64,000 bases of DNA from assembly GCA_030586555.1 (NCBI GenBank), contig JAURAC010000015.1, positions 9,820-73,819 of the forward strand. The letters run 5' to 3'. The stretch comes from Candidatus Subterrananammoxibius californiae. GTDB lineage: Bacteria > Planctomycetota > Brocadiia > Brocadiales > Subterrananammoxibiaceae. Below, piece by piece: positions 1 through 64,000 of the stretch. The translations under genes and the position numbers were made by a program. The notes under the pieces were generated by a model. That model did no database searches. It was not told where the DNA came from and saw nothing but the letters and a program-made list of their open reading frames with translations. Position 1 is the first letter of the stretch, and every line of letters begins with the position of its first letter.

Positions 1-30
1 CATCGCTCATAGCTCATTACTTATCACTCT

Positions 31-840
31 TTATTTGCACCTAAAATTCACATTATTTACCTTCTCATAAGGGTTGTAAGGAAAGATTCCAATAAGGCGA
101 TGATGTGGATTACACCGTCCTCTCACAGACACACCGTACCAAATATCCCATGGATTATAGTCTAAGTTATCAAAGGTGTAACAACCATTAATATCTGTTA
201 CAGCCTCTTCTACCTTGGACCTTTTGCTCCATTTTGGGATAAAATGCCACCCTGGATATACCCTCCATAAAATGACGGTCCTTCCTGCAAGCGGCTCCTT
301 TGTTCTCCTTTTCGTCACCTGACCAGATATACATCCCCAAGGTCCACTATCAGGACACTGGCATATACAATTCTCATGAACAGTTGGGTCTGTATCGTTG
401 CAATCAGTGCAATCGAGAACATAACCTGACGGTGGTGTGCAAGCTTGGGTGCTATTATTTGGATTCCCATATCCATCCCCGTCTGCATCATTACAATAGG
501 TATTCTTTACGCCTTCATCTGTTTGGTTATCACAATTATCGTCAACCCCATTGCACAGTTCAAATGCTCCGGGATGTATTTCAGGGTCGGCATCGTCACA
601 ATCAAGGTCATTGTCAACCCAACCCGGTGGCGGTGGTGGGCAAGCAAAATCCAATATATAGTTTGGATTACCATATCCATCTCCATCTTCATCCCTATAG
701 TAAGCATACGCACATGTAGTCGTTGTCGTTGTAGTTGTGATTGTTGTGGTACCGTTTCTAATGTCGTAAGGAAAAACTTTGCAAGTACTCAGACTATATA
801 ACATCAGCAAAATTCCAAAAATAATCAGAATCTTTTTCAT
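31..840 (-). CDS. Secreted protein with MopE-related/putative metal-binding repeats and C-terminal beta-sandwich
   Basis: Signal peptide MKKILII..., Thr-rich linker, YRDEDGDGYG / DCDDADPEIHPGAFELCNGVDDNCD repeats; ATG at 840 preferred over upstream GTG at 876. Confidence 0.75.
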   Translation of the reverse strand: MKKILIIFGILLMLYSLSTCKVFPYDIRNGTTTITTTTTTTTCAYAYYRDEDGDGYGNPNYILDFACPPPPPGWVDNDLDCDDADPEIHPGAFELCNGVDDNCDNQTDEGVKNTYCNDADGDGYGNPNNSTQACTPPSGYVLDCTDCNDTDPTVHENCICQCPDSGPWGCISGQVTKRRTKEPLAGRTVILWRVYPGWHFIPKWSKRSKVEEAVTDINGCYTFDNLDYNPWDIWYGVSVRGRCNPHHRLIGIFPYNPYEKVNNVNFRCK

Positions 841-1196
841 TTTAATCACCTCACTTTTTTGAAGTGTATTAACCACATACTCTTTAATCCCATCTTTATA
901 TAGGGGAAATTTGTGGAGCCATAGGGAAAAACAAAAGACCTACTCTTTAGAGAAAGAGAGAGAATATATTTGATATGTTCATTGCCAACTATCCTTCCCT
1001 TTTTCAGAGTTCATGTATTGAACCAATACATCGGATTTTGAAAGAATTATACCATATTTTTTACTTTGTGCAATGAATCTTAAAAAAAATTTGAGCTTCT
1101 TCCCCACCTTAGGCGGGTCGGAATGACAAATATTCAATTTAATAGGGCAAATAATCAAAGACTCTCAACTCTTGACTCCCGACTCTCAACTTGGGT

Positions 1197-2798
1197 TTAT
1201 ATTCTTTTAAAAAGCAAGAATTTTATGGCTGCCCATATTATTCCAAGCCCTTTTGCTGGCATAACGGTAACCACTAAAAGCCTGTCATCCTTAAAATGCT
1301 CTTTTACTGCACAGGTAATTTGCTCTGTTGAAATTTTATCTATTTCTTGAAGAAAGGTATCTATGGTAGGACAGACATTCCTGTCTGTCCTACCACTACT
1401 ACCAGAAACACTCCAATGGATGTATATAGATGCCCTGAATTCATTACTCTCAAAATTAATCCTGAGCTTTCCAATGGTCTCGCTTTTTGCAATCGTCAAT
1501 TCATCCTCCGATGTTGGAGTACTCTTCATCTTTTCAATCTCTGAAAGAACTATCTCCTCTAGCCTTTTTAAATTATCAGGATGTGTGCCGATGACGAATC
1601 CCCAGATGCCAATGTCAGAAAGTGAAGCAAGCTCTTGCAAGCCAAAATCCTCCGCAGAAATAAAGAAATCGCTCAACCCTTCTTCCTTTAGCTTATGGTA
1701 GAGACGTGAATTTTTGCCGGGTCCGAGGATAGAGTAAAGTAACCGCATCGCATGCTTTTCTATGTCCTTTTCCCCATCCGTTCGCACAATCAAGGCAAAA
1801 TAACCCTGTTTGGTAAGGGTTTTGAGCTTAATCCCCCTTTTTCCCCCTTTGTAAAAGGGGGATTTAGGGAGCTTGAAATGCGGTATTGAAAAGGATTTAT
1901 CAGGTAAAGGGCTCTTTTCCTTATTAGAGAAAATCTTTTCTACCTCGCTTAAAGCAATTTCCGTATCTATTCCTCCCACGATAACCACAGTCATGTTGTT
2001 GGGTATATAGTAGGTTTGGTAGAACTCTCTAATTCTGTCAAAACTGATTGTTTTTATGGACAAGGTTGTTCCAGCTATTGGACGACCTAATGGGTTATCG
2101 GGAATCACCCTGTTAATAAGGCTGTAGTAGGCAATGGCGAAAGGATTATTCTTTGTAAAAGCTATCTCATGCAGGATAACCTTCTTTTCCAGATTGATAC
2201 CCCTTCTATTAAAACATGGTTCAAGGACAAGCCTCGAAAGCCCTCCCAATACATTTTTAAACTCCGACGCAGGCGCTGTCACGTAGTATCTTGTGTACTC
2301 AAAAGTGGTACTGCCATTAAGGATACCGCCTGATGACCTGATTTGATTAAAAATTTCATCCCTTTCTGCATCACATTGAATTGCTGCCTCGTTATCGTAT
2401 GGTGGCCACCAGTCCTCACGAAAAAGGATGTGCTCTATAAGATGCGAAATGCCGTTAAGACCTTCGGGTTCGTAACGAGAGCCTACGCTGACTATGATTG
2501 AGCAATGTACAGTAGTGCTTCCCGGTCTTTCATCCACAATAATCCGCAATCCATTTTTCGTGATAATCTCGGTAAGTTTGGACGTGGGTTCTTCAGATAG
2601 CGTGCGTTGCGCTTCAATGCCAGACTGGCTGCGTGTCTCCTCACTAAAGACAGGCATCTCCCCCAGAGGGAGGAGGTAGACAACGATGTTTATCATCGTT
2701 GAAATCAACGAACATAAAGTTCGTTGTCTACCGTTTCCCGATTTAAATAGGCATCCGAACAAAAAGGGCTTCGTAACTTTACACGTATAGTTGTTCAT
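1197..2798 (-). CDS. M16 (pitrilysin/insulinase family) zinc peptidase
   Basis: HLIEH inverted zincin motif, NGSTT, YYIPNNM; start uncertain (2798, 2696 or 2657); carries palindromic inserts. Confidence 0.9.
   Translation of the reverse strand: MNNYTCKVTKPFLFGCLFKSGNGRQRTLCSLISTMINIVVYLLPLGEMPVFSEETRSQSGIEAQRTLSEEPTSKLTEIITKNGLRIIVDERPGSTTVHCSIIVSVGSRYEPEGLNGISHLIEHILFREDWWPPYDNEAAIQCDAERDEIFNQIRSSGGILNGSTTFEYTRYYVTAPASEFKNVLGGLSRLVLEPCFNRRGINLEKKVILHEIAFTKNNPFAIAYYSLINRVIPDNPLGRPIAGTTLSIKTISFDRIREFYQTYYIPNNMTVVIVGGIDTEIALSEVEKIFSNKEKSPLPDKSFSIPHFKLPKSPFYKGGKRGIKLKTLTKQGYFALIVRTDGEKDIEKHAMRLLYSILGPGKNSRLYHKLKEEGLSDFFISAEDFGLQELASLSDIGIWGFVIGTHPDNLKRLEEIVLSEIEKMKSTPTSEDELTIAKSETIGKLRINFESNEFRASIYIHWSVSGSSGRTDRNVCPTIDTFLQEIDKISTEQITCAVKEHFKDDRLLVVTVMPAKGLGIIWAAIKFLLFKRI
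1365..1394. repeat. GTAG-ended 30-bp palindrome inside M16 peptidase
   Basis: GGTAGGACAGACA-TTCC-TGTCTGTCCTACC, encodes GRTDRNVCPT. Confidence 0.85.
1832..1869. repeat. Family E C/G-rich hairpin repeat inside M16 peptidase
   Basis: TCCCCCTTTTTCCCCCTTTGTAAAAGGGGGATTTAGGG; relatives at about 4333, 22579, 33027, 37172, 50067. Confidence 0.75.
2675..2732. repeat. Family A REP-like doublet
   Basis: GGTAGACAACGA..TCGTTG-AAAT-CAACGAAC..GTTCGTTGTCTACC; 9 loci in window. Confidence 0.9.
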
Positions 2799-2809
2799 TA
2801 TTTTGTAGA

Positions 2810-2838
2810 ATTGTAGTTTCTCAAAAATGTTTTGTCAA
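2810..2838 (-). promoter_or_regulatory. Putative sigma70 promoter for M16 peptidase
   Basis: TTGACA-N17-TACAAT on minus strand just upstream of ATG 2798. Confidence 0.55.
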
Positions 2839-2912
2839 TAATTAAGGAACGTGTTGATGAGCACTTTCCTTCGTAAAACCCATGATAGGGCTGAATGGCA
2901 AGGCGAAAAAAC

Positions 2913-2941
2913 TTGACAGTACCTACATCTTTTGCTATCTT
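2913..2941 (+). promoter_or_regulatory. Putative sigma70 promoter
   Basis: TTGACA-N17-TATCTT with extended -10 TG. Confidence 0.5.
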
Positions 2942-3163
2942 TATACCCTATTAGTGTGGAAAATTATAGAATGTTTCAATTCGTCCAGGAAGAAGGTTTC
3001 ATCAAAAGATTTAACCTTATGATTCTTACAACCCTCTGTTAAGAAATCAGTATCCAAAACTCTTTTATAAAAGGGAGGATAAAAAAGGAGGTGATGTGAT
3101 GTATGGTAATAATAGATGTTGAATATTGACAAGGCACTTTTCTATAATAAAGGAGGTTAAGTC

Positions 3164-3880
3164 ATGAAATATAAAGAAAATTTGAAGATTATTATCCTTG
3201 CTTTGTTGATAGTGTTGGGAACTACCGCATTTGCTGAGGCTCTGGAATGTAAAAAACGCGGATTCACAAAGGATTTCATGATAGACCAGTGTAACTTTTC
3301 TAACATTGGTAGTAATCCTTTCTTCATTTTAGAACCCGGCTTCCAGCTCGTTCTTGAGGGCAAAGAGGAGGGGGAAGATGTTCGTCTTGAAATAACCGTT
3401 CTCGATGAAACGGAGACGGTCAATGGTGTTGTAACAAGGGTGGTCGAGGAGATAGAAACCAAGGGTGGTGAATTGGTCGAGGTCTCAAGAAATTTCTTCG
3501 CAATATGCAACGAGACCAACAGCGTTTTCTACCATGGTGAGACAACTGACATCTACGAAAATGGTGAGATTGTTAGTCACGAAGGAGCCTGGCGGGCAGG
3601 TGAAGACGGGGCGGAGCCGGGTATTATTATGCCTGGAACAATTCTTAAGGGTGCAAGATATTTCCAGGAAATGGCGCCTGAAGTTGCGATGGATAGGGCA
3701 GAAATAATATGCTTAGATGCGGTTTTAGAAACACCATACGACACGTTTGAAAATTGCCTGAAAACTGAAGAGACCACCCCTTTAGAGCCTGGTGCTAAAG
3801 ATTTTAAATTCTATGCCTTTGGAATTGGCTTGATAAAAGACGGCACGTTATTATTGACAGGGGTCACTTTCCCCCCTTAG
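3164..3880 (+). CDS. Conserved hypothetical secreted protein
   Basis: Strong SD AGGAGG, signal peptide ending AFA, acidic beta-rich body (GAWRAGEDGAEPGIIMPG). Confidence 0.8.
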   Translation: MKYKENLKIIILALLIVLGTTAFAEALECKKRGFTKDFMIDQCNFSNIGSNPFFILEPGFQLVLEGKEEGEDVRLEITVLDETETVNGVVTRVVEEIETKGGELVEVSRNFFAICNETNSVFYHGETTDIYENGEIVSHEGAWRAGEDGAEPGIIMPGTILKGARYFQEMAPEVAMDRAEIICLDAVLETPYDTFENCLKTEETTPLEPGAKDFKFYAFGIGLIKDGTLLLTGVTFPP

Positions 3881-3905
3881 TAAAGTATATGGTGTGCCGG
3901 TTATT

Positions 3906-3934
3906 GTAGGGGCAGGTTTGAAACCTGCCCCCAC
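3906..3934. repeat. Family B REP-like palindrome (GTAGGGGC...GCCCC[T/C]AC)
   Basis: GTAGGGGCAGGTTTGAAACCTGCCCCCAC downstream of stop. Confidence 0.85.
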
Positions 3935-4059
3935 GTTACCATCCTTGCTTCCGGCACAATCGCGTATATCAATTGTTAAATATCAAAAATGTTTGGAACA
4001 TCTTTTTGCTTTTTCTCTTGAAACTTTTTCCCTTTGTTAGTATCATTTAATGCGATAAT

Positions 4060-4218
4060 ATGAAGAAGATTTCCTCCCACCAAAAGGACGGCGGACTTAC
4101 AAAAAAGTTTAAGGTGATACTCGGGATTGTAGTTGGTATTAATATCATCGCAATTGTGTTTTTCCTAATCTGGATTACAATTAACTTAAATTCAGTCTTC
4201 AGCAACCTCGGTTTATGA
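4060..4218 (+). CDS. Small 52-aa single-pass membrane protein (below ORF track cutoff)
   Basis: MKKISSHQKDGGLTKKFKVILGIVVGINIIAIVFFLIWITINLNSVFSNLGL; stop overlaps next start (ATGA). Confidence 0.55.
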   Translation: MKKISSHQKDGGLTKKFKVILGIVVGINIIAIVFFLIWITINLNSVFSNLGL

Positions 4219-4697
4219 TAAAAGCCGCAACTACGAAATTTCAAAGCAAGCCCTTCATCCTTTTTTTCCTTGTTGTTTTTTGTCTTGCAGGATTAGAGAC
4301 ACAGACTGCTTTACTGCAAACAAGGTCTTTTAATCCCCTATTTCTCCCTTTAGTAAAGGGGGAGACATCGGGGTTATCTTTTCCCTGCCAGGGCCATGGT
4401 TGCGGGTGTAACGATGTGGATGATTGTAGAAACCACTGCTGCTGTTTCAAAACCGCATTGTCAGATGTGTCTGTGAAAGCAGGTATTTCTTATTTTACAA
4501 AAACCCTTCATTGTCGAGGTGTTCATACAAATATTCCTATCAGTCACCTTACACAATATGAGCCTCTTGCATTGTTAAAAGCACGTTTTGGGGACGTCCT
4601 TCTAACCATCCTGCCAACGCATCGGGTCAAAAAGCCATCAGAGCCATGTCTATCGCCTCCTTACAATCCACCGGAAAAATACCTTCTTAACGCTTAG
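4215..4697 (+). CDS. Cys-rich exported/membrane protein, DUF2946-like leader candidate
   Basis: Hydrophobic N-terminus, FPCQGHGCGC...CRNHCCC, C-terminal PPYNPPE. Confidence 0.6.
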   Translation: MIKAATTKFQSKPFILFFLVVFCLAGLETQTALLQTRSFNPLFLPLVKGETSGLSFPCQGHGCGCNDVDDCRNHCCCFKTALSDVSVKAGISYFTKTLHCRGVHTNIPISHLTQYEPLALLKARFGDVLLTILPTHRVKKPSEPCLSPPYNPPEKYLLNA

Positions 4698-4716
4698 CTC
4701 ATACCGCATATCTAAA

Positions 4717-4774
4717 GGTAGACAACGAACTTTATGTTCGTTGAAGTCAACGAGGTAAAACCTCATTGTCTACC
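4717..4774. repeat. Family A REP-like doublet
   Basis: GGTAGACAACGAACTTTATGTTCGTTGAAGTCAACGAGGTAAAACCTCATTGTCTACC. Confidence 0.9.
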
Positions 4775-4811
4775 GCCGTACTATTGCTATTTTAAAGAAA
4801 GGGGAAAAAGC

Positions 4812-5801
4812 ATGAAGGTATTTGTCAGGAATACAGGATGGGTTGTAGCTATTGTAGTTATTATACGTCTAATTTTTTTTCAGATCCCAGCTGCCTTAGC
4901 CAATCATGGAGCGGGGACATCGGGAGGCGGTGCAACTACCGTTTCAGCAATTACTCAAAAAGAAAGAACGTTTGCCATAGGTTTTCGCTCTGAGTACACG
5001 GAATTTGAGCATATTGGAGCTTCAAAGTTATTAAGGCTGGGGGAAGAAACTGGAGATTTTGATGCCGTTGACAGGGCGTTTTTCAACTCAATAGAGGCTG
5101 CTTATGGAGTAACGGATGATTTTACGCTTGGCTTATCGCTCGGATGGTTTGAGGCAAATAATTTCCGTGTGGCTGAAGTTAGCGAAGAAGACCCCGAAGA
5201 GATAGAAAGACTGCGGGGAAATCCTGATGGTCTTACAGACCTCTGGCTCTTTGGAAAGTATCGGGTTTATAGAGGTCTACAGGGACACGTGTCTTTTCTC
5301 GGCGGGGTAAAGTTTCCAACTGGAAGGGATGATGCAAAACTTAATAACGGGGAAAAGATAGAGGCAGTCGAGCAGCCGGGCAGCGGCTCTTACGATTTTG
5401 CCATTGGCATTGCCTATTCCCGCTGGCTTACAGAGCGTTGTACTATGGATAGTAACATACAATACATTTTTAGAACGGAAGGCGCGCGTGATTTTGAAAT
5501 TGGCGATAGATTCGATGCCAACGTGGCTATTGGGTATCCGCTCACGCCCATCAAGAACTATCCAAACTGCTCTGTTGCCGGGGAACTTAACTTAAGGCAT
5601 CTTCTTAAGGACGAGATTGATGGCGATAAGGAGAAGAACAGCGGCGGAACCACGCTCTTCTTTTCACCAGGCATTAGAGCAGGCATCACGCGGCGGTTAA
5701 GCGCGGGTCTTTCTGTTCCGCTCCCGATATATCAGCACGTTAATGGCAAACAGCAGGAGACTGACTTTAAAATCGTCCTTGGCATTGGTTATACTTTTTA
5801 A
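4812..5801 (+). CDS. Outer-membrane beta-barrel transporter-family protein
   Basis: Signal peptide ALA-NH, GLTDLWL/GVKFPTG/QPGSGSYD motifs, terminal YTF; ORF extension to 4734 is repeat-derived. Confidence 0.75.
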   Translation: MKVFVRNTGWVVAIVVIIRLIFFQIPAALANHGAGTSGGGATTVSAITQKERTFAIGFRSEYTEFEHIGASKLLRLGEETGDFDAVDRAFFNSIEAAYGVTDDFTLGLSLGWFEANNFRVAEVSEEDPEEIERLRGNPDGLTDLWLFGKYRVYRGLQGHVSFLGGVKFPTGRDDAKLNNGEKIEAVEQPGSGSYDFAIGIAYSRWLTERCTMDSNIQYIFRTEGARDFEIGDRFDANVAIGYPLTPIKNYPNCSVAGELNLRHLLKDEIDGDKEKNSGGTTLFFSPGIRAGITRRLSAGLSVPLPIYQHVNGKQQETDFKIVLGIGYTF

Positions 5802-5863
5802 TGATTGAGGGTTTTCAGATTGCGGAGTTATTCCGCATTCGGGGGGAGGGGAGGTAAAGTATT

Positions 5864-6307
5864 ATGTTTTTAAAAAGAATCTTGTTAGGAGTAATAATTT
5901 TGTTTATGACGGGATGTAGCAGCACGCAAACTTCCATGCCTGTCCAAGGTGGCGGAAAGTATAGCCCACGCGTTGTTGACCCTGTTTGTGCTTATTATGC
6001 AGACATGGGCTGTATACTTATCGTTGTGGATGATTCAACACTCAGAAGCGTTTACAACGGAGGTACCTACTATTTTTGTAGCGCGGAATGTAAAGAGGAT
6101 TTCGATAAGCATCCAGAGAAATTCATGAGAAAGGTCGAAAAAGCCCCCAAAGGCTCTGTAGACCCTGTATGCAAGGCGCCAGTTGATACCATGGATAGCC
6201 CCTCAAGCTGTCTTGATAATGGCGGGAAGGTCTTCTTTTGCTCTGCCCACTGCCGCTCGAAATATCTAACATCACCTGAGCGATACCGTGGTGTTCCGTC
6301 GCCTTAG
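5864..6307 (+). CDS. Lipoprotein with two YHS (metal-binding) domains
   Basis: Lipobox MTG-C; DPVC...YYFCSAEC and DPVC...FFCSAHC. Confidence 0.85.
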   Translation: MFLKRILLGVIILFMTGCSSTQTSMPVQGGGKYSPRVVDPVCAYYADMGCILIVVDDSTLRSVYNGGTYYFCSAECKEDFDKHPEKFMRKVEKAPKGSVDPVCKAPVDTMDSPSSCLDNGGKVFFCSAHCRSKYLTSPERYRGVPSP

Positions 6308-6341
6308 GCTAAGGACACCCTGGGAAGTAACGAGTATTATG

Positions 6342-6369
6342 GTAGGGGCGTATCTCGATACGCCCCTAC
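6342..6369. repeat. Family B REP-like palindrome
   Basis: GTAGGGGCGTATCTCGATACGCCCCTAC. Confidence 0.85.
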
Positions 6370-6490
6370 AAATAAATAACTGGACCTGTCTGCCTGGTTC
6401 GAATCTATGCTCCCCATCCATCCTTCGCCGAGGCAAGACAAATTGGATACGAAAAATGTGGAAAGTGCTTCTAATACTCCCAAATATCCA

Positions 6491-6519
6491 TTGACAAGTA
6501 TGCATCCAAGATGCATAAT
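6491..6519 (+). promoter_or_regulatory. vapBC promoter with overlapping palindromic operator
   Basis: TTGACA-N17-CATAAT; TATGCATC-CAA-GATGCATA overlaps the -10. Confidence 0.65.
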
Positions 6520-6562
6520 AATACATATAAAGTTTGCATATTGAATTGAAAGGATTAAATCT

Positions 6563-6775
6563 ATGAGAACGACATTAAATATAGAAGACGAATTGCTTAA
6601 GAAGGCATCAAAATTAACCGGGATTAAGGAGAAGACATATCTGGTCAAGCTTGGTTTGAAAACCTTGATTGCCAGGGAAAGCAGTAAAAAGCTTGCTAAA
6701 TTGGGTGGAACTGAAAAGAAATTAACCACGGTGCCTCGTAGAAGGACATTAAACAAATATGATGATTCTTGTTGA
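6563..6775 (+). CDS. vapB: VapB-family antitoxin
   Basis: MRTTLNIEDELL RHH-type N-terminus, upstream of PIN toxin. Confidence 0.9.
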   Translation: MRTTLNIEDELLKKASKLTGIKEKTYLVKLGLKTLIARESSKKLAKLGGTEKKLTTVPRRRTLNKYDDSC

Positions 6776-7127
6776 CACTTCAATATGGGTGTTACACCTG
6801 CAAAAAGGGCATGTTAAGCTTGAAAAGTTATTGAATGACGGCGACGTTGTCTGTCATCCGTTTATTGTAGGTGAACTTGCCTGCGGGAATCTGAGGAACA
6901 GACTTGAAATACTTTCTCTCCTTCAAGCGCTACCCATGACGACACAGGCAGAACATGAAGATGTTATGCAATTCATAGAGAATTATGGATTGATGGGAAA
7001 AGGATTAGGTTACGTTGATATGCATTTGCTTGCTTCGGCTTTATTGACTGAGGTTCCAATCTGGACACTTGATAAAAAACTCGATGAAGTCTCGAAAGAA
7101 CTTGGAATCGGTTTTAATAAAAAATAA
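6759..7127 (+). CDS. vapC: VapC PIN-domain toxin
   Basis: ILVDTSIW, GELACG, GYVDMHLLASA, WTLDKKL. Confidence 0.9.
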   Translation: MMILVDTSIWVLHLQKGHVKLEKLLNDGDVVCHPFIVGELACGNLRNRLEILSLLQALPMTTQAEHEDVMQFIENYGLMGKGLGYVDMHLLASALLTEVPIWTLDKKLDEVSKELGIGFNKK

Positions 7128-7254
7128 GGTCAAGCCTGATAATTTTTGAAAAAAAGAGTTGGGTTTATAAATGAAGGCTCCTGCGAAAGGCAGAAAAATA
7201 CTGCAACCTGTCATGCTGAACCTGAAACACGTTCAGGGTGATAATTGAACCAAC

Positions 7255-7361
7255 AACAAAATTGTAGGGGCAGACCTATGTGTCTGCCCCAAAAAGGGCG
7301 AACACGCAGGTTCGCCCCTACATCCTCCCCCCAAGGGGAGAGGGATGGATGAGGGGTGACA
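7255..7361. repeat. Left copy of ~105-bp direct repeat (family B doublet + C/G hairpin)
   Basis: Nearly identical to 8554-8660. Confidence 0.9.
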
Positions 7362-7462
7362 AGACTATACCTTCTCAGGATGTTCAAATTTATATTCCGC
7401 TCATCATGCTTCCTGATTAAAATCCTTGCCATACGAGTGTGGATTTTTCTTTAACACCCCCC

Positions 7463-7508
7463 TTGACAAACCTTCTAAATATGTTACACTTGTAACTGAT
7501 ATGTTACA
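7463..7508 (+). promoter_or_regulatory. Promoter and palindromic operator of HTH-MNT/HEPN operon
   Basis: TTGACA-N16-TACACT; TGTAAC-N6-GTTACA and GTTACA-CT-TGTAAC palindromes. Confidence 0.55.
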
Positions 7509-7519
7509 AGGAGGCTTAT

Positions 7520-8128
7520 ATGAAATTTCATGTTTCACCATTGGATGTACTAAACTCTAAAACAAAAGTAAAAATTATAAAATTTCTGTTAACCCACGAA
7601 GCTTCTATGAGCGAAAGGGAAATAGCATCTGTTTTAAAAGTTTCTCACATGAGTGTAAACAGGACTATGCGAGAACTTGCTGATATGAATTTTGTGAACT
7701 TCATTACTGCTGGAAAAGCCCACTTATGGAGGGTAAATCGTAAAAGCTATGCCTTCAAAACTTTATCTGAATTGATTAAGGGTATTTTGAGTATCAAAGA
7801 ACCTCTAAAAGAACTGAAAAAGACCCTCTCGAAAAATTTACCCAAACCTCTAATTAGAAAAGTGGTTTTGTTTGGCTCCGTTGTGAAAGGAATAGAAAGG
7901 GCAGATAGCGATATAGACGTTTTCGTCCTGGTTAGAGATATACAGAGTAGAAGAAAGATTGAATCCGCAATAGATGAATTATCAAATGTATGCCTTGAGG
8001 TCTATGGAAACAGATTAGCCCCTTACATCTTAACGGAACAAGAAATGAAGCAAAAGAAAAATTTAAGTATAATTTCTGAAGTTAACAATGGCATCCAAAT
8101 CTTTCCAAAGGATGGGCATAAATTATAA
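7520..8128 (+). CDS. wHTH-minimal nucleotidyltransferase (MNT) antitoxin
   Basis: N-terminal HTH; LFGSVVKG...SDIDV nucleotidyltransferase motif. Confidence 0.85.
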   Translation: MKFHVSPLDVLNSKTKVKIIKFLLTHEASMSEREIASVLKVSHMSVNRTMRELADMNFVNFITAGKAHLWRVNRKSYAFKTLSELIKGILSIKEPLKELKKTLSKNLPKPLIRKVVLFGSVVKGIERADSDIDVFVLVRDIQSRRKIESAIDELSNVCLEVYGNRLAPYILTEQEMKQKKNLSIISEVNNGIQIFPKDGHKL

Positions 8129-8529
8129 CCCCAAAATTCAGAACGAAGGACGTTGCAAAGTCATTCTATATCAACTACCTCATGCGAGCTGAAGAATGTT
8201 TACATGCAGCAAGAAATTCCTTTAACAAGCAGGAATGGAACGCAGCAACCATTAACGCTATCCACTCCTGTATAGCAGCATGTGATGCCATGTGCGTATA
8301 TTTTCTGGGCAGACGTCATGCAGGAGAAAACCATAATGATGCTGTAACTCTTTTCAAAACAATCAAAAGCGGTGAGGAAATAAATACAAATGCAAATAGA
8401 ATTGCAAGAGTACTTAGTATTAAGAATATAGCAGAGTATGAAGAAAGGCTTGTTTATAAATCCGAGGCTGAAAAGGTTCTAAAGGACTGTGAAAGATTCT
8501 TTGAGTATGTTAAAAAGGTGTTACCTTAA
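8125..8529 (+). CDS. HEPN-domain protein (start codon ATA at 8125 or ATG at 8182)
   Basis: Helical HEPN pattern, GENH, KNIAEY; frame open from 8122. Confidence 0.75.
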   Translation: MTPKFRTKDVAKSFYINYLMRAEECLHAARNSFNKQEWNAATINAIHSCIAACDAMCVYFLGRRHAGENHNDAVTLFKTIKSGEEINTNANRIARVLSIKNIAEYEERLVYKSEAEKVLKDCERFFEYVKKVLP

Positions 8530-8553
8530 TATAGGATAGATTTAAGGAAAGCT

Positions 8554-8660
8554 AACAAAATTGTAGGGGCAGACCTATGTGTCTGCCCCAAAAAGGGCGA
8601 ACACGCAGGTTCGCCCCTACATCCTCTCCCCCAAGGGGAGAGGGAAGGGTGAGGGGGACA
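8554..8660. repeat. Right copy of ~105-bp direct repeat
   Basis: Nearly identical to 7255-7361. Confidence 0.9.
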
Positions 8661-8686
8661 CGCTCATGCTTTTTCACTTAGAAATC

Positions 8687-9280
8687 TCAAGGATTCGCCT
8701 TATTGGGAAATTCATAAATAAATTTTAAAAGCATTTCTATAAAGGTAATAATTTCTATTGCGTCATTTTTAGACATAATAACTATTTCATGATTTGCCTC
8801 ATTACCTTTTTGTCTTATTTTATCAACCCACTGCTTACTGCCCGGCGGTGCATAATGCTTGCTTAATAAATAGTCAACATACTCGACAAATTTTAGATTT
8901 TCTTGAGCCCCTTTTTCAATAGCTATATGCATAAGAAGTTTTCTGCATGCCATCACCGCCGCAGTAAATGCTTCTTGGGAAGTAACCTTTCTTATCTCAT
9001 CATAAAGCAGTGCAATTTCTTGGGGCAGATGATCAATATTACTACCTATGCGCACACCCGGAATCTGTGAACCCCAATGATCAAAAAAAGTCGGACAATT
9101 ACAAATGGGACAAATGTACATAAAGGCAAAAGGTGTCCCTGATAGTTTATCTTTATAAAACCAACCCTTGTTAGACCCTACTTCCCTTCCGCAGCCAGAA
9201 TGACCACATGTATAATCTTTTGTATAACTAAAGGGTTCATGCGATAAATTTAATAAATCTAACCACTCGCCTTTATGCAT
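8687..9280 (-). CDS. DUF4145 (HEPN-like) protein with N-terminal Zn ribbon
   Basis: CGHSGC/CPIC; AVMACRKLL; IRQKGNEANH. Confidence 0.8.
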   Translation of the reverse strand: MHKGEWLDLLNLSHEPFSYTKDYTCGHSGCGREVGSNKGWFYKDKLSGTPFAFMYICPICNCPTFFDHWGSQIPGVRIGSNIDHLPQEIALLYDEIRKVTSQEAFTAAVMACRKLLMHIAIEKGAQENLKFVEYVDYLLSKHYAPPGSKQWVDKIRQKGNEANHEIVIMSKNDAIEIITFIEMLLKFIYEFPNKANP

Positions 9281-9381
9281 ATTTTTATTAATCGCTTACA
9301 AATTTTGTAATAGATATTCTTTGTTAGTTCATTTACCCTTTGTAGATTTTCAACATCTGACAATACACGCAAAGACCCATA

Positions 9382-10638
9382 CTACCCCCTCAATTGCCCA
9401 TTACCATGGACAATAAATTTGTATGAGGTGAGTTCGGTGAGGCCCATGGGTCCACGGGCGTGGAGTTTGTCGGTGCTTATGCCTATCTCGGCGCCCATGC
9501 CAAATTCGTATCCGTCGCTGAAGCGTGATGAGGTGTTGACAAAGACACATGCGGAGTCAATCTCTCTGGTAAATTTGTTGGCATTGGACAGATTCTCTGT
9601 GATTATTGCATCGGAGTGCGCTGAGCCGTAGGTGGTAATGTGTTCAATGGCGCTGTCAATGGAAGGCACTATCTTTACATTCAGAATCAGGTCTAAATAT
9701 TCCGTGTACCAGTCAGCCTCTGTAGCCTTTTTTATGCCATGTATTATTTGGCAGGTTTTTTCGCATCCCCTGAGTTCGACGCCTGCTTCCTGCATCCTTT
9801 TTGCCATTGGAGGAAGAAAAGTCGAGGCAACCTTCTCGTGAACCAGCATTGTCTCCATGGCATTACATGTGGCTGGGCGCTGTACCTTTGCATTGAAGCA
9901 AATTTCCTCAGCCATCTTGAGGTTGGCAAACTCATCCACGTATGTTATGCATACCCCCTTATAATGCTTTATAACAGGAATGGTTGAGACCTCCGCAACT
10001 GCACGAATCAGGCTTTCCCCGCCTCGTGGAATTACAACGTCAATATATTTATCTGCTTGTAAAAGTAAATCCACTGCAGTGCGGTCTATCGTCTCAATGA
10101 CCTGAATGCACCTTTTGTCTAAGCCGAATTTTTCGAGCGCAGAGGCAAGTATTTTATAGATAGCAAGGTTGGAATGGATAGCCTCTTTGCCGCCGCGGAG
10201 GATTGAGGCGTTTCCAGCCTTAAAGCAAAGGGATGCGGCGTCTGCCGTTACGTTGGGTCTTGATTCGTAGATGATGGCAATTACCCCGATTGGGACGCGA
10301 ACCTTCTGGATAAACAAGCCGTTTGGGCGGACATGACCCTCGATTACCTCACCCACAGGGTCTTTGAGATGTGCCACTATTTTTACGCCGTCAGCCATGG
10401 CTTCTATCCGTGAATCTGTCAGACGGAGCCTGTCAATCATGGCAGGTGAAAGACCAGCGTTTGTGGCAGACTGTATATCCTTTTCATTCTCTGCCTTGAG
10501 GTGGGATTTTGCGCTTAGCAGGTTATTGGCTATTTCGATGAGAACTGCGTTTTTTGCTGCTGTACCGATTTGTGAAAGCTGGCGCGATGCTGCCTTTGCG
10601 CCCTTCGTAACTCCTTCAATGTAACTCTTAATGTCCAT
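9382..10638 (-). CDS. proA: Gamma-glutamyl phosphate reductase
   Basis: IYESRPNVT, CNAMETML, FGMGAEIGISTDKLHARGPMGL. Confidence 0.97.
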   Translation of the reverse strand: MDIKSYIEGVTKGAKAASRQLSQIGTAAKNAVLIEIANNLLSAKSHLKAENEKDIQSATNAGLSPAMIDRLRLTDSRIEAMADGVKIVAHLKDPVGEVIEGHVRPNGLFIQKVRVPIGVIAIIYESRPNVTADAASLCFKAGNASILRGGKEAIHSNLAIYKILASALEKFGLDKRCIQVIETIDRTAVDLLLQADKYIDVVIPRGGESLIRAVAEVSTIPVIKHYKGVCITYVDEFANLKMAEEICFNAKVQRPATCNAMETMLVHEKVASTFLPPMAKRMQEAGVELRGCEKTCQIIHGIKKATEADWYTEYLDLILNVKIVPSIDSAIEHITTYGSAHSDAIITENLSNANKFTREIDSACVFVNTSSRFSDGYEFGMGAEIGISTDKLHARGPMGLTELTSYKFIVHGNGQLRG

Positions 10639-10644
10639 TATTAA

Positions 10645-10695
10645 GCACGGACAAACACGACCCGTCCACTGGACGGGTGCCCCGCCATGCCACCC
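10645..10695. repeat. Family C REP-like element interrupted by a second hairpin
   Basis: GCACGGACAAAC-[..ACCCGTCCACTGGACGGGT..]-CCATGCCACCC. Confidence 0.6.
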
Positions 10696-10697
10696 TT

Positions 10698-12403
<1,706 letters not shown>

Positions 12404-12421
12404 ACATAATGTAAACTATTA

Positions 12422-12763
12422 TCAAACAAGCTTTAATGCACGATTGAACATACACATGATTCCGTGGATTGTATATGGCTCTCCAGTTCTTACGCAAGGA
12501 AAAGTAAACGCCGCTTTTTTAGGAATATTACCAAAATACTCCGATAAAAGACTATTAATGGGTATCTCCCTTACCTTGTTATTCTTAGTATGGAGCGCCA
12601 TTATAACTCCATTTATACAGTCAACATTATCCCAAGTCAAGTGCAATATCTCCCTTAGTCGCATACCGGTGTTTAAAGTCATAGGAAATAGCCAATCGCC
12701 TATAGTCTGTGAAAGAGGCAATCTATTAGAAATTTTAGATTTACGCAATTTTCTTGACATCAT
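12422..12763 (-). pseudogene. Tyrosine recombinase/integrase fragment
   Basis: NTGMRLREILHLTWDNVD and TKNNKVREIPI; lacks HxxR and catalytic Tyr region; adjacent to tRNA. Confidence 0.8.
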
Positions 12764-12848
12764 ATCTTGTGTTATTTATCATTAACTAAAAAAATGGGTA
12801 CGTTGAAATTGTTGGTATTTCACATTAAAAGGAAAGGATTGCCTTATA

Positions 12849-14837
12849 ATGAAGAAATGGGTAGGTGTTTCTGGAGTGATAATAATGTTGTTTTCAGGAA
12901 TCTGCCTTGAGGTGTGGGCTGATACCCTGGAGATAGAGAAAGAAATGCCAGTAGAAGAACTTTTCTTTATGGAGATTCCAATTGTGGTAACGGCTGCGAG
13001 GAAAGAGCAGAGCCAGTTTGAGACGGCGTCAGCCACTTATGTCATTACCGCGGAAGACATCCGTCGTTCTGGTGCCACGACCATACCAGAACTGTTGCGC
13101 ATGGTACCCGGCCTCAACGTGGCGCAAATTAGTGCCAGCGAATGGGCAATTAGCTCCAGGGGCTTCCTATTCCTCAAGCGCTTTTCCGGCGAACTGTTGG
13201 TGATGATTGACGGACGCAGTGTCTATACCCCCCTATTCGCCGGGGTATACTGGGACGTACAGGATACCTTGCTGGAGGATATAGAACGCATCGAGGTAGT
13301 CCGAGGTCCAGGCGGTACCTTATGGGGAGCTAATGCTGTAAATGGTGTGATTAACATCATCACCAAAAGTGCAAAGGACACGCAAGGTGGACTGTTCCAT
13401 GCCGGTTACGGGGACCGCGAAGAAGGCTTCGGCGCTGTGCGTTATGGTTTGGAAATGGGCAATGATGTTTATCTCCGCGCCTATGCAAAGTATTTCAACC
13501 GTGATGACTTCGTAGGTGGCAACGACCAGTGGCAGGCACAACGCGGGGGTTTCCGACTGGATTGGGATATCTCCTATCAGGATGCACTCACAGTGATGGG
13601 GGATTATTATGATGGCAGGGCTGACCAGACCGTTTCTCTAACCTCATTATCTCCACCAGCCGTTTTATTGACTGACGACACAAGGGACTTACACGGGGGT
13701 AATGTGTTGCTGCGGTGGCAGCGCCGCCCATCGGAGGAGTCGGATATTATACTGCAAGCCTATTTTGACAATGCTGAGCGTGAGGAGAAAACCCTGGATC
13801 AGCGCATAGACACCTACGACCTCGACTTTCAGCACCGTTTTCTCCTGGGAGAACGCCAGGAGATAACATGGGGTATGGGCTATCGCCTGGTAGCGGATAA
13901 GCTCAGGGGCAGCTTCGACATTTCGCTTGACCCGGAGGAACGGCAAACACAGCTTTTTAGTACATTTTTGCAGGACCAGATTACAGTCATGGAGAATTTA
14001 TGGCTAACTCTTGGGTCAAAGTTTGAGCATAACGATTTCACCGGATTTGAGATTCAGCCCAGCGGCAGATTCCTGTGGCAACCGCTGCCGCGCCATGCCC
14101 TATGGGGCGCCATCTCACGTGCCGTTAGAACTTCTTCTCGGGCAGATAACAACATTAGGACCAACCTCGCAGCGTTTCCCGGCGGGGGCGGCGTGCCGGC
14201 ACTCGTTTCTGTTTTCGGTAACGATGGCACGGAGTCTGTAGACCTGCTTGCCTATGAGATTGGTTACCGTTATCAATTCTCACAAAGACTTTCCCTGGAC
14301 GTTACGGGGTTTTACAATATCTACGACAATCTCTTTACTGTAGAGCCGGGCGTCCCTGTTTTCGAAATCGAACCATCACCCCCACACCTGCTCATTCCTT
14401 CTTTTTTAGACAACTTAATGGACGGGGAGACCTATGGTGTTGAGACGGCTGCTAACTGGCAGGCAATGCGGAACTGGCGGTTGAGTTCGAGCTTTACACA
14501 ACTAAACATGCAGTTACATTTAGATTCTGATAGTAAAGACGGAAACAGGGATGCTCTTGTAGAGGGGGCCAACCCTGAACATCAGTTCCAGATTCGCTCC
14601 TATCTTAACCTACCCTACAACCTGGAGCAAGATACAGCGGTGTACTATGTTTCCAGGCTTTACAAGCCTGAGGTTTCCGGTTACACACGCATGGACATGC
14701 GTCTGGGATGGCATCCAAGGAATAACCTTGAATTGAGCCTGTCTCTGCAGAACCTGCTTGATAATCACCATCCGGAATTCTCTGACGTGAGCGAAGTGCC
14801 TCGCAGTGTTTATGCAAAGATTACATTTAAGTGGTAA
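12849..14837 (+). CDS. TonB-dependent receptor (copy 1)
   Basis: Plug motifs IPELLRMVPG, IERIEVVRGPG...GVINIITK; terminal aromatic residue. Confidence 0.95.
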   Translation: MKKWVGVSGVIIMLFSGICLEVWADTLEIEKEMPVEELFFMEIPIVVTAARKEQSQFETASATYVITAEDIRRSGATTIPELLRMVPGLNVAQISASEWAISSRGFLFLKRFSGELLVMIDGRSVYTPLFAGVYWDVQDTLLEDIERIEVVRGPGGTLWGANAVNGVINIITKSAKDTQGGLFHAGYGDREEGFGAVRYGLEMGNDVYLRAYAKYFNRDDFVGGNDQWQAQRGGFRLDWDISYQDALTVMGDYYDGRADQTVSLTSLSPPAVLLTDDTRDLHGGNVLLRWQRRPSEESDIILQAYFDNAEREEKTLDQRIDTYDLDFQHRFLLGERQEITWGMGYRLVADKLRGSFDISLDPEERQTQLFSTFLQDQITVMENLWLTLGSKFEHNDFTGFEIQPSGRFLWQPLPRHALWGAISRAVRTSSRADNNIRTNLAAFPGGGGVPALVSVFGNDGTESVDLLAYEIGYRYQFSQRLSLDVTGFYNIYDNLFTVEPGVPVFEIEPSPPHLLIPSFLDNLMDGETYGVETAANWQAMRNWRLSSSFTQLNMQLHLDSDSKDGNRDALVEGANPEHQFQIRSYLNLPYNLEQDTAVYYVSRLYKPEVSGYTRMDMRLGWHPRNNLELSLSLQNLLDNHHPEFSDVSEVPRSVYAKITFKW

Positions 14838-14945
14838 GGAACGACTTAACTGCAAGAGGGAAGAAATGAGACTTGACCTCATTAATTAGAAAAATGTGTC
14901 CGTTGAAATTGTTGGTATTTCATATTAGAAGGAAAGGAGTGCCTA

Positions 14946-16943
14946 ATGATAAAGAAATGGACAGTCGTTTCTGGAGTGATAATGATGTTGTTTTCCGGAA
15001 CCTGCCTTGAGGCGCGGGCTGATGTCATAAATGTAGATGAAAAAATGCCGGCTGAAGAGCTTTTATTTATGAAGATTCCAGTTGTGGTAACAGCCGCCAG
15101 GAAGGAGCAGAGTCAGTTTGAGACGGCTGCAGCCACTTATGTCATTACCGCTGAAGACATACGTCGCTCCGGCATGACGACCATACCAGAACTGCTGCGC
15201 ATGGTACCCGGTCTCGACGTGGCACAGATTGACGCTAACAAATGGGCTATCAACTCCAGGGGTTTCAATAGTCGCTATGCCAACGAACTGTTGGTGATGA
15301 TTGACGGACGAACTGTCTATACCCCCCTATTCGCCGGGGTATACTGGGACGTACAGGATACCATGCTGGAGGATATAGAACGCATCGAGGTAGTCCGAGG
15401 TCCAGGCGGTACCCTGTGGGGTGCCAATGCCGTGAACGGTGTAATTAATATCATCACCAAAAGTGCAAAGGACACTCAAGGTGGACTGCTCCATGCCGGT
15501 TACGGGGACCGTGAAGAAGGTTTCGGCGCAATGCGTTATGGTTTGAAAATGGGCAATGATGTTTATTTCCGCGCCTATGCAAAGTATTTCAACCGTGATG
15601 ACTTCGTAGGTGGCAACGACCAGTGGCAGGCACAACGCGGGGGTTTCCGATTGGATTGGGACATCTCCTATCAGGATGCACTCACAGTAATGGGGGATTA
15701 TTATGATGGCAGGTCAGGTATGACCACTTACAGAGCCTTTTTATCCCCGCCAGCTACTTTACAGGTTACAGACCCAGAGGACGTCAACGGTGGAAACGTG
15801 CTTTTACGCTGGCGGCGAAGCCTATCGGAGGAGTCAGATATTACCTTACAAGCCTATTTTGATAACGCCGAGCGCAAGAGGGATGTCTTAGACCAGCGCG
15901 TAGACACCTACGACCTTGACTTTCAACACCGTTTTCTCCTCGGAGACCGACAGGAGATAACCTGGGGTATGGGCTACCGCCTGGTAGCGGATAAACTTAA
16001 GGGCAGCTTCTCTGTTTCGTTTGACCCTGAAGAACGACAAACACAGCTTTTCAGTGTATTTCTGCAGGACCAGATTACAATCATGGAAAACTTATGGCTG
16101 ACTATGGGGTCTAAGTTCGAGCACAACGATTACACCGGATTTGAAGTCCAACCCAGTGCACGAATCAAGTGGCAGCCACATCCGAGCTATTTATTCTGGG
16201 GCGCCGTGTCGCGCGCCGTTCACACGCCTTCACGCGCAAGTAATAACATAGTGTTAAATGTTGCGGCATCTCCCAGCCCTAGGGGTACGCCAGTCGTCAT
16301 TAGGGTTGTAGGCAACGAGGACATAGAGTCTGAAAACGTGCTTGCTTATGAGATTGGCTACCGTCATCAACTGACAAGAAGGCTTTCCATTGACGTGGCG
16401 GGCTTTTACAACGTCTATGACGATCTCTTCACCGCGGAGACGAGCGCTCCAGTATTCGAGACCTCTCCTCCGCCTCCTCATCTGGTCATTCCCGTGTTTG
16501 AAGATAACTTTATGCACGGAGAGACTTTGGGTATTGAGGTCGCTTCGAACTATCAAGCAATGCGAAACTGGCGTCTTAGTCCGAGCTACACATGGCTCAA
16601 TATGAATATGAACATAGAGTCGAAGAGTGGGAATACTACCGCTGATAAGAACAAAGAGGGAAGCAGCCCAGAGCATCAGTTCCAGATTCGCTCCTATCTT
16701 AACTTACCCTACAATCTGGAGCAAGATACAGCATTGTACTATATTTCCAGGCTTCACATTCTGGAAGTTCCCAGTTATACACGCATGGACGTACGTCTGG
16801 GATGGCATCCGATGGATGACCTGGAGTTGAGCCTGTCGGTGTTGAACCTGCTCGATAATCGGCATAAGGAACTTATTTCTGACTCAGCCATAGAGAGTGA
16901 GGTGCCTCGCAGCGTTTACGCAAAGATTACATGGAAGTGGTAA
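14946..16943 (+). CDS. TonB-dependent receptor (copy 2, tandem paralog)
   Basis: Same motifs; long near-identical DNA blocks with copy 1. Confidence 0.95.
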   Translation: MIKKWTVVSGVIMMLFSGTCLEARADVINVDEKMPAEELLFMKIPVVVTAARKEQSQFETAAATYVITAEDIRRSGMTTIPELLRMVPGLDVAQIDANKWAINSRGFNSRYANELLVMIDGRTVYTPLFAGVYWDVQDTMLEDIERIEVVRGPGGTLWGANAVNGVINIITKSAKDTQGGLLHAGYGDREEGFGAMRYGLKMGNDVYFRAYAKYFNRDDFVGGNDQWQAQRGGFRLDWDISYQDALTVMGDYYDGRSGMTTYRAFLSPPATLQVTDPEDVNGGNVLLRWRRSLSEESDITLQAYFDNAERKRDVLDQRVDTYDLDFQHRFLLGDRQEITWGMGYRLVADKLKGSFSVSFDPEERQTQLFSVFLQDQITIMENLWLTMGSKFEHNDYTGFEVQPSARIKWQPHPSYLFWGAVSRAVHTPSRASNNIVLNVAASPSPRGTPVVIRVVGNEDIESENVLAYEIGYRHQLTRRLSIDVAGFYNVYDDLFTAETSAPVFETSPPPPHLVIPVFEDNFMHGETLGIEVASNYQAMRNWRLSPSYTWLNMNMNIESKSGNTTADKNKEGSSPEHQFQIRSYLNLPYNLEQDTALYYISRLHILEVPSYTRMDVRLGWHPMDDLELSLSVLNLLDNRHKELISDSAIESEVPRSVYAKITWKW

Positions 16944-16971
16944 GATACGACTTAACTGCAAGAGGGAAGAA

Positions 16972-17883
16972 ATGAGACTTTATATAGTTATTCTTATCTT
17001 GATTTTTTCTTCGAACCTGAATTTTGCGTCTGCCCAAGCAAAGGTTTCGGTTATTTTTTCTTCTGATATAGAACCTTACCGACAAACCTGGGAGGGAATC
17101 AAAGAGGTTTTTGAAGAAGAGAAAGTTTCCTTAATTTATTCAGAATTTTATTTAGAAAGGCAAAAACCTGATTTAATCTTTCGGCAAATAGCTGAAGAAA
17201 ACCCGGATGTTGTTTTTACTATAGGCCCCCAGTCCCTAATACTTGCAAAGGAAAAGGTAAAGAACAATCCCGTTGTTTTTTCCATGGTTCTAAACCCCGA
17301 GGAAATTATTAACTCAAATATTACCGGAGTCTCTCTGGATATACCTATTAAGGTAAAGCTAAAACATATTAAGAGGATTCTACCTTATGTAAAGAGAATC
17401 GGCGTGATATATACTTCCAAAACAATTCCGGTTTATAAGGAAATGTTAGAGGAGTGTGAAGAGCTGGGATTTCAGCTTATCGGAAAAGAGATTCGTTCAG
17501 AAAAAGAATTCAAGGATGCATTTAAAGACATCTCTTGGCGGATAGATTCCTTCCTGATGATTCCAGACACACAAATATATTTCAGTCAATCAATAAAATA
17601 TTTATTACTCGAAGGTCTAAGGAAGAAATTGCCAGTAATTGGACTGTCCTCAACTTATACCAAGGCAGGGGCATTTGTTTCTTTTGAGGGCAACTATCAT
17701 GATATTGGAAGTCAGGTTGGAGAAATTGCACTGAGAGTGCTTGGAGGGGAAAAACCTGAGAATATAGCGCCAGCAAGGCCGAGAACGGTACAATTTTCTT
17801 TGAATCTGCTGGTTGCTGAAAGAATGGGTATCACAATTCCTTCGGACATAATAAAAGAGTCAAGTGAGGTTTTTGGCAGATGA
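16972..17883 (+). CDS. Periplasmic ABC-type substrate-binding protein (ABC_sub_bind-like)
   Basis: Signal peptide, PVVFSMV, ITGVSL, IGVIY, LNLLVAERMGITIP. Confidence 0.8.
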   Translation: MRLYIVILILIFSSNLNFASAQAKVSVIFSSDIEPYRQTWEGIKEVFEEEKVSLIYSEFYLERQKPDLIFRQIAEENPDVVFTIGPQSLILAKEKVKNNPVVFSMVLNPEEIINSNITGVSLDIPIKVKLKHIKRILPYVKRIGVIYTSKTIPVYKEMLEECEELGFQLIGKEIRSEKEFKDAFKDISWRIDSFLMIPDTQIYFSQSIKYLLLEGLRKKLPVIGLSSTYTKAGAFVSFEGNYHDIGSQVGEIALRVLGGEKPENIAPARPRTVQFSLNLLVAERMGITIPSDIIKESSEVFGR

Positions 17884-19859
17884 GACTCGGTATTAGTACA
17901 AAAGCTATTTTGCTTGCATTTTGTATGATTGTTTTTTTTGGTCTTGCGCTTGGATATTTTGTTATCCGTTATCAATCTCGTGTTCTTAGGCTTGAATTGA
18001 ATGAACGGGTAACGGTTCTTATGAATAATTTGTCTTTCAATAGTGAATATCCACTATTAATCGAGGACAAGGAGGCAATTGTCAGGTTAACAAAAGGAAT
18101 TTTGGCACAAAGGGATATTGTTTTCTGCCGGATTGAGGACAAAAGCAAAAACTTTTTTTATGAAGAAGGGTCGAAAGAGGTAGGGCCTATTAGTGAATAT
18201 ACTACTACTATTGTCTCAAAGACTGCTGCAGAAGAATTAGGCGAAGAACTAATCCTGGGAATACCAAAAGAATTGGAAGAGGAGATTGGGAGGGTATATC
18301 TATGTGTTTCACATTCAGGATTCAAAGAGAAACTTAATAAAGCAAAAAGGATAATAGCGGCAATCATTATTCCTTTCATCATTACAACATGTTTAGCGAT
18401 TTATTTATTACTGAAACGCATCCTGGGTTTACCTATTAAACAATTAGTCAAAGCAACAGAAAAGATTTCTCAAGGAAATCTCAACGATAGGGTTCCAATA
18501 GAAACACATGATGAAATAGGGGTCTTAGCTGCTTCCTTTAATAAAATGACCAAAGACCTGCAGGAGTCAACTGTCTCACGAAAAGAGCTGGAACAACGCG
18601 TAGTTGAACGCACAAGAGAACTGGCGGAAGAACGTCAGAACCTGGAGAATACCGTTCAGGTAAGGACCAGGGAATTGCGCGAGTCTCTTGAAAAGGTTGA
18701 GGATGCCAATCTCCTGTTAGAACATGCCAACCGAGCCAAGACCCAATTCCTTTCCTCTATGAGCCATGAACTGCGCACGCCGCTCAACGTCGTCATTGGC
18801 TTTACTGATCTGTTAAGTGAGCAATTATATGGGAACCTCAATGATAAGCAGATGAAATATGTAAGTGAAATCGGCAATAGCGCAGAACACCTGTTATCCC
18901 TCATCAACGACTTGCTTGATGTGTCTAAGATAGACGCAGGAGCAATGGAACTTGAAATGGAGGATATTTCGTTCGACGAATTAATTAATACGATAGTATC
19001 CATGATGAATAGCCAGTTCAGGAAGAAAAAGATAAATGTGAAAACGTCAATTGAACCGACGCTACCAGTCGTAACGGCGGACCGTAGGAAGTGTAAACAG
19101 ATCCTTATGAACCTGCTTTCAAATGCATTTAAGTTTACACCAGAGGAAGGACGAGTTGAGATTTGTGCTGTCTATGGTGGAGACTTCGGAGTCCGGATAG
19201 AAGTCAGGGATACCGGGATTGGAATAGCTGCAGACAAGATTGATAAGATTTTTTCTGAATTCTACCAGGTAGAGAATGTGCGCGATGAACAGCTCGGTGG
19301 TACAGGGATTGGGCTGGCACTGACACGCCGACTGGTGGAATTACATGGTGGGAAAATCGGTGTTGAGAGCAAACTGTGTAAAGGAAGTACCTTTTGGTTT
19401 ACTTTACCACTGAAAAAGTTGTTACGAAAAGAACCTTCCGAACAAAAAGAGGCGGAGGAAGTCTTGAAAGAAAATGGTGCCCCTAAAGGGCGTCGTATAT
19501 TAATAGTGGAGGACAACGAGGTTAATCTGGCGATGGCAATTGAAATGTTGAATGTCCATAAACACCGGGTCGTGGTTGCCAGAAACGGACAGGAGGCAAT
19601 TGAGATGGCTAAGCAGCATAAACCTGAATTGATTTTGATGGATATTCGGATGCCGGTGATGGATGGTCTGGAGGCAACACAAAGGCTTCGAGCTATACCA
19701 GAATTTGCTAATACTCCCATTATCGCCATGACTGCCAGTACAGGCGCCGAAGCCGAAAAAACTCATATTGCTAAGGGTTGCACCACTCATCTGGCAAAAC
19801 CTATCCATGTAAAGCAACTATTTGCGGTTCTTAAAAAATATTTAAGCATTGAAAATTAG
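17880..19859 (+). CDS. Hybrid sensor histidine kinase (2 TM-HAMP-HisKA-HATPase-REC)
   Basis: MSHELRTPL, NLLSNAFKF, DTGIGI, GTGIGL, LMDIRMPVMDG. Confidence 0.95.
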   Translation: MRLGISTKAILLAFCMIVFFGLALGYFVIRYQSRVLRLELNERVTVLMNNLSFNSEYPLLIEDKEAIVRLTKGILAQRDIVFCRIEDKSKNFFYEEGSKEVGPISEYTTTIVSKTAAEELGEELILGIPKELEEEIGRVYLCVSHSGFKEKLNKAKRIIAAIIIPFIITTCLAIYLLLKRILGLPIKQLVKATEKISQGNLNDRVPIETHDEIGVLAASFNKMTKDLQESTVSRKELEQRVVERTRELAEERQNLENTVQVRTRELRESLEKVEDANLLLEHANRAKTQFLSSMSHELRTPLNVVIGFTDLLSEQLYGNLNDKQMKYVSEIGNSAEHLLSLINDLLDVSKIDAGAMELEMEDISFDELINTIVSMMNSQFRKKKINVKTSIEPTLPVVTADRRKCKQILMNLLSNAFKFTPEEGRVEICAVYGGDFGVRIEVRDTGIGIAADKIDKIFSEFYQVENVRDEQLGGTGIGLALTRRLVELHGGKIGVESKLCKGSTFWFTLPLKKLLRKEPSEQKEAEEVLKENGAPKGRRILIVEDNEVNLAMAIEMLNVHKHRVVVARNGQEAIEMAKQHKPELILMDIRMPVMDGLEATQRLRAIPEFANTPIIAMTASTGAEAEKTHIAKGCTTHLAKPIHVKQLFAVLKKYLSIEN

Positions 19860-19873
19860 CGGAGGAAAATGTC

Positions 19874-20689
19874 ATGACAAATCCGGCAAGAATTCTTATC
19901 GTTGAGGATAACGAGGCTAACCGCACTATCCTGAACGAGAGGCTTAATGCACTTGGACATATTTCTATCCTTGCGGAAAATGGACTATCTGCATTGGCTC
20001 AAATAAGAAAGCAACCTCCGGACCTCGTCCTGCTTGATATATTGATGCCAGGAATGGACGGCTACGAGGTTTTGTGTCATTTGAAAGACGATACTTCTTT
20101 GTGTCACATTCCTGTTATCATTATCTCAGCCGTTGATGATATGGAAAATATCGTACGGTGTATTGAAAAGGGTGCAGACGACTACTTAACAAAACCTTTT
20201 AATCCCATATTGCTAAGGGCGAGAATCGCCTCTTGCCTGGAGAAAAAGCGCCTGCATGACCAGGAAGAGCAGTATCGCCATCGGATTGAAGACTATAACT
20301 TGAACTTGGAACGTCGTCTGAAAAAGGCTGCTCATGTCGGTACTCAATATCTTCGCAGCTATGCCCTGGACCTCTCTCGAAACCGGGCAGGCATATTAGT
20401 AATCATATTGGGAGTGGTGTATCTCCTATCTTTTGTTTCATATTTTATCACAGGATTACTTCTACCCGAGGATTCTATCCTGGGATTTCTTCACAGGTTA
20501 CATAAGGCGGCAATTATTTCTTTTATTCCCTTAGCATTTATAATAGAAGGTTACTATGTAGTCCGGGGACTTGGAGAGAATAAAAAAAATTCCGAATTAA
20601 TTATTCATGTGTTGGTTAGTTTGTTCCTGTTTTCTATCCTAATTGTTGGAAATCATATAGTTTTTAAGTGGTGGCTATCACATATATAG
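19874..20689 (+). CDS. Response regulator receiver fused to C-terminal 3-TM segment
   Basis: IVEDN, LLDILMPGMDG, TKPF; three hydrophobic helices at C-terminus. Confidence 0.8.
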   Translation: MTNPARILIVEDNEANRTILNERLNALGHISILAENGLSALAQIRKQPPDLVLLDILMPGMDGYEVLCHLKDDTSLCHIPVIIISAVDDMENIVRCIEKGADDYLTKPFNPILLRARIASCLEKKRLHDQEEQYRHRIEDYNLNLERRLKKAAHVGTQYLRSYALDLSRNRAGILVIILGVVYLLSFVSYFITGLLLPEDSILGFLHRLHKAAIISFIPLAFIIEGYYVVRGLGENKKNSELIIHVLVSLFLFSILIVGNHIVFKWWLSHI

Positions 20690-20697
20690 GCAATAGT

Positions 20698-20754
20698 GTA
20701 GGGGCGAATGGCATTCGCCCATTGATAAGAAGGGCAAACGCCGTTTGCCCCTAC
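20698..20754. repeat. Family B REP-like doublet between convergent genes
   Basis: GTAGGGGCGAATGGCATTCGCCC-N11-GGGCAAACGCCGTTTGCCCCTAC. Confidence 0.85.
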
Positions 20755-20831
20755 ACGATACCCGACTCTCAACTCGAACCCCGAATTCCGCATTTCAAAA
20801 CATGCCCCTGATTTAATCAGTGGGACTGGAA

Positions 20832-21831
20832 TCAGCTAAAACTCCGCCTTGCCATCTCGAGGATGTCGGAGAATTTCTTGCCTCCCTTAAACACTACGGT
20901 TGCCTCGTACCCGCAGTGCATCATGCAGTTCTTGCATCTTGGGTCCGAGCCTGAGCGATATTTCTCCCAATTGGTTGATGTCATAAACTCCTGATACGAA
21001 GCATAGTGGGTATCTGTGATGAGATAGCATGGACTTTTCCAGCCATGATAATTCCTTGTCGGGTTGCCCCAAGGGGAACAAGGTAAATCCCGCTCACCCT
21101 TTAGGAATTTCAAATAGAGGGGGCTGTTTATAACCTTGAACCTTCTGGAAAGATTATAGATAAATCCAAACTTTTGCTGAACCTCCTCACGGCAGAGGAA
21201 GATGTTGTTTTTATTATCTCCAAAGTCGAACGCTGGGGAGACAAGCATACCATCCACCTTCAGTTTTTCGAGGAATAGAAACAATTCCTCAATCTCTTCC
21301 GGGGCGGTGTTCTTGTAAATCGTGGTGTTAGTGCATACCTTAAAGCCAGAGTCTTTTGCCATTTTAATCGCTTCTGTAGCCTTCTTGAAGACGCCCCGGA
21401 TGCCAGTAATGGCGTCGTGTGTTTCTTCTAATCCATCAATGTGTACATTTATATTGAAATATGGGCTGGGTTTGAGTTTGGGGAAGGATTCAGCTAAAAG
21501 TAAGCCATTTGTGATAAGGTAGACGTGTCGTTTCCTTCTCAAGATGCCACTCACGATGTCCCCTATGTGGGGATGCATCAACGGCTCCCCCCCCTGTAAC
21601 CGAGACCACAGGGGCATCACACTCATCCACAGAGGCTAAGCAGTCCTCGGTGGTCATTAGCTCGTTGAGGGTCTCTTTGTACTCCCGTATCCTACCACAA
21701 CCCTTACAGGCAAGGTTGCAGAGATGGGTTACCTCAAGCATAAGCACAAGGGGAAACTTTTCCCTCGATGCAAGCTTGTTCTTTAATATATGTTTTGTAA
21801 GCGATGCCACCAGCCTTACCGAAACCCTCAT
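20832..21831 (-). pseudogene. hpnH: Adenosyl-hopene transferase radical SAM, frameshifted at a G8 run
   Basis: FPLVLMLEVTHLCNLACKGCG in one frame; GGEPL...CSPWGNPT...CMMHCGYE in another; junction at C8 21587-21594. Confidence 0.85.
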
Positions 21832-21987
21832 TTTGCCCCCTTTTAAGATATTGGTAAATGGTGGCACTATTATAGTGTCACCATAAAAAGCCGTGTTTAT
21901 AAATTATCGAAGCGTTGACAGATTATAATGTTATCACAGGCTAATTATGTACCAAAAGTGTGAAAAGCTTTTGAAGGTGTTATTGAG

Positions 21988-22464
21988 TTATGAGTGTATG
22001 CTGTGGACAAACTTTACATAAAGGGTTAGGGCTCCTATTACAATTGCTATTGCAATGCCAAAATAAAATGTCGTTTTGGCATCCTTCCATTCTATTAAAT
22101 GCTCCAGGAATACGATAGCAAGGATAACTACTATCATACTTATTAGCAAGTCTTTCAGGTCGTAAATATTCTTAACCACTAACCACTCAGGCGTAACCAC
22201 CCTTCCAATGAAGAGCTCAAAAAGGCCTGAGGAAAAGAGATAGAGTAGTATTGCTATGAGGATGCCATCTATGACGGTAATTACTTCTATATCTAATCGT
22301 TTTTGTTCGCTTGAATAGGGTTTAAATATATCTTTGAAGATAAACATCATTTTTTTCCCCATATTGACCAAAGACCATACAATGAGTGCAAGGGAAGCTA
22401 TAAATATAGCTGTAATACCTGCTATTATAAAATATTTACCAATGAATAGAATCGAACTTAGCAT
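21988..22464 (-). CDS. YqhA/UPF0114 family membrane protein
   Basis: 4 TM; IDGILIA...GLFELFI, DLKDLL; start after tRNA. Confidence 0.8.
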   Translation of the reverse strand: MLSSILFIGKYFIIAGITAIFIASLALIVWSLVNMGKKMMFIFKDIFKPYSSEQKRLDIEVITVIDGILIAILLYLFSSGLFELFIGRVVTPEWLVVKNIYDLKDLLISMIVVILAIVFLEHLIEWKDAKTTFYFGIAIAIVIGALTLYVKFVHSIHS

Positions 22465-22488
22465 GGTCGCCTCTTCGATGGGAAAAGA

Positions 22489-22573
22489 TGGTGCGAGAGG
22501 GGGGAGTCGAACCCCCATGGTGTTACCCACTGGATCCTAAGTCCAGCGCGTCTGCCAGTTCCGCCACTCTCGC
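22489..22573 (-). tRNA. tRNA-Leu(TAG)
   Basis: GCGAGAGTGGCGGAACTGGCAGACGCG-CTGGA-CTTAGGA-TCCAG, variable arm, GGTTCGACTCC, ACCA. Confidence 0.95.
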
Positions 22574-22578
22574 TCATA

Positions 22579-22647
22579 ATCCCCCTCTATCCCCCTGAAT
22601 CTCGTTCCCACGCTCAGCGTGGGAACGAGAAGACGGGAAAAGGGAGA
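22579..22647. repeat. Family E element with nested hairpin
   Basis: ATCCCCCTCTATCCCCC-[TCTCGTTCCCACGCTCAGCGTGGGAACGAGA]-GGGAAAAGGGAGAT. Confidence 0.65.
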
Positions 22648-23079
22648 TTAAAGTTTTGTTGAATGCACAATCTTTTCATCTATGGTCATAGCCATATCGA
22701 ATGCCTGAATGAGGAACTTATCAGCCCTTTGCAGCCTTTTAATGACCTCAGTTGCAATTTCAAGGGTGAATGCTGGATTTGTGTTTAATAATGCCTCAGC
22801 CGTTTTCTTGTCTATTGAAGATATCTTGCTTTGCCTTGTGACCTGGGCATTTGCCCTGCAATGCTCATCTGTAAGGAGCGCCATTTCACCGAAGAAATCT
22901 CCCTTACGAAATTCAGCAAACACTACTTCTTTCTTTCCAGCCTTTTTGAAGATTCTGACTCCTCCCGATAAAATAAAATACATGTGCTTGCTAAGACCAC
23001 CTTCTTTAAACAGTATACCGCCCTTCTTATAGACCTTTTCTTTACCTACCTCTTTAAAGACTTTCTGAATTTCACTCAT
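22648..23079 (-). CDS. Cyclic nucleotide-binding domain protein
   Basis: LFKEG, MYFILSGGVRI, FFGEMALL, RANAQ. Confidence 0.9.
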   Translation of the reverse strand: MSEIQKVFKEVGKEKVYKKGGILFKEGGLSKHMYFILSGGVRIFKKAGKKEVVFAEFRKGDFFGEMALLTDEHCRANAQVTRQSKISSIDKKTAEALLNTNPAFTLEIATEVIKRLQRADKFLIQAFDMAMTIDEKIVHSTKL

Positions 23080-23941
23080 TTTTGTGTTCCTTTTCGGTTT
23101 TCAAAAGAATGTCCCGTATTTTCTTCATATCATCCCAGGTTTTAGCCTTGTCATTTGGGTTCCTTAAGAGGTAAGCAGGATGATAGGTAGCCAGGAGTTT
23201 AATGCCTTTATAGTCGTAAAGTTTACCGCGAAGCATCCCGATTGGCTCTTTTGTATTGAGCAATGTTTGTGCGGCAAAGGTTCCGAGGGCACAAATTATC
23301 TTTGGCTGTATGATTTCAATTTGTTTTGCCAGATGCGGAAAGCATAATACTATTTCTTCGCCCCTCGGGCTTCTGTTTTCAGGAGGGCGGCACTTAAGGA
23401 CATTGGCAATATAAACCTGCTCTCGCTTGAGCCCAATTGACTCGATGATTTTTGTTAAAAGCTGTCCCGCCCTTCCCACGAATGGTTCTCCTTGCACGTC
23501 TTCTTCATAGCCAGGGGCTTCGCCTACGAACATTAAATCCGCTTCGGGATTACCTGAGCCAAAGACTACGTTCTTTCTACCCTTGCATAGTCCGCATTTT
23601 CTGCATACGAGAACCGCCTTCTTTAGTGCAAGCAACCTCTGTGCCTTTGACTGTCCCACTTCTTCCAGAGTGGTAGAGCGTGGTGTATACGACGACGAAC
23701 TTTCTCTAACCATATAGTTTGCTCGTCCCACTTCTTTCAAAGAAGCAGGATGTGCCTCTACAATCCCTCCGCCTGTAGCAGGTTGATGGCTGCTTTTCCT
23801 TTGCATGGAGTCAATAACGTCTATACCGACACCATTTTCAAGCTCTATCCTTGTGCGAATTATATCAATCAAGGATTGTAGTTCGGCTTTAATATCCTGA
23901 AATGAATTCAGGACAGGTTCTTGAAGGTAATTATTTTCCAC
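23072..23941 (-). CDS. Uracil-DNA glycosylase family 4
   Basis: CRKCGLC, GEAPG, NVLKCRPP, TYHPAYLLR. Confidence 0.95.
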   Translation of the reverse strand: MENNYLQEPVLNSFQDIKAELQSLIDIIRTRIELENGVGIDVIDSMQRKSSHQPATGGGIVEAHPASLKEVGRANYMVRESSSSYTPRSTTLEEVGQSKAQRLLALKKAVLVCRKCGLCKGRKNVVFGSGNPEADLMFVGEAPGYEEDVQGEPFVGRAGQLLTKIIESIGLKREQVYIANVLKCRPPENRSPRGEEIVLCFPHLAKQIEIIQPKIICALGTFAAQTLLNTKEPIGMLRGKLYDYKGIKLLATYHPAYLLRNPNDKAKTWDDMKKIRDILLKTEKEHKNE

Positions 23942-24947
23942 TGGTTAGGATTAAATTTTTTACTTCTTCCACAACCATCTTTTCGACAGACGCTATACTG
24001 CCAGTGATTTCGCACCCTGCGGCATGTTCATGTCCACCGCCGTCGAATTTTTGTGCAATCTTGTTGACATCAACACTATCCCTGCTGCGTAAGCTAACCT
24101 TGACCATATTTGGTTCCTTCGTCTCCCTTAATAGTATTCCCACCATTACTCCCTCTATAGAAGCAGGGATTTCCGAAAACTCCTGTGTGTCTATTGCAGG
24201 CGTATGTGTTGTCTCCATCATCTCACGTGTAAGATAAATAATAGCAATCCTTCCCCCGGCATCCAACCTAATGGTCTTTGTTGCAAAGGCATGTAGCAGC
24301 AATTGACCGTATGTGTTCGTCTTATAAAGGTGTTTTGCAATTTCCGCTGGGTTAGCTCCGCAATCAATAAGATATGCAGCAGCTCTAAGACTTTCGGTGG
24401 TGGTGTTAGAATGGGTGAACCGTCCGGTATCCGTAATAATGGCAACGTAAAGCGCCGTTGCAATCTCGGGGGTAATTTTTTGTGATGTTTCTTTAAGAAG
24501 ATGAAGAATTATCTCGCCTGTGGAGCTGGAGTCGGGGCAAATTAGATTAATGTTGCCGAAGTTTGAGTTGGATACATGATGGTCAATATTTATTACTGGC
24601 ACCTGCCTGAGGCAGGTTGAAAGTACGTTGCAAATTTTGCCAAGTCGCTTCAAGTCCGGGCTATCAAGTGCGATGACCAGTTCGTAATTACCATTAAGTG
24701 ACTCTGCTGAGGTGCCAAATAAGGCTGTTTCTGACAAAAAGGTATACACACGTGGAATAGAAGAATCATTAACGATGCTGGGCTCTTTGCCAAGATTTTT
24801 TAAAGCATGATACATGGCGATTTCTGAACCTACAGCGTCCCCATCGAGGCGCACATGGGCTGAAATAAGTATGCGAGTGCATTTCTCAATTGCTTTTATA
24901 ATATCGCCTATTACTGCTTTGTTGTTTTCAGGAAATTTTTCAAGCAT
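23931..24947 (-). CDS. nrnA: DHH/DHHA1 phosphoesterase (NrnA-like)
   Basis: HVRLDGDAVGS, IDHH, TDTG, SLRS, GGGHEHAAG. Confidence 0.9.
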   Translation of the reverse strand: MLEKFPENNKAVIGDIIKAIEKCTRILISAHVRLDGDAVGSEIAMYHALKNLGKEPSIVNDSSIPRVYTFLSETALFGTSAESLNGNYELVIALDSPDLKRLGKICNVLSTCLRQVPVINIDHHVSNSNFGNINLICPDSSSTGEIILHLLKETSQKITPEIATALYVAIITDTGRFTHSNTTTESLRAAAYLIDCGANPAEIAKHLYKTNTYGQLLLHAFATKTIRLDAGGRIAIIYLTREMMETTHTPAIDTQEFSEIPASIEGVMVGILLRETKEPNMVKVSLRSRDSVDVNKIAQKFDGGGHEHAAGCEITGSIASVEKMVVEEVKNLILTSGK

Positions 24948-24996
24948 AATAAGGATATGGTATTTTAGTTTCGGGTTAATGTCAAGTTTAAAAACA

Positions 24997-25048
24997 AATG
25001 CCTTCCTTCACCAGGTTGAAGCGGATGAAGGAAGGCATTTTTCTTTTC
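24997..25048. terminator. Hairpin downstream of hsp20 (putative terminator)
   Basis: AAATGCCTTCCTTCA...TGAAGGAAGGCATTT with T-rich flanks. Confidence 0.5.
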
Positions 25049-25105
25049 GACAAACAATCCGCCCATGGCATGTCGCCATGACGTGCTGAGGCGGACAGGG
25101 TCGCA

Positions 25106-25546
25106 TTATTCGACCTTTACGGTAATCTTCTTTGGTTTTGCCTTTTCCACTTTTGGCAGGGTTATCTCAAGGATACCATTCTTGCACTCAGCCTTTACCT
25201 TTTCTGAATCTACTGATTCAGGCAAAGTCACGGAGCGCATAAAGCTTCCGTATCGCCTTTCTATACGATGATAGTACCTGTCGTTTTCGTGCTTCTCTTC
25301 CTTCTTTTCCCCCTTAAGGGTCAAAGTATCACCGGAAATCGAGATATCAATATCCTTCGGGTCAAGCCCTGGGACCTCCGCCTTAACAATTACGTTATCG
25401 TTTGTTTCTGACACATCTAATTCAGGACTCCAGGCAGTCTCAAAGAAAGGTCTTTTCCTGAAGAAATCGTCAAAAAGCTGATTCATCTCATCCCTCAACG
25501 ATGTAAATGAAGGCATCTGTGGCCATTTTATTAATTCCTTACCCAT
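25106..25546 (-). CDS. Hsp20/alpha-crystallin small heat-shock protein
   Basis: AEVPGL, ERRYGSFMRS, NGILEITLPK. Confidence 0.95.
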   Translation of the reverse strand: MGKELIKWPQMPSFTSLRDEMNQLFDDFFRKRPFFETAWSPELDVSETNDNVIVKAEVPGLDPKDIDISISGDTLTLKGEKKEEKHENDRYYHRIERRYGSFMRSVTLPESVDSEKVKAECKNGILEITLPKVEKAKPKKITVKVE

Positions 25547-25661
25547 AATTGACCTCCTTCCGTAACTTGCATAAGGTGGACAAATTGCTTATTTAAAACT
25601 TTATAACATAACATTGCTACTTACCGCATATCGTACTTAACCACCCCCTTCCTGAGATTGA

Positions 25662-25719
25662 GGTAGACAACGAACTTTATGTTCGTTGAAATCAACGATG
25701 GTAAACATCGTTGTCTACC
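25662..25719. repeat. Family A doublet overlapping 3' end of marR-like gene
   Basis: Encodes terminal VDNDVYHR and the stop codon. Confidence 0.9.
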
Positions 25720-26153
25720 TTAATTTTACGAAACGCAAGAAGAAGATTATTTAATGACGCAACAACTTGTTCTCTTATATCCGCATCTATATGTCCGAAT
25801 AATGTATTAAAGTACCCACTTTGAAGTTTGTAAAGCCTCTGCTTCAAGCGCTTGCCTTCCTTAGTCAAGCGCACCATTACTAATCTTCTGTCAGCAAAAT
25901 CTGGTTTGCGCTCAATAAACCCTTCCTTAACAAGTGTATCAATCATACGTGTCATTGTACTTGTGGCAAGGGACAGCCTCTCGCTCAACTCGCTCATCTT
26001 AAGTGCATTCGTATTGTTAAAGGCAAGTAAGGTTGCCCATTGCGAAGGTGTAATACCGCAACTTATACTTGCATTTTTTTCGAGGACGTGAAATCCTCTT
26101 ATAATTTCCTGCATCAAGTCATTAAACGTTGAAATAGCATCCACATATTCCAT
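25692..26153 (-). CDS. MarR family regulator
   Basis: SQWATL, STMTRMIDTL, DRRLVMVRLTKEG. Confidence 0.92.
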   Translation of the reverse strand: MEYVDAISTFNDLMQEIIRGFHVLEKNASISCGITPSQWATLLAFNNTNALKMSELSERLSLATSTMTRMIDTLVKEGFIERKPDFADRRLVMVRLTKEGKRLKQRLYKLQSGYFNTLFGHIDADIREQVVASLNNLLLAFRKIKVDNDVYHR

Positions 26154-26202
26154 ATAGATATCTCACAATAGTTCTTATTAGCAACATTTGTATTACACAA
26201 TA

Positions 26203-26230
26203 ATTATATCATACAATTACAATTTGTCAA
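26203..26230 (-). promoter_or_regulatory. Putative sigma70 promoter of marR-hsp20
   Basis: TTGACA-N16-TATAAT. Confidence 0.55.
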
Positions 26231-26528
26231 GTAGATTTAAGAAATTTTTTTGTAAGTCTTTAAAATTTAATGAATTATAATGTTGTATGTCTTTTGTAAT
26301 CGGTAAAATTCTTCTTCATATATTTAGTGAGACCCATCTTCAGTATTGTTTTGTTCCAGATTAATAATAAAACTTAGACACAGATAAACTTTTAGGAAAT
26401 TTCGCAAGCCACTTACCTACTGCGGGCGCATCATCTTATAAAGACTGTTACCCATGTGTATATACTTTACACACTTTACCTTTTTCTCCTTGACAAAAAT
26501 TGCCTTTAACATTACATTAAAGTTAGCT

Positions 26529-26942
26529 ATGAAATATCTTACAGAATATATCACCTTTAATACGAAAAAGCACAGGGAGTTTATAAATATAACAAAAGAT
26601 GTTGATAGGGCACTCGCAAAGAGCGGGATAAAGGATGGTATGATACTTGTTTCTGCGATGCACATTACTGCGGGGGTTTTCGTTAATGCCGATGAGCCTG
26701 GGCTTTATGAAGATATTGAAAAATGGCTTCAGGATTTAGCCCCAGAGGGACCTGAATACAAACATCATAGGACGGGTGAACATAACGGCGATGCACACCT
26801 GAAAAACTTGCTCATTGGCCATCAGGTTATTGTTCCTGTAACAAGAGGTCGCCTTGACCTCGGTCCGTGGGAGCAAATCTTTTATGCAGAATTTGACGGT
26901 CAACGAAACAAAAGGATGATAATTAAGGTTATGGGTGAATAG
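26529..26942 (+). CDS. yjbQ: YjbQ/UPF0047 family protein
   Basis: [28 protein letters not shown]. Confidence 0.92.
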
Positions 26943-27007
26943 CCATTTAGCTCATAGTTGATAGCTCATAGCTGTTGGCTATGAGCTATCAACTGTGAAC
27001 TAACTAA
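26940..27007. repeat. Inverted 7-bp-periodic repeat
   Basis: TTAGCTC ATAGTTG ATAGCTC ATAGCTG / TTGGCTA TGAGCTA TCAACTG TGAACTA. Confidence 0.75.
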
Positions 27008-27025
27008 TTTTTGGGTGGAATTAAT

Positions 27026-29152
27026 ATGGCAGAAGTAAAGTATAAGAGTGGAAATGCAGTTGTTGTGGAAAATGTTATAAATGAGGAAGCGCCGTGCGTT
27101 GTTGCCTGCCCTATCAAGCAGGATGCACGTGACTATATACAGCTTATTGCGAGGGGCAGGTTTGAAGAAGCGCTTCGGGTAGTCCTGTCTAAGAATCCAT
27201 TCCCTTCTACATGCGGGCGTATATGCAATCATCCATGCGAGACCAAGTGCAGGCGTGCCAAGGTTGACGAGCCTATTGCAATTGCTTCCCTTAAGCGCTT
27301 CCTTGCCGACGGCAGCTTCAGCATATCTAAACCAGAGATTACTTCTTCATATTCTGAAAGGATTGCAATCATCGGCGCTGGTCCATCTGGACTTGCAGCC
27401 GCAAATGATTTGGCGTTTCTCGGATATAAGTGTACAGTCTTTGAGGCACAGTCAAAGGCTGGTGGGATGTTAAGGTTCGGTGTACCGTCCTTTCGTCTCA
27501 GCAGACATGCGCTGGATATGGATATAAACGCTATAATGAACCTTGGTGTGGAGATAAGGTTTAATACCCGTATTGGTGAAAATATACGTCTTGGCGACCT
27601 TCTAAACCAGGGCTACAAAGCCGTGTTAATTGCCGTAGGATTACAGAAGAGCAAGATGCTAAATATTGAGGGCGCCCAGCTTAACGGTATTCTTACTGCA
27701 ATACCATTTCTTTATGCTGGAAGCCGAGGGGAAGGCGTCAAATTAGGAAAGCGGACACTTATTATTGGCGGTGGCGCTGTTGCAATGGATTGTGCAAGAA
27801 CTGCTCTCAGGATGGGTTGTAAGCGTGTTCACATCGCATGCCTTGAATCCCGCAAGGAGATGCCCACTACTGATTATGAGATTGAGGAAGCTATCCACGA
27901 GGGTGCGATAATTCACACCTCTTTGGGTCCCAAACGTTTCCTTGGAAAAGATGGGAAGGTAACAGCCCTTGAAACAGTTGTGTGTAAATCTGTGTTTGAT
28001 AATAATGGAAGGTTTAACCCTACCTTTGTCGAGGGCTCCGAATCCGTTATAGAAGCAGATACTATAATCCTTGCCATAGGTCAGGCATCTGACCTATCCT
28101 TCTTGCAGGAACAAGAAGGCATTCAGGGGAAAGACGCCCTGTCTTCCATTCAGGTGACAAGGGGAGGAACTATTGCCGCTGACCTTGCAACATTATGCAC
28201 AAACATGACGGGCGTTTTTGCCTCCGGCGATGTTGTTCTTGGGAGAGGCACCCTTACCGAAGCGATAGGACAAGGCAAGAAGGCTGCCCTTGCTATTCAT
28301 GATTATTTAAGGGGCATTAAACGTAAAAAAGAAGAGGAGATTCTCCCTCTTCAGGAACTCTCATCAACAAGGCTTCAAATAATTAAAAAACAGGGCAGAC
28401 AGAGGATGCCAACGTTAGCCGATGAAGTAAGGTTAGGCACATACGAGGAGGTTGAGCTTGGGTTTTCTCCAGCACTTGCCGTAAAGGAGGCACAGCGATG
28501 TATGAATTGTGGTGCAGGGGCTGTGGTGAATCAGGATATTTGTGCTGGCTGTCTGACGTGCGTAAGGGTATGTCCATACGATGTGCCTAAGATTGCCGTT
28601 GGTGATAGCATTGCATATATAGGCTGTGATTGCCAGTCTTGCGGGATATGCGTGATAGAATGTCCTGCCGCTGCGATAAGTTTTAAGTCTACCTATGAGG
28701 ATTGGGGGGAGGCAGAACTTGAATCTGCCTTGAAGGCTCACTCTGAGCGAAGCGAAGGGGCTGAAGAACCATTGTTACTCAACTTCTATTGCCAATATAA
28801 CACATTTCCAGCCGATGAAGCCTTTGGAGAATTTGCTAAAAATGTAAAGAGAGTAAGATTCCAGTGCCTTGCCAAGGCGAACCCTCTTATATTCTTAAAG
28901 GCATTTGAAAAGGGTGCAAAAGGCATCTTTGTAACTGTATGTCCGCAGGATGAGTGCCGATTCAATAACACCATTTGCTGGGCAGAAAAGAGGGTGAAGT
29001 ATGCAAGGGGCCTCCTTGAAGCGGTTGGGATTGAAGGGAAAAGACTAAAGCTGATAAGCACCACGCCCATCAATACTGATGAGTTTATTCAATGGGCTGA
29101 TCAGGTAACAAAGGAAGCAGAAGAATTGTGTTCTCTAAAGGAGAATAAATAA
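27026..29152 (+). CDS. GltD/NfnB-like FAD-NAD(P) Fe-S oxidoreductase fused to 2x[4Fe-4S] and MvhD-like domain
   Basis: CVVACP, CGRICNHPCETKC, GAGPSG, GGGAVAMD, EAQRCMNC, two CxxCxxCxxxCP, FYC..QCLAK..AFEKGAKGI..CPQDECRF. Confidence 0.88.
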   Translation: MAEVKYKSGNAVVVENVINEEAPCVVACPIKQDARDYIQLIARGRFEEALRVVLSKNPFPSTCGRICNHPCETKCRRAKVDEPIAIASLKRFLADGSFSISKPEITSSYSERIAIIGAGPSGLAAANDLAFLGYKCTVFEAQSKAGGMLRFGVPSFRLSRHALDMDINAIMNLGVEIRFNTRIGENIRLGDLLNQGYKAVLIAVGLQKSKMLNIEGAQLNGILTAIPFLYAGSRGEGVKLGKRTLIIGGGAVAMDCARTALRMGCKRVHIACLESRKEMPTTDYEIEEAIHEGAIIHTSLGPKRFLGKDGKVTALETVVCKSVFDNNGRFNPTFVEGSESVIEADTIILAIGQASDLSFLQEQEGIQGKDALSSIQVTRGGTIAADLATLCTNMTGVFASGDVVLGRGTLTEAIGQGKKAALAIHDYLRGIKRKKEEEILPLQELSSTRLQIIKKQGRQRMPTLADEVRLGTYEEVELGFSPALAVKEAQRCMNCGAGAVVNQDICAGCLTCVRVCPYDVPKIAVGDSIAYIGCDCQSCGICVIECPAAAISFKSTYEDWGEAELESALKAHSERSEGAEEPLLLNFYCQYNTFPADEAFGEFAKNVKRVRFQCLAKANPLIFLKAFEKGAKGIFVTVCPQDECRFNNTICWAEKRVKYARGLLEAVGIEGKRLKLISTTPINTDEFIQWADQVTKEAEELCSLKENK

Positions 29153-29452
29153 ATGAAAGCCGCTTTGATTTTTACAGGAAGCAGTCCATTGCTGATACTT
29201 ACTTCTTATCCCTCGTTAAAAGATGAGCGATTTATAGACAAACTAAAACACAAAGGAATAAACAAGTATATTGCATTTGAAATCCCTGTAGAAAGTACAA
29301 GGGAAAAGTATGGGATGAGGTTCGAGGTAATTTCGAGTGACCTTGGGAAGACTGAAGACATGAGAGTTCTTGATTATAACGGTCATCTTGCCTTTGAAAG
29401 GTTTTCTTTTAAAGAACTGGGTGAAATGATAACTCACGAAGAATCTGCTTGA
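29153..29452 (+). CDS. Conserved hypothetical cytosolic protein
   Basis: Abuts upstream stop; GSSPLLILTS, KGINKYIAFE, RVLDYNG. Confidence 0.7.
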   Translation: MKAALIFTGSSPLLILTSYPSLKDERFIDKLKHKGINKYIAFEIPVESTREKYGMRFEVISSDLGKTEDMRVLDYNGHLAFERFSFKELGEMITHEESA

Positions 29453-29503
29453 GCCTGTCTGCGTGCGGACACGCACAGGCAGGGTAGATGAAAGGTTTTG
29501 AAT

Positions 29504-30235
29504 ATGATAGTAGCGGATATAAAACCATTTAAAGAAATAATGAGGCTGGTAAAGAATTACCGTAAGATTTGTGTTATTGGCTGCGGTACTTGTGTAACGG
29601 TGTGCCATGCCGGTGGGCAGAAGCAGGTATCCGAGGTAGCTGCTCAGCTCAGGCTGGCAGCGAAACTGGAAAAGAAGCACCTGGAAGTAGGGGAGGAAAC
29701 TATCCTCAGGCAGTGCGAGCATGAATTTATAGATTCCCTCGAAGGACTTGTACAAAAGTATGATGCAATTGTCTCTCTTGGATGCGGGATTGGTGTCCAA
29801 ATGCTTGCCGAAAGATTTCCCCATACCAGGATTCTCCCTGGACTCAATACAAAGTTTATGGGCGCTCCTACAGAGCCTGGAATCTTTTGGGAAAGATGCG
29901 TGGGGTGCGGTAACTGTATACTGGCAGAGACGGGCGGGTTTTGTCCTGTAACACGTTGCGCAAAGGGCTTGCTAAATGGGCCCTGCGGCGGCTCTCAGAA
30001 TGGTCTCTGTGAGGTCTCGCCGGATACTCCATGTGTATGGCAGCTCATTTACGAACAACTTGAAGCACAGGGAATGCTTGATACCATGGAAGCAATAACT
30101 CCTCCAAAGGATTGGTCTGTAGGGCAGGGGGGATGTGGCCCTCGCAGGTTAGTGCTGGAACACCTTGTTGAAGAAGAAAAAGATAAACATAAAATTGCTG
30201 AAAAGGTATTGACGAGAAATGATTGTAAAAAGTGA
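29504..30235 (+). CDS. metV: Methylene-THF reductase small Fe-S subunit
   Basis: GCGTCVTVC, RQC, CGIGVQ, CVGCGNC, CPVTRCAKGLLNGPCGG, CVW. Confidence 0.9.
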   Translation: MIVADIKPFKEIMRLVKNYRKICVIGCGTCVTVCHAGGQKQVSEVAAQLRLAAKLEKKHLEVGEETILRQCEHEFIDSLEGLVQKYDAIVSLGCGIGVQMLAERFPHTRILPGLNTKFMGAPTEPGIFWERCVGCGNCILAETGGFCPVTRCAKGLLNGPCGGSQNGLCEVSPDTPCVWQLIYEQLEAQGMLDTMEAITPPKDWSVGQGGCGPRRLVLEHLVEEEKDKHKIAEKVLTRNDCKK

Positions 30236-31211
30236 CGAGAAGTATTCCACCTTAGGCAGCTTGGAAAGTGAATTAGCCATTAGTGGTTTAAAGAGCGGAA
30301 GCAATCTGGAAAAATTGCTCAAGGCGGGTTATTTTGTTGTTACTGCAGAACTCGGTCCACCAAGAGGCGCTGATAGGACGGTTATCGAAAAGAAGGCAAC
30401 TTTGTTAAAGGGTTATGCCGATGCCTTTAATATTACGGACTGCCAGACTGCTGTTGTAAGGCTCTCAAGTATTACGGGAGGCGCAATTCTTGTGGGCTTG
30501 GGATTAGAGCCTATTATCCAGATGACCTGCCGTGATAGAAATCGTATAGCAATCCAGAGCGATTTGCTTGGCGCAGCGGCTTTAGGCATAAAGAATCTTC
30601 TATGTTTGACAGGCGACCATCAGAAATTTGGGGACCACCCTGGGGCAAAGGGTGTTTTCGACATAGATTCGCTACAATTGTTACAGATTGTAAAAGGTAT
30701 GCGGGATGAAAAAAAGTTTCAGTCCGGAGAAGAGATTGAGGTTGAGCCGAGGTTTTTTATCGGTGCGGCTGAGAATCCATTTGCTGACCCTTTTACCTAT
30801 AGAGCATTTCGTCTGGCAAAGAAGATAAGGGCTGGGGCTGACTTTATCCAGACGCAAATAATATTTAATGTAGATAAGTTTTCAGCTTGGATGGAAAGGG
30901 TGCGTGCGTTGGGTCTTCACAAGAAGGTCTTCATCCTTGCCGGGGTTGCCCCAATAAAATCGCTCCTTATGGCAAAGTACATGAAGACCCATGTGCCGGG
31001 GATGGACATTCCAGATGAAATTATTAAACGTATGGAAAAGGCTAAGAAGGGGTCTGCTAAGACAGAGGGATTAAATATTTGCCTCGATGTGATAGAAAAA
31101 GTGAGAAAGATAGAAGGGGTCTCAGGTGTGCATATAATGGCAATTGAGTGGGAGGAGGCGATTCCTGAAATTGCCAAACGGGCGGGTCTTTTACCGAGAC
31201 CGAGCCCTTAG
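30219..31211 (+). CDS. metF: Methylenetetrahydrofolate reductase
   Basis: TAELGPP, QMTCRDRNR, LTGDH, GADFIQTQ. Confidence 0.95.
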   Translation: MIVKSDEKYSTLGSLESELAISGLKSGSNLEKLLKAGYFVVTAELGPPRGADRTVIEKKATLLKGYADAFNITDCQTAVVRLSSITGGAILVGLGLEPIIQMTCRDRNRIAIQSDLLGAAALGIKNLLCLTGDHQKFGDHPGAKGVFDIDSLQLLQIVKGMRDEKKFQSGEEIEVEPRFFIGAAENPFADPFTYRAFRLAKKIRAGADFIQTQIIFNVDKFSAWMERVRALGLHKKVFILAGVAPIKSLLMAKYMKTHVPGMDIPDEIIKRMEKAKKGSAKTEGLNICLDVIEKVRKIEGVSGVHIMAIEWEEAIPEIAKRAGLLPRPSP

Positions 31212-31229
31212 ACCTGTGAGACAAGAACG

Positions 31230-32654
31230 GTGAGTACCGGCAAAAAAAACATAGTAATATTGGGTGGTGGATTTGGTGGGACTAATGCATTATTACAACT
31301 ACAAAAAAGTCTTCCTGTAGATACAGATGTCGGTATAACGTTAATCAACAATTGGAATTTTTTTCTTTATACCCCTATGCTTCCAGAGGTGGCTACTGGT
31401 GGCATTGAGACGAGGCATGTGACGCAACCTCTCAGGGGGCTGTGTTACAAGAAAAGTTTCAATCTTGTAGTTGCGCCTATTGTTTCTATTGACGTTGGTA
31501 AAAAGAAGGTAATAACCACCAGGAAAACATTTGATTATGATTATCTCCTTATCAGCCTTGGTAGTGTAAATAATTTCTTTGGACTTCCAGGTGTTGAAGA
31601 ACGCGCCTTTACGTTGAAAAATCTTGAAGATTCCATCAGGATTCGCAATCATATTGTTGAACTCTTTGAACGGGCAAATCTGGAAGACGATGGTTCTAAA
31701 CGCAAGAGGATGCTAAGTTTTGTTGTTGCAGGCGCAGGACCAGCAGGAGTGGAATTAGTTACAGAAATGCATGACCTCATCTACTATGATTTGCTCTCTA
31801 AATTTTCTACTATAAAAGCGGATGATGTAAAGTTATACCTCTTAGAAGCTGGCACAAAAATCCTTCCGGGTATGGATGAAGACCTTATTGCAATTGCATT
31901 GGAAAGAATAAATTCTATGCGTATAGACTTGAGGCTTGAAACGCCTTTGATTAGCGCTGATACAACATCTGTTACACTTCAGAATGGCGAGGTATTCCAT
32001 TGCGATACCTTAATCTGGACGGCTGGTATGAAGGTAATGCCCATTATTGAAGCGCTAAACGTTCCCAAGCACACCGATGGGAGATTAAAGGTTAATGAGT
32101 TCTTAGAGGTACAGGGTTACTCTGGTGTTTTTGCAATAGGCGATAATGCCTATTTTGTTAGTCAAAAAAGTGGGCGTGCACTGCCACCTGCGGCGCAGTT
32201 TGCAATGCGGCAGGGGAAGGTTGCCGCAAGGAATATACTGCATGACATTAAAGGAGAACAGAAAGAGGCATTTGCTTTTGAACCTCTCGGATTCCTTGTA
32301 TCAATGGGAAAGCGGTTTTCCATTGCTAATATCCTCGGCATCAGGTTACACGGATTTATTGCATGGCTTCTCTGGAGAATTATATACCTATCAAAACTTG
32401 TAGGGTTTGAACGGAAGATACAGGTTGCGATGGACTGGTTATTAATGGAGATATTTGGAAGGGAAACGGTTCAGGAGGTGCGACTTTTTATAGACGAAGG
32501 TAAATGTAACGGTTGCTCCCTTTGTGTAAAGGTATGCCCGACTGCTACATTCCAGATGAAGAATGGAAAGTCGGTGGTAGTTAATCCGAGGGATTGCATA
32601 GAATGTCGTACCTGCATAGAAGAGTGTCCAGTAAATTGCATAGAGATTAAATGA
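31230..32654 (+). CDS. Type II NADH dehydrogenase with C-terminal 2x[4Fe-4S] ferredoxin domain
   Basis: GGGFGG, YTPMLPEVATG, GAGPAGVE, WTAG, AQFAMRQG; CNGCSLCVKVCP and CIECRTCIEECP. Confidence 0.88.
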   Translation: MSTGKKNIVILGGGFGGTNALLQLQKSLPVDTDVGITLINNWNFFLYTPMLPEVATGGIETRHVTQPLRGLCYKKSFNLVVAPIVSIDVGKKKVITTRKTFDYDYLLISLGSVNNFFGLPGVEERAFTLKNLEDSIRIRNHIVELFERANLEDDGSKRKRMLSFVVAGAGPAGVELVTEMHDLIYYDLLSKFSTIKADDVKLYLLEAGTKILPGMDEDLIAIALERINSMRIDLRLETPLISADTTSVTLQNGEVFHCDTLIWTAGMKVMPIIEALNVPKHTDGRLKVNEFLEVQGYSGVFAIGDNAYFVSQKSGRALPPAAQFAMRQGKVAARNILHDIKGEQKEAFAFEPLGFLVSMGKRFSIANILGIRLHGFIAWLLWRIIYLSKLVGFERKIQVAMDWLLMEIFGRETVQEVRLFIDEGKCNGCSLCVKVCPTATFQMKNGKSVVVNPRDCIECRTCIEECPVNCIEIK

Positions 32655-32702
32655 AAAGTGTGCCTTTACAGGTCTTTTGCCAGAAAGAAAGGAGGGTGTA
32701 AA

Positions 32703-33008
32703 ATGTTAGCTGAGTTTAGTGTCGTTCCAATTGGAAAAGGAACCAGTATTAGTGACCAGATTGCCGATGTTCTCAGGGTTGTTGATGAAAGCGGGATACC
32801 TTATAAAATAAATCCTATGGGTACGGTTATAGAGGGTGAATGGGACAAGGTTTTCAACCTTATCAAAAAGTGTCATGAAAAGGTCATGAAAACCTCTGAT
32901 AGGGCTTTGACTACCATTACTATTGATGACCGCAAGGATAGGGAAAACCGAATTGAAGCGAAGGTTGAATCTGTAGAAAAGAAGCTCGGCAAGAAGCTCA
33001 AGAAATAG
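32703..33008 (+). CDS. MTH1187/thiamine-binding family protein
   Basis: MLAEFSVVPIG, PMGTVIEG, IDDR. Confidence 0.9.
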   Translation: MLAEFSVVPIGKGTSISDQIADVLRVVDESGIPYKINPMGTVIEGEWDKVFNLIKKCHEKVMKTSDRALTTITIDDRKDRENRIEAKVESVEKKLGKKLKK

Positions 33009-33026
33009 ACCGCTAATGATTATAAC

Positions 33027-33070
33027 CACCCCTTAGTCCCCTCCTTCGCAAGGAGGGGATTAAGGGGAGG
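33027..33070. repeat. Family E hairpin
   Basis: CCCCTTAGTCCCCTCCTTCGCAAGGAGGGGATTAAGGGG. Confidence 0.75.
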
Positions 33071-33080
33071 TAAAACAATT

Positions 33081-33395
33081 ATGATAGAAAATCTGGTAGC
33101 AGAGATTCAGAATATCGAAACGAAAGCTGATAGCATAATTGCAGATGCACAGAAGAAGGCAAGGCAATCAGACATTGATGCAGAAAATGAGGTAAAGCAG
33201 TTAACCATTGATTTTGAGAAGGAATTTCAACAGAAGGTTAACGAGTTAAAATTAAGGATTGATAACTCAAAAAGGAATGAAGAAGCGTATCTAAAAGCAG
33301 AATTTGAAAGAATGAAGGCGCAACTGGCACACCTTAATCAAGGGGTATTTGAGCAAGTCATTGGGTTGGTAGCGAAAGGAATCTGCGAATCCTGA
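33081..33395 (+). CDS. V/A-type ATPase subunit G/H
   Basis: IETKADSIIADA coiled coil, first gene of operon. Confidence 0.7.
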   Translation: MIENLVAEIQNIETKADSIIADAQKKARQSDIDAENEVKQLTIDFEKEFQQKVNELKLRIDNSKRNEEAYLKAEFERMKAQLAHLNQGVFEQVIGLVAKGICES

Positions 33396-33396
33396 T

Positions 33397-35415
33397 ATGG
33401 CAATTGATAGGGTTAAAAAGGTTACCTTAATGGCCCCCATCGAAAGCACCAAGCGATTACTTTCACATCTCTACAACCTGAGTATTCTTCATATAACAGA
33501 TACATTTACGCAACTCCCGCAGACAGACCATCCCCTGAAAAGACAGAGTATTGTAGCAGAAGAGCCTGCAAAATATATTAATAAGCTTGAAGTTATACTT
33601 TCAGCCTTTTCGCAGTTTGTTAAGAGGAAGAAGAGCTTAATAGAGGGCTTTTTCCCGCTCCCCCTACAGGTAACAGAAAAGGAATTGATGGATGCCCTTT
33701 CCACCGTAGATATTGAACTCCTCTATGAAGAGAGTCATTATTGTTATAATGAATGCAAGGTACTTGAAAAAAAGACAACCGATATAGGACGAGAAATAAC
33801 GTCCCTAACCAGCTTTCTTGCGATACCATGTGATTTAGACGAATTAAGAAAGCTGAAAAATGTTTCTGTTAAATTCGGGATTTTTTCGTTTGAAAGGTGG
33901 AAAAAGCTACGGACCGACCCCACCGCACTGGACTTACTGACCTTCCAAGCAATTGACGCTGAAAAGAAAAATGCCAAAGTCATTGTGGCATATCTCTTGA
34001 AGGAGCAGGAAGAAGCGCTAAAAAAACTCAAAGAATATAGCTTTTTAGAACTATCCCTTCCAGCAATCTCTGGTAGAGTATCAGATAAGGTTGCCGCACT
34101 TGAGGCGGAAATGAATGACCTCATACAGAGGCGAGAAGACCTTAAAAATCGAATTATTGAACTATCCAGATATTCAAGACATGTTGAGGTCTTGCTTAGA
34201 TATTGGGAAAATGAGAGAGACAAGATTACCACACAGAACAATTTTGGCTTTTCCATGAGAATTCTAATTATTACTGGATTTATTAAAGAAGAGAGCATTG
34301 ACAAGCTTAATGCTGTACTCGATGCTGAGTTTCCAGAGACCTCGGTTGTGTATGGAACCCCGACGCCATTGGATAACGTGCCAGTATCTATAAGTTTGCC
34401 CTCATTTTTTAGACCGGCACAGCTTTTAATAAATATGTTTGGTTTGCCAGATTATTTTAGTTTCGACCCCACCCCATTTATCACTTTAACATTCTTAATC
34501 TTCTTTGGGATTTGCTTCGGTGACGTGTTTTATGGTATAACCCTGATAGGTTTTTCATATTATATGATACTAAGATATAGGAATTACGAAGGAATGAAAA
34601 ACTTCTTTTTACTTTTTATGTATGCCGGCTTCAGTTCCGCAATATTCGGCGCACTTTCTGGCACGTGGGCAGGTGACCTTTATAATCCAGCTTATCTTGG
34701 AGAAAATAATTTACTCCTTCGAGCAAAAGATGCGCTTGCGGTCTTAGACCCACTTTCTAAACCGATTATTGCCTTACTAATTGCCATAGGACTTGGCGTC
34801 ATAAACCAGTTCTACGGAATAGTCCTTAGAGTGTATGGTGAGTTGATGAAGGGAAATTTGCTTAATGCAATATTTGACGGTTTGCTATGGTTAATCTTGC
34901 TCCCTGGCTTTCTAATCATTATTTCACCCATGTTTACAAAGATACCAGCTTGGCTATTTAATTTGGGTTTGGGTTTGACGGCGGTCGGCGGAATTGGTCT
35001 GGTGCTTACGCAGGGAAGGCATGAGAAAGGCTTAATAGCACGAGCGATTACTGGTATGGTAAGCCTTTACGGAATACTCGGCACCTATGGATGTACGTCA
35101 TTTATTAGTGACATCCTTTCATATTCAAGGCTTCTTGCGCTTGGTCTCACGACCCTTATAGTAGCCATGTCATTTAACATCATCGCAAATATCATGAGAG
35201 AGGTGCCATTTATTGGAGTGATACTATTTGTGCTAATCTTAATTGCTGGACATCTGTTCAATTTCATGATGAGTATCATAGGGGCGTTTGTCCATCCAGC
35301 AAGGTTAATCTTCCTTGAATTTTTTGGAAGGTTTTATCAGGCTGGCGCTACCAGATTTAGACCTTTTGGCTTTGATAATGAAAAGGTTCAGCTCTTGAGG
35401 GCTAAAAGTTCTTAG
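33397..35415 (+). CDS. ntpI: V/A-type ATPase subunit I (a)
   Basis: FDPTP, FGDVFYG, DILSYSRLLALGL, RLIFLEFFGRFY. Confidence 0.95.
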   Translation: MAIDRVKKVTLMAPIESTKRLLSHLYNLSILHITDTFTQLPQTDHPLKRQSIVAEEPAKYINKLEVILSAFSQFVKRKKSLIEGFFPLPLQVTEKELMDALSTVDIELLYEESHYCYNECKVLEKKTTDIGREITSLTSFLAIPCDLDELRKLKNVSVKFGIFSFERWKKLRTDPTALDLLTFQAIDAEKKNAKVIVAYLLKEQEEALKKLKEYSFLELSLPAISGRVSDKVAALEAEMNDLIQRREDLKNRIIELSRYSRHVEVLLRYWENERDKITTQNNFGFSMRILIITGFIKEESIDKLNAVLDAEFPETSVVYGTPTPLDNVPVSISLPSFFRPAQLLINMFGLPDYFSFDPTPFITLTFLIFFGICFGDVFYGITLIGFSYYMILRYRNYEGMKNFFLLFMYAGFSSAIFGALSGTWAGDLYNPAYLGENNLLLRAKDALAVLDPLSKPIIALLIAIGLGVINQFYGIVLRVYGELMKGNLLNAIFDGLLWLILLPGFLIIISPMFTKIPAWLFNLGLGLTAVGGIGLVLTQGRHEKGLIARAITGMVSLYGILGTYGCTSFISDILSYSRLLALGLTTLIVAMSFNIIANIMREVPFIGVILFVLILIAGHLFNFMMSIIGAFVHPARLIFLEFFGRFYQAGATRFRPFGFDNEKVQLLRAKSS

Positions 35416-35421
35416 AGAATC

Positions 35422-35484
35422 GGTAGACAACGAGGTTCTACCTCGTTGACATTTGTTCAACGAACATAAAGTTCGTTGTCTACC
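35422..35484. repeat. Family A doublet
   Basis: GGTAGACAACGAGGTTCTACCTCGTTG...CAACGAACATAAAGTTCGTTGTCTACC. Confidence 0.9.
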
Positions 35485-35509
35485 GGGATAAAAGGAGAAA
35501 TGTAAAATA

Positions 35510-36046
35510 ATGGGTGACCTAATAAGGTTGTACTTTATTGAGACGGGATTTGGTTGGGCAGCCGCCGGGGCAATACTGGTGGTAATGTTGGGAAGCATTG
35601 GCTCAGCAAGGGGCATACGTATTGCGGGAGCTCAGGCTGCCGGGGTACTTTCAGAAAAACCAGAACTCTTTGGGAAGCTGCTTGTATTAATGGCGCTGCC
35701 TGGTACGCAAGGTTTTTATAGCTTTATATGCGCAATCATGATTGCCTTGAGATGTGGGATTATCGCCGGCGGCATAACAATTCCACCAATTGTTGGAATA
35801 GCAATACTCGTCGTCGCTATTTGTATGGGTATAGTTCAGTGGAGGTCTGCAATTATACAGGGAGAGGCATCTGCAGCGGCTATTAACCTTACAAGCAAAC
35901 AGCCGGGTGAAAGTGGACGTGCAATCCTGATTCCTGCCCTTGTCGAAACATACGCTGTAATATCCTTGCTTGCCTCAATCCTGCTTATAATCTGGTTTAC
36001 TAAGGAAGGTGGGCTCTCATTCCTCACCCCTTCTCCTACCCACTAA
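35510..36046 (+). CDS. ntpK: V/A-type ATPase proteolipid subunit K (4 TM)
   Basis: GSARGI, LPGTQGFY, IIQG, VETYA. Confidence 0.95.
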   Translation: MGDLIRLYFIETGFGWAAAGAILVVMLGSIGSARGIRIAGAQAAGVLSEKPELFGKLLVLMALPGTQGFYSFICAIMIALRCGIIAGGITIPPIVGIAILVVAICMGIVQWRSAIIQGEASAAAINLTSKQPGESGRAILIPALVETYAVISLLASILLIIWFTKEGGLSFLTPSPTH

Positions 36047-36055
36047 CGGTTTTAA

Positions 36056-36116
36056 GGGTGGCATGGACAAATTTGTTCGCCATGGCGAATCTGCCTTGGG
36101 CATGATTCGTCCGTGC
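36056..36116. repeat. Family C element with nested 30-bp family D1 element
   Basis: GGGTGGCATGGACAAATTTG-[TTCGCCATGGCGAATCTGCCTTGGGCATGA]-TTCGTCCGTGC. Confidence 0.85.
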
Positions 36117-36131
36117 TCTTGAGATTATGAA

Positions 36132-36725
36132 ATGTCGCTTGAAAGAATAACAAAGTCAATATTAGATGACGCTGAGAAAGAGGCGGCGAGGATACTTCAT
36201 GCAGCACAAGCAGCCATCCAGCGCAAAATTGCTTCTGTTAGAGAAGAACTTAAAAAAAATCTAATCGAAAGGTTAAAAGATGTAGAGGTAGAAATTGAGG
36301 AGAAAAAGGCAATAGAACTTTCTAATCTAAGAACAAGTTACAGGCAGCAGATTCTTGAAATTAAGAATACCGTAATTGATGACGTTTTCAAAAGGGCTGT
36401 GCAGCAAATTGTTTCTCTTTCCGATGAAAGGTATCTTTCTATTATAGAAAAATGGCTTCAAGCAATTAGTACAACGGGGCAGATTTTTATAAGCTCAAAG
36501 GATTCAAAACGAATCACCTATGAGTTTATTTCAAGGATTAATCAATCGAGAAAGGAATCCTCAAGTCTTTCCCTGAGCAAGGATTTCGCTAATATAAGTG
36601 GTGGGTTTATGCTGAAGACAGAAAAGTTTGAGATTGACCACTCCCTTGAGGCAATTTCATTGAATCTGCGTGAGCGACTCGGACCCAAAATTGCAAAAGA
36701 ATTATTCAGAGAGCAGACTTGGTAG
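36132..36725 (+). CDS. ntpE: V/A-type ATPase subunit E
   Basis: MSLERITKSILDDA, ISGGF, IAKELF; stop supplied by repeat. Confidence 0.88.
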   Translation: MSLERITKSILDDAEKEAARILHAAQAAIQRKIASVREELKKNLIERLKDVEVEIEEKKAIELSNLRTSYRQQILEIKNTVIDDVFKRAVQQIVSLSDERYLSIIEKWLQAISTTGQIFISSKDSKRITYEFISRINQSRKESSSLSLSKDFANISGGFMLKTEKFEIDHSLEAISLNLRERLGPKIAKELFREQTW

Positions 36726-36788
36726 ACAACGAGGTTTTATCCGCCTCAGACGGATTGATTTCAACGGACATAAAGTCCGTTGTCTACC
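36721..36788. repeat. Family A doublet with inserted TCCGCCTCAGACGGA hairpin
   Basis: GGTAGACAACGAGGTTTT-ATCCGCCTCAGACGGAT-TGATTTCAACGGACATAAAGTCCGTTGTCTACC. Confidence 0.85.
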
Positions 36789-36802
36789 GACAGAAGAACC
36801 CT

Positions 36803-37876
36803 ATGTATGAGTCAAACCAATCAGGGTCGAAGATTGAGCGAAGCGAAACATGGTGTTATATTAGCGGAAAGGTGTGCGTATTAGAATCCTTTCTTTTGAA
36901 GCGCGATTTTTTCGAACGCCTCATAAACCTCGAAAAGCATGAGGACGTTTTTCTGACTCTTAGTGATTCACCATTAAAGGAGTATTTCGTTCATATTGAA
37001 CGCCTTTACGAGTCGGAGAAGATTCTCGAAGAACGTTATTTTAACGAAATCTTCGAGATAAGAAAGTTTTCTCCCAACCCTATATTAAGCAACATATTCC
37101 TTATAAAATATGATTTCGTCAATCTAAAAAATTTCCTGAAAGAGTTGCTTGCTGGAATTCCAAGAGAGGTTCCAACCCCCCATCCATCCTTCCCCCTCTA
37201 TGTGGGAGAGGTGGGGTGGGGGGATAGCGAATGGGAACGCCTTTGGAAAGGCGAAAGGACAGGGTTTCACCCGATATTTGAAGACGCAATCAGGATAATA
37301 AAAGAGTTAAAAGAAAGTTCTCCGGACTTGCTATCGGCGAATCCTTTTATAATTGATTTGGTGCTTGATAATGCGTATTTATGCTATCTTGCATATATGG
37401 TGTCTAAACTAAATGTTCCATTAATTAAAAAATATTTTGATGACTATTTTATTATAAAGGGTACAGAGATAATTATGCGTGCCATCGCAAACAGGTCTGA
37501 TATGGAGCAAATATCAAAAATATTTCTAAGGGGCATAATGCAAAAGGATTTTTTCTTTAAGCTTCTTAAATGCCCCCTGACCGAGATCAGGGGCTGGCGT
37601 GGGGCATTACTCGAAGTTTTTCCTTCTAAATTAGTTGACGAAATCTTTGCAGGGTCTTCTAAAAATCTTTTTACACAATTTGAGCGACTGACAGATAACT
37701 ACCTTCTTAGAAAACTCCAGCCAGCAAAGGTTGTAACTTTTGGACCTGAGCGTGTCTTCGGCTACCTTTGTGGTCTTACAACAGAAACATATAATTTGAG
37801 GCTTACCCTTGGGGGAAAGGTAAACATGGTTAACACTGACTTAATAAAAGAGAGCCTGAGAGAGCTTTATGTCTAA
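36803..37876 (+). CDS. ntpC: V/A-type ATPase subunit C (d)
   Basis: YDFVNLK, FGPERVFGYL, LRELYV; start moved to ATG 36803 because upstream part is repeat. Confidence 0.8.
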   Translation: MYESNQSGSKIERSETWCYISGKVCVLESFLLKRDFFERLINLEKHEDVFLTLSDSPLKEYFVHIERLYESEKILEERYFNEIFEIRKFSPNPILSNIFLIKYDFVNLKNFLKELLAGIPREVPTPHPSFPLYVGEVGWGDSEWERLWKGERTGFHPIFEDAIRIIKELKESSPDLLSANPFIIDLVLDNAYLCYLAYMVSKLNVPLIKKYFDDYFIIKGTEIIMRAIANRSDMEQISKIFLRGIMQKDFFFKLLKCPLTEIRGWRGALLEVFPSKLVDEIFAGSSKNLFTQFERLTDNYLLRKLQPAKVVTFGPERVFGYLCGLTTETYNLRLTLGGKVNMVNTDLIKESLRELYV

Positions 37877-38189
37877 GGTTATCGCTGTGGGCGAAAGAGA
37901 TCTTATAATAGGTTTTAAAGCCGTTGGGGTAGAACTTGTGTCTGTTAAATCCCCTTCCGAAGTGGGTGCTGTACTTAAAAAATTATCCCAGGATGCTTCA
38001 GTAGGACTAATATTAATTACTGAAACTGTAGCCGAAGGATGTCTTGATGTAATTTCAAGTTTTAGGGAGGAAAGCGCTGCTGTTATTCTAATCGTACCCA
38101 GCCATCTTCCGACAAAACACATAAGCATGCTCGAGATAAAGCGTAATATAGAGAAGGCAGTGGGTGTTGATATGTTATCGAAATCCTGA
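37869..38189 (+). CDS. ntpF: V/A-type ATPase subunit F
   Basis: GFKAVGV, LILITE, IEKAVGVD. Confidence 0.9.
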   Translation: MSKVIAVGERDLIIGFKAVGVELVSVKSPSEVGAVLKKLSQDASVGLILITETVAEGCLDVISSFREESAAVILIVPSHLPTKHISMLEIKRNIEKAVGVDMLSKS

Positions 38190-38267
38190 GCTTGCAAGGA
38201 GATGTTATATGGACATAATAATATAAATTTAACCAAAGTAACTTTTAAATGGAAAGGAGATCCAGAA

Positions 38268-38462
38268 ATGCATGCCTATAAATATATTACAAAGATATTA
38301 GAAAACGGGAAAATAGAATTACCTAAGTTGCCGTTGAAAAAAGGGGTCGAAGTAGAGGTAATTATTTTACCACAAAGCGAAGACGATCTTTTGAAGGCTT
38401 CCGAGAGTAGTTTGAATTTCTGGTACAATGACATAGATGACGGGGTCTGGAATAGTGTATAA
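38268..38462 (+). CDS. Putative antitoxin
   Basis: GKIELP..VEVIIL, ASESSLNFW..DDGVW; overlaps PemK-like gene. Confidence 0.65.
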   Translation: MHAYKYITKILENGKIELPKLPLKKGVEVEVIILPQSEDDLLKASESSLNFWYNDIDDGVWNSV

Positions 38463-38802
38463 GCAACGAGACATCTTAATAATACCTATACCTTTTACTA
38501 ATCTTACAGCAAATAAGAAGCGTCCAGTTGTTGTACTTTCCAACGATCATTACAACAACAAAGCAGAAGATATTGTTGTTATCGCTGTAACTTCAAACAT
38601 TGAACGGAAGGAATATTCTATTCTGATTTCTAACCAAGACTTAGAAGAAGGCGTTTTACCACATCAAAGTATAGTGCGTGTAGATAAAATATACACTCTC
38701 AATAATTCAATCGTAATCAAGAAACTCGGTGTTTTGCGAAAAGAAACGTTTAAAAAGGTAAAGGATACCCTAATAAAGCTAATTAACCAAAATATTTCTT
38801 AA
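38455..38802 (+). CDS. PemK/MazF family toxin
   Basis: QRDILIIPIPFT, KKRPVVVLSN, AVTSN, SIVRVDKIYT. Confidence 0.9.
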   Translation: MYKQRDILIIPIPFTNLTANKKRPVVVLSNDHYNNKAEDIVVIAVTSNIERKEYSILISNQDLEEGVLPHQSIVRVDKIYTLNNSIVIKKLGVLRKETFKKVKDTLIKLINQNIS

Positions 38803-38866
38803 AAAATAAAAAGATTTTTTTTACAAAAGGGTTACTATTGAGCTTGTATTGAGTGAAGCAAACGTG

Positions 38867-40639
38867 ATGGATAATGGAGTTGTAATTAAGGTTTCTGGTC
38901 CGCTGGTTGTAGCAAAGAATCTGTCCGGAACGAGGATTTATGACCTTGTTCGTGTCGGTCAATTCAAGCTTTTTGGTGAGGTTATAGAAATACGAGGTAA
39001 TGAGTACTTCATACAGGTTTATGAAGAAACAGAAGGTTTAGGGCCTGGCGACCCTGTCTATCCAACAAATCAACCGCTTAACGTAGAGCTCGGACCAGGT
39101 TTAATTGGCTCTATATACGATGGTGTGCAAAGACCACTCGATGTGCTAAGAAACAAGCTTGGTGATTTCATCACGAGGGGGGCAGAAAGCCCGCCACTTA
39201 ACCGTACTAAAAAATGGCGCTTCCATCCAACCCGTAAGATTGGAGAAGAAGTTATCCCCGGAGACATCCTCGGCACGGTTAAGGAGTCTTCACTTATAGA
39301 GCACAGGATGATGGTTCCTGCAGGAATCAAGGGCAGGGTGTCCAGGATTAAAGAAGTAGATACAACTGTTGAAGAAACAGTTGCCACAATTGAAACCCAT
39401 TCAGGCGTAAAGGAAATCTCAATGATTCAGAAATGGCCTGTTAGAGAGCCAAGAGAGGTGGTAAGGAAGCTCCCTCCTGTTATGCCCCTTGTAACTGGCC
39501 AGAGGGTAATAGATATGCTGTTTCCTATAACAAAAGGTGGCACTGCATGCGTTCCAGGCCCCTTTGGCAGTGGGAAGACGGTTGTCCAGCACCAGCTTGC
39601 AAAATGGTCTGACGCTGATGTTATCGTCTACGTTGGCTGTGGGGAAAGGGGTAATGAAATGGCTGATGTATTAATAGAATTACCACAACTAAAAGACCCC
39701 AAATCTGGCGAGTCATTGATGGAAAGGACAGTCTTGATTGCCAACACGTCCAATATGCCTGTCGCAGCCCGTGAGGCATCCGTATATACTGGAATAACGA
39801 TTGCTGAGTATTATAGGGATATGGGATATAGCGTTGCCCTTTTGGCAGATTCTACGTCAAGATGGGGCGAAGCCATGCGGGAAATCTCTGGAAGGCTTGA
39901 GGAGATGCCTGGTGAGGAGGGCTATCCCAATTATCTTGCATCCAGGCTTGCTGGTTTCTACGAAAGGGCAGGAAACGTTATTTGTCTCGGTTCGGATGGC
40001 AGGAAAGGTTGTTTAAGTGTAATTGGGGCCGTTTCTCCCCCGGGTGGTGACCTCTCTGAACCAATTACACAGGCAACGCTTCGCGTTGTAAAGGTGTTCT
40101 GGAGCCTTGATGACAGGCTTGCATCACAACGACATTTTCCAGCAATCCACTGGCTGACCAGCTATTCACTTTACCGTGACGTTGTTGATGATTATTGTGT
40201 CTCAAATATAGATTCGTCATGGAAAGAAAACAGAAGAAGAGCAATGGAGATACTCCAAAGGGAGTCAGAATTAGAGGAAATTGTGAGGCTTGTAGGAATT
40301 GATGCCCTTTCCTATGGGGACAGGCTCTATATGGAGGTTGCAAAGATGATTCGCGAGGATTTTCTCCATCAGAATGCCTTTGACAGGCGCGATACATATA
40401 CTTCTTTGAAGAAACAGTATCTTATCCTTGACAATATCATCAAGTTTTATAACAAGGCAAAAGAGCTTTTAAAATCTAATGTGGAATTTTCAAAGATAAT
40501 TACAATTCCATCTAAAGAGGAGATTGCAAGGTCAACGCTTATTCCTGAGGACCAGCTACATAAATTCACAGAGATTGGTAGTAAGATAGCAGCGGAATTG
40601 AATGCCTTGCTTCCGAAGGAGATGGTAAGAAGTGCTTAA
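38867..40639 (+). CDS. ntpA: V/A-type ATPase subunit A
   Basis: [29 protein letters not shown]; alternative start TTG 38849. Confidence 0.97.
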
Positions 40640-42011
40640 GGAGTATTTGACAATAAAAAATATTTCGGGTCCTCTTCTACTCGTCGAAGACGTTGAGGGG
40701 GTCACTTATGGTGAGTTGACGGAAATAAAGCTTGATAATGGCAAACTGAGGCGAGGAAGGGTCCTTGAGATAGCCGATTCAAGGGCGCTTGTGCAGGTCT
40801 TTGAAGGCACACGTGGAATATCTCCAGAAAATGCAAAGGTAAAGTTTCTCGGAAAGGGTCAGGAGATTGGGGTTTCTCCCGATATTATAGGAAGAATCTT
40901 TGATGGTGCAGGGCTTCCTATTGACGGTGGGCCTGAAATAATCCCTACAAAGAGAGTGAACATAAATGGTAGTCCGATGAACCCGTATGCCAGAGACTAC
41001 CCAAACGAATTTATCCAGACTGGCATTGCCGCTATTGATGGTATGAACACCCTTGTGAGGGGTCAGAAATTGCCAATTTTTTCTGGTTCAGGGCTTCCTC
41101 ACGCACAACTCGCTGCGCAAATAGCCCGACAGGCTAAGGTGCTTAAGACAGGGGAAAAGTTTGCAGTCGTTTTTGCAGCCATGGGAATAACCTTTGAGGA
41201 GGCGAATTTTTTTATCTCTGATTTTGGAAGAACAGGGGCACTTGAAAGGTCAGTGCTCTTTATAAACCTGGCTGATAACCCGACAATCGAAAGGATTGCA
41301 ATCCCGAGGATAGCGCTTACGGTAGCAGAATACCTTGCTTATGAGCAAGATATGCACGTACTTGTAATCTTAATTGATATGACAAACTATTGTGAGGCGC
41401 TAAAAGAAATATCAGCCGCAAGAAAGGAAGTTCCTGGAAGACGCGGGTATCCTGGCTATCTTTATACGGACCTTGCAACGCTCTATGAAAGGACTGGACG
41501 CATCAAAGGCAAGCAGGGCTCCATTACACAGATACCAATACTCTCTATGCCAGAGGATGACAAGACACACCCTATTCCTGATTTAACGGGCTATATTACT
41601 GAGGGTCAAATAATCCTCAGCAGGGCGCTCCACAGTCAGGGTATTTACCCACCAATAGACGTCCTTCCAAGCCTTTCTCGATTAAAGGATAAGGGGATAG
41701 GGGAGGGGAAGACACGCATTGACCATGCAGATGTAATGAATCAACTTTATGCCGCATATGCTCGTGGGGAAGAAGCGAAGGAGATTGCAGTTGTGCTTGG
41801 AGAATCGGCGTTAAGCCCCACCGACTTGTTGTTTATGAGCTTTGCAGACCTTTTTGAAAGAAAATTCGTCCAGCAGGGCGAAAATGAGAATAGAACCATT
41901 GAGCAAACACTTGATATAGGCTGGAAGCTCTTAAAGATGCTTCCAAAAACAGAGTTGAAAAGGATTAGACCAGAGTTGTTAGACGTATATTATAAGGGGA
42001 AAATGACGTGA
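40632..42011 (+). CDS. ntpB: V/A-type ATPase subunit B
   Basis: [39 protein letters not shown]. Confidence 0.97.
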
Positions 42012-42625
42012 AACTAAGGGTCAATCCAACAAGGATGGAACTCTTAAAACTCCGCAAGAGGCTTGTTGTTGCAATAAGAGGGCATAGACTTCTTAAAGAC
42101 AAGCTCGAAGGATTAATGACGGAATTCCTTATATTAGTTAAAGAATATAAGAAAGCCCGTCTGCGGCTTGATGAGGAGTTGTCTGCTGTAATGAGGCTTT
42201 TTGTCCTTGCAAGTATAACGTCTTCCAGGCAAGCGATATTAACAGCGCTTGAGCAATCAAAAGGACGACAGGAAATTAACATTAAGCAAAAATGGCTGGT
42301 TACCGTTCTTGTCCCCCAGTTCGAGGTCGCTATTATCCAGGGCGGGACTTCATACAGCTATCTTGACACGCCATGTGAGTTAGATACCGCAGTAAATGAA
42401 TTGAAAGAATATTTTCCTAAGATACTAAAACTTGCCGAGCTCGAACAGTCGCTAAGACTCGTGGCTAAAGAAATAGAAAAGACTCGCAGAAGGGTAAATG
42501 CCCTTGAGTATATTCTTATTCCCCAGATTAAAGAGACTATTAAATTTATCAAAAGTAAGTTAGATGAGATGGAACGGTCGAACATTAACCGCCTTATGAA
42601 GATAAAAGAGATGTTTAGGCAATAG
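42008..42625 (+). CDS. ntpD: V/A-type ATPase subunit D
   Basis: [26 protein letters not shown]. Confidence 0.95.
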
Positions 42626-42633
42626 TCAACAAT

Positions 42634-42690
42634 GGAGACAACGAGGTTTAGTCTTGTTGAAATCAACGAACATAAAGTTCATTATCTACC
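42634..42690. repeat. Degenerate family A doublet
   Basis: GGAGACAACGAGG...TCAACGAACATAAAGTTCATTATCTACC. Confidence 0.75.
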
Positions 42691-42718
42691 AATTACTAAA
42701 GTATGAGGAGACAAAATC

Positions 42719-43213
42719 ATGCACCAATTATTTATTGTTATTCCTGTAGCTGTTTTTGTTATTGCCTTAGTTGTTTTTGTTCTTTATAGAAGGCGGACGC
42801 GTGCTGGCAAGTCAGAGGGCGTTACTCAAAAACGTGAATATTTCAGGGCGGACGTGCTTGAACCGGAGGCATTTATCGTCATAATTGAACTTGATGCTGG
42901 CAGCCTTACCGGATGCAGGCTAATGAATATTAGTATAGGTGGCGCTGGTATATTGGCTGTTCGGCATCCGATTGTTCTTGAAATAGGTTCGAGGATAAAA
43001 GAGATTAAGGTTGTGTTTCCGAGTGGCGAAGAAATAAGGTCTTCGGCAATTGTAAAGCATGCTTTAAGAGAATCCGATTCTGACTGGAATAGGTATGGGA
43101 TACAATTTACAGACCTATCAGATGCTCAAAGCAGTATTGTGGCAAAATACGTAGTTCAGCTTGAAGCTAAAAAGATTAAAGAGCAGCGAACCGTGCCAAC
43201 TAAGGAAGGGTAG
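42719..43213 (+). CDS. Membrane-anchored PilZ-domain protein
   Basis: N-terminal TM; QKREYFR and NISIGG c-di-GMP motifs; YGIQF. Confidence 0.88.
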   Translation: MHQLFIVIPVAVFVIALVVFVLYRRRTRAGKSEGVTQKREYFRADVLEPEAFIVIIELDAGSLTGCRLMNISIGGAGILAVRHPIVLEIGSRIKEIKVVFPSGEEIRSSAIVKHALRESDSDWNRYGIQFTDLSDAQSSIVAKYVVQLEAKKIKEQRTVPTKEG

Positions 43214-43262
43214 ACAACGAGGTTTTACCTCGTTGAATCAACGAACATAAAGTTCGTTGTCC
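43209..43262. repeat. Family A doublet supplying PilZ stop codon
   Basis: GG-TAG-ACAACGAGGTTTTACCTCGTTGAATCAACGAACATAAAGTTCGTTGTC. Confidence 0.88.
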
Positions 43263-43273
43263 ACGGAATAGAA

Positions 43274-45703
43274 CTATAGTTTTAGCGATACAAGCCCTGC
43301 CGTAACGTATAACCCTGCCCCAATAATTAAAACGGCATCAAACCCAAGATGTATCGCAAGAATCAGACCGATAATGGGGCTAAGCACCGAGGCACAGCCG
43401 TTAATGCCCCATGCCCATGGGATAAAATTTGGTCCGCTTGAGGCGGATTGGGAGACTTTTGTAAGGCCTATAGGAAATGGCATGCCCATAAAGAATGATA
43501 CTGGCGCTAACATAACAATAGTAATTATAATCTTGACCCATGGGCTAATAAACCCAATACCCTTAAAAACTGTATCGAGAGAGATTATGTAGAAAAGAAG
43601 TAACACGATAATGGCTGTAATTACAAATTTAAAGCGTCCTTGCCCTGCAAATATTTCTAATTTTGAGGCGTAAGCCCCAAGTCCTGCAAATAATAAAAAA
43701 GTGGATATGACCACGGATGTCGCATAGATAGGATGGGCAAGGAAGAACACAAATTTCTGCATAAGCGCAATCTCAATAAACATGAAGGCGAGTCCAAGAC
43801 ATGTGAAATAAGTAAATATTGAGAACCTCTCCGCCTGAGGCGGATTACCCTTTTCAAGACGTGGCAAAAACATCAGAGGCAAAAGTATTAAAGCGGTGCT
43901 TATGATAATCGCCTGAATCAGAGTTGCTATCAGGATAATATATCCCCATTCTACAAATGGAATCCATTCCCGTCCCATCGTCCTTAATAACAGGGGAAGC
44001 GATTTCCACTTGAAAAAGTGAAAGAAGTACGGTCTGTCATCCGTGGCTGGCATTATATTGAAGATATAACTCCTGTAAAAATCCTTCCTTTTACTTGATA
44101 AAATTTCCTTTGCATAGTCATAATAGCTCGGCTTATCCAGTATGTTATAGAGATTAACCTCCTGTTCTGTAACGCCCGGATAATATATAACGTCGAAAAG
44201 TCTGGATGAGCAAAACGATTTCATCTTAAGTATATCACCGGTATCAAATGGCGTTGACTTTATTACGAGTGTCGCCGTTGCCCAGCTTCTTATAAAGATT
44301 AGATGCTTGAACGGTTGGTCAAACCCGATGCGTTCAAGAGCCTCTACAGCCGTTGCAAACATTTTAACATTGTCCCTCGGCGGCAGTTTAATCCATCTGG
44401 TTATGGCAAGAACACCTCCTTTATTAAGATGTTTCATAAAGGTCTCTAATGCCTCCACTGTGTAGAGGTAGCTTTCAGACAGGGCATAAACACCTGCACT
44501 GGATGTGCTGAGGGAATCTAATAACGAGAGTTGAATGAGGTCATAATTCTTTCTTGTTGATTCAATATAGCCTCTTGCCTCCATTATATGGATATTTATA
44601 TTTGGCATAGAATAAATGCCATTTGAAAACTCCCCGTAAACGTCCTTAACAAGTTTTATTACATCGGGGTTTAACTCAACGCCGTCAATTTGTCGGGCAT
44701 CGTGGTAATACGCAAGCAGGACATCGCCACCCCCGCCGGTTCCCATAACAAGTACACTTGGCTTTTCTACAAAGCAATACGGAAGGGCAGAGGTTGTCCA
44801 GTCAAGATAATCTAATCTTTTCTTATCATGCGTGAAATTAGTAATAGCACTTGCCGAATCACCGTCAACGAAGATGCCGAGCTGTTCAGGAATTGTTCCT
44901 GTGTAGTTCAAACTGAGTCCTGGCGCAAACCTTATGGCAGGGCTTGACACAACGTGGATTACCCCAAGGGGACTTGACTCTTTTGCCTGTATCTTTGCAT
45001 CTGGGAAATTCAGGGTTGAACAGAGCGATTTGTATTGCGAAATGTTTAGCACGGTGTCTCGAGAGAAAAGGAAAAAGTAACCCCCAGAAAAGATGATAAA
45101 TAGCACCGAAAGGGTGGCATGGACAAACTTGTTTGTCCGTGTTGCCCAAAGGCTCGTTAACCAGGGTATAGCCATCCCTATAAGTGCACAAATAGAAACG
45201 AAGAAAAATATTTGCTGCAATTCTATGCAGTACATGAGGAATACAACGCCCATAGCCCCAACCCCAGAACCAACCATATTATAAAAGTATACCTTGTTTA
45301 TATGTTCTTTAAAGCGTAGGAATGTCAGACCTATGCAGATAGAGGCAAAGAAGAAGGGGATAGAGAGGTTCAAATAAAATTCAAATAGATAAAGGAGTTG
45401 ACGCCTTTCCCAGACAATGAAAAAGGGGTCAAATTTTATCTTCTGGCATACCCGGAAAGATATAATAATTGAAAGGGCAAATAAAAAGGCGCAAATCAGG
45501 AAAACGGCGTTAAAATGCTTTAAAAGCCTTCTTTGCAGGATGGCTATAAACGTTCCACTTGCCCCGAACCCAAGCAGCGCAATGCTTATAACCATATAGG
45601 CGAAATGATACCATTGCGTTATTGAGAACATCCTCATAAGCGCAATCTCAAAGGCAAGAATTGAGACGGAGATTAATAGGATGGAAATGTAGATGGAAAG
45701 CAT
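43274..45703 (-). CDS. Membrane-fused spermidine synthase-like / SAM-dependent protein
   Basis: N- and C-terminal TM bundles, VLVMGTGGGGDV, VELNP, EARGY, PATDDRPYFF, WAWGING. Confidence 0.85.
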   Translation of the reverse strand: MLSIYISILLISVSILAFEIALMRMFSITQWYHFAYMVISIALLGFGASGTFIAILQRRLLKHFNAVFLICAFLFALSIIISFRVCQKIKFDPFFIVWERRQLLYLFEFYLNLSIPFFFASICIGLTFLRFKEHINKVYFYNMVGSGVGAMGVVFLMYCIELQQIFFFVSICALIGMAIPWLTSLWATRTNKFVHATLSVLFIIFSGGYFFLFSRDTVLNISQYKSLCSTLNFPDAKIQAKESSPLGVIHVVSSPAIRFAPGLSLNYTGTIPEQLGIFVDGDSASAITNFTHDKKRLDYLDWTTSALPYCFVEKPSVLVMGTGGGGDVLLAYYHDARQIDGVELNPDVIKLVKDVYGEFSNGIYSMPNINIHIMEARGYIESTRKNYDLIQLSLLDSLSTSSAGVYALSESYLYTVEALETFMKHLNKGGVLAITRWIKLPPRDNVKMFATAVEALERIGFDQPFKHLIFIRSWATATLVIKSTPFDTGDILKMKSFCSSRLFDVIYYPGVTEQEVNLYNILDKPSYYDYAKEILSSKRKDFYRSYIFNIMPATDDRPYFFHFFKWKSLPLLLRTMGREWIPFVEWGYIILIATLIQAIIISTALILLPLMFLPRLEKGNPPQAERFSIFTYFTCLGLAFMFIEIALMQKFVFFLAHPIYATSVVISTFLLFAGLGAYASKLEIFAGQGRFKFVITAIIVLLLFYIISLDTVFKGIGFISPWVKIIITIVMLAPVSFFMGMPFPIGLTKVSQSASSGPNFIPWAWGINGCASVLSPIIGLILAIHLGFDAVLIIGAGLYVTAGLVSLKL
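45112..45141. repeat. Family C 30-bp element inside coding sequence
   Basis: GGGTGGCATGGACAAACTTGTTTGTCCGTG encodes TRTNKFVHAT. Confidence 0.9.
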
Positions 45704-45734
45704 AGGTTATGGGTTATAGGCATAGGTTATAGAT

Positions 45735-45766
45735 GGGTGGCATGGACAAACTTGTTTGTCCGTGCC
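45735..45766. repeat. Family C element, intergenic
   Basis: Identical core to 45112 copy. Confidence 0.9.
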
Positions 45767-45774
45767 GTTAGTAT

Positions 45775-46500
45775 TTAATGTTTTCCAAGCAGTGGTACAA
45801 AGCGCACCGGAAGCACGTTTTTGACGATTATCTTTTCATCCTTGTCCTTCATTACAAGCATGAGATTTTGAACTTGATATACAGTACCTATTGGAATAGC
45901 CATCCTTCCACCTGGTTTAAGCTGCTGTATAAGTGGCGGAGGGATATGATTTGCCGCCGCAGTAACGATAATGGCGTCAAAAGGTGCGTGTTCAGGCAAG
46001 CCGAAATATCCATCTCCAACCTTCACCGCAACGTTGGAATATTTCATCTCCTCAAGCCTTTTTTTTGCCTTTATGCCCAGTTCCTCGATGATTTCAATGG
46101 TATAAACCTGTTTAACAATCTTTGAGAGCACGGCTGCCTGATACCCTGAGCCCGTTCCAATCTCAAGCGCCACAGAATTACCATCAACCTCCAATAACTC
46201 CGTCATTAATGCAACGATATAAGGTTGCGATATTGTCTGGCCGCATCCAATTGGCACTGGCTGGTCCTCGTAACCGTAATTTTTGTATTCCTCTGGTACG
46301 AACAAATGACGCGGAATGTTTCTCATGGCGTCGAGCACCTTTGGGTCCTTAACACCCCGCGCTGCAATCTGCCCCTCAACCATCTCTAACCTTTGCCGTG
46401 TGTATTTATCCTCAGACGTGGTGGCATGGACAAACTTGTTTGTCCGTGCAGCTAAAAGGATGGTTAATATTATTAAAGCATAACAAGCAATAATTTTCAT
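45775..46500 (-). CDS. pcm: Protein-L-isoaspartate O-methyltransferase with N-terminal signal/anchor
   Basis: PRHLFVP, GQTISQPYIVA, LEIGTGSGYQAA, PFDAIIVTAA, FVPL. Confidence 0.95.
   Translation of the reverse strand: MKIIACYALIILTILLAARTNKFVHATTSEDKYTRQRLEMVEGQIAARGVKDPKVLDAMRNIPRHLFVPEEYKNYGYEDQPVPIGCGQTISQPYIVALMTELLEVDGNSVALEIGTGSGYQAAVLSKIVKQVYTIEIIEELGIKAKKRLEEMKYSNVAVKVGDGYFGLPEHAPFDAIIVTAAANHIPPPLIQQLKPGGRMAIPIGTVYQVQNLMLVMKDKDEKIIVKNVLPVRFVPLLGKH
46420..46449. repeat. Family C element inside pcm
   Basis: GGTGGCATGGACAAACTTGTTTGTCCGTGC encodes ARTNKFVHAT. Confidence 0.9.
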
Positions 46501-46564
46501 AACTTATTACCTATCTTTTACTATAAATAAATTGAAGCAGTCTTTCAAGCCATTTTAATTTTTT

Positions 46565-46645
46565 GGTGGCACGGACAAATTTATTTGTCCGTGTATTTGG
46601 TAAAAAGGGAGGGACACAGACAAGCAAGGCTTGTCCATGCCACCC
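46565..46645. repeat. Family C inverted doublet
   Basis: GGTGGCACGGACAAATTTATTTGTCCGTG ... CACAGACAAGCAAGGCTTGTCCATGCCACCC. Confidence 0.8.
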
Positions 46646-46670
46646 TGCTGTATTTTCGCAGTATTATCTT

Positions 46671-47273
46671 TCAATCCCACATCCAGTGCATCTTTTCCCA
46701 CAACCACTCAAAAAAGTGTAACTCTCTCAGTATCAATATTGTCAACGCAATCCCTGTCGCAACCAATTTCCAAACCTTTTTGAATGTTGATGCAATCTTC
46801 CCACCTTTCCCAGCCTGTGCAGGGAATAAGGTCTTCCGATATTTGACTAATTGTTTTGTTGCTTCACTTTCCGCCTCAGTAGGGGTTTTGAATCCAGCCA
46901 AAGAGTAAGCTTCCCTGCAAGAATAGCCGTTGGTAATTTCTACAGCATAAGGCTTATTTTTTCGCCCTAAAGGTACATCATCACGCCAGCTATTCACCCA
47001 GCTTGGCTGTTCTGTATATTCTTCCCTGTAACCAGAAAATTTTAACCTGAAAGGTTCGCAATTTACTTTGAGGGACAAGCGATTGATTTCTTGTAGGACT
47101 GTTACAAACTCCTTATCGCACTCCTTGTCTCTATTCAAGAGACCTTGTTTATCCTCTTGAAACCCAAAATGATCTTTGATTACACTGACAAACAAGTTTA
47201 CGTATTGTTCACATTTAGAGTTTAATACTTTGACAGGTTTTTCTTGATTTGACACGCGTTGTTCTCCTAACAA
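46671..47273 (-). CDS. Hypothetical protein with C-terminal TM
   Basis: 200-codon ORF with TTG start, no recognisable motif. Confidence 0.45.
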   Translation of the reverse strand: MLGEQRVSNQEKPVKVLNSKCEQYVNLFVSVIKDHFGFQEDKQGLLNRDKECDKEFVTVLQEINRLSLKVNCEPFRLKFSGYREEYTEQPSWVNSWRDDVPLGRKNKPYAVEITNGYSCREAYSLAGFKTPTEAESEATKQLVKYRKTLFPAQAGKGGKIASTFKKVWKLVATGIALTILILRELHFFEWLWEKMHWMWD

Positions 47274-47418
47274 CTCTCCAAGGTGAATAGTGAGGCAGGT
47301 GGTAGAGATTGCTACTTTTTAGTATTACACTATCTCACTTACCTTTTAAACTATATAGATTGAAACAGGGTTTCAAAATATTTTAACCTTTATGGTGGGC
47401 TTTATCAATAGCTGAACA

Positions 47419-47449
47419 GCACGGACAAATGAATTTGTCCATGCCACCC
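47419..47449. repeat. Family C element
   Basis: GCACGGACAAATGAATTTGTCCATGCCACCC. Confidence 0.85.
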
Positions 47450-47470
47450 TGCCTACTCAAGACTCATGAC

Positions 47471-48190
47471 TCACAACTCATACGACTCTTTTGCAATCTC
47501 TAATATTTTATCAATGTTTACTGTGGAGGCGAGGAGGTCGCCTATTTTGTGGTATGATTCAATTTGAGGGCAGGGAAACCCTGCCCCTACTTCATGACTG
47601 GTAACAAGGCCAAGATGTCTTTCTGGGATGGTAATTTTTGTGTCTTTAGGCAGGTAACCAAGTAGGGGCACGTTGCAACGTGCCCCTACATAACTCCTAA
47701 TCGCCTCAAAATGTTCTTTACTCCCAATATTATTTAAGATAACCCCTGCTATTTTTACCTCCGGGTCAAAATTTATATACCCAAGCACTACAGCCCCGGC
47801 GCTCCTCGCCATGCCTTTTGCATCCACGATCAGTATTACAGGTGTTCTTAGTATCTTTGCCAGATGTGCACTGCTTCCAGCTTCTCCATCAATTAAATGA
47901 CCATCGTAAAGCCCCATCACACCTTCAATGATAGATATATCTGCCTTCGCTGCGGCACGCTTAAAGAGTTTGATACATACATCACCCCCCATTATCCATG
48001 TATCAAGATTGCGTGACGGAATGCCTGTAACGGCAGTGTGATGTCCAGGGTCAATGTAATCGGGACCCACCTTGAAGCCTTGAACTTTATAGCCTCTTTG
48101 TGTAAGGGCAGACATTAGCCCGAGGGTAACTGTGGTCTTACCCACACCGCTGTGTGTGCCTGCAATCATTAATCGGAGAAGTTTATTCAT
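47471..48190 (-). CDS. cbiA: Cobyrinate a,c-diamide synthase, synthetase domain only (no glutaminase domain)
   Basis: SGVGKTT, FKVGPDYID, EGVMGLYDG, PERHLGL; about 240 aa versus about 450 for the family. Confidence 0.85.
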   Translation of the reverse strand: MNKLLRLMIAGTHSGVGKTTVTLGLMSALTQRGYKVQGFKVGPDYIDPGHHTAVTGIPSRNLDTWIMGGDVCIKLFKRAAAKADISIIEGVMGLYDGHLIDGEAGSSAHLAKILRTPVILIVDAKGMARSAGAVVLGYINFDPEVKIAGVILNNIGSKEHFEAIRSYVGARCNVPLLGYLPKDTKITIPERHLGLVTSHEVGAGFPCPQIESYHKIGDLLASTVNIDKILEIAKESYEL

Positions 48191-48207
48191 TTTTAGAATA
48201 CTTGTAC

Positions 48208-48237
48208 CACGGACAAACAAGTTTGTCCATGCCACCC
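48208..48237. repeat. Family C element between cbiB and cbiA
   Basis: CACGGACAAACAAGTTTGTCCATGCCACCC. Confidence 0.9.
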
Positions 48238-48242
48238 AGTTT

Positions 48243-49229
48243 TTAATGTTTTACAAGCCTTGCAATAGTTAGTACGGTACATGCCAGAGTAACTGCTATT
48301 ATAGAGGCTGCGTAAAGAATTTTAATGGCAACTCTGAGCTTTTCGGTGGTTAATGGCTCCAGGTCATCCCCAATGAAGGGCTTATCGCACAATTCGCCAT
48401 TATACGTGCTGGGCCCGCCCAGTTGAACGCCGAGCGCTCCGGCATAAGCAGCCTCAGGGATACCGCTATTAGGACTTGGATGTTTGCGACCGTTTCTAAT
48501 GATTATGTAAAAAGATTTCTGGAAATTTGTCCCGCAAAAATATGCTGCAAAGGGTAAGAACCTCGCTGCTATTCTGGCAGGGATATAGTTTGCAAGGTCA
48601 TCAAGCCTCGCTGATGCCCAGCCAAATTTCAAATACTTTTCGTTCTTATATCCCACCATAGAATCAAGTGTGTTTACCGCTTTGTAAGCCATAGCGAGTG
48701 GGGGACCACCAATGGCTGCATAAAACAGCGGCGAAAAGAATCCATCCACGGTGTTTTCAGCTACGCTCTCTATGCAAGCCCTGATTATCTGCTCCTCATT
48801 AAGACGTTTGGTATCCCTCCCAACAATCCTTGATAGGTTAGAGCGAGCCTTATCAATGTCGCCAGCTTCTAATGCCCTGAGTACGCTTTGCGCCTCTACC
48901 GCAAGACCACGAACGGAGAAGGTATAGTAAAGTATAATAGTGCCAACGATAACATCAACCGTATCGTGCAATCCACCAAGTACGGATGTAATCAAATATG
49001 TTGTTAGATATGTTCCTGTTACTATGATAAAAGTTAAGATTAGTCCTGAAATCCTTTCGGGAATCCACAACTGTCTTAGTTTTTGTTCAAGGAACATAAT
49101 TGCCTTTCCGATAATTCTTACGGGGTGAGGCGATGTTTCGCTTCGCTCAATCTTCGACTCTACAGTATCACCACCTAAAAGTTCGACCATGTAAGCAATC
49201 ATTATTTCAATTGGCAGAAATTGGGACAT
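48243..49229 (-). CDS. cbiB: Adenosylcobinamide-phosphate synthase
   Basis: HPVRIIG, IVGRDT, ESVAEN, NTLDSMVGY, SPNSG. Confidence 0.95.
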   Translation of the reverse strand: MSQFLPIEIMIAYMVELLGGDTVESKIERSETSPHPVRIIGKAIMFLEQKLRQLWIPERISGLILTFIIVTGTYLTTYLITSVLGGLHDTVDVIVGTIILYYTFSVRGLAVEAQSVLRALEAGDIDKARSNLSRIVGRDTKRLNEEQIIRACIESVAENTVDGFFSPLFYAAIGGPPLAMAYKAVNTLDSMVGYKNEKYLKFGWASARLDDLANYIPARIAARFLPFAAYFCGTNFQKSFYIIIRNGRKHPSPNSGIPEAAYAGALGVQLGGPSTYNGELCDKPFIGDDLEPLTTEKLRVAIKILYAASIIAVTLACTVLTIARLVKH

Positions 49230-49276
49230 TAGTCCTCCTGTCATTGCGAGCGACTAAAAGGAGCGAAGCAATCTCC

Positions 49277-50839
49277 TTATTTTAAACCCAGCCTCTTATA
49301 AATTAAATTCATCTTGATATTATTCCTGACGATATCAGCCAGATTATCGTAATGTATTTCCTTTTTATGTGCTGTGAGATTCTTCTCTTCACTCAGCATG
49401 ATAGAAAGGGGGGAAAGACCCTTTTTCTTACGGAGAAAGTTTATAAGTTGGGAACGAAACTCGTCATTATCAAATATTCCATGAAAATAGGTTCCCCAGT
49501 GCATGCCGTCATGTGAAACTGCTCCGTCAGGCACATCCACAGGCTTATCCGAACGTTCTGTAATACGCAATAACGGTCTTATACCATTATTCAAAATAGT
49601 TCTACCCATGTGGATTTCATAGCCCGTAAGTGTATTCTGTGTGCTGAATAGCAGGGTGTCTGGAAGCAAATTTGCCTTTGCCTGATAGGTGCATTTTTCT
49701 GGTAGGAAGGTTGTGGTGACATCAAGAAGCCCCATTCCTTGAATCCTTGCATGGTTTGATTCAACACACTCCACGTCCAGAATCTCCTTACCCATCATTT
49801 GATAACCTCCGCATATTCCAATTATCATAGTAGGGGCGTGGCGTGCCGTGTCCCTACATTTAATAATAGCATTTTCAAGCCCATTAGCACGAATCCACAA
49901 CAGGTCGCCTATGGTATTCTTTGTCCCCGGCAGGATAATCACATCAGGGTTTCCTAAACCGTTAGTATCATCAACGTATCTAATACTCACGCCATTATGA
50001 TGCTCAAACGAATCGAAATCTGTAAAGTTTGAGATTCTTGGGAGTTTAATTATCGCAATGTCAATAATCTCCCCTTGCCCCCCTTTAGCAAAGGGGGGTA
50101 CAGGGGGATTATTATCAAGCGATACAGAATCCTCGTCATCTATGCTCAGACCATTAATAAAAGGAACAAGTCCTAAGACCTGCTTGCCTGTACGCCTTTC
50201 GAGCATATCTATACCCGGTTGCAATATTGCCGGGTCGCCTCTGAACTTATTAAAAACAATGCCAAATATGTGATTCCTTTCTGTCTCATTCAATAGCTCG
50301 AAGGTTCCCACAATCCATGCAAAGGCGCCGCCCCTGTCTATATCCGTTACAAGGACAACCGGGGCATCTGCAATCTCCGCCATCTTCATATTTACTATAT
50401 CGTTTTCCTTTAGATTAATCTCAGCAGGGCTTCCGGCTCCTTCTATCACGATTATGTCAAACTGGCTTGCTAAGGTATTATAAGCATCCTTTACAATGAC
50501 AAGCATTTCGCCCTTACACTTATAATATTCCTGTGCAGACATATTTCTCAGGGGCTTTCCCATGACAACCACTTGAGAGCCGCAATCTCCAATAGGCTTT
50601 AACAGGATGGGGTTCATCTCAACCATCGGGTCCACACCCGCCGCCTCTGCCTGAGCTACCTGAGCGCGCCCCATTTCCTTGCCATCCTTTGTTACAAAGG
50701 AATTGAGCGACATATTCTGTGCCTTAAATGGGGCAACACGATACCCATCTTGTGAAAGGATACGGCACAAGGCACATGCAATTATGCTTTTACCAACGTT
50801 TGAACCCGTACCTTGAATCATCAGGGATTTTGCTCGCAT
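49277..50839 (-). CDS. cbiP: Cobyric acid synthase
   Basis: GTGSNVGKS, FKAQNMS, EGAGSPAEINL, GICGGYQM, GTYFHG. Confidence 0.96.
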   Translation of the reverse strand: MRAKSLMIQGTGSNVGKSIIACALCRILSQDGYRVAPFKAQNMSLNSFVTKDGKEMGRAQVAQAEAAGVDPMVEMNPILLKPIGDCGSQVVVMGKPLRNMSAQEYYKCKGEMLVIVKDAYNTLASQFDIIVIEGAGSPAEINLKENDIVNMKMAEIADAPVVLVTDIDRGGAFAWIVGTFELLNETERNHIFGIVFNKFRGDPAILQPGIDMLERRTGKQVLGLVPFINGLSIDDEDSVSLDNNPPVPPFAKGGQGEIIDIAIIKLPRISNFTDFDSFEHHNGVSIRYVDDTNGLGNPDVIILPGTKNTIGDLLWIRANGLENAIIKCRDTARHAPTMIIGICGGYQMMGKEILDVECVESNHARIQGMGLLDVTTTFLPEKCTYQAKANLLPDTLLFSTQNTLTGYEIHMGRTILNNGIRPLLRITERSDKPVDVPDGAVSHDGMHWGTYFHGIFDNDEFRSQLINFLRKKKGLSPLSIMLSEEKNLTAHKKEIHYDNLADIVRNNIKMNLIYKRLGLK

Positions 50840-52783
50840 TTAATGCACTCCAAAAATATTTTTTAGCTCTTTGAGGAGTCTGAGGTTTTCGTCCCTCGTT
50901 CTAACTGCAATCCGAAAGTATTGCTCATCGAGGCCCCTGAAATTTGAGCAATCACGAATAACTAAACCACTTTTTATCAATTGAGTATAAAGATTGGAAA
51001 CCTGCAGATTGGGTCTATCAATTCTTACTAACATAAAATTTGCTGAGGGATAAAAAGGATAGAGTCCTTCTATCCGTGAAATCTGCTCATATAGAAAGCG
51101 CTTCTCTGCCGAGATAAACATTCTGCTTCGCTTTATAAAGTCCTCGTCATTCATTGCTGCCTTCCCGGCGAGTTGTGCAATGGCATTTACCGTCCATGGC
51201 TCCTTAAATCTTTTTATTCTATCTACTATTGTTTCATGTGCAACAAGAAAACCGAGCCTTAGACCAGGCATGCCAAAAAATTTTGTTAACGAGCAAATAA
51301 CCACAAGATTTTTAATTTTGCCTGCATCCTTTAGGACGCTGTAAGATTCTTGTTCCTCAACAAAATTCATAAATGACTCATCAACAACGATTGTTGCATT
51401 GGCAAAGTATTCAGCCAAATCTAATATCCTTACCCTTTCAGTGAGTTGGCTGGTTGGGTTATTCGGGTTGCACAAGAAAATTAAGGCAGGAGGGGAACCG
51501 TTCAGTTTTGCATAATCAAGGCTGAATTGGAATGAAGTCTTTTCATTCAAGATAATCTCAGATGCCTCAGTGTGAACAAGTTGCAAGGCATTAATGTAGT
51601 CACTGAACGTGGGCTGAAATACCAGCGCTTTCCTCGGGTGTAATGTACGAGGCGTTAAATAAATAAGCTCTGTTGAACCATTGCCTACAATAATCTCGCA
51701 TTCTCTGTGGCAAGTCTTTTCTGCAATAATATGTTTCAATTCAGCACAATCAGTATCGGGATAATGAAGGATTGTGTCGGACACATTACGAATGGCATCC
51801 TGCACACTTTTTGAATATCCGAGTGGATTAATACTTGCGCTAAAGTCCAGAATATTCTCTGGTTTTAGCCCATAGGTTGCACAAATCTTTGTGATATTGC
51901 CACCGTGACCGTCTACCGAAGGCTGAGGGCTGAAGGCTGAAGGCTGAGGGCTGAAGGAGATAGGAAGCATTTTTACCAATAAATTACGCGCCTGTCCTAT
52001 TGTAAGAGGCAAATCTTCTATATGCACATCCTGTCGAAGAAGGGTAAATAACTGGGCAATCTGAGGAAGTTCAAGTTTCGACGCCGTAACAATCTCTGGA
52101 ACTGCAAAGATGTCTTCAGGCTTACCCTCCGTGACAATCCTTCCAGAGTCCATAATAGCAATGTGGTTCATAAAGACTGGCACAAGGTCAACGTCATGGG
52201 TCGCCATGATTATGGTAATGCCTCGTTTCGCATTTAGATTTTTGAGAAGCTGCATTATAGAGGTAACGCCTGCAGGGTCGAGGTCGCTTGTTGGTTCATC
52301 CAGTACGAGCACATCTGGATTCATCGCAAGGATGCCAGCAATGCAAACCCTTTTGCGCTGACCGTGGCTGAGGTGGTGGATAGGTTTGCGAGCGTATGCA
52401 GTCATTTCAACTAATTTGAGCGCCATTTCTACCCTCGATTTTACTTCCTCTGGACTCAGCTTGAGATTCATAGGACCAAACGCCACATCCTGCTCAACCG
52501 TTAGGGCGAAAAGCTGGTCATTAGCGTCCTGGAATACCATACCGACCCGACTAAATATCTCAGCGGGTGGGATTGATTTTAAATCCCTCCCGTCTATTGC
52601 TACGCAGCCAATATCTGGCTTGAGAAGTCCGTTAAGGTGCTTAAGGAGAGTTGTTTTACCAGAGCCGTTGGGCCCCAATATGCCGAGAAATTCCCCCTTC
52701 TTAACCGTGATATTAACACCATTCAGCGCCTTTGTGCCATCGGGGTATGTGTATTGGAGATTTTCTACTTTGATTAAAGTCAT
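50840..52783 (-). CDS. Fusion: cobalt ECF ATPase CbiO + threonine-phosphate decarboxylase CobD
   Basis: GPNGSGKT, LSHGQ, LDEP; then HGGN, DFSASINP, CNPNNPT, SLTKFFGMPGLRLG. Confidence 0.9.
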   Translation of the reverse strand: MTLIKVENLQYTYPDGTKALNGVNITVKKGEFLGILGPNGSGKTTLLKHLNGLLKPDIGCVAIDGRDLKSIPPAEIFSRVGMVFQDANDQLFALTVEQDVAFGPMNLKLSPEEVKSRVEMALKLVEMTAYARKPIHHLSHGQRKRVCIAGILAMNPDVLVLDEPTSDLDPAGVTSIMQLLKNLNAKRGITIIMATHDVDLVPVFMNHIAIMDSGRIVTEGKPEDIFAVPEIVTASKLELPQIAQLFTLLRQDVHIEDLPLTIGQARNLLVKMLPISFSPQPSAFSPQPSVDGHGGNITKICATYGLKPENILDFSASINPLGYSKSVQDAIRNVSDTILHYPDTDCAELKHIIAEKTCHRECEIIVGNGSTELIYLTPRTLHPRKALVFQPTFSDYINALQLVHTEASEIILNEKTSFQFSLDYAKLNGSPPALIFLCNPNNPTSQLTERVRILDLAEYFANATIVVDESFMNFVEEQESYSVLKDAGKIKNLVVICSLTKFFGMPGLRLGFLVAHETIVDRIKRFKEPWTVNAIAQLAGKAAMNDEDFIKRSRMFISAEKRFLYEQISRIEGLYPFYPSANFMLVRIDRPNLQVSNLYTQLIKSGLVIRDCSNFRGLDEQYFRIAVRTRDENLRLLKELKNIFGVH

Positions 52784-52792
52784 TTTCAATTA

Positions 52793-52850
52793 GGTAGACA
52801 ACGAACTTTATGTTCGTTGATTTCAATGAGGATAAACCTCGTTGTCTACC
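52793..52850. repeat. Family A doublet
   Basis: GGTAGACAACGAACTTTATGTTCGTTGATTTCAATGAGGATAAACCTCGTTGTCTACC. Confidence 0.9.
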
Positions 52851-52871
52851 AAAAAAATTTTAAAGATTCTT

Positions 52872-53651
52872 TCAAATTAAGTTTATCAAACCAAAGGCTG
52901 AAAGAAAGGCTATCAAACCGCCAAGTATCACATAATCATTTCTTTTTAAGGGAGCAACGTTGGCTGTCAAAATACTGCCACCATCATATCCCCTTGACCG
53001 CATCGCCGTATGTGTTGATTCAGCCCTGCTTATAGTTCGAACCATGAGCATACCACCGAGCGTCCCAAAGGAATGAATGGTTTTTCTCCATGTCGAATAG
53101 CCCAGCCTGCACCTTTGTGCTGTACGCACCCTTGAGACCTCTTCCAAGAACAGGAATATGTACCTGTACATTAGAAAAAGTAATTCCAATAAAACCTCTG
53201 GAATCCTCAACCAGCGTGCCCCGGCGCACAAATCGGCAATTGTTGTAGTAAAAGAAAGCAGTAATATCAGAGAGATCCCACCCATAACCTTAAAAAATAT
53301 TAAACATCCAGCTTGTAGCCCTTCCCTTCTCAATATCAAGTCGTAGCCAAGAGGGGAGACGGAAAATACAGGTGTCTGACCTTCGTGCAGCCCCTTTATC
53401 ATCAAAATGAAGATAGCAAAAAATAGTGGCAAAAGCATGCGCAGGCTGAGTGTCTTAATAGGCGTCTTTATTGATAATAATAGACCGATGTTGATAAAGA
53501 AGAGTAATAATGGGGCAAGCATGCCTGAAGCGCATATATTCAAAATTAACCCACCAAAAACATAAAACATCTTTACCCTGGTCTCCGTACAGGTAAGCCA
53601 ATTTTCCCTATGAGCAAAATGGTCTGAAAATAGATAGCGTATATTTTCCAT
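52872..53651 (-). CDS. cbiQ: Cobalt ECF transporter T component
   Basis: LMYRYIF, AQRCRLGY, AMRSRGY. Confidence 0.92.
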   Translation of the reverse strand: MENIRYLFSDHFAHRENWLTCTETRVKMFYVFGGLILNICASGMLAPLLLFFINIGLLLSIKTPIKTLSLRMLLPLFFAIFILMIKGLHEGQTPVFSVSPLGYDLILRREGLQAGCLIFFKVMGGISLILLLSFTTTIADLCAGARWLRIPEVLLELLFLMYRYIFLFLEEVSRVRTAQRCRLGYSTWRKTIHSFGTLGGMLMVRTISRAESTHTAMRSRGYDGGSILTANVAPLKRNDYVILGGLIAFLSAFGLINLI

Positions 53652-53732
53652 GGAATTATTCCTTGCTTAAAGGCGAAAAGGTAAAAAAGAAAAAGGGTTT
53701 AAACCTCTTAGCCTCTTAACCTCTTAGCCTTT

Positions 53733-54047
53733 TTACCTTGACTTCATTAGCTTATGCCAGTTGTAGCCAATAATGAACCCGCCAATAGAGCCGCCGAGGG
53801 TAAACAAACATAGTAAAAGGTCTCCTCTATCAGTGTTAATGTAAGGGTTACGTGGCGGTCTTCCAAAGTTTGTTGCATATTTGCCTACAATACTTACGTC
53901 TATGCCCGTCCAGGCTTCTTGTTCCTCTGCCCCGCGTAGGGGCGTATTGTTAGCCACGGCGAATCTGCCTAAGGCATGACAATATGCCCCTACTATTGCT
54001 ATTGTTATCAATAAGAACGCCATTATAATTTTTTTAGATTTGCGCAA
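53733..54047 (-). CDS. Small cobalt transport accessory protein (CbiN-like)
   Basis: Two TMs, WTGIDVSIV, GDLLL..F; between cbiM and cbiQ. Confidence 0.7.
   Translation of the reverse strand: MRKSKKIIMAFLLITIAIVGAYCHALGRFAVANNTPLRGAEEQEAWTGIDVSIVGKYATNFGRPPRNPYINTDRGDLLLCLFTLGGSIGGFIIGYNWHKLMKSR
53936..53993. repeat. Family B element with nested 30-bp D1 element, inside cbiN-like gene
   Basis: GTAGGGGCGTATTG-[TTAGCCACGGCGAATCTGCCTAAGGCATGA]-CAATATGCCCCTAC. Confidence 0.9.
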
Positions 54048-54795
54048 TTGTTCTGCCCTCCGTTATGCCAAGTTCCACCAGAATGCTGGGACGATGATTG
54101 TAAACATAAGAGACTATAAAACCAGTTACGACACCTTCCAAAATGCACAGGGGTCCCTGCGTGGTCATCATAAAGGCTGCAAATATTTCTCCAGCAGCTT
54201 TAAAGAATGAATCGCCTTTGCCAACAACAAGCAAGCCTAACTCTATCGAAGTGCCCAGATATGTAAAAATATCAGCAACAATGCCTGCAAAAAATCCCCA
54301 CCAGAAAGGTGAAAGCCTTAGTTTCTTTGCAGTCCAGAAGGCAAAGTAACCAGAAAATGAGCCAAGTATGCCCATTGAAAATATGTTGCCACCCAATGTG
54401 GTCAACCCGCCATGGGCGAGAAATAATGCTTGGATTAATAGTGCAATCCCAGCGACAGGGACGCTCACAAATGGGCCAAGAAATATTGCGCTCATACCAG
54501 TTCCAGCAGGGTGCGCCGTTGCCATACCATTAAGGGCTATAACAGGAACGGGAAAACACGAGAACACAAAGACCGCCGCCCCAATCATCCCGATTAGGGG
54601 CATATAGCCCGGGATAGCCTTACGTCTCTTTTTAATCTTGTATGTCCCAATTGCTACAAAAGGTGCAGCCACTAAGAACCATAGAATTGCCCACTTTGGC
54701 GGCAGTATTCCTTCTGTAATGTGCATTGCATACACGGCATGAGGAAGGAATAAAAGGGTGAAGCCAACAAATATGATTGATAAGAGTCTTTTCAT
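54034..54795 (-). CDS. cbiM: Cobalt ECF transporter S component
   Basis: Signal peptide then MHITEG; QALFLAHGGLTTLGGN. Confidence 0.95.
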   Translation of the reverse strand: MKRLLSIIFVGFTLLFLPHAVYAMHITEGILPPKWAILWFLVAAPFVAIGTYKIKKRRKAIPGYMPLIGMIGAAVFVFSCFPVPVIALNGMATAHPAGTGMSAIFLGPFVSVPVAGIALLIQALFLAHGGLTTLGGNIFSMGILGSFSGYFAFWTAKKLRLSPFWWGFFAGIVADIFTYLGTSIELGLLVVGKGDSFFKAAGEIFAAFMMTTQGPLCILEGVVTGFIVSYVYNHRPSILVELGITEGRTIAQI

Positions 54796-54821
54796 TTTTT
54801 TACCTCTCTGGTTAATTAAAA

Positions 54822-54890
54822 TCAACGAACATAAAGCTCGTTGTCTACCCATCATTTTAGTTGGTAGACAACGAGGTTTTACCTCGTTGA
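54822..54890. repeat. Family A halves in the opposite (GTAG-inward) arrangement
   Basis: TCAACGAACATAAAGCTCGTTGTCTACC-N13-GGTAGACAACGAGGTTTTACCTCGTTGA. Confidence 0.85.
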
Positions 54891-54899
54891 AATACAATA

Positions 54900-55655
54900 T
54901 TAAAAATTAAGGTGAATGCCTATATAGCCAAGGAAATGTGGTTCTTCGCTGCTTCTCTCTCCAAAGCTCCTACCTGCCGAACCCATTATTGTAGGGGCAG
55001 GTTTCAAACCTGTCCTTATCTTATACCTAAAACCAAGGTTAAATAGTGGTGGCTTAGCCTCTTTATGCTCGGTTACAAATCCGAAAATCTCCCCCACCGC
55101 GTCAATCTTTTTAGAAACAGGGTGCTCACCAAAGAAGCCGTAAAATAATTCATTGGTTGTGTCTTTTTCCCGATGTATGAAGTATCCAATCTGAGAACCT
55201 ATATAAAGGGATTTAATGTGGCGGTCAAATTCTAACGGCAAAAAGAAATCAGGTGTGGTGCGTCCGTTACCTGTAGGCATAAATATTGTTGGTGTAGTAG
55301 AAATAGAGGTAACCCAAGCTGTCTCGTCAACAAACCTGTATTTTGTTGCAAACTGGACGTCTCCCATACCGCTATCCTTACCATTTTCATCGTGGTCTAT
55401 AGACGTATGAGGTATTACCAAATTTAACTGCGTTCTTTTGCGAATCCCATAGTTGGCATCAACTACGAATCCTGTGGCTCTTTCATGGATTGTATTTCTT
55501 GTTGTGTAGGCAAGATTAATTTCCCATTTATTATGGCCTGGTGTGCCAGTGTCATCTGTAACAAGCGGTGAACCGCCACCCATAAGTGGTTTAAAGGTTG
55601 CTTCGAATATGAGGCAGGTAACCATGGATAATAAAGGAAGACGATAGTTCTTCAT
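54900..55655 (-). CDS. Small outer-membrane beta-barrel transporter-family protein
   Basis: PLVTDDTGTP, GMGDV..TKYRF, PTG, terminal LNF; first gene behind B12 riboswitches. Confidence 0.7.
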   Translation of the reverse strand: MKNYRLPLLSMVTCLIFEATFKPLMGGGSPLVTDDTGTPGHNKWEINLAYTTRNTIHERATGFVVDANYGIRKRTQLNLVIPHTSIDHDENGKDSGMGDVQFATKYRFVDETAWVTSISTTPTIFMPTGNGRTTPDFFLPLEFDRHIKSLYIGSQIGYFIHREKDTTNELFYGFFGEHPVSKKIDAVGEIFGFVTEHKEAKPPLFNLGFRYKIRTGLKPAPTIMGSAGRSFGERSSEEPHFLGYIGIHLNF

Positions 55656-55697
55656 TAAGTTCTCTTTTCCCCTCGGAAAAAGACACTCAAAAATAAC

Positions 55698-55856
55698 TGT
55701 GCAAGACAGGTTTCCTGGCTCACGTTTTAAAACCTACTCTCTGAGCCTTCCCACCCAGCCAGCAATGCCAGCTGGACAGTGGCATACTTCAGATTTCGTT
55801 ACGTTTACAGTTGCGGGGCAGCGTTCTTACGAACTTCCCTTGCATCCTGCACACAA
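55698..55856 (-). ncRNA. Cobalamin riboswitch (downstream, compact)
   Basis: AGG..AAGGGAA-GTTC-GTAA-GAAC-GCTGCCCCGCAACTGTAA...GCCACTG...TGGGAAGG...AGCCAGGAAACCTG. Confidence 0.88.
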
Positions 55857-55880
55857 TAAAATAATCATATCAACAGAGTT

Positions 55881-55910
55881 GGGTGGCATGGACAAACTGG
55901 TTTGTCCGTG
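55881..55910. repeat. Family C element between the riboswitches
   Basis: GGGTGGCATGGACAAACTGGTTTGTCCGTG. Confidence 0.9.
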
Positions 55911-55951
55911 TCACACTAAATTGTTTTTCTATGGCATCACCTCCTTAAAAC

Positions 55952-55990
55952 AAAAAAGCCCGTATCCTTTGATTGGAAAAGATACGGGCT
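55952..55990 (-). terminator. Intrinsic terminator in expression platform of upstream riboswitch
   Basis: AGCCCGTATC...GATACGGGCTTTTTT on minus strand. Confidence 0.8.
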
Positions 55991-56050
55991 ACGTAGCAAG
56001 AAATCTACCAACTCCACCTTCTTTACCATCGAAGAATACTGTGAAGCAAT

Positions 56051-56217
56051 TACAGGCAGGTCTTCTGACTAACGGGTCTTCCTACTCATTGCTCCTTCCC
56101 ATCCACATCGAGGTGAACAGTGGTTATATGCAATTTTCGTCACCGTTTACAGCGGCGGGTCCGTGTCCTAATGGACTTCCCTTTTTATCCTCATTTACGA
56201 TGGGGATACCTGTAATT
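56051..56217 (-). ncRNA. Cobalamin riboswitch (upstream)
   Basis: ACAGGT..AAAAGGGAA-GTCC-ATTA-GGAC-ACGGACCCGCCGCTGTAA...ACCACTG...TGGGAAGG...AGTCAGAAGACCTGCC. Confidence 0.92.
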
Positions 56218-56355
56218 GGGTCATTATATTTAAATTTTCAAAGTACAAGTTGTACGGCAATCTTTAGGATTGCTCAAAATAAAATATTAGTTACAAGACC
56301 CACCCTTGCGGGCAGGTCATGCCTGAGGCAGATTCGCCAATCCTTATGGCGAACA

Positions 56356-58431
56356 TTATTTACTCCCAACGAGAAGCGTATTGCAACTCTCTGGTATTTG
56401 ACATCTCAACCTTCGGTATGAGGCTAAGGCAAATAATGGAAAGTAATTTCTATAAAGATGATATTTTAAATAGAAAAATCTTGGGAAGCCTGTAGCTGTA
56501 AATTCGTCCTCATCCCATGTTCCGTCCTGGTTTTGTGTTTTCAGTAGATACTTTATTCCTCTTTCCATGGCGGGACAGTCTATCTCATTAACGGCAAGTA
56601 ATCCCATAATTGCCCATGCCGTTTGCGAGGCGGTGCTTGAACCCATAGCCTTAAATCTTGGGTTTTCGTATGACTTGCACCTTTCGCCCCAACCGCCATC
56701 TGAGTTCTGAACGTTCTTGAGCCAGTGAACTGCTTTTTGAATATACTCCTTACCCATATCTTCACCAACGGATTGAAGACCGTAGAGCACAGACCACGTT
56801 CCATAAATGTAATTGCATCCCCATCTGCCGTACCATGAGCCATCCGGTTCCTGGTCCTTTTTCAGGAATTCAATTGCCTTCTGGATAACAGTGTTTGAGG
56901 TATTAAATCCCACCTTACCCAGCCATCCGAGGCAGCGTCCAGTCACGTCGCTCGTGCTTGGGTCAAGGAGCGCTCCAAAATCGGCAAATGGGATATAATT
57001 TAAGACCGCTTTGTTATTATTACGGTCAAACGCCCCCCAGCCGCCGTCATCGCATTGCATACCTAAGAGCCATTTTAGTGCCCTTAATAACACTTCTTCT
57101 TTATTTGACTTCTCGGATAGGGGGATACGCTGTAAAGCCATTAAGACCGCTGCGCTATCATCTGTATCTGGATAAAACTCATTCTCGTACTGGAAATACC
57201 ATCCGCTTGGTTCCACTGATGGGTTTTTCAATTTCCAATCACCAGGCTTTCGTACCTCTTTTGTCAGAAGCCATTGTCCTGCCTTCGTTAACGCAGGGTG
57301 GTTCTTTGGAATCCCGGATTCGTGTAGTGCAATAATTGCCCATGCCGTATCCCATACGGGGGAAACGCATGGCTGCATGTGTAGCGTATCTTTATCTTCA
57401 ATCGTAAGACGTTCAAGCTCTTTTATCTGAGATAGCAGTGCAGGGTGGTTGTTACTGTAGCCAAGGCTCTTCATTGCAAAGATAGAATTAACAATACCCG
57501 GCCATATCGCCCCTAATCCCCCGGACTTCTCAAAATGGGACAGCATCCATTGTTCAGCCTTCTTTATTGCGAACTTTCTCAATATATGGATGGGCCGTTC
57601 GTCGTATCTCTTAAATACATCATTCATATCTACTATAAAGTTGCGTATGGTTACCTTGTTATGGTCTCGTTCAAGGCGATAGCTTACCTTTTCTTTAGGT
57701 ATCGTGTATAGCTCATCTAAAGATATATTTTCGCCAACCTTCGACTTAAGCCTTTTTGCAACAGCTATTGACAATGGGATTACTATGCACCTTGACCAGT
57801 AGGACATTTCATAAACATTGAAGCTGAAAAAATTTGGGAATAGTATCATTTCCACAGGAATAGCTGGAACTCCCCTCCAGTCAAAATGTCCAAAGATTGC
57901 AAGGTAAATCTTTGTGAAGCAATTTACCTTCATTATTCCACCGAGATTGAGTACGCATCTCTTTGCCTTTTGCATAAGTGGAGCGCTGGCAGGTACGCCA
58001 GCGAGTCTCAAGGCAAAGTATGCCTTTACTGTGGTGCTTACCTCGCTCGGACCGCCACAATATAAGTTCCAGCCTCCGTCTGGAAGCTGTTTCTTAACGA
58101 GGAACATGGCAGCCTTCTTTTGTTTTGCATGATTGACACGGCTAAGGAAATGCATTAGCATGATATATTCTGAGGTTAACGTAGAGTCGGCTTCTAATTC
58201 ACCAACCCAATATCCATCCCTGTGATTTTGTATGCTGAGTAAATATCTTTGAGACGTGCCTATTGCCTGGTCTAATTCACTTTCGGTAGAAACCTTGACG
58301 GAATGTTCTTGCGGTTCTTCCCAACTCAGTTCGTGCAAGAGGTCTTCTAAGATATGTCCATTTCCGTTATCGTTCAGCCTCTGAAATCGGTTATTAAGCC
58401 TCTCTACAAGCCTTGATAAACGATTAATCAT
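56356..58431 (-). CDS. shc: Squalene-hopene cyclase
   Basis: YPDTDDSA, multiple QW repeats (QxxDGGW), GTWS, TGFP. Confidence 0.97.
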   Translation of the reverse strand: MINRLSRLVERLNNRFQRLNDNGNGHILEDLLHELSWEEPQEHSVKVSTESELDQAIGTSQRYLLSIQNHRDGYWVGELEADSTLTSEYIMLMHFLSRVNHAKQKKAAMFLVKKQLPDGGWNLYCGGPSEVSTTVKAYFALRLAGVPASAPLMQKAKRCVLNLGGIMKVNCFTKIYLAIFGHFDWRGVPAIPVEMILFPNFFSFNVYEMSYWSRCIVIPLSIAVAKRLKSKVGENISLDELYTIPKEKVSYRLERDHNKVTIRNFIVDMNDVFKRYDERPIHILRKFAIKKAEQWMLSHFEKSGGLGAIWPGIVNSIFAMKSLGYSNNHPALLSQIKELERLTIEDKDTLHMQPCVSPVWDTAWAIIALHESGIPKNHPALTKAGQWLLTKEVRKPGDWKLKNPSVEPSGWYFQYENEFYPDTDDSAAVLMALQRIPLSEKSNKEEVLLRALKWLLGMQCDDGGWGAFDRNNNKAVLNYIPFADFGALLDPSTSDVTGRCLGWLGKVGFNTSNTVIQKAIEFLKKDQEPDGSWYGRWGCNYIYGTWSVLYGLQSVGEDMGKEYIQKAVHWLKNVQNSDGGWGERCKSYENPRFKAMGSSTASQTAWAIMGLLAVNEIDCPAMERGIKYLLKTQNQDGTWDEDEFTATGFPRFFYLKYHLYRNYFPLFALASYRRLRCQIPESCNTLLVGSK

Positions 58432-58581
58432 GCATCGTTCCTCCTTTTGCTAAAGTTATAACCAGCGGGTTCTCAACTTGCATGACTTATGTGCTCCCAA
58501 CAATTAATAGGTCAACTTAGGTACACAAAATAGCATATTTAACTACTTTTTTCAAGAAAAACTTTCACAATTACCGAGTTT

Positions 58582-59172
58582 TTACATTATCCCCTTTGTT
58601 GACGGAACGCCTTCTATTCTTTCATTTATTCTGACGGCCGTGTCAAGTGCCTTTGCCAGCCCCTTAAAGATTGCTTCAACAATGTGGTGGGCGTTAGAAC
58701 CGTAAGGCACGTTTACGTGTAAGTTAATGCCTGCATTTGCACTAAAAGCCTCAAGAAACTCTCTGACGAGGCTTGCATCAAAATTGCCAATCCTGTCTGT
58801 ATTAAAATTTACATTAAAAACAAGAGCCGGTCTGCCACTAATATCAATGGCAATATCAGCAAGGGATTCTTGCATGGGCACACTTGTACTGGCGAATCTG
58901 GTTATACCCTTTTTATCACCTAAGGCATCTTTAAGGGCTTGTCCCAGACAAATGCCCACATCTTCAACCGTGTGGTGGTCATCTACTCGCTGGTCACCAC
59001 TTGCTTTAATGGTTAAATCAATTAAAGCATGCCTTGCAAACAAATCGAGCATGTGGTCTAAGAACCCTACGCCAGTTGAGATATTAGATTTTCCCTTTCC
59101 ATCTAAGTTAAGGGTCAATTCCACATTAGTCTCGCTCGTTTTTCTTTTTACTTGCGTCGTTCTTTGTTTCAT
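58582..59172 (-). CDS. hisB: Imidazoleglycerol-phosphate dehydratase
   Basis: [30 protein letters not shown]. Confidence 0.97.
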
Positions 59173-59186
59173 AACAAGCTCCGTTT

Positions 59187-59295
59187 GTCATTCTGAGGCG
59201 TAACCGAAGAATCTCATTGAGGTGATTCGTGGAGTTTACCCTGAGCGAGGGAATGAGGTTCTTCACCTTCGCTGTCACTCAGGCTCAGAATGAGA
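59187..59295. repeat. GTCATT..GAAG.AATCTC type repeat cluster (family G)
   Basis: GTCATTCTGAGGCGTAACCGAAGAATCTC ... CTCAGAATGA; relatives at about 7210 and 49240-49275. Confidence 0.55.
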
Positions 59296-59346
59296 CGTAA
59301 AAGTTACCTTTCCGCCCAGAAGATGGCAGGTCTCCGATTTGCCTCG

Positions 59347-60465
59347 TCAATGTTCATATTTGTAAAGGGCTGCTGCTTCCTTTTTTCTTTTTACAGCGAC
59401 TTGTTTGCTCAAGCCTTCCTCTTTTATTATATCCCTTAAGTTGTCTAAAAAGCATCCAATTTCCTCTTTTGTACCAACGGTGACTCGAAGGCAGTCATCA
59501 GCCTTTGGAATGTCAAAGTAGCGAATAAGTATTTTTCGGTTCTTTAGTTTTTGCATAATCTGTCTTGCTGCAAAGACGCTGGAACATCTGAAAAAGACAA
59601 AGTTAGACTGGGATGGATAAACGAAAAAACCCATCTCACTAAGCGAGTTTGAAAGAAATGCCCTCGTTTCCTTAATCCCCGCAACATTTCTTTTCAGGGT
59701 TTCCTGGTCGTCCAGCGCAGCAATGGCGGCTGCCATGCTGAGCCTGTCCACATTGTATGAATCCTTTGCCTTAATCATACCCTGAATAATTGCCTCATTG
59801 GCAATGCAGAATCCGAGACGAAGACCTGCAAGTGAGTATGATTTTGAAAGCGTTCTAAGTACTAAGATATTTGGATATTTGTCTACAAGGGTAAGACAAT
59901 TCGAGTCTGCAAAATCTGCGTAAGCCTCGTCTAAAACAAGGACGCCATCCATTTTCTCTGCGAGTTTAGAGATTTCTCCTGCCGGAATTATCGTTCCGGA
60001 AGGGGAATTAGGGTTTGCAACGAAGGTTACTTTTGCTCCTTTTACCGATATGCCGTTGGGAAGTGAGTAGTCGTCTGGAAAATCTATAGGGCAGGCTATT
60101 GCATCCTGTAATTCGGCTAATGTCTTATATAGCATGTATGTTGGGTAAGGATAAACCACCTTGTCACCAGGACCCGCAAAGCTTCGGATGATTATTGTCA
60201 AAAGGTCGTCAGAACCGTTTCCAACCAGCACATTTTCCGGCTTTGTACCGAACACATTAGCCGCATTCTCACGCACATACGTCGCAAGAGGGTCAGGGTA
60301 AAGACGGAGGTTACTATTAGCAGCATCCTTAATGGCATCAATAACCTTCGGGGACGGTGGATAAGGATTTTCATTGGTATTAAGCTTTACATATTTCCCA
60401 TCCTTTGGCTGCTCACCCGGTTGGTAGCCTGCCATTCTCTCAATATTATCGCGAAAGTAACTCAC
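59347..60465 (-). CDS. hisC: Histidinol-phosphate aminotransferase
   Basis: KLNTNENPY, NPNSPSG, DEAY, RTLSKSYSLAGLRLG. Confidence 0.96.
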   Translation of the reverse strand: MSYFRDNIERMAGYQPGEQPKDGKYVKLNTNENPYPPSPKVIDAIKDAANSNLRLYPDPLATYVRENAANVFGTKPENVLVGNGSDDLLTIIIRSFAGPGDKVVYPYPTYMLYKTLAELQDAIACPIDFPDDYSLPNGISVKGAKVTFVANPNSPSGTIIPAGEISKLAEKMDGVLVLDEAYADFADSNCLTLVDKYPNILVLRTLSKSYSLAGLRLGFCIANEAIIQGMIKAKDSYNVDRLSMAAAIAALDDQETLKRNVAGIKETRAFLSNSLSEMGFFVYPSQSNFVFFRCSSVFAARQIMQKLKNRKILIRYFDIPKADDCLRVTVGTKEEIGCFLDNLRDIIKEEGLSKQVAVKRKKEAAALYKYEH

Positions 60466-60530
60466 TATTAATTTTTCTCCTCACCTTTTTGAAAAAGCTG
60501 CACCATGTAGGGGCATGTGGGTGTGTTCTT

Positions 60531-61325
60531 TCACCACCAATACACCGGGGTCGTCCCATCATTTCCGATAATGGTGCCATGCTCAACATCCTTCATCTTA
60601 ACTACCGAATAGCCAGAGGCAAGCTGGTTATACTGGCTATAAAGCTTCTTGTAAAAGAGCTTGCTTTTTTTACCAATTTTTTTAATATACGCCTCATACA
60701 CGGTGAAATTTTGGCTGTTTGCATAAATCGTTAAATTATCTTCACCCCTGCCGCCGTCAATAAAGGCCCTGTCCTTGCCAGGGCTCACATCGTATGTCAT
60801 CGTATCTGCCCCATCCTCGCCACACATCTCGACAATGTCATCCCAATCGCCACCGTCCAGAAAGAGCATATCATCGCCCCTTCCGCCATGCTGGATAATA
60901 TAGTCACTATCAGCACCACCATCTGCATCTATGAAATCATCGCCCGTCCCGCCATATTGTTTAATGCGGTCATTACCCGAGTCTCCGTTACCAATTTGAG
61001 CATCGCTGCCCTCCCCACCATCCTGGAGGATGCGGCTGTTTCCACCGCCACCCCCTATATACTGGTTGTCATCACCATCCCCGCCATCTTGTTCGAGCCA
61101 GTCGTCGTCAGCATTACCTTCGATAACCTGGGTGTCTTCGCCATCAAACCCGTTCTGAACAATCTTATCCCTGAGCGGGGTGGCAAATGTTATTTGAGTA
61201 TCATCGCCCGGCGTGCCATTAACGGTTACGTAATTGTCATAACCGGCATAGCCATTGTCAGGGATAGTTAGTAAGAATAACGTTACTGCAATAACACATC
61301 CCAAAATTACGTTTTTCTTTTCCAT
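60531..61325 (-). CDS. Secreted RTX-like Ca-binding repeat protein
   Basis: Signal peptide; GGxGxD repeats; ORF extension to 61382 is heptamer repeat. Confidence 0.8.
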   Translation of the reverse strand: MEKKNVILGCVIAVTLFLLTIPDNGYAGYDNYVTVNGTPGDDTQITFATPLRDKIVQNGFDGEDTQVIEGNADDDWLEQDGGDGDDNQYIGGGGGNSRILQDGGEGSDAQIGNGDSGNDRIKQYGGTGDDFIDADGGADSDYIIQHGGRGDDMLFLDGGDWDDIVEMCGEDGADTMTYDVSPGKDRAFIDGGRGEDNLTIYANSQNFTVYEAYIKKIGKKSKLFYKKLYSQYNQLASGYSVVKMKDVEHGTIIGNDGTTPVYWW

Positions 61326-61341
61326 TCCACCTTTAATAAAT

Positions 61342-61460
61342 AAATTACAAATCACAAATTCCAAATCCCAAATAAATTTCAAGCACGAAATCCGAAACCC
61401 GAAACAAAGACCTTGTTTCGAGTTTCGATATTCGAATTTCGGATTTGTTTGTTATTTGTC
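61342..61460. repeat. 7-bp-periodic inverted repeat region
   Basis: AAATTAC AAATCAC AAATTCC AAATCCC ... GAAATCC GAAACCC GAAAC / GTTTCGA GTTTCGA TATTCGA ATTTCGG. Confidence 0.75.
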
Positions 61461-62799
61461 ATTTTAAACGTATTTTTACGGATTGTGCATGGGCATCGAG
61501 TCCCTCGGATTCCGCAATTGTAATTATCTCATTTGCAGCTCCCTTTAACGCCTTCTTATTGTACGAGATAATGCTTGTCTTTTTAAGAAAGTCATTTACT
61601 GAAAGACCTGAAAAAAATCTTGCAGTTCCGCCAGTGGGAAGTACGTGTGAAGGTCCTGCAATATAATCCCCTACAGCTACTGGTGAAAACTCACCAATAA
61701 ATATAGCCCCTGCATTCTTAATATCGTTTAATACAGCCTCAGGGTTTTTGACCATTATTTGTAGATGCTCTGGGGCTAATTCATTTGAAATATCTACAAC
61801 TTCACTTATGTCCTTTGCAACGATTATCAAACCGTACCTATCGAGCGACTCTTTTATTAAGTCCCTTTTGGATAGTGTATCAAGCTGTTTTGAAACTTCT
61901 CTTTTTACCTTACTTGCCAACCCCTCTGAAGTAGTAACGAGAACAGGAAGTCCTGGGTTGTGCTCTGCCTGAGAGAGCAGGTCAGAGGCTACATATTCTG
62001 GATTAGCGGTATCATCAGCAATTATGAGCACCTCACTGGGACCAGCGAGTATATCTATTCCCACGTAACCGAAGACCTCTCTCTTTGCTAAGGTAACGAA
62101 TATATTACCTGGTCCTACAATCTTGTCAACCTTGGGGATTGTCTTTGTGCCGAAGGCAAGGGCTGCAATTGCATGTGCGCCACCTATCTTATAGATTTCA
62201 TCTACCCCTACTTCATTTGCGGCAACCAGCCTTTCTGGTGATACAGTGCCATCCTTTCGTGGTGGGGTTACCATTTCAATTTTCTTAACCCCGGCTACCT
62301 TTGCAGGCACGGCATTCATTAAAACGGTTGAGGGGTAAGAGGCTGTCCCTCCAGGGATGTAAATCCCTACCTTTTCAATTGCTCCATATCGAACACCAAG
62401 TGATAAATCTTCTAACTCAAGACAAGTAATCTCTTCTTGATAGATATGTTTCTGGAACCTACGAATATTCTCCCTTGCTTTTCTTATAGCATTTATAAAA
62501 GCACTGGTTACGTTATTATAGGCTTCCTCAATTTCAGATTCTTTAACCCTTATGTCTTCTGGCGAGAGCGGCACGCCGTCAAGTTTTTCCGTATAAAATA
62601 AAAGGGCATCATCTCCCTTTTCTTTTATATCACTAACTATCCGACTGACGCATTCCTTGGGGCTTAAAGCCTCTCCAAAGATATCTTTAGTCTTTTTTGC
62701 TGACTGAGTTGTGCTGATATTGCCGAAGATGCTAAAACTGTCTTTAAACCATTTAAGTTCCTCTTTAATATCACATTCCCAGCTACGCAAGTATCTCAT
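61459..62799 (-). CDS. hisD: Histidinol dehydrogenase
   Basis: GIYIPGG, GPGNIFV, AGPSE, SQAEH, APEHL, GPSHVLPT. Confidence 0.97.
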   Translation of the reverse strand: MRYLRSWECDIKEELKWFKDSFSIFGNISTTQSAKKTKDIFGEALSPKECVSRIVSDIKEKGDDALLFYTEKLDGVPLSPEDIRVKESEIEEAYNNVTSAFINAIRKARENIRRFQKHIYQEEITCLELEDLSLGVRYGAIEKVGIYIPGGTASYPSTVLMNAVPAKVAGVKKIEMVTPPRKDGTVSPERLVAANEVGVDEIYKIGGAHAIAALAFGTKTIPKVDKIVGPGNIFVTLAKREVFGYVGIDILAGPSEVLIIADDTANPEYVASDLLSQAEHNPGLPVLVTTSEGLASKVKREVSKQLDTLSKRDLIKESLDRYGLIIVAKDISEVVDISNELAPEHLQIMVKNPEAVLNDIKNAGAIFIGEFSPVAVGDYIAGPSHVLPTGGTARFFSGLSVNDFLKKTSIISYNKKALKGAANEIITIAESEGLDAHAQSVKIRLK

Positions 62800-63260
62800 G
62801 TTGTGCCTGAGGCAGATTCGCCGTGGCTAACTTTACTTTCCATACACCTTACCTTATCACCAATACAAATAGGACCAACCTGTGGCGTACCTGATATTTG
62901 CGATGTGTTTACATTTAATTTCTCAGTGGTATATTGCCTTGAATATTTTATACCCATAGCTTCTGCCATCATTGCTGCGCCCAGGGTCTGAACACCGCCT
63001 TCCTCCTCGCCAGCTTTCTTTACTAATTCGGCTGCACAGATAGAACACCTCTCCTGTACATGTGTAACCTTAAGATGCGCCTTAACCAGTTCCAGATAAC
63101 CTAAAGATTCCCCTGTATTTGGGTCCTTTACTTCTTCACTCCCCAGGGCAAAGACTACAACATTCATACCATCAGCCAGGCCATCCTTCCAACCAAGATT
63201 TATTACAATACTATATTCATCTAAGATTTTTATAACCTTACCTTCGATAGGCTTTAACAT
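62796..63260 (-). CDS. Hypothetical protein (FlgT C-terminal-like beta domain)
   Basis: VINLG..DG, DPNTGESLG, IGDKV; C-terminal tail from D1 element. Confidence 0.65.
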   Translation of the reverse strand: MLKPIEGKVIKILDEYSIVINLGWKDGLADGMNVVVFALGSEEVKDPNTGESLGYLELVKAHLKVTHVQERCSICAAELVKKAGEEEGGVQTLGAAMMAEAMGIKYSRQYTTEKLNVNTSQISGTPQVGPICIGDKVRCMESKVSHGESASGTT

Positions 63261-63281
63261 AAAATTGTCCTCATTTAAAGA

Positions 63282-63309
63282 GTAGAGGCGTATAGCAATA
63301 CGCCCCTAC
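63282..63309. repeat. Family B REP-like palindrome
   Basis: GTAGAGGCGTATAGCAATACGCCCCTAC. Confidence 0.85.
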
Positions 63310-63323
63310 TGCTCTTTTGTGGC

Positions 63324-63352
63324 ATTCTACTTACTGCAAATAATAATGTCAA
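63324..63352 (-). promoter_or_regulatory. Putative sigma70 promoter of his gene cluster
   Basis: TTGACA-N17-TAGAAT. Confidence 0.6.
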
Positions 63353-63664
63353 GGAAAATGGTCTACCTGATGTTACAATTTTAAAACGCTTAAGTTTGAG
63401 TACCCCTCAAACTCAGGCAGCCTTTAAAGAAGCTAAGCAGTGTGTAAAGAGCGCTCAAATACCTGTCATTGTGGCAGGGAATCGAAGGCTTGTATCACTC
63501 TTTTGGCAAAGAATCGGCAACATATAGGTGTACGTTCCAGTAGACAGTATTTAGAAATTTAAACCATGTTTTATCATGTATCTTAAATTAAGAAGGATGT
63601 TTAGAATGAAAAACACGTGGCAAAAGCACGTTCTGGGTTAGTGCTTTTAACAAGCCCTTTATCT

Positions 63665-63679
63665 TGGCATAATTTTTGC
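63665..63679 (+). promoter_or_regulatory. Putative sigma54 promoter
   Basis: TGGCAT-N5-TTGC (GG-N10-GC) 42 bp before response regulator ATG. Confidence 0.6.
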
Positions 63680-63721
63680 GCATTAGGTGGATAATTTCCC
63701 TATTTTAAGAAGAGTTTAGCT

Positions 63722-64000
63722 ATGATGATGGTATCGAACTCACGTAACAGACATTATTCCCTTCTTATAACAGATGACGATGAAGGCTGTCGTTATAGCC
63801 TGAAAAATATTTTTGAGCCAAGTGGCTATATCACGCATCTTGCAAGTTGTGGTAGAGAGGCAATTGAAATTGCCAGGACAGAGTTGCTCCATGCTCTAAT
63901 TCTCGATATGCATTTGCCTGATATTGGTGGGGTAGAGACTTTCAGAGTAATCAAAAAGGAGGTTAAAGGAATACTTCCTTGTATATTTATTTCGGGTGAC
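63722..64000 (+). CDS. Response regulator receiver (runs off window)
   Basis: LLITDDDEG...LILDMHLPDIGG...CIFISG; not in ORF track because no stop. Confidence 0.85.
   Translation, partial: MMMVSNSRNRHYSLLITDDDEGCRYSLKNIFEPSGYITHLASCGREAIEIARTELLHALILDMHLPDIGGVETFRVIKKEVKGILPCIFISGD

What the first reader, a model, noticed from the sequence alone, without database searches (positions are those of the whole stretch)
2675..54890. Family A: hetero-doublet of two different GTAG hairpins, 9 loci, in two topologies
Seen: each unit pairs GTAGA-CAACGAAC-TTTAT-GTTCGTTG with an inverted GTAGA-CAACGAGG-TTTTA-CCTCGTTG (variant CAACGATG), giving a Y-shaped fold closed by GGTAGA/TCTACC. Loci: 2675, 4717, 25662, 35422, 36721, 42634, 43209, 52793. 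At 54822-54890 the same halves lie GTAG-inward. Stem changes are often compensatory (GAAC/GTTC to GGAC/GTCC at 36721; GAGG/CCTC to GATG/CATC). Established: GTAG plus hairpin is the substrate signature of RAYT transposases, and doublets are REPINs. Inference: a structured mobile unit whose fold is under selection.
Basis: partly seen in the sequence, partly recalled or inferred. Interest (0 to 1): 0.7.

Follow-up and report, generated by a model that had tools for sequence, protein, structure and literature searches.

The report
Two-hairpin REP repeats of anammox bacteria
A short repeat made of two unlike DNA hairpins lies between genes at dozens of places in this genome and flanks a RAYT transposase gene in three related genomes, so it is likely a small mobile element of the well-known REP/BIME/REPIN kind, new only as a sequence family.

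Summary
All nine loci are real. Genome-wide, 192 of 219 halves have a partner nearby, against 7% of random sites. All 76 true GTAG-outward doublets join an A half to a B/C half. The same halves flank a RAYT transposase gene in three relatives (G088, G090, G014), so this is a REP family of BIME/REPIN type. No such RAYT was found in this genome's assembly. Covariation supports the two hairpins, but not the closing helix or the alternative rod. The Y fold is the main predicted ssDNA fold in 56 of 72 strands genome-wide, but at only 3 of 8 window doublets. Heterodimers and both topologies are already published (PMC3733652, PMC3333891). Extras: in-silico homodoublets lose both hairpins (72 of 72), and the RAYT block looks recently transferred between G088 and G090. 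The scan had noted double-foot REPs elsewhere in this genome (e1-2454445), but not this family. Verdict: new member of a known kind, modest interest.

The parts
2675..2732 (-). GTAG-outward doublet, A half (AAC subtype) plus C half (ATG subtype); upstream of an M16 peptidase gene
4717..4774 (+). GTAG-outward doublet A + B (one stem mismatch in B)
25662..25719 (+). GTAG-outward doublet A + C; the marR-family ORF (25692-26153, -) reads through the C half and stops inside the element
35422..35484 (-). GTAG-outward doublet A + B with a longer linker, between V/A-type ATPase subunit I and c genes
36721..36788 (-). GTAG-outward doublet, A half of the GAC subtype; B half broken by a nested palindrome (about 36740-36754); its GTAG supplies the stop codon of the ATPase subunit E ORF
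42633..42690 (-). decayed GTAG-outward doublet A + B (altered foot, several stem mismatches); no stable fold
43209..43265 (-). GTAG-outward doublet A + B, A foot GTGG; its GTAG supplies the stop codon of a PilZ-domain ORF; convergent gap
52793..52850 (+). GTAG-outward doublet A + B, between cbiQ and a cbiO-like ABC ATPase/aminotransferase ORF
54823..54848 (-). A half of the GTAG-inward doublet (one G.T wobble in the stem)
54849..54863 (.). 15-nt spacer between the two inward-facing GTAG feet (same length as the spacers beside the RAYT gene in G088, different sequence)
54864..54889 (+). B half of the GTAG-inward doublet, upstream of cbiM

Best explanation
This is a family of GTAG-type REP hairpins arranged as strict A+B doublets, likely a non-autonomous mobile element (BIME/REPIN type) copied by a RAYT (TnpA-REP) single-strand transposase. 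Shown: each half is GTAG-A, then a perfect 8-bp stem and a 4-5-nt loop. Outer stem and foot are shared by both halves; the inner stem and loop differ. In G088, G090 and G014 the RAYT gene sits between a B and an A half, with further doublets outside it, so the compact outward doublet looks like that locus without its gene. Inferred from E. coli and group-3 biochemistry: on single-stranded DNA the RAYT binds one GTAG hairpin per strand, cuts at the CT inside the partner's CTAC and rejoins strands. This would excise, insert (no target duplication) and reshuffle halves. Outward and inward doublets would be the two junction types of alternating A/B arrays, and either can spread. Predicted: partners must differ because identical halves 3-4 nt apart would fold into one perfect rod and hide both hairpins. 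In this genome the population is likely orphaned, or its RAYT lies on unassembled DNA.
For: RAYT flanked by the halves: L008/G088 has [A- 15 nt B+] RAYT [A- 15 nt B+]; L009/G090; L027/G014. The protein scores 96.8 bits on NF047646 REP_Tyr_transpos (cut-off 80) and below cut-off on the IS200 model. Its only PDB hit is 4ER8 TnpA-REP. It has HLH, Y-x3-NP and W-Q-x5-D-H-x2-R, matching the guide-binding residues described in PMC6006769. The three RAYTs fall in one clade (SH-aLRT 92, quick tree). Specificity: 3 of 30 related RAYT loci and 0 of 80 metagenome RAYT loci carry these hairpins. 76 of 76 true outward doublets are A+B; no target-site duplication above shuffled pairing. All four subtype combinations occur (41/12/12/11; Fisher p=0.016), fitting exchange of halves. 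Covariation in the two hairpins: 49 cells changed on both sides, 0 of 500 shuffles, against 2 cells and 232 of 500 for the rod. ssDNA folding: both hairpins dominant in 61 of 72 strands (36 compact elements of 78), in-silico homodoublets rods in 72 of 72. Inward doublets recur with shared spacers at separate loci in relatives. Decay as expected for REPs: broken-stem variants are mostly single copies, collapsed double-foot forms occur. Cleavage inside CTAC of the inverted partner is reported for E. coli in PMC3333891.
Against: No cognate RAYT found in G000: best tblastn identity 32%; 9 RAYT-like genes, nearest kept half 1.7 kb or more away. Only 3 of 18 genomes that carry the family had a cognate RAYT found with these queries (assemblies 72-97% complete). 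The closing helix has no compensatory change. As RNA the rod rivals the Y (34 against 38 of 72 strands). The prediction that homodimers need long spacers was not borne out clearly in other families: hetero in 14 of 15 loci at spacers up to 20 nt, 8 of 11 at 21-50 and 5 of 5 above 50, with one homodimer at 9 nt. The alignment for searches was hand-picked (36 doublets) and its rows are related, so shuffle counts overstate. No empty site for a doublet was seen.
Confidence: 0.85

Rival explanations
1. The doublets are kept mainly as RNA structures for the host (terminators or mRNA stabilisers), and the covariation reflects selection on an RNA fold.
For: Many copies lie close to a gene's 3' end: 44 of 70 measured ends are within 30 nt, and 17 stop codons fall inside an element (no background computed). 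Some stem changes are G.T wobbles (9 of 23 broken variants). Secondary RNA roles of REPs are established.
Against: No Rfam match at these loci. No orientation bias to transcription (27:27) and no excess in convergent gaps (8 of 70, background 171 of 1525 gaps). As RNA no single fold dominates. Association with a RAYT gene explains origin and conservation without it.
Confidence: 0.07
2. The halves are RAYT substrates, but hetero-pairing and covariation are historical or mutational: all copies descend from one A+B ancestor (the two ends of the RAYT locus), and template switching perfects the palindromes, with no selection on the fold. This differs from the best explanation only in the selection step.
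For: Within G000 the frequent paired changes are two subfamilies (GAC, ATG), plus two single copies. The RAYT locus itself has B at one end and A at the other. Spacer length does not clearly predict homo- against hetero-pairing in other families.
Against: Several different paired states occur across genomes at the same columns (AT, GC, TA, CG). Halves are reassorted among doublets (all four subtype combinations) yet never give A+A or B+B. Perfect-stem variants reach 23-52 copies while broken-stem variants stay at 1-3.
Confidence: 0.3
3. A MITE with 11-bp terminal inverted repeats moved by a classical DDE transposase.
For: The outward doublet has matching 11-nt inverted ends.
Against: No target-site duplication (73 of 78 with none, equal to shuffled pairs). 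Inward doublets and single halves exist. The halves flank an HUH/Y1 RAYT gene, not a DDE gene.
Confidence: 0.03
4. Operator sites of a dimeric transcription factor.
For: Palindromic, intergenic, and conserved outer arms.
Against: About 200 halves beside unrelated genes (ATPase, cobalamin, peptidase, marR). Covarying inner stems, nested insertions, and RAYT flanking.
Confidence: 0.02

Closest known systems
E. coli BIMEs and the REPtron (REP y with z1/z2, TnpA-REP/yafM, PDB 4ER8; PMC3333891, passages read)
   Same: [quoted passage not shown]
   Different: Stems here are perfect 8-bp palindromes without the bulge required by the E. coli enzyme. The linker is only 3-4 nt in most copies. Different sequence; the RAYT is distant (E 2.4e-8).
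REPINs with group-3 (subclass 2.5) RAYTs of Pseudomonas and Stenotrophomonas (PMC3116915, PMC8266576, bioRxiv 10.1101/2022.05.22.493013; passages read)
   Same: Short perfect GTAG hairpins, doublets over-represented, singlets as decayed remnants, several REP-RAYT systems per genome; the D in the guide-binding motif matches subclasses 2.5/2.7.
   Different: Typical REPINs are symmetric, about 70-110 nt apart, and described as one long hairpin. Here halves always differ and the ssDNA prediction is two separate hairpins. Subclass of this RAYT was not placed against reference sequences.
GTAG-1 to GTAG-24 repeat families (PMC3733652; section 5 and parts 3-4 of 8 read)
   Same: HH and TT dimers, heterodimers of elements with different stems, partners 1-5 bp apart in some families, GTAG giving stop codons, placement mostly between unidirectional genes.
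   Different: Neither GTAGA nor Kuenenia occurs in its main text. Its Figure 1 consensus list and supplements were not visible, so identity with a listed family cannot be fully excluded. In that paper TT spacers are as a rule variable; family f3 here has a semi-conserved 21-22-nt TT spacer.
'Double foot' REPs of subclass 2.4 (PMC6006769, passages read)
   Same: Collapsed single hairpins with GTAG and CTAC feet occur here too (C93, C104, C135), as expected from central deletion of a dimer.
   Different: Here they are 3 rare derivatives, not the main form.

Membership tests
GTAG REP elements | 5' GTAG tetranucleotide at the foot of a 20-50-nt palindrome | tested here: met
GTAG REP elements | high copy number, mostly intergenic | tested here: met
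   219 kept halves; 70 of 76 doublets between crude ORFs, 4 inside, 2 at contig edges
GTAG REP elements | cognate RAYT gene flanked by the same repeats (REPtron) | tested here: met
   in G088, G090, G014
REPIN-RAYT system | cognate RAYT in the same genome as the repeat population | tested here: inconclusive
   not found in G000 (96% complete, 150 contigs) by Pfam, tblastn or clade profile
REPIN | two inverted REPs forming the replicative unit (doublets over-represented) | tested here: met
   192 of 219 halves partnered against 6.9% of random sites
REPIN (symmetric type) | 5' and 3' REP identical, whole element folds as one hairpin | tested here: not met
   76 of 76 hetero; rod dominant in 10 of 72 ssDNA strands; no covariation for the rod
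BIME (E. coli type) | two different REP types in inverse orientation, H-H and T-T, tandem arrays | tested here: met
   arrays only as trimers in G000 and around the RAYT in relatives
Group-2 (E. coli) REP | conserved bulge in the stem | tested here: not met
   perfect stems in 79 of 86 A and 66 of 85 B halves
RAYT / TnpA-REP | HUH motif, Y-x3-NP, curated model score | tested here: met
   (protein from L008/L009, not from the window)
RAYT / TnpA-REP | binds and cleaves single-stranded cognate REP at CT/CA | not testable with these tools
   needs biochemistry
RAYT subclass (2.5 or 2.7) | placement in the published tree | not tested
   only the motif was compared with the text of PMC6006769
DDE-type MITE | target-site duplication | tested here: not met
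Rfam structured RNA | match at gathering score | tested here: not met
   4 hits in the window (2 cobalamin riboswitches, 2 tRNAs), none at the element

The most novel reading that the evidence does not exclude
This REP-RAYT system moves between distant lineages as a unit, and three stages of its life are visible. Fresh arrival: in G088 and G090 the RAYT plus a methyltransferase gene sit between trpB and trpA, are far more alike than the flanking genes, are missing from the closer relative G089, and all 5 halves of each genome lie at that locus. Established: G014. Orphaned bloom: G000. The compact doublet is a gene-less REPtron whose halves must differ so that both hairpins stay folded on single-stranded DNA. 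That would explain the long-unexplained preference for REP heterodimers and make it testable with one enzyme and four oligonucleotides.
Probability: 0.3. Interest if true: 0.55.

Novelty: new member of a known kind. Interest (0 to 1): 0.3.

Why it matters
It extends REP/BIME-RAYT systems to a sequence family in a group, likely the anammox order, where my searches found no description. It gives a very compact (56-58 nt) natural test substrate for two open points: why many REP dimers are heterodimers ('no obvious explanation' in PMC3733652), and whether RAYT loci move horizontally (said to be almost exclusively vertical in bioRxiv 10.1101/2022.05.22.493013, though horizontal acquisition was already suggested in PMC3686654). 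For this genome it explains about 200 intergenic palindromes, 17 altered gene ends and several mis-called start codons.

Tried and rejected
Search for a cognate RAYT in G000 by Pfam (7 hits), tblastn, single protein at 1e-20 (0 hits) and clade profile (9 hits): none flanked by the family. The C53 RAYT has a decayed look-alike about 380 nt upstream but carries other REPs and falls outside the clade. Contigs of four groundwater runs laid on the G088 RAYT locus at 80% likeness: no cover of the gene at the organism's depth, only a 187-nt piece at depth 2.9 in one run; a blank, not evidence. No RNA holder listed; no verdict on expression. Contigs laid on window 35200-55100 showed no empty-site joint among those listed; many rows were not shown and contigs drop rare alleles. 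The family-level genome search held only G000. Target-site duplication test negative. No CT/CA enrichment was apparent in the 12 flanking bases, apart from a G next to GTAG. The spacer-length test of the heterodimer idea was inconclusive. A covariance model and R-scape were not run; pair counts on a hand-picked alignment were used instead. The careful tree did not finish; the quick tree was used. Look-up of earlier findings by sequence found nothing. Supplements and figures of the cited papers were not seen and may list related REP consensus sequences.
Full report
Observation. The eight GTAG-outward doublets and the GTAG-inward pair are present as described; the repeat finder recovers them independently. 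The window is contig C34 of a 3.34-Mb, 150-contig genome, G000, the only held genome of its family. Named records with the same half are Brocadiales-type Planctomycetes, so I infer the anammox order. A scan for the three half types gave 189 halves against 1 in a shuffled genome. A foot-based scan gave 376 candidates; I kept the 219 that could be classed as A or B/C and dropped 157 (the shuffle gave 168 candidates, 9 classifiable). Of 78 outward pairs, 76 are A+B and 2 are collapsed single hairpins with two feet. With a relaxed partner rule, 192 of 219 halves are partnered against 6.9% of random sites. Inward pairs are rare in G000: 4 under the strict filter, 9 candidates under a looser one.

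Anatomy. Each half is G-GTAG-A, then CAACG plus three letters, a loop, and the complement. A halves carry AAC or GAC; B halves carry AGG or ATG. Stems are perfect in 79 of 86 A halves and 66 of 85 B halves among the 171 ungapped halves with up to 3 mismatches. Perfect-stem variants reach 23-52 copies, broken ones 1-3. About half the doublets are 55-58 nt; the rest have longer linkers or nested insertions. There is no target-site duplication. All four subtype combinations occur (41, 12, 12, 11; mild linkage, p=0.016), which fits exchange of halves or recurrent change. Against crude ORF calls, 70 of 76 doublets are intergenic, spread over tandem, convergent and divergent gaps like the background, with no orientation to transcription (27:27). 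17 stop codons fall inside an element. Rfam has no match at the loci.

Fold. With DNA energies both hairpins dominate in 61 of 72 strands (36 compact elements of 78), 56 with the foot closed; a long rod dominates in 10. With RNA energies it is 38 against 34. Homodoublets built in silico become rods in 72 of 72 and lose both hairpins. In the window only 3 of 8 doublets give a full Y on both strands. On a hand-picked alignment of 36 doublets from G000 and relatives, the two hairpins show 49 cells changed on both sides in 4 pairs, with 0 of 500 shuffles reaching that. The rod shows 2 cells, 232 of 500. The closing helix shows no compensatory change: it is a by-product of two inverted GTAG feet. 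Rows are related, so these counts overstate independence.

The transposase. G000 has 7 Pfam Y1_Tnp genes and 9 profile hits. Some are flanked by other REP families, none by this one; the best tblastn identity to the cognate protein is 32%. In G088 and G090 the halves flank a 162-aa gene that passes the curated cut-off for REP-associated tyrosine transposase (96.8 against 80 bits) and has 4ER8 as its only PDB hit. G088 reads [A- 15 nt B+] gene [A- 15 nt B+], with nearly the same spacer on both sides. G014 has a 58% identical RAYT with the same layout and a repeated 22-nt spacer. These are the only 3 of 30 RAYT loci from the class search with these hairpins; none of 80 more distant metagenome loci has them. 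The three cluster in a quick tree, far from the G000 RAYTs included. The gene lies between B and A with the GTAG feet outward, so the compact doublet is that locus without its gene.

Distribution. A looser pattern matches 12 of 132 genomes of the class: 140 matches in G000, 7-59 in eight genomes of family f3, and 3-4 in G017, G088 and G090. In a sample of 401 genomes of the phylum, 17 match. Most are single, chance-like hits, but G294, G498, G227 and G366, from other families outside the class, carry true doublets. Family f3 uses other inner stems (ACC; AAG, AAA, AAT) with the same A/B contrast. Inward doublets are common there with a semi-conserved 21-22-nt spacer, and other genomes repeat their own 11-14-nt spacers. 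So both topologies can spread. A cognate RAYT was found with these queries in 3 of the 18 genomes that carry the family. These are incomplete assemblies, and the gene is low in GC (33% against 44% for trpB) and repeat-flanked, so loss in binning is plausible.

A transfer signal. Between G088 and G090, trpB is 84% identical (64 of 119 fourfold sites differ) and trpA 82% (24 of 51). The RAYT is 96% (6 of 44) and the adjacent methyltransferase 96% (2 of 29) (p about 3e-6 for the RAYT alone). G089 is closer to G088 (trpB 92.7%) yet has trpB and trpA adjacent with no block. So do G064, G068 and G074; G091 has a lone B half and a different gene there. All 5 halves found in each of G088 and G090 lie at this locus. 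The simplest reading is recent horizontal movement of the block, possibly by recombination in the flanks rather than by the RAYT. Mis-assembly was not checked.

Mechanism. Shown: anatomy, pairing rule, hairpin covariation, RAYT association in relatives. From the literature: E. coli TnpA-REP binds the REP but not the inverted REP on single strands, cleaves at CT including inside the CTAC of the inverted partner, and recombines such sites (PMC3333891, passages). Group-3 enzymes use perfect short palindromes, with GTAG guiding CT/CA choice (PMC8266576, abstract, introduction and passages). Inferred: the same chemistry excises, inserts and reshuffles these doublets. Hetero-pairing likely keeps both hairpins available and avoids a perfect palindrome of about 27 bp per arm. 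The test of that idea in other families was inconclusive.

Comparison with what is known. PMC3733652 (section 5 and parts 3-4 of 8 read) already describes head-head and tail-tail dimers, heterodimers with different stems and stop codons from GTAG, and calls the heterodimer preference unexplained. PMC3333891 describes BIMEs of two REP types. PMC6006769 (passages) describes double-foot REPs and the guide-binding residues. PMC3116915 and bioRxiv 10.1101/2022.05.22.493013 and 10.1101/2021.07.10.451892 (passages) define REPINs and their decay after RAYT loss. PMC3686654 (passages) notes REP-rich genomes without cognate RAYT and likely horizontal acquisition. Hetero-pairs are also the rule around related RAYTs: 27 of the 31 loci with an outward pair, among 107 scanned. 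Four searches (listings only) found no paper on this family or on REPs of anammox bacteria; figures and supplements were not seen.

Verdict. A real, previously unlisted sequence family of a well-known kind. It works like a BIME/REPIN; it fails the tests for a symmetric REPIN and for a bulged group-2 REP. Interest 0.3. The in-silico case for obligatory hetero-pairing and the transfer signal are the parts worth a bench or phylogenomic follow-up.

Noticed in passing
window 36740-36754 and 43831-43843; 131 sites in G000: A 13-15-nt GC-rich palindrome occurs 131 times in the genome, only 10 near this family. Many sit inside the loops or arms of other REP-like hairpins and replace a few of their letters; at 36721 it breaks the B hairpin. 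It looks like a tiny element that targets hairpins; the full-text search listed no paper with it.
   Followed up: partly
G000 contigs C28, C80, C90, C128, C1, C47, C50, C61: Other recurring insertions sit inside the 3' arm of A or B halves (3 to 10 copies each, mostly confined to this family), forming subfamilies of interrupted doublets that still seem to have spread.
   Followed up: partly
window 36054, 45110-48237, 55879: A second REP family with GTGG feet (9 motif hits in the window, 150 in the genome); a RAYT gene flanked by it lies on G000:C150:44450-44968.
   Followed up: partly
window 6342, 7255-7338, 8554-8637, 47662, 49830, 63282: A third, double-foot GTAG family (18 motif hits in the window, 464 in the genome); a RAYT on G000:C59 has such a REP inside its reading frame.
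   Followed up: partly
L008:1500-2960, L009:950-2320, L162, L163: The trpB-trpA gap in family f5 is an insertion hot spot: RAYT plus methyltransferase in G088 and G090 (frameshifted in G088), a lone B half plus a secreted-protein gene in G091, empty in G089, G064, G068, G074.
   Followed up: yes
window 55688-55864 and 56038-56228 (-): Two tandem cobalamin riboswitches upstream of a cobalt-uptake and cobalamin operon (cbiM, cbiQ, cobQ, cobD); a GTGG-family REP lies between them.
   Followed up: no
window 50840-52789 (-): One 649-aa ORF joins an ABC ATPase (cbiO-like) to a class I/II aminotransferase (cobD-like) domain; fusion or mis-call not checked.
   Followed up: no
window 12849-16943 (+): Two tandem TonB-dependent receptor genes, 83-92% alike in long stretches: a recent duplication.
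   Followed up: no
window 33397-42625 (+) and 56356-58431 (-): A V/A-type ATPase operon holding three of the nine loci in its gaps, and a squalene-hopene cyclase gene.
   Followed up: no
window 54793-54810: Just outside the inward doublet, a short stretch resembling the loop and arm of a B half sits where the ribosome-binding site of cbiM would be; possibly a decayed third half. Weak.
   Followed up: no
G000:C136:1423-1758, C78:1046-1435, C21:41293-41682, C132:4604-5020: Further Y1 transposase genes flanked by non-GTAG inverted repeats, possibly the TIR-associated type described in PMC3733652.
   Followed up: no

Follow-up and report, generated by a model that had tools for sequence, protein, structure and literature searches.

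To our knowledge, the route by which very small repeats (REPs, SDRs and the nested mini-palindromes of uncultured bacteria) reach new sites has been open since these repeats were first described. SDR4-6 of Nostoc and its relatives, presented by Elhai and colleagues in 2008, are said to be modular hairpin units of 21-27 nt that lie one inside another and occupy precise sites in other short repeats, and we know of no transposase for SDRs. IS200/IS605 elements and their gene-less derivatives (PATEs) have hairpins at their ends, use a short specific target that is not duplicated, and may move by an ssDNA route; their targets are one-sided. According to a section of Elhai 2015 (PMC4390886), SDR5 inserts precisely between bases three and four of the HIP1 palindrome. 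REPs are presented in parts of two papers (PMC3733652; PMC6006769, also a background source for IS200/IS605) as small high-copy hairpin repeats, some of which lie in frame in genes or inside palindromes, and one abstract states that REPIN-RAYT systems are mostly inherited vertically. RPEs and intragenic REPs appear in passages of PMC3733652 as palindromic repeats that lie in frame in functional genes and are read as extra peptide loops. The SRM/NTS are hairpin repeats, dispersed and about 30 nt long, that are recognised as ssDNA by GIY-YIG nucleases and occur across many phyla, Neisseria included, as sections of Chenal et al. 2025 (PMC11893778) report. The repeats of class 3 TnpA_Y1 are atypical hairpins with the 5' foot CnGA and lie beside the class 3 HuH-Y gene, according to an extract from Quentin et al. 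2018.

In the window (the whole stretch of 64,000 nt that was analysed), the sequence-only reading had proposed a discrete 30-nt element, D1, made of two mini-hairpins, with copies at 36076, 53950 and 62801 and an expanded copy at 56317. As shown in Table 1, this observation was confirmed, and all four copies were found at these places, the expanded one being 37 nt long. A search with the D1 pattern and up to three mismatches gave four matches in the window, compared to none in 100 shuffles. The same reading had proposed that all D1 copies be collected, and 58 were found genome-wide by a flexible pattern that allows a longer first loop. When the 30-nt consensus was used with at most eight substitutions, 44 genome matches were obtained, whereas the reversed consensus gave none.

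The 30 nt of D1 are exactly the two mini-hairpins, which directly abut each other; the consensus is TTCGCC-NN-GGCGAA (hairpin A), followed by TCTGCC-TNN-GGCA(C)GA. Hairpin A was followed by a second hairpin in all 33 of its genome occurrences and was never found alone. The boundaries, whose variation would have spoken against a discrete element, were constant among the copies. The length was exactly 30 nt in 45 of the 58 genome copies, and 13 had a longer first loop and a total length of 31-37 nt. The stem pairs 1-14 and 17-27 exhibited compensatory changes from T-A to C-G, and the stem variants TCCGCC/GGCGGA and CGCC/GGCG represent further compensatory pairs. The 30-nt copies folded weakly as ssDNA (z -1.0 to -1.6); the composite of D1 and its host at 53936-53993 folded as a single long hairpin (-17.4 kcal/mol, z -5.8). 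D1 starts with TTCGCC, ends with CGA and has GTAG on neither strand; on its bottom strand, CAGA or CGGA stands immediately 5' of hairpin A.

Table 1. Coordinates in the window of the D1 copies, of their filled and empty host palindromes, and of other nested palindromes (a dot marks features given without a strand)
Feature	Position	Strand	Context
D1 copy, 30 nt	36076..36105	+	after loop 'tttg' of family C palindrome
D1 copy, hairpin A damaged (TTAGCC)	53950..53979	+	in central g^c of family B palindrome
Expanded-loop D1 variant, 37 nt, first loop ATAAGGATT	56317..56353	-	
D1 copy, hairpin A damaged	62801..62830	-	in frame, last codons of 154-aa ORF
Family C host unit (GGGTGGCATGGACAAA ... TTCGTCCGTGC) with D1	36056..36116	.	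intergenic, between ORFs 35510-36046 and 36132-36725
Family B host, GTAG...CTAC 'double-foot' REP-like palindrome, D1 at apex	53936..53993	.	
Empty family B palindrome, 28 nt, centre 'gc'	63282..63309	.	
Other nesting: 15-nt U1-type palindrome (TCCGCC...GGCGGA)	25058..25095	.	split by 23-nt hairpin insert
Other nesting: family C unit	10645..10695	.	centre holds a different hairpin (ACCCGTCC ACT GGACGGGT)
Other nesting: GGTAGACAACGGAC palindrome	36721..36788	.	left arm (not apex) interrupted by U1-like hairpin module

Removal of D1 from the composite at 53936-53993 restored a 28-nt family B palindrome like that at 63282, and removal from 36056-36116 restored a family C unit, both as the sequence-only reading had stated. 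In the genome, the empty family B form with the 'gc' centre was found in 29 copies, including that at 63282, and 129 empty family C copies with loops of 4-5 nt were present. The hosts of D1 comprise five small repeat families, empty forms were found for all five, and hosts B, B2 and F carry GTAG...CTAC. Among the 58 copies as listed, no B or C unit lay inside D1. The further nestings that had been reported at 10645, 22579, 25058 and 36721 are real; however, their inserts are other than D1, and the insert at 36721 sits off the apex. Family C loops also hold an insert related to the 23-nt hairpin of 25058-25095.

A G stands immediately 5' of all four window copies, each read on its own strand. 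The statement that D1 is always preceded by G applied to about 54 of the 58 copies in this genome, but did not extend to the Desulfobacterota-type genomes, where only 14 of 36 copies have it. Inside the host families, two A/T bases always preceded the insertion step, which was G^C or G^T. The flanks of 30 solo copies had G at -1, C at +1 and G at +4 in 26 copies each, and those of the Desulfobacterota-type copies had C at +1 and G at +4, each in 32 of 36; a preference (WWG^CNNG) is seen on both sides. Several REP-like palindromes have TTG^CAA, ATG^CAT or AAG^C at their centres, and since these centres carry the target step, D1 lands at the apex. The direct repeats TGAGTT and TGATTT at some Desulfobacterota-type D1 loci were considered as target duplications and rejected, because they belong to larger repeated units.

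The relatives for comparison belong only to the same order and share 65-74% DNA identity, which made intergenic comparison unusable; therefore, the comparison was moved to conserved genes and to a pair of more closely related species. In SucD, the interval between ITEGIP and GPNCPG was 41 aa here, whereas all 29 of the relatives' loci that were compared had 31 aa. When 30 nt were taken out of sucD, the frame was restored at cttg^caag, and SucD of E. coli has a 10-residue gap at the position of the D1 insert. In the second pair, two species of one genus (G005 and G031), the orthologous membrane-protein gene of G031 was without exactly 30 nt; its empty site already reads atc^cttg, and the left flank of the G005 insertion is atc. 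Both pairs, which extend the reconstruction of empty sites to orthologous loci, differ by exactly 30 nt and have no target duplication. Constant boundaries, many empty hosts and these two exact pairs support the earlier claim that D1 was inserted as a discrete unit and is younger than its hosts.

Many D1 copies lie in frame within conserved genes, and HflX has a 12-residue insert from a 36-nt D1 variant. The length of D1 is a multiple of three and five of its six reading frames are open, so that it is tolerated in frame in the loops of conserved proteins. In the window, the copy at 62801-62830 adds VSHGESASGT to the 154-aa ORF, keeps the stop/start overlap, and directly precedes the ATG of a histidinol-dehydrogenase-like gene. 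The expanded variant shares its strand with two tandem cobalamin riboswitches and is on their 5' side. SucD and HflX show that a conserved enzyme can bear a repeat-derived loop of 10-12 residues, which matters for the annotation of metagenome-assembled genomes.

The exact D1 pattern was present in 16 of the 92 genomes of the order, and the control pattern gave no matches. Four Desulfobacterota-type genomes had 12-24 copies each, Ignavibacteria/Bacteroidota-type genomes had single copies, and the viral contig collection had no D1 match. In Scalindua and the Desulfobacterota-type genomes, D1 is carried within MITE-like repeats, which measure about 210-230 bp and have terminal inverted repeats of their own. 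A match in an 'archaeal' genome bin was rejected: its flanks were the same as those of a Scalinduaceae locus, and archaea were left out of the range of D1 because the contig was probably mis-binned. The contigs of runs X2 and X4 from another study were monitored across 53950 and 56317 and had no 30-nt gap. Across the D1 site at 62801, the X2 contig was gap-free, and so was that of X7, a strain about 5% diverged, in which this copy is present. No current mobility was seen at the three window copies covered by other-strain contigs; nevertheless, contigs drop rare variants, and gap-free contigs are therefore no proof that D1 is immobile.

The sequence-only reading had connected D1 with ssDNA/HUH chemistry and had called for a linked nuclease or transposase. 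The genome has seven Y1 genes; those over the NCBIfam cut-offs were four of the REP-associated tyrosine transposase type and one of the IS200 type. The D1 core was absent from the loci of about 3 kb around these seven genes and from those of 17 Y1 genes in five other D1-bearing genomes, and no Y1 type was common to both phyla at more than 48% identity. In a census of the whole PF01797 (Y1) family, taken as one without subclass split, 87 of the 92 genomes of the order were positive whatever their D1 status, as were 47 of 47 genomes of a D1-free family. No D1 was near the IS200-type gene on C136, and this genome had no full-length element whose ends are D1 halves. Other hairpins flanked several of the Y1 genes, and RAYT-type genes had REP-like hairpins beside them, including family C units. 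A Y2/IS91 search gave no match here and none in the control genomes either, which makes it uninformative, IS110-type genes were present in four copies, and our own regular expression for the class 3 HuH-Y motif found no ORF in the genome. When the ORFs at 103 D1 loci were clustered, no recurrent gene family appeared within 2.5 kb of D1.

The D1 top strand lay on the G-rich strand in 31 of the 58 copies, and in 23 of 40 copies that were not in hairpins. GC skew tracked the gene strand in 95 of 111 intervals; by this measure, only a proxy in a 150-contig assembly, D1 had no replication-strand bias. The proposed ssDNA/HUH chemistry is plausible, yet it did not find support in the absence of D1 beside the seven Y1 genes, the presence of Y1 in D1-free genomes and the lack of strand bias, and no linked nuclease or transposase emerged at the Y1 loci, at the GIY-YIG gene or across the 103 D1 loci.

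We consider that D1 is probably (a probability of roughly 0.6) a non-coding, non-autonomous miniature mobile element, which is inserted precisely as 30 nt and moved in trans by a candidate hairpin-recognising ssDNA enzyme. Each event adds the exact 30-nt block without a target-site duplication, after two A/T bases and a G and usually with C-N-N-G on the right, as was observed. The enzyme may recognise both hairpins on ssDNA and cut and rejoin at their feet; HUH-Y1 (RAYT or IS200-like) would be the leading candidate, and either the enzyme or D1 itself may have crossed phylum boundaries. Apex composites then multiply as whole palindromes. Counted against this explanation were the lack of a linked enzyme, of a strand bias and of polymorphism, the weak folding and the two-sided flanks. 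A reading that falls only a little short of even odds is that each palindrome family received D1 in one or very few events, by way of the short target sequence that its centre happens to contain, and that RAYT-moved REP-like hosts multiplied the composites, loops not being preferred per se. It bears on the earlier claim that hairpin loops are preferred targets, for which enrichment was indeed found: 18 of the 58 D1 copies occupied the apex of a palindrome with 8 bp or more, compared to 118 of 19998 control WWG^C sites, approximately a 50-fold enrichment. However, the majority of copies lie outside hairpins (about 30 solo copies are in none), the insert in host E is in a stem arm and not in a loop, and the occupancy of family B2 depends on the loop sequence, with 5 filled and 7 empty units in the TGCA or TGCG loop subfamily and 0 of 34 filled among units with other loops. 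The composites also co-amplify: loop-1 AC was found in 25 of 25 B-hosted copies of related genomes, against 15 of 84 copies elsewhere, and since all 25 share one loop variant, the composites spread as units. Multiplication by hosts further agrees with the MITE-like repeats that carry D1, the GTAG/CTAC ends of the host families and the REP-like hairpins, family C among them, around the RAYT-type genes. Nevertheless, when host family and D1 subtype were counted once each, about 7 apex events remained among about 37, far over the 0.6% of control sites, and the B-hosted copies of this genome have at least four loop-1 variants.

It is unlikely that D1 has no dedicated enzyme and is copied through a template switch where a replication fork has stalled, primed by 3-4 nt of microhomology between the donor flank and the new site. 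Such copying agrees with constraint on both flanks (WWG left, CNNG right), the resemblance of insertion flanks to donor flanks in hosts B, B2, E and F, the absence of target duplication and the lack of a linked gene; however, the right flank (+1 C, +4 G) is the same in two phyla despite different hosts, the G005 event (atc) and 4 of 30 solo copies are without the left G, and no copy deviates by even one base at its boundaries. Considerably less likely still, D1 could be the recognition motif of a small GIY-YIG nuclease of the Ssn type, acting on ssDNA, and not a transposon end. Parts of PMC11893778 describe nucleases whose binding to hairpin repeats is restricted to ssDNA and whose cut falls a few bases upstream, as well as a TTC...GAA-TC layout which hairpin A of D1 with the TC behind it resembles, and a single small GIY-YIG ORF (98 aa) is present in the genome. 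Yet none of the 58 D1 copies fitted the SRM search pattern, which had 9 matches in the genome and 11 in the reversed control; no D1 lay beside the GIY-YIG gene, a GIY-YIG-like ORF was within 2.5 kb at only 2 of 103 loci, and a nuclease alone leaves the insertion unexplained. That D1 is a selected functional sequence (a protein-binding site or an RNA motif) and not mobile is hardly credible, although it is conserved across phyla and has some compensatory stem changes, because in-frame copies in unrelated housekeeping genes are absent from the orthologues, which brings this idea close to refuted. Hairpin A is also broken in two of the four window copies (53950-53979 and 62801-62830), and no Rfam family matched D1 at gathering thresholds. 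A broader form of the mobile-element reading, which we hold only tentatively and as well below even odds, is that D1 is among the smallest self-spreading DNAs, moving between phyla and inserted by an undescribed structure-specific ssDNA cut-and-join activity that would be neither RAYT nor Ssn, with palindrome centres and protein loops as its survivable sites.

Compared with other very small repeats, D1 is an unusually clean case, with exact boundaries, orthologous loci in both the filled and the empty state, a short target of defined sequence, and essential genes among its sites. D1-rich lineages stand beside D1-free sister lineages, a distribution that should allow comparative genomics to find the missing enzyme and short oligonucleotides to test it. 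The CAGA or CGGA before hairpin A on the bottom strand may correspond to the 5' foot of the class 3 repeats; our own regular expression yielded no class 3 ORF in this genome. As a dispersed hairpin repeat of about 30 nt in several phyla, D1 resembles the SRM; however, it is off their pattern in all 58 copies and brackets no nuclease gene. With IS200/IS605 it shares a hairpin at each end and the lack of duplication, and maybe a short specific target and an ssDNA route, but it is far smaller, has no full-length relative with D1 ends and no strand bias, and its flanks are constrained on both sides. The D1 hosts B, B2 and F are REP-like and RAYT-type genes are present; nevertheless, D1 itself is without a GTAG/GTGG foot, adjoins no Y1 gene, does not track PF01797 in its presence (16 against 87 of 92 genomes), is often intragenic and is common to several phyla. 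Like RPEs, which are larger according to a passage of PMC3733652, D1 lies in frame in genes, but its addition is a mere 10 residues long and it is also nested inside other repeats. SDRs are matched in behaviour only: D1 is also tiny, modular, nested and precisely inserted in conserved sequence. Unlike them, it is a 30-nt unit of two hairpins that targets WWG^C and not HIP1, and it is found in Planctomycetota and Desulfobacterota-type genomes, whereas SDRs are cyanobacterial.

The four copies of D1 proposed in the sequence-only reading were present in the window (see the table), and an empty family B palindrome, one lacking D1, was found at 63282 as claimed. The D1 pattern with up to three mismatches gave four matches in the window (G000:C34:9820-73819 of a 3.34-Mb assembly in 150 contigs, 42% G+C) and none in 100 shuffles. 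Genome-wide, 58 copies were recovered with a flexible pattern. Of these, 45 measure 30 nt exactly; the other 13 are 31-37 nt long, with the extra length in the first loop. The 30-nt consensus with up to eight substitutions had 44 genome matches, and the reversed consensus had none. D1 was found to consist of two hairpins only, TTCGCC-NN-GGCGAA and TCTGCC-TNN-GGCA-C-GA, with no bases between or outside them. The second, which has one bulged C, extends further than was drawn earlier and takes in the final base of D1. Since the second hairpin followed the first in 33/33 genome occurrences (the usual type in 31, a CCCGCC variant in 2), D1 is never split, and there is no longer element with the D1 halves as its ends. 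Folding as ssDNA was weak for the 30-nt copies (-4 to -5.9 kcal/mol, z -1.0 to -1.6) and better for the expanded copy (-9.1 kcal/mol, z -3.3), and the composite of family B and D1 formed one long hairpin (-17.4 kcal/mol, z -5.8). The first hairpin is broken by TTAGCC in two of the four window copies. In some copies the pairing is kept by two-sided changes: pairs 1-14 and 17-27 change from T-A to C-G, and the paired variants TCCGCC/GGCGGA and CGCC/GGCG also occur. Other copies show plain decay.

D1 copies, neighbouring riboswitches and host repeat families (filled, with D1; empty, without D1; ^, insertion point)
Feature	Position in the window	Strand	Particulars
D1 copy	36076-36105	+	
D1 copy	53950-53979	+	
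D1 copy, expanded	56317-56353	-	
D1 copy	62801-62830	-	within the final codons of a 154-aa ORF; directly followed by the ATG of a histidinol-dehydrogenase-like gene; stop/start overlap intact
Cobalamin riboswitch aptamer, tandem pair	55688-55864	-	70.6 bits
Cobalamin riboswitch aptamer, tandem pair	56038-56228	-	101.3 bits
Family B (GTAG...CTAC palindrome)			29 empty, centre gc; about 10 filled; ttg^caa
Family B2			41 empty; 5 filled; atg^ca or atg^cg
Family C			129 empty, loops 4-5 nt; 3 filled, behind the loop's ttg; ttg^tt
Family E			6 empty with GC; 3-5 filled; ttg^ct
Family F			14 empty with GC; 1-2 filled; aag^cc

The insertion can be read directly in two orthologous comparisons. In SucD (succinyl-CoA synthetase alpha), the interval from ITEGIP to GPNCPG has 41 residues here and 31 residues in 29/29 relatives' loci fetched, and the E. 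coli protein has a 10-residue gap at the D1 position. The 30 additional nt form a D1 copy with some decay; when they were removed, the frame and the 31-residue length were restored and the site read cttg^caag. The other comparison is between two species of one genus (G005 and G031, about 82% identity across 3.5 kb aligned). A D1 copy adds 10 residues to a membrane protein of G005, and exactly those 30 nt are absent from G031, whose empty site is atc^cttg. No target duplication was observed in either comparison. D1 is thus a discrete inserted unit, as had been proposed, with two filled/empty pairs differing by exactly 30 nt. In HflX, a 12-residue insert derives from a 36-nt D1 variant; a copy in an OYE-type reductase was left out of the insertion cases because the protein aligned too poorly with a solved structure. 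Five of the six D1 frames, as read off the sequence, are free of stops, and many copies lie in long ORFs, with the recurring peptides FATANLPQAR, VRHGESASGTT and, antisense, VVPEADSPWRT. One 316-aa ORF (G000:C21:74946-75896) holds two copies in equal orientation, 363 bp apart, one of them inside a host E unit close to the ORF start.

The hosts of D1 are five small repeat families, every one of which was also found empty. The insertion point in these hosts is always preceded by W-W-G. Among the 30 copies outside the five hosts, G at -1, C at +1 and G at +4 were each found in 26/30; the 36 Desulfobacterota-type copies have C at +1 and G at +4 (32/36 each), with T or G at -1. Since C-N-N-G is already present in the empty site of G031, it predates the insertion.

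Hairpin loops had been suggested as preferred targets. Apices of palindromes with at least 8 bp hold 18/58 copies compared with 118/19998 control WWG^C sites, but this excess needs qualifying: host-D1 composites multiply as units, the local sequence matters, and some 30 copies are outside any hairpin. In other genomes, the loop-1 dinucleotide is AC in 25/25 B-hosted copies versus 15/84 copies elsewhere, and D1 also lies inside repeats with their own terminal inverted repeats, of about 230 bp in a Scalindua genome and about 210 bp in Desulfobacterota-type genomes. Target choice does not depend on the apex alone: filled B2 units occur only in the subfamily with loop TGCA or TGCG (0/34 with other loops), and in host E the insertion is in a stem arm. 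When each host family and D1 subtype was counted once, about 7 apex events remained among about 37, far above the 0.6% of the controls; a true apex preference is therefore likely, though weaker than the raw figure. The MITE-like Scalindua repeat (terminal inverted repeats ACCTAAATTGAGCGATTT / AAATCGCTCAATTTAGGT) has D1 inside a family F-type hairpin and contributes the majority of the D1 copies there (loci L015, L033, L048, L053, L055, L057, L063, L066 and L099).

The exact block, the lack of duplication, the short flanking motif and the terminal hairpins fit an ssDNA cut-and-join enzyme, which would cut and rejoin at hairpin feet to move D1. We ranked such an enzyme first, and copying of D1 by template switching on microhomology second. 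HUH-Y1 transposases (IS200/IS605 and the REP-associated RAYTs) cut and rejoin ssDNA at hairpin feet. We put the probability that the mover is specifically of this type at roughly one in three. The HUH chemistry suggested earlier is plausible, and the genome has seven Y1 genes, none of which could be linked to D1. Four of these genes exceed the NCBIfam cut-off for REP-associated tyrosine transposases and one that for IS200; general accounts of such enzymes are found in PMC6006769. Several have hairpins of their own: the C150 gene is followed by family C units, the C59 gene is preceded by a GTAG palindrome, and the C53 gene is flanked by a GGTGGAACAGGC... hairpin. No D1 was found at the seven loci. 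No Y1 type at >48% identity was common to the D1-bearing genomes of both phyla, and Y1 genes occur in 87/92 genomes of the order, including 47/47 D1-free genomes of family f5. D1 had no GC-skew strand bias (31/58), the skew tracking gene strand in 95/111 windows; in ORFs, sense copies outnumber antisense ones (29 versus 13), which the one closed frame of D1 can explain. The linked nuclease or transposase proposed for identification did not emerge: no gene family recurs near D1 in the 103 loci compared, and D1 is not beside the sole small GIY-YIG gene of the genome.

Several neighbouring features were observed. IS110-family members can target REP-like palindromes, and four IS110-family transposase genes are present (G000:C40:488, C90:53286, C25:233 and C146:3181). 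A 15-nt palindrome, U1 (TCCGCCTNAGGCGGA; 142 exact-pattern copies genome-wide; 25058-25095 in the window), resembles the second hairpin of D1 and replaces the centre of the first in two copies (C28:23482 and C53:19945). Outside the window, at G000:C53:1000-1500 (L194), a 98-aa GIY-YIG ORF has an intact tRNA gene (anticodon GTT, by eye) on one side and a duplicate of the 5' part of that gene on the other. In the duplicate, the 15-nt U1 palindrome TCCGCCTGAGGCGGA takes the place of the anticodon-loop region, and the arrangement resembles the insertion of a small nuclease cassette into a tRNA gene. The apex positions that D1 uses in family B and C palindromes are also occupied by another module with two hairpins, 44-46 nt long (stems TCCGCC or TCCACC plus TCGCC type, A-rich loops of 8-9 nt; 17 genome-wide matches to its core pattern), e.g. 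C38:60358, C61:35367, C68:40157 and C150:9661. The tandem riboswitches have the expanded D1 copy immediately 5' of them, on the same strand. At 45766-46615 of the window, contigs of sequencing runs X2, X4 and X8 bridge 848 bases of the window and have 4-7 other letters at the join, which points to a strain-variable segment with family C units at its borders.

The exact D1 pattern was found in 16/92 genomes of the order (f2, 7/14; f3, 8/28; f5, 0/47), and the reversed control pattern in none. A scan of one genome per species gave at least 103 loci; the taxa among the matches listed were Planctomycetota (Brocadiales, Scalindua etc.), Thermodesulfobacteriota/Deltaproteobacteria, Ignavibacteria/Chlorobi, Bacteroidota and others. 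With up to one mismatch, four Desulfobacterota-type genomes hold 24, 12, 15 and 14 copies, distributed over numerous long contigs; one copy was found in an Ignavibacteria-type genome. An 'archaeal' match was probably mis-binned, its flanks being identical to a Scalinduaceae locus, and viral contigs had no match. Since sister species share D1 at identical sites in several cases (e.g. L037, L050 and L056) and the 62801 copy is also present in a strain about 5% diverged, many copies are old.

D1 does not qualify as a REP/RAYT element: it has no GTAG, is not beside a RAYT gene and does not co-occur with one. REPs have been described within palindromes of other kinds and as in-frame parts of genes (PMC3733652 and PMC6006769). 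The Ssn nucleases bind hairpin repeats as ssDNA, according to PMC11893778; the published SRM pattern fits 0/58 D1 copies, and D1 does not qualify as an SRM/Ssn motif either. Class 3 HuH-Y genes, which Quentin et al. found mainly in Planctomycetes, have atypical hairpins of 5' foot CnGA alongside; the D1 bottom strand has CAGA or CGGA before the first hairpin, a comparison with the described foot alone. No class 3-like ORF was found in this genome. On anammox together with REP elements, a single paper came up, and by its title and abstract it deals with denitrifiers of a mountain lake. The behaviour of D1 appears to resemble most that of the Nostoc small dispersed repeats, reportedly described by Elhai et al. 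in 2008. Among these, SDR5 is inserted precisely inside the HIP1 palindrome, as stated in Elhai 2015 (PMC4390886). The kind of element that D1 represents is already known and its mechanism unexplained; the chief gain from D1 lies in its clean filled/empty sites and its identity across phyla.
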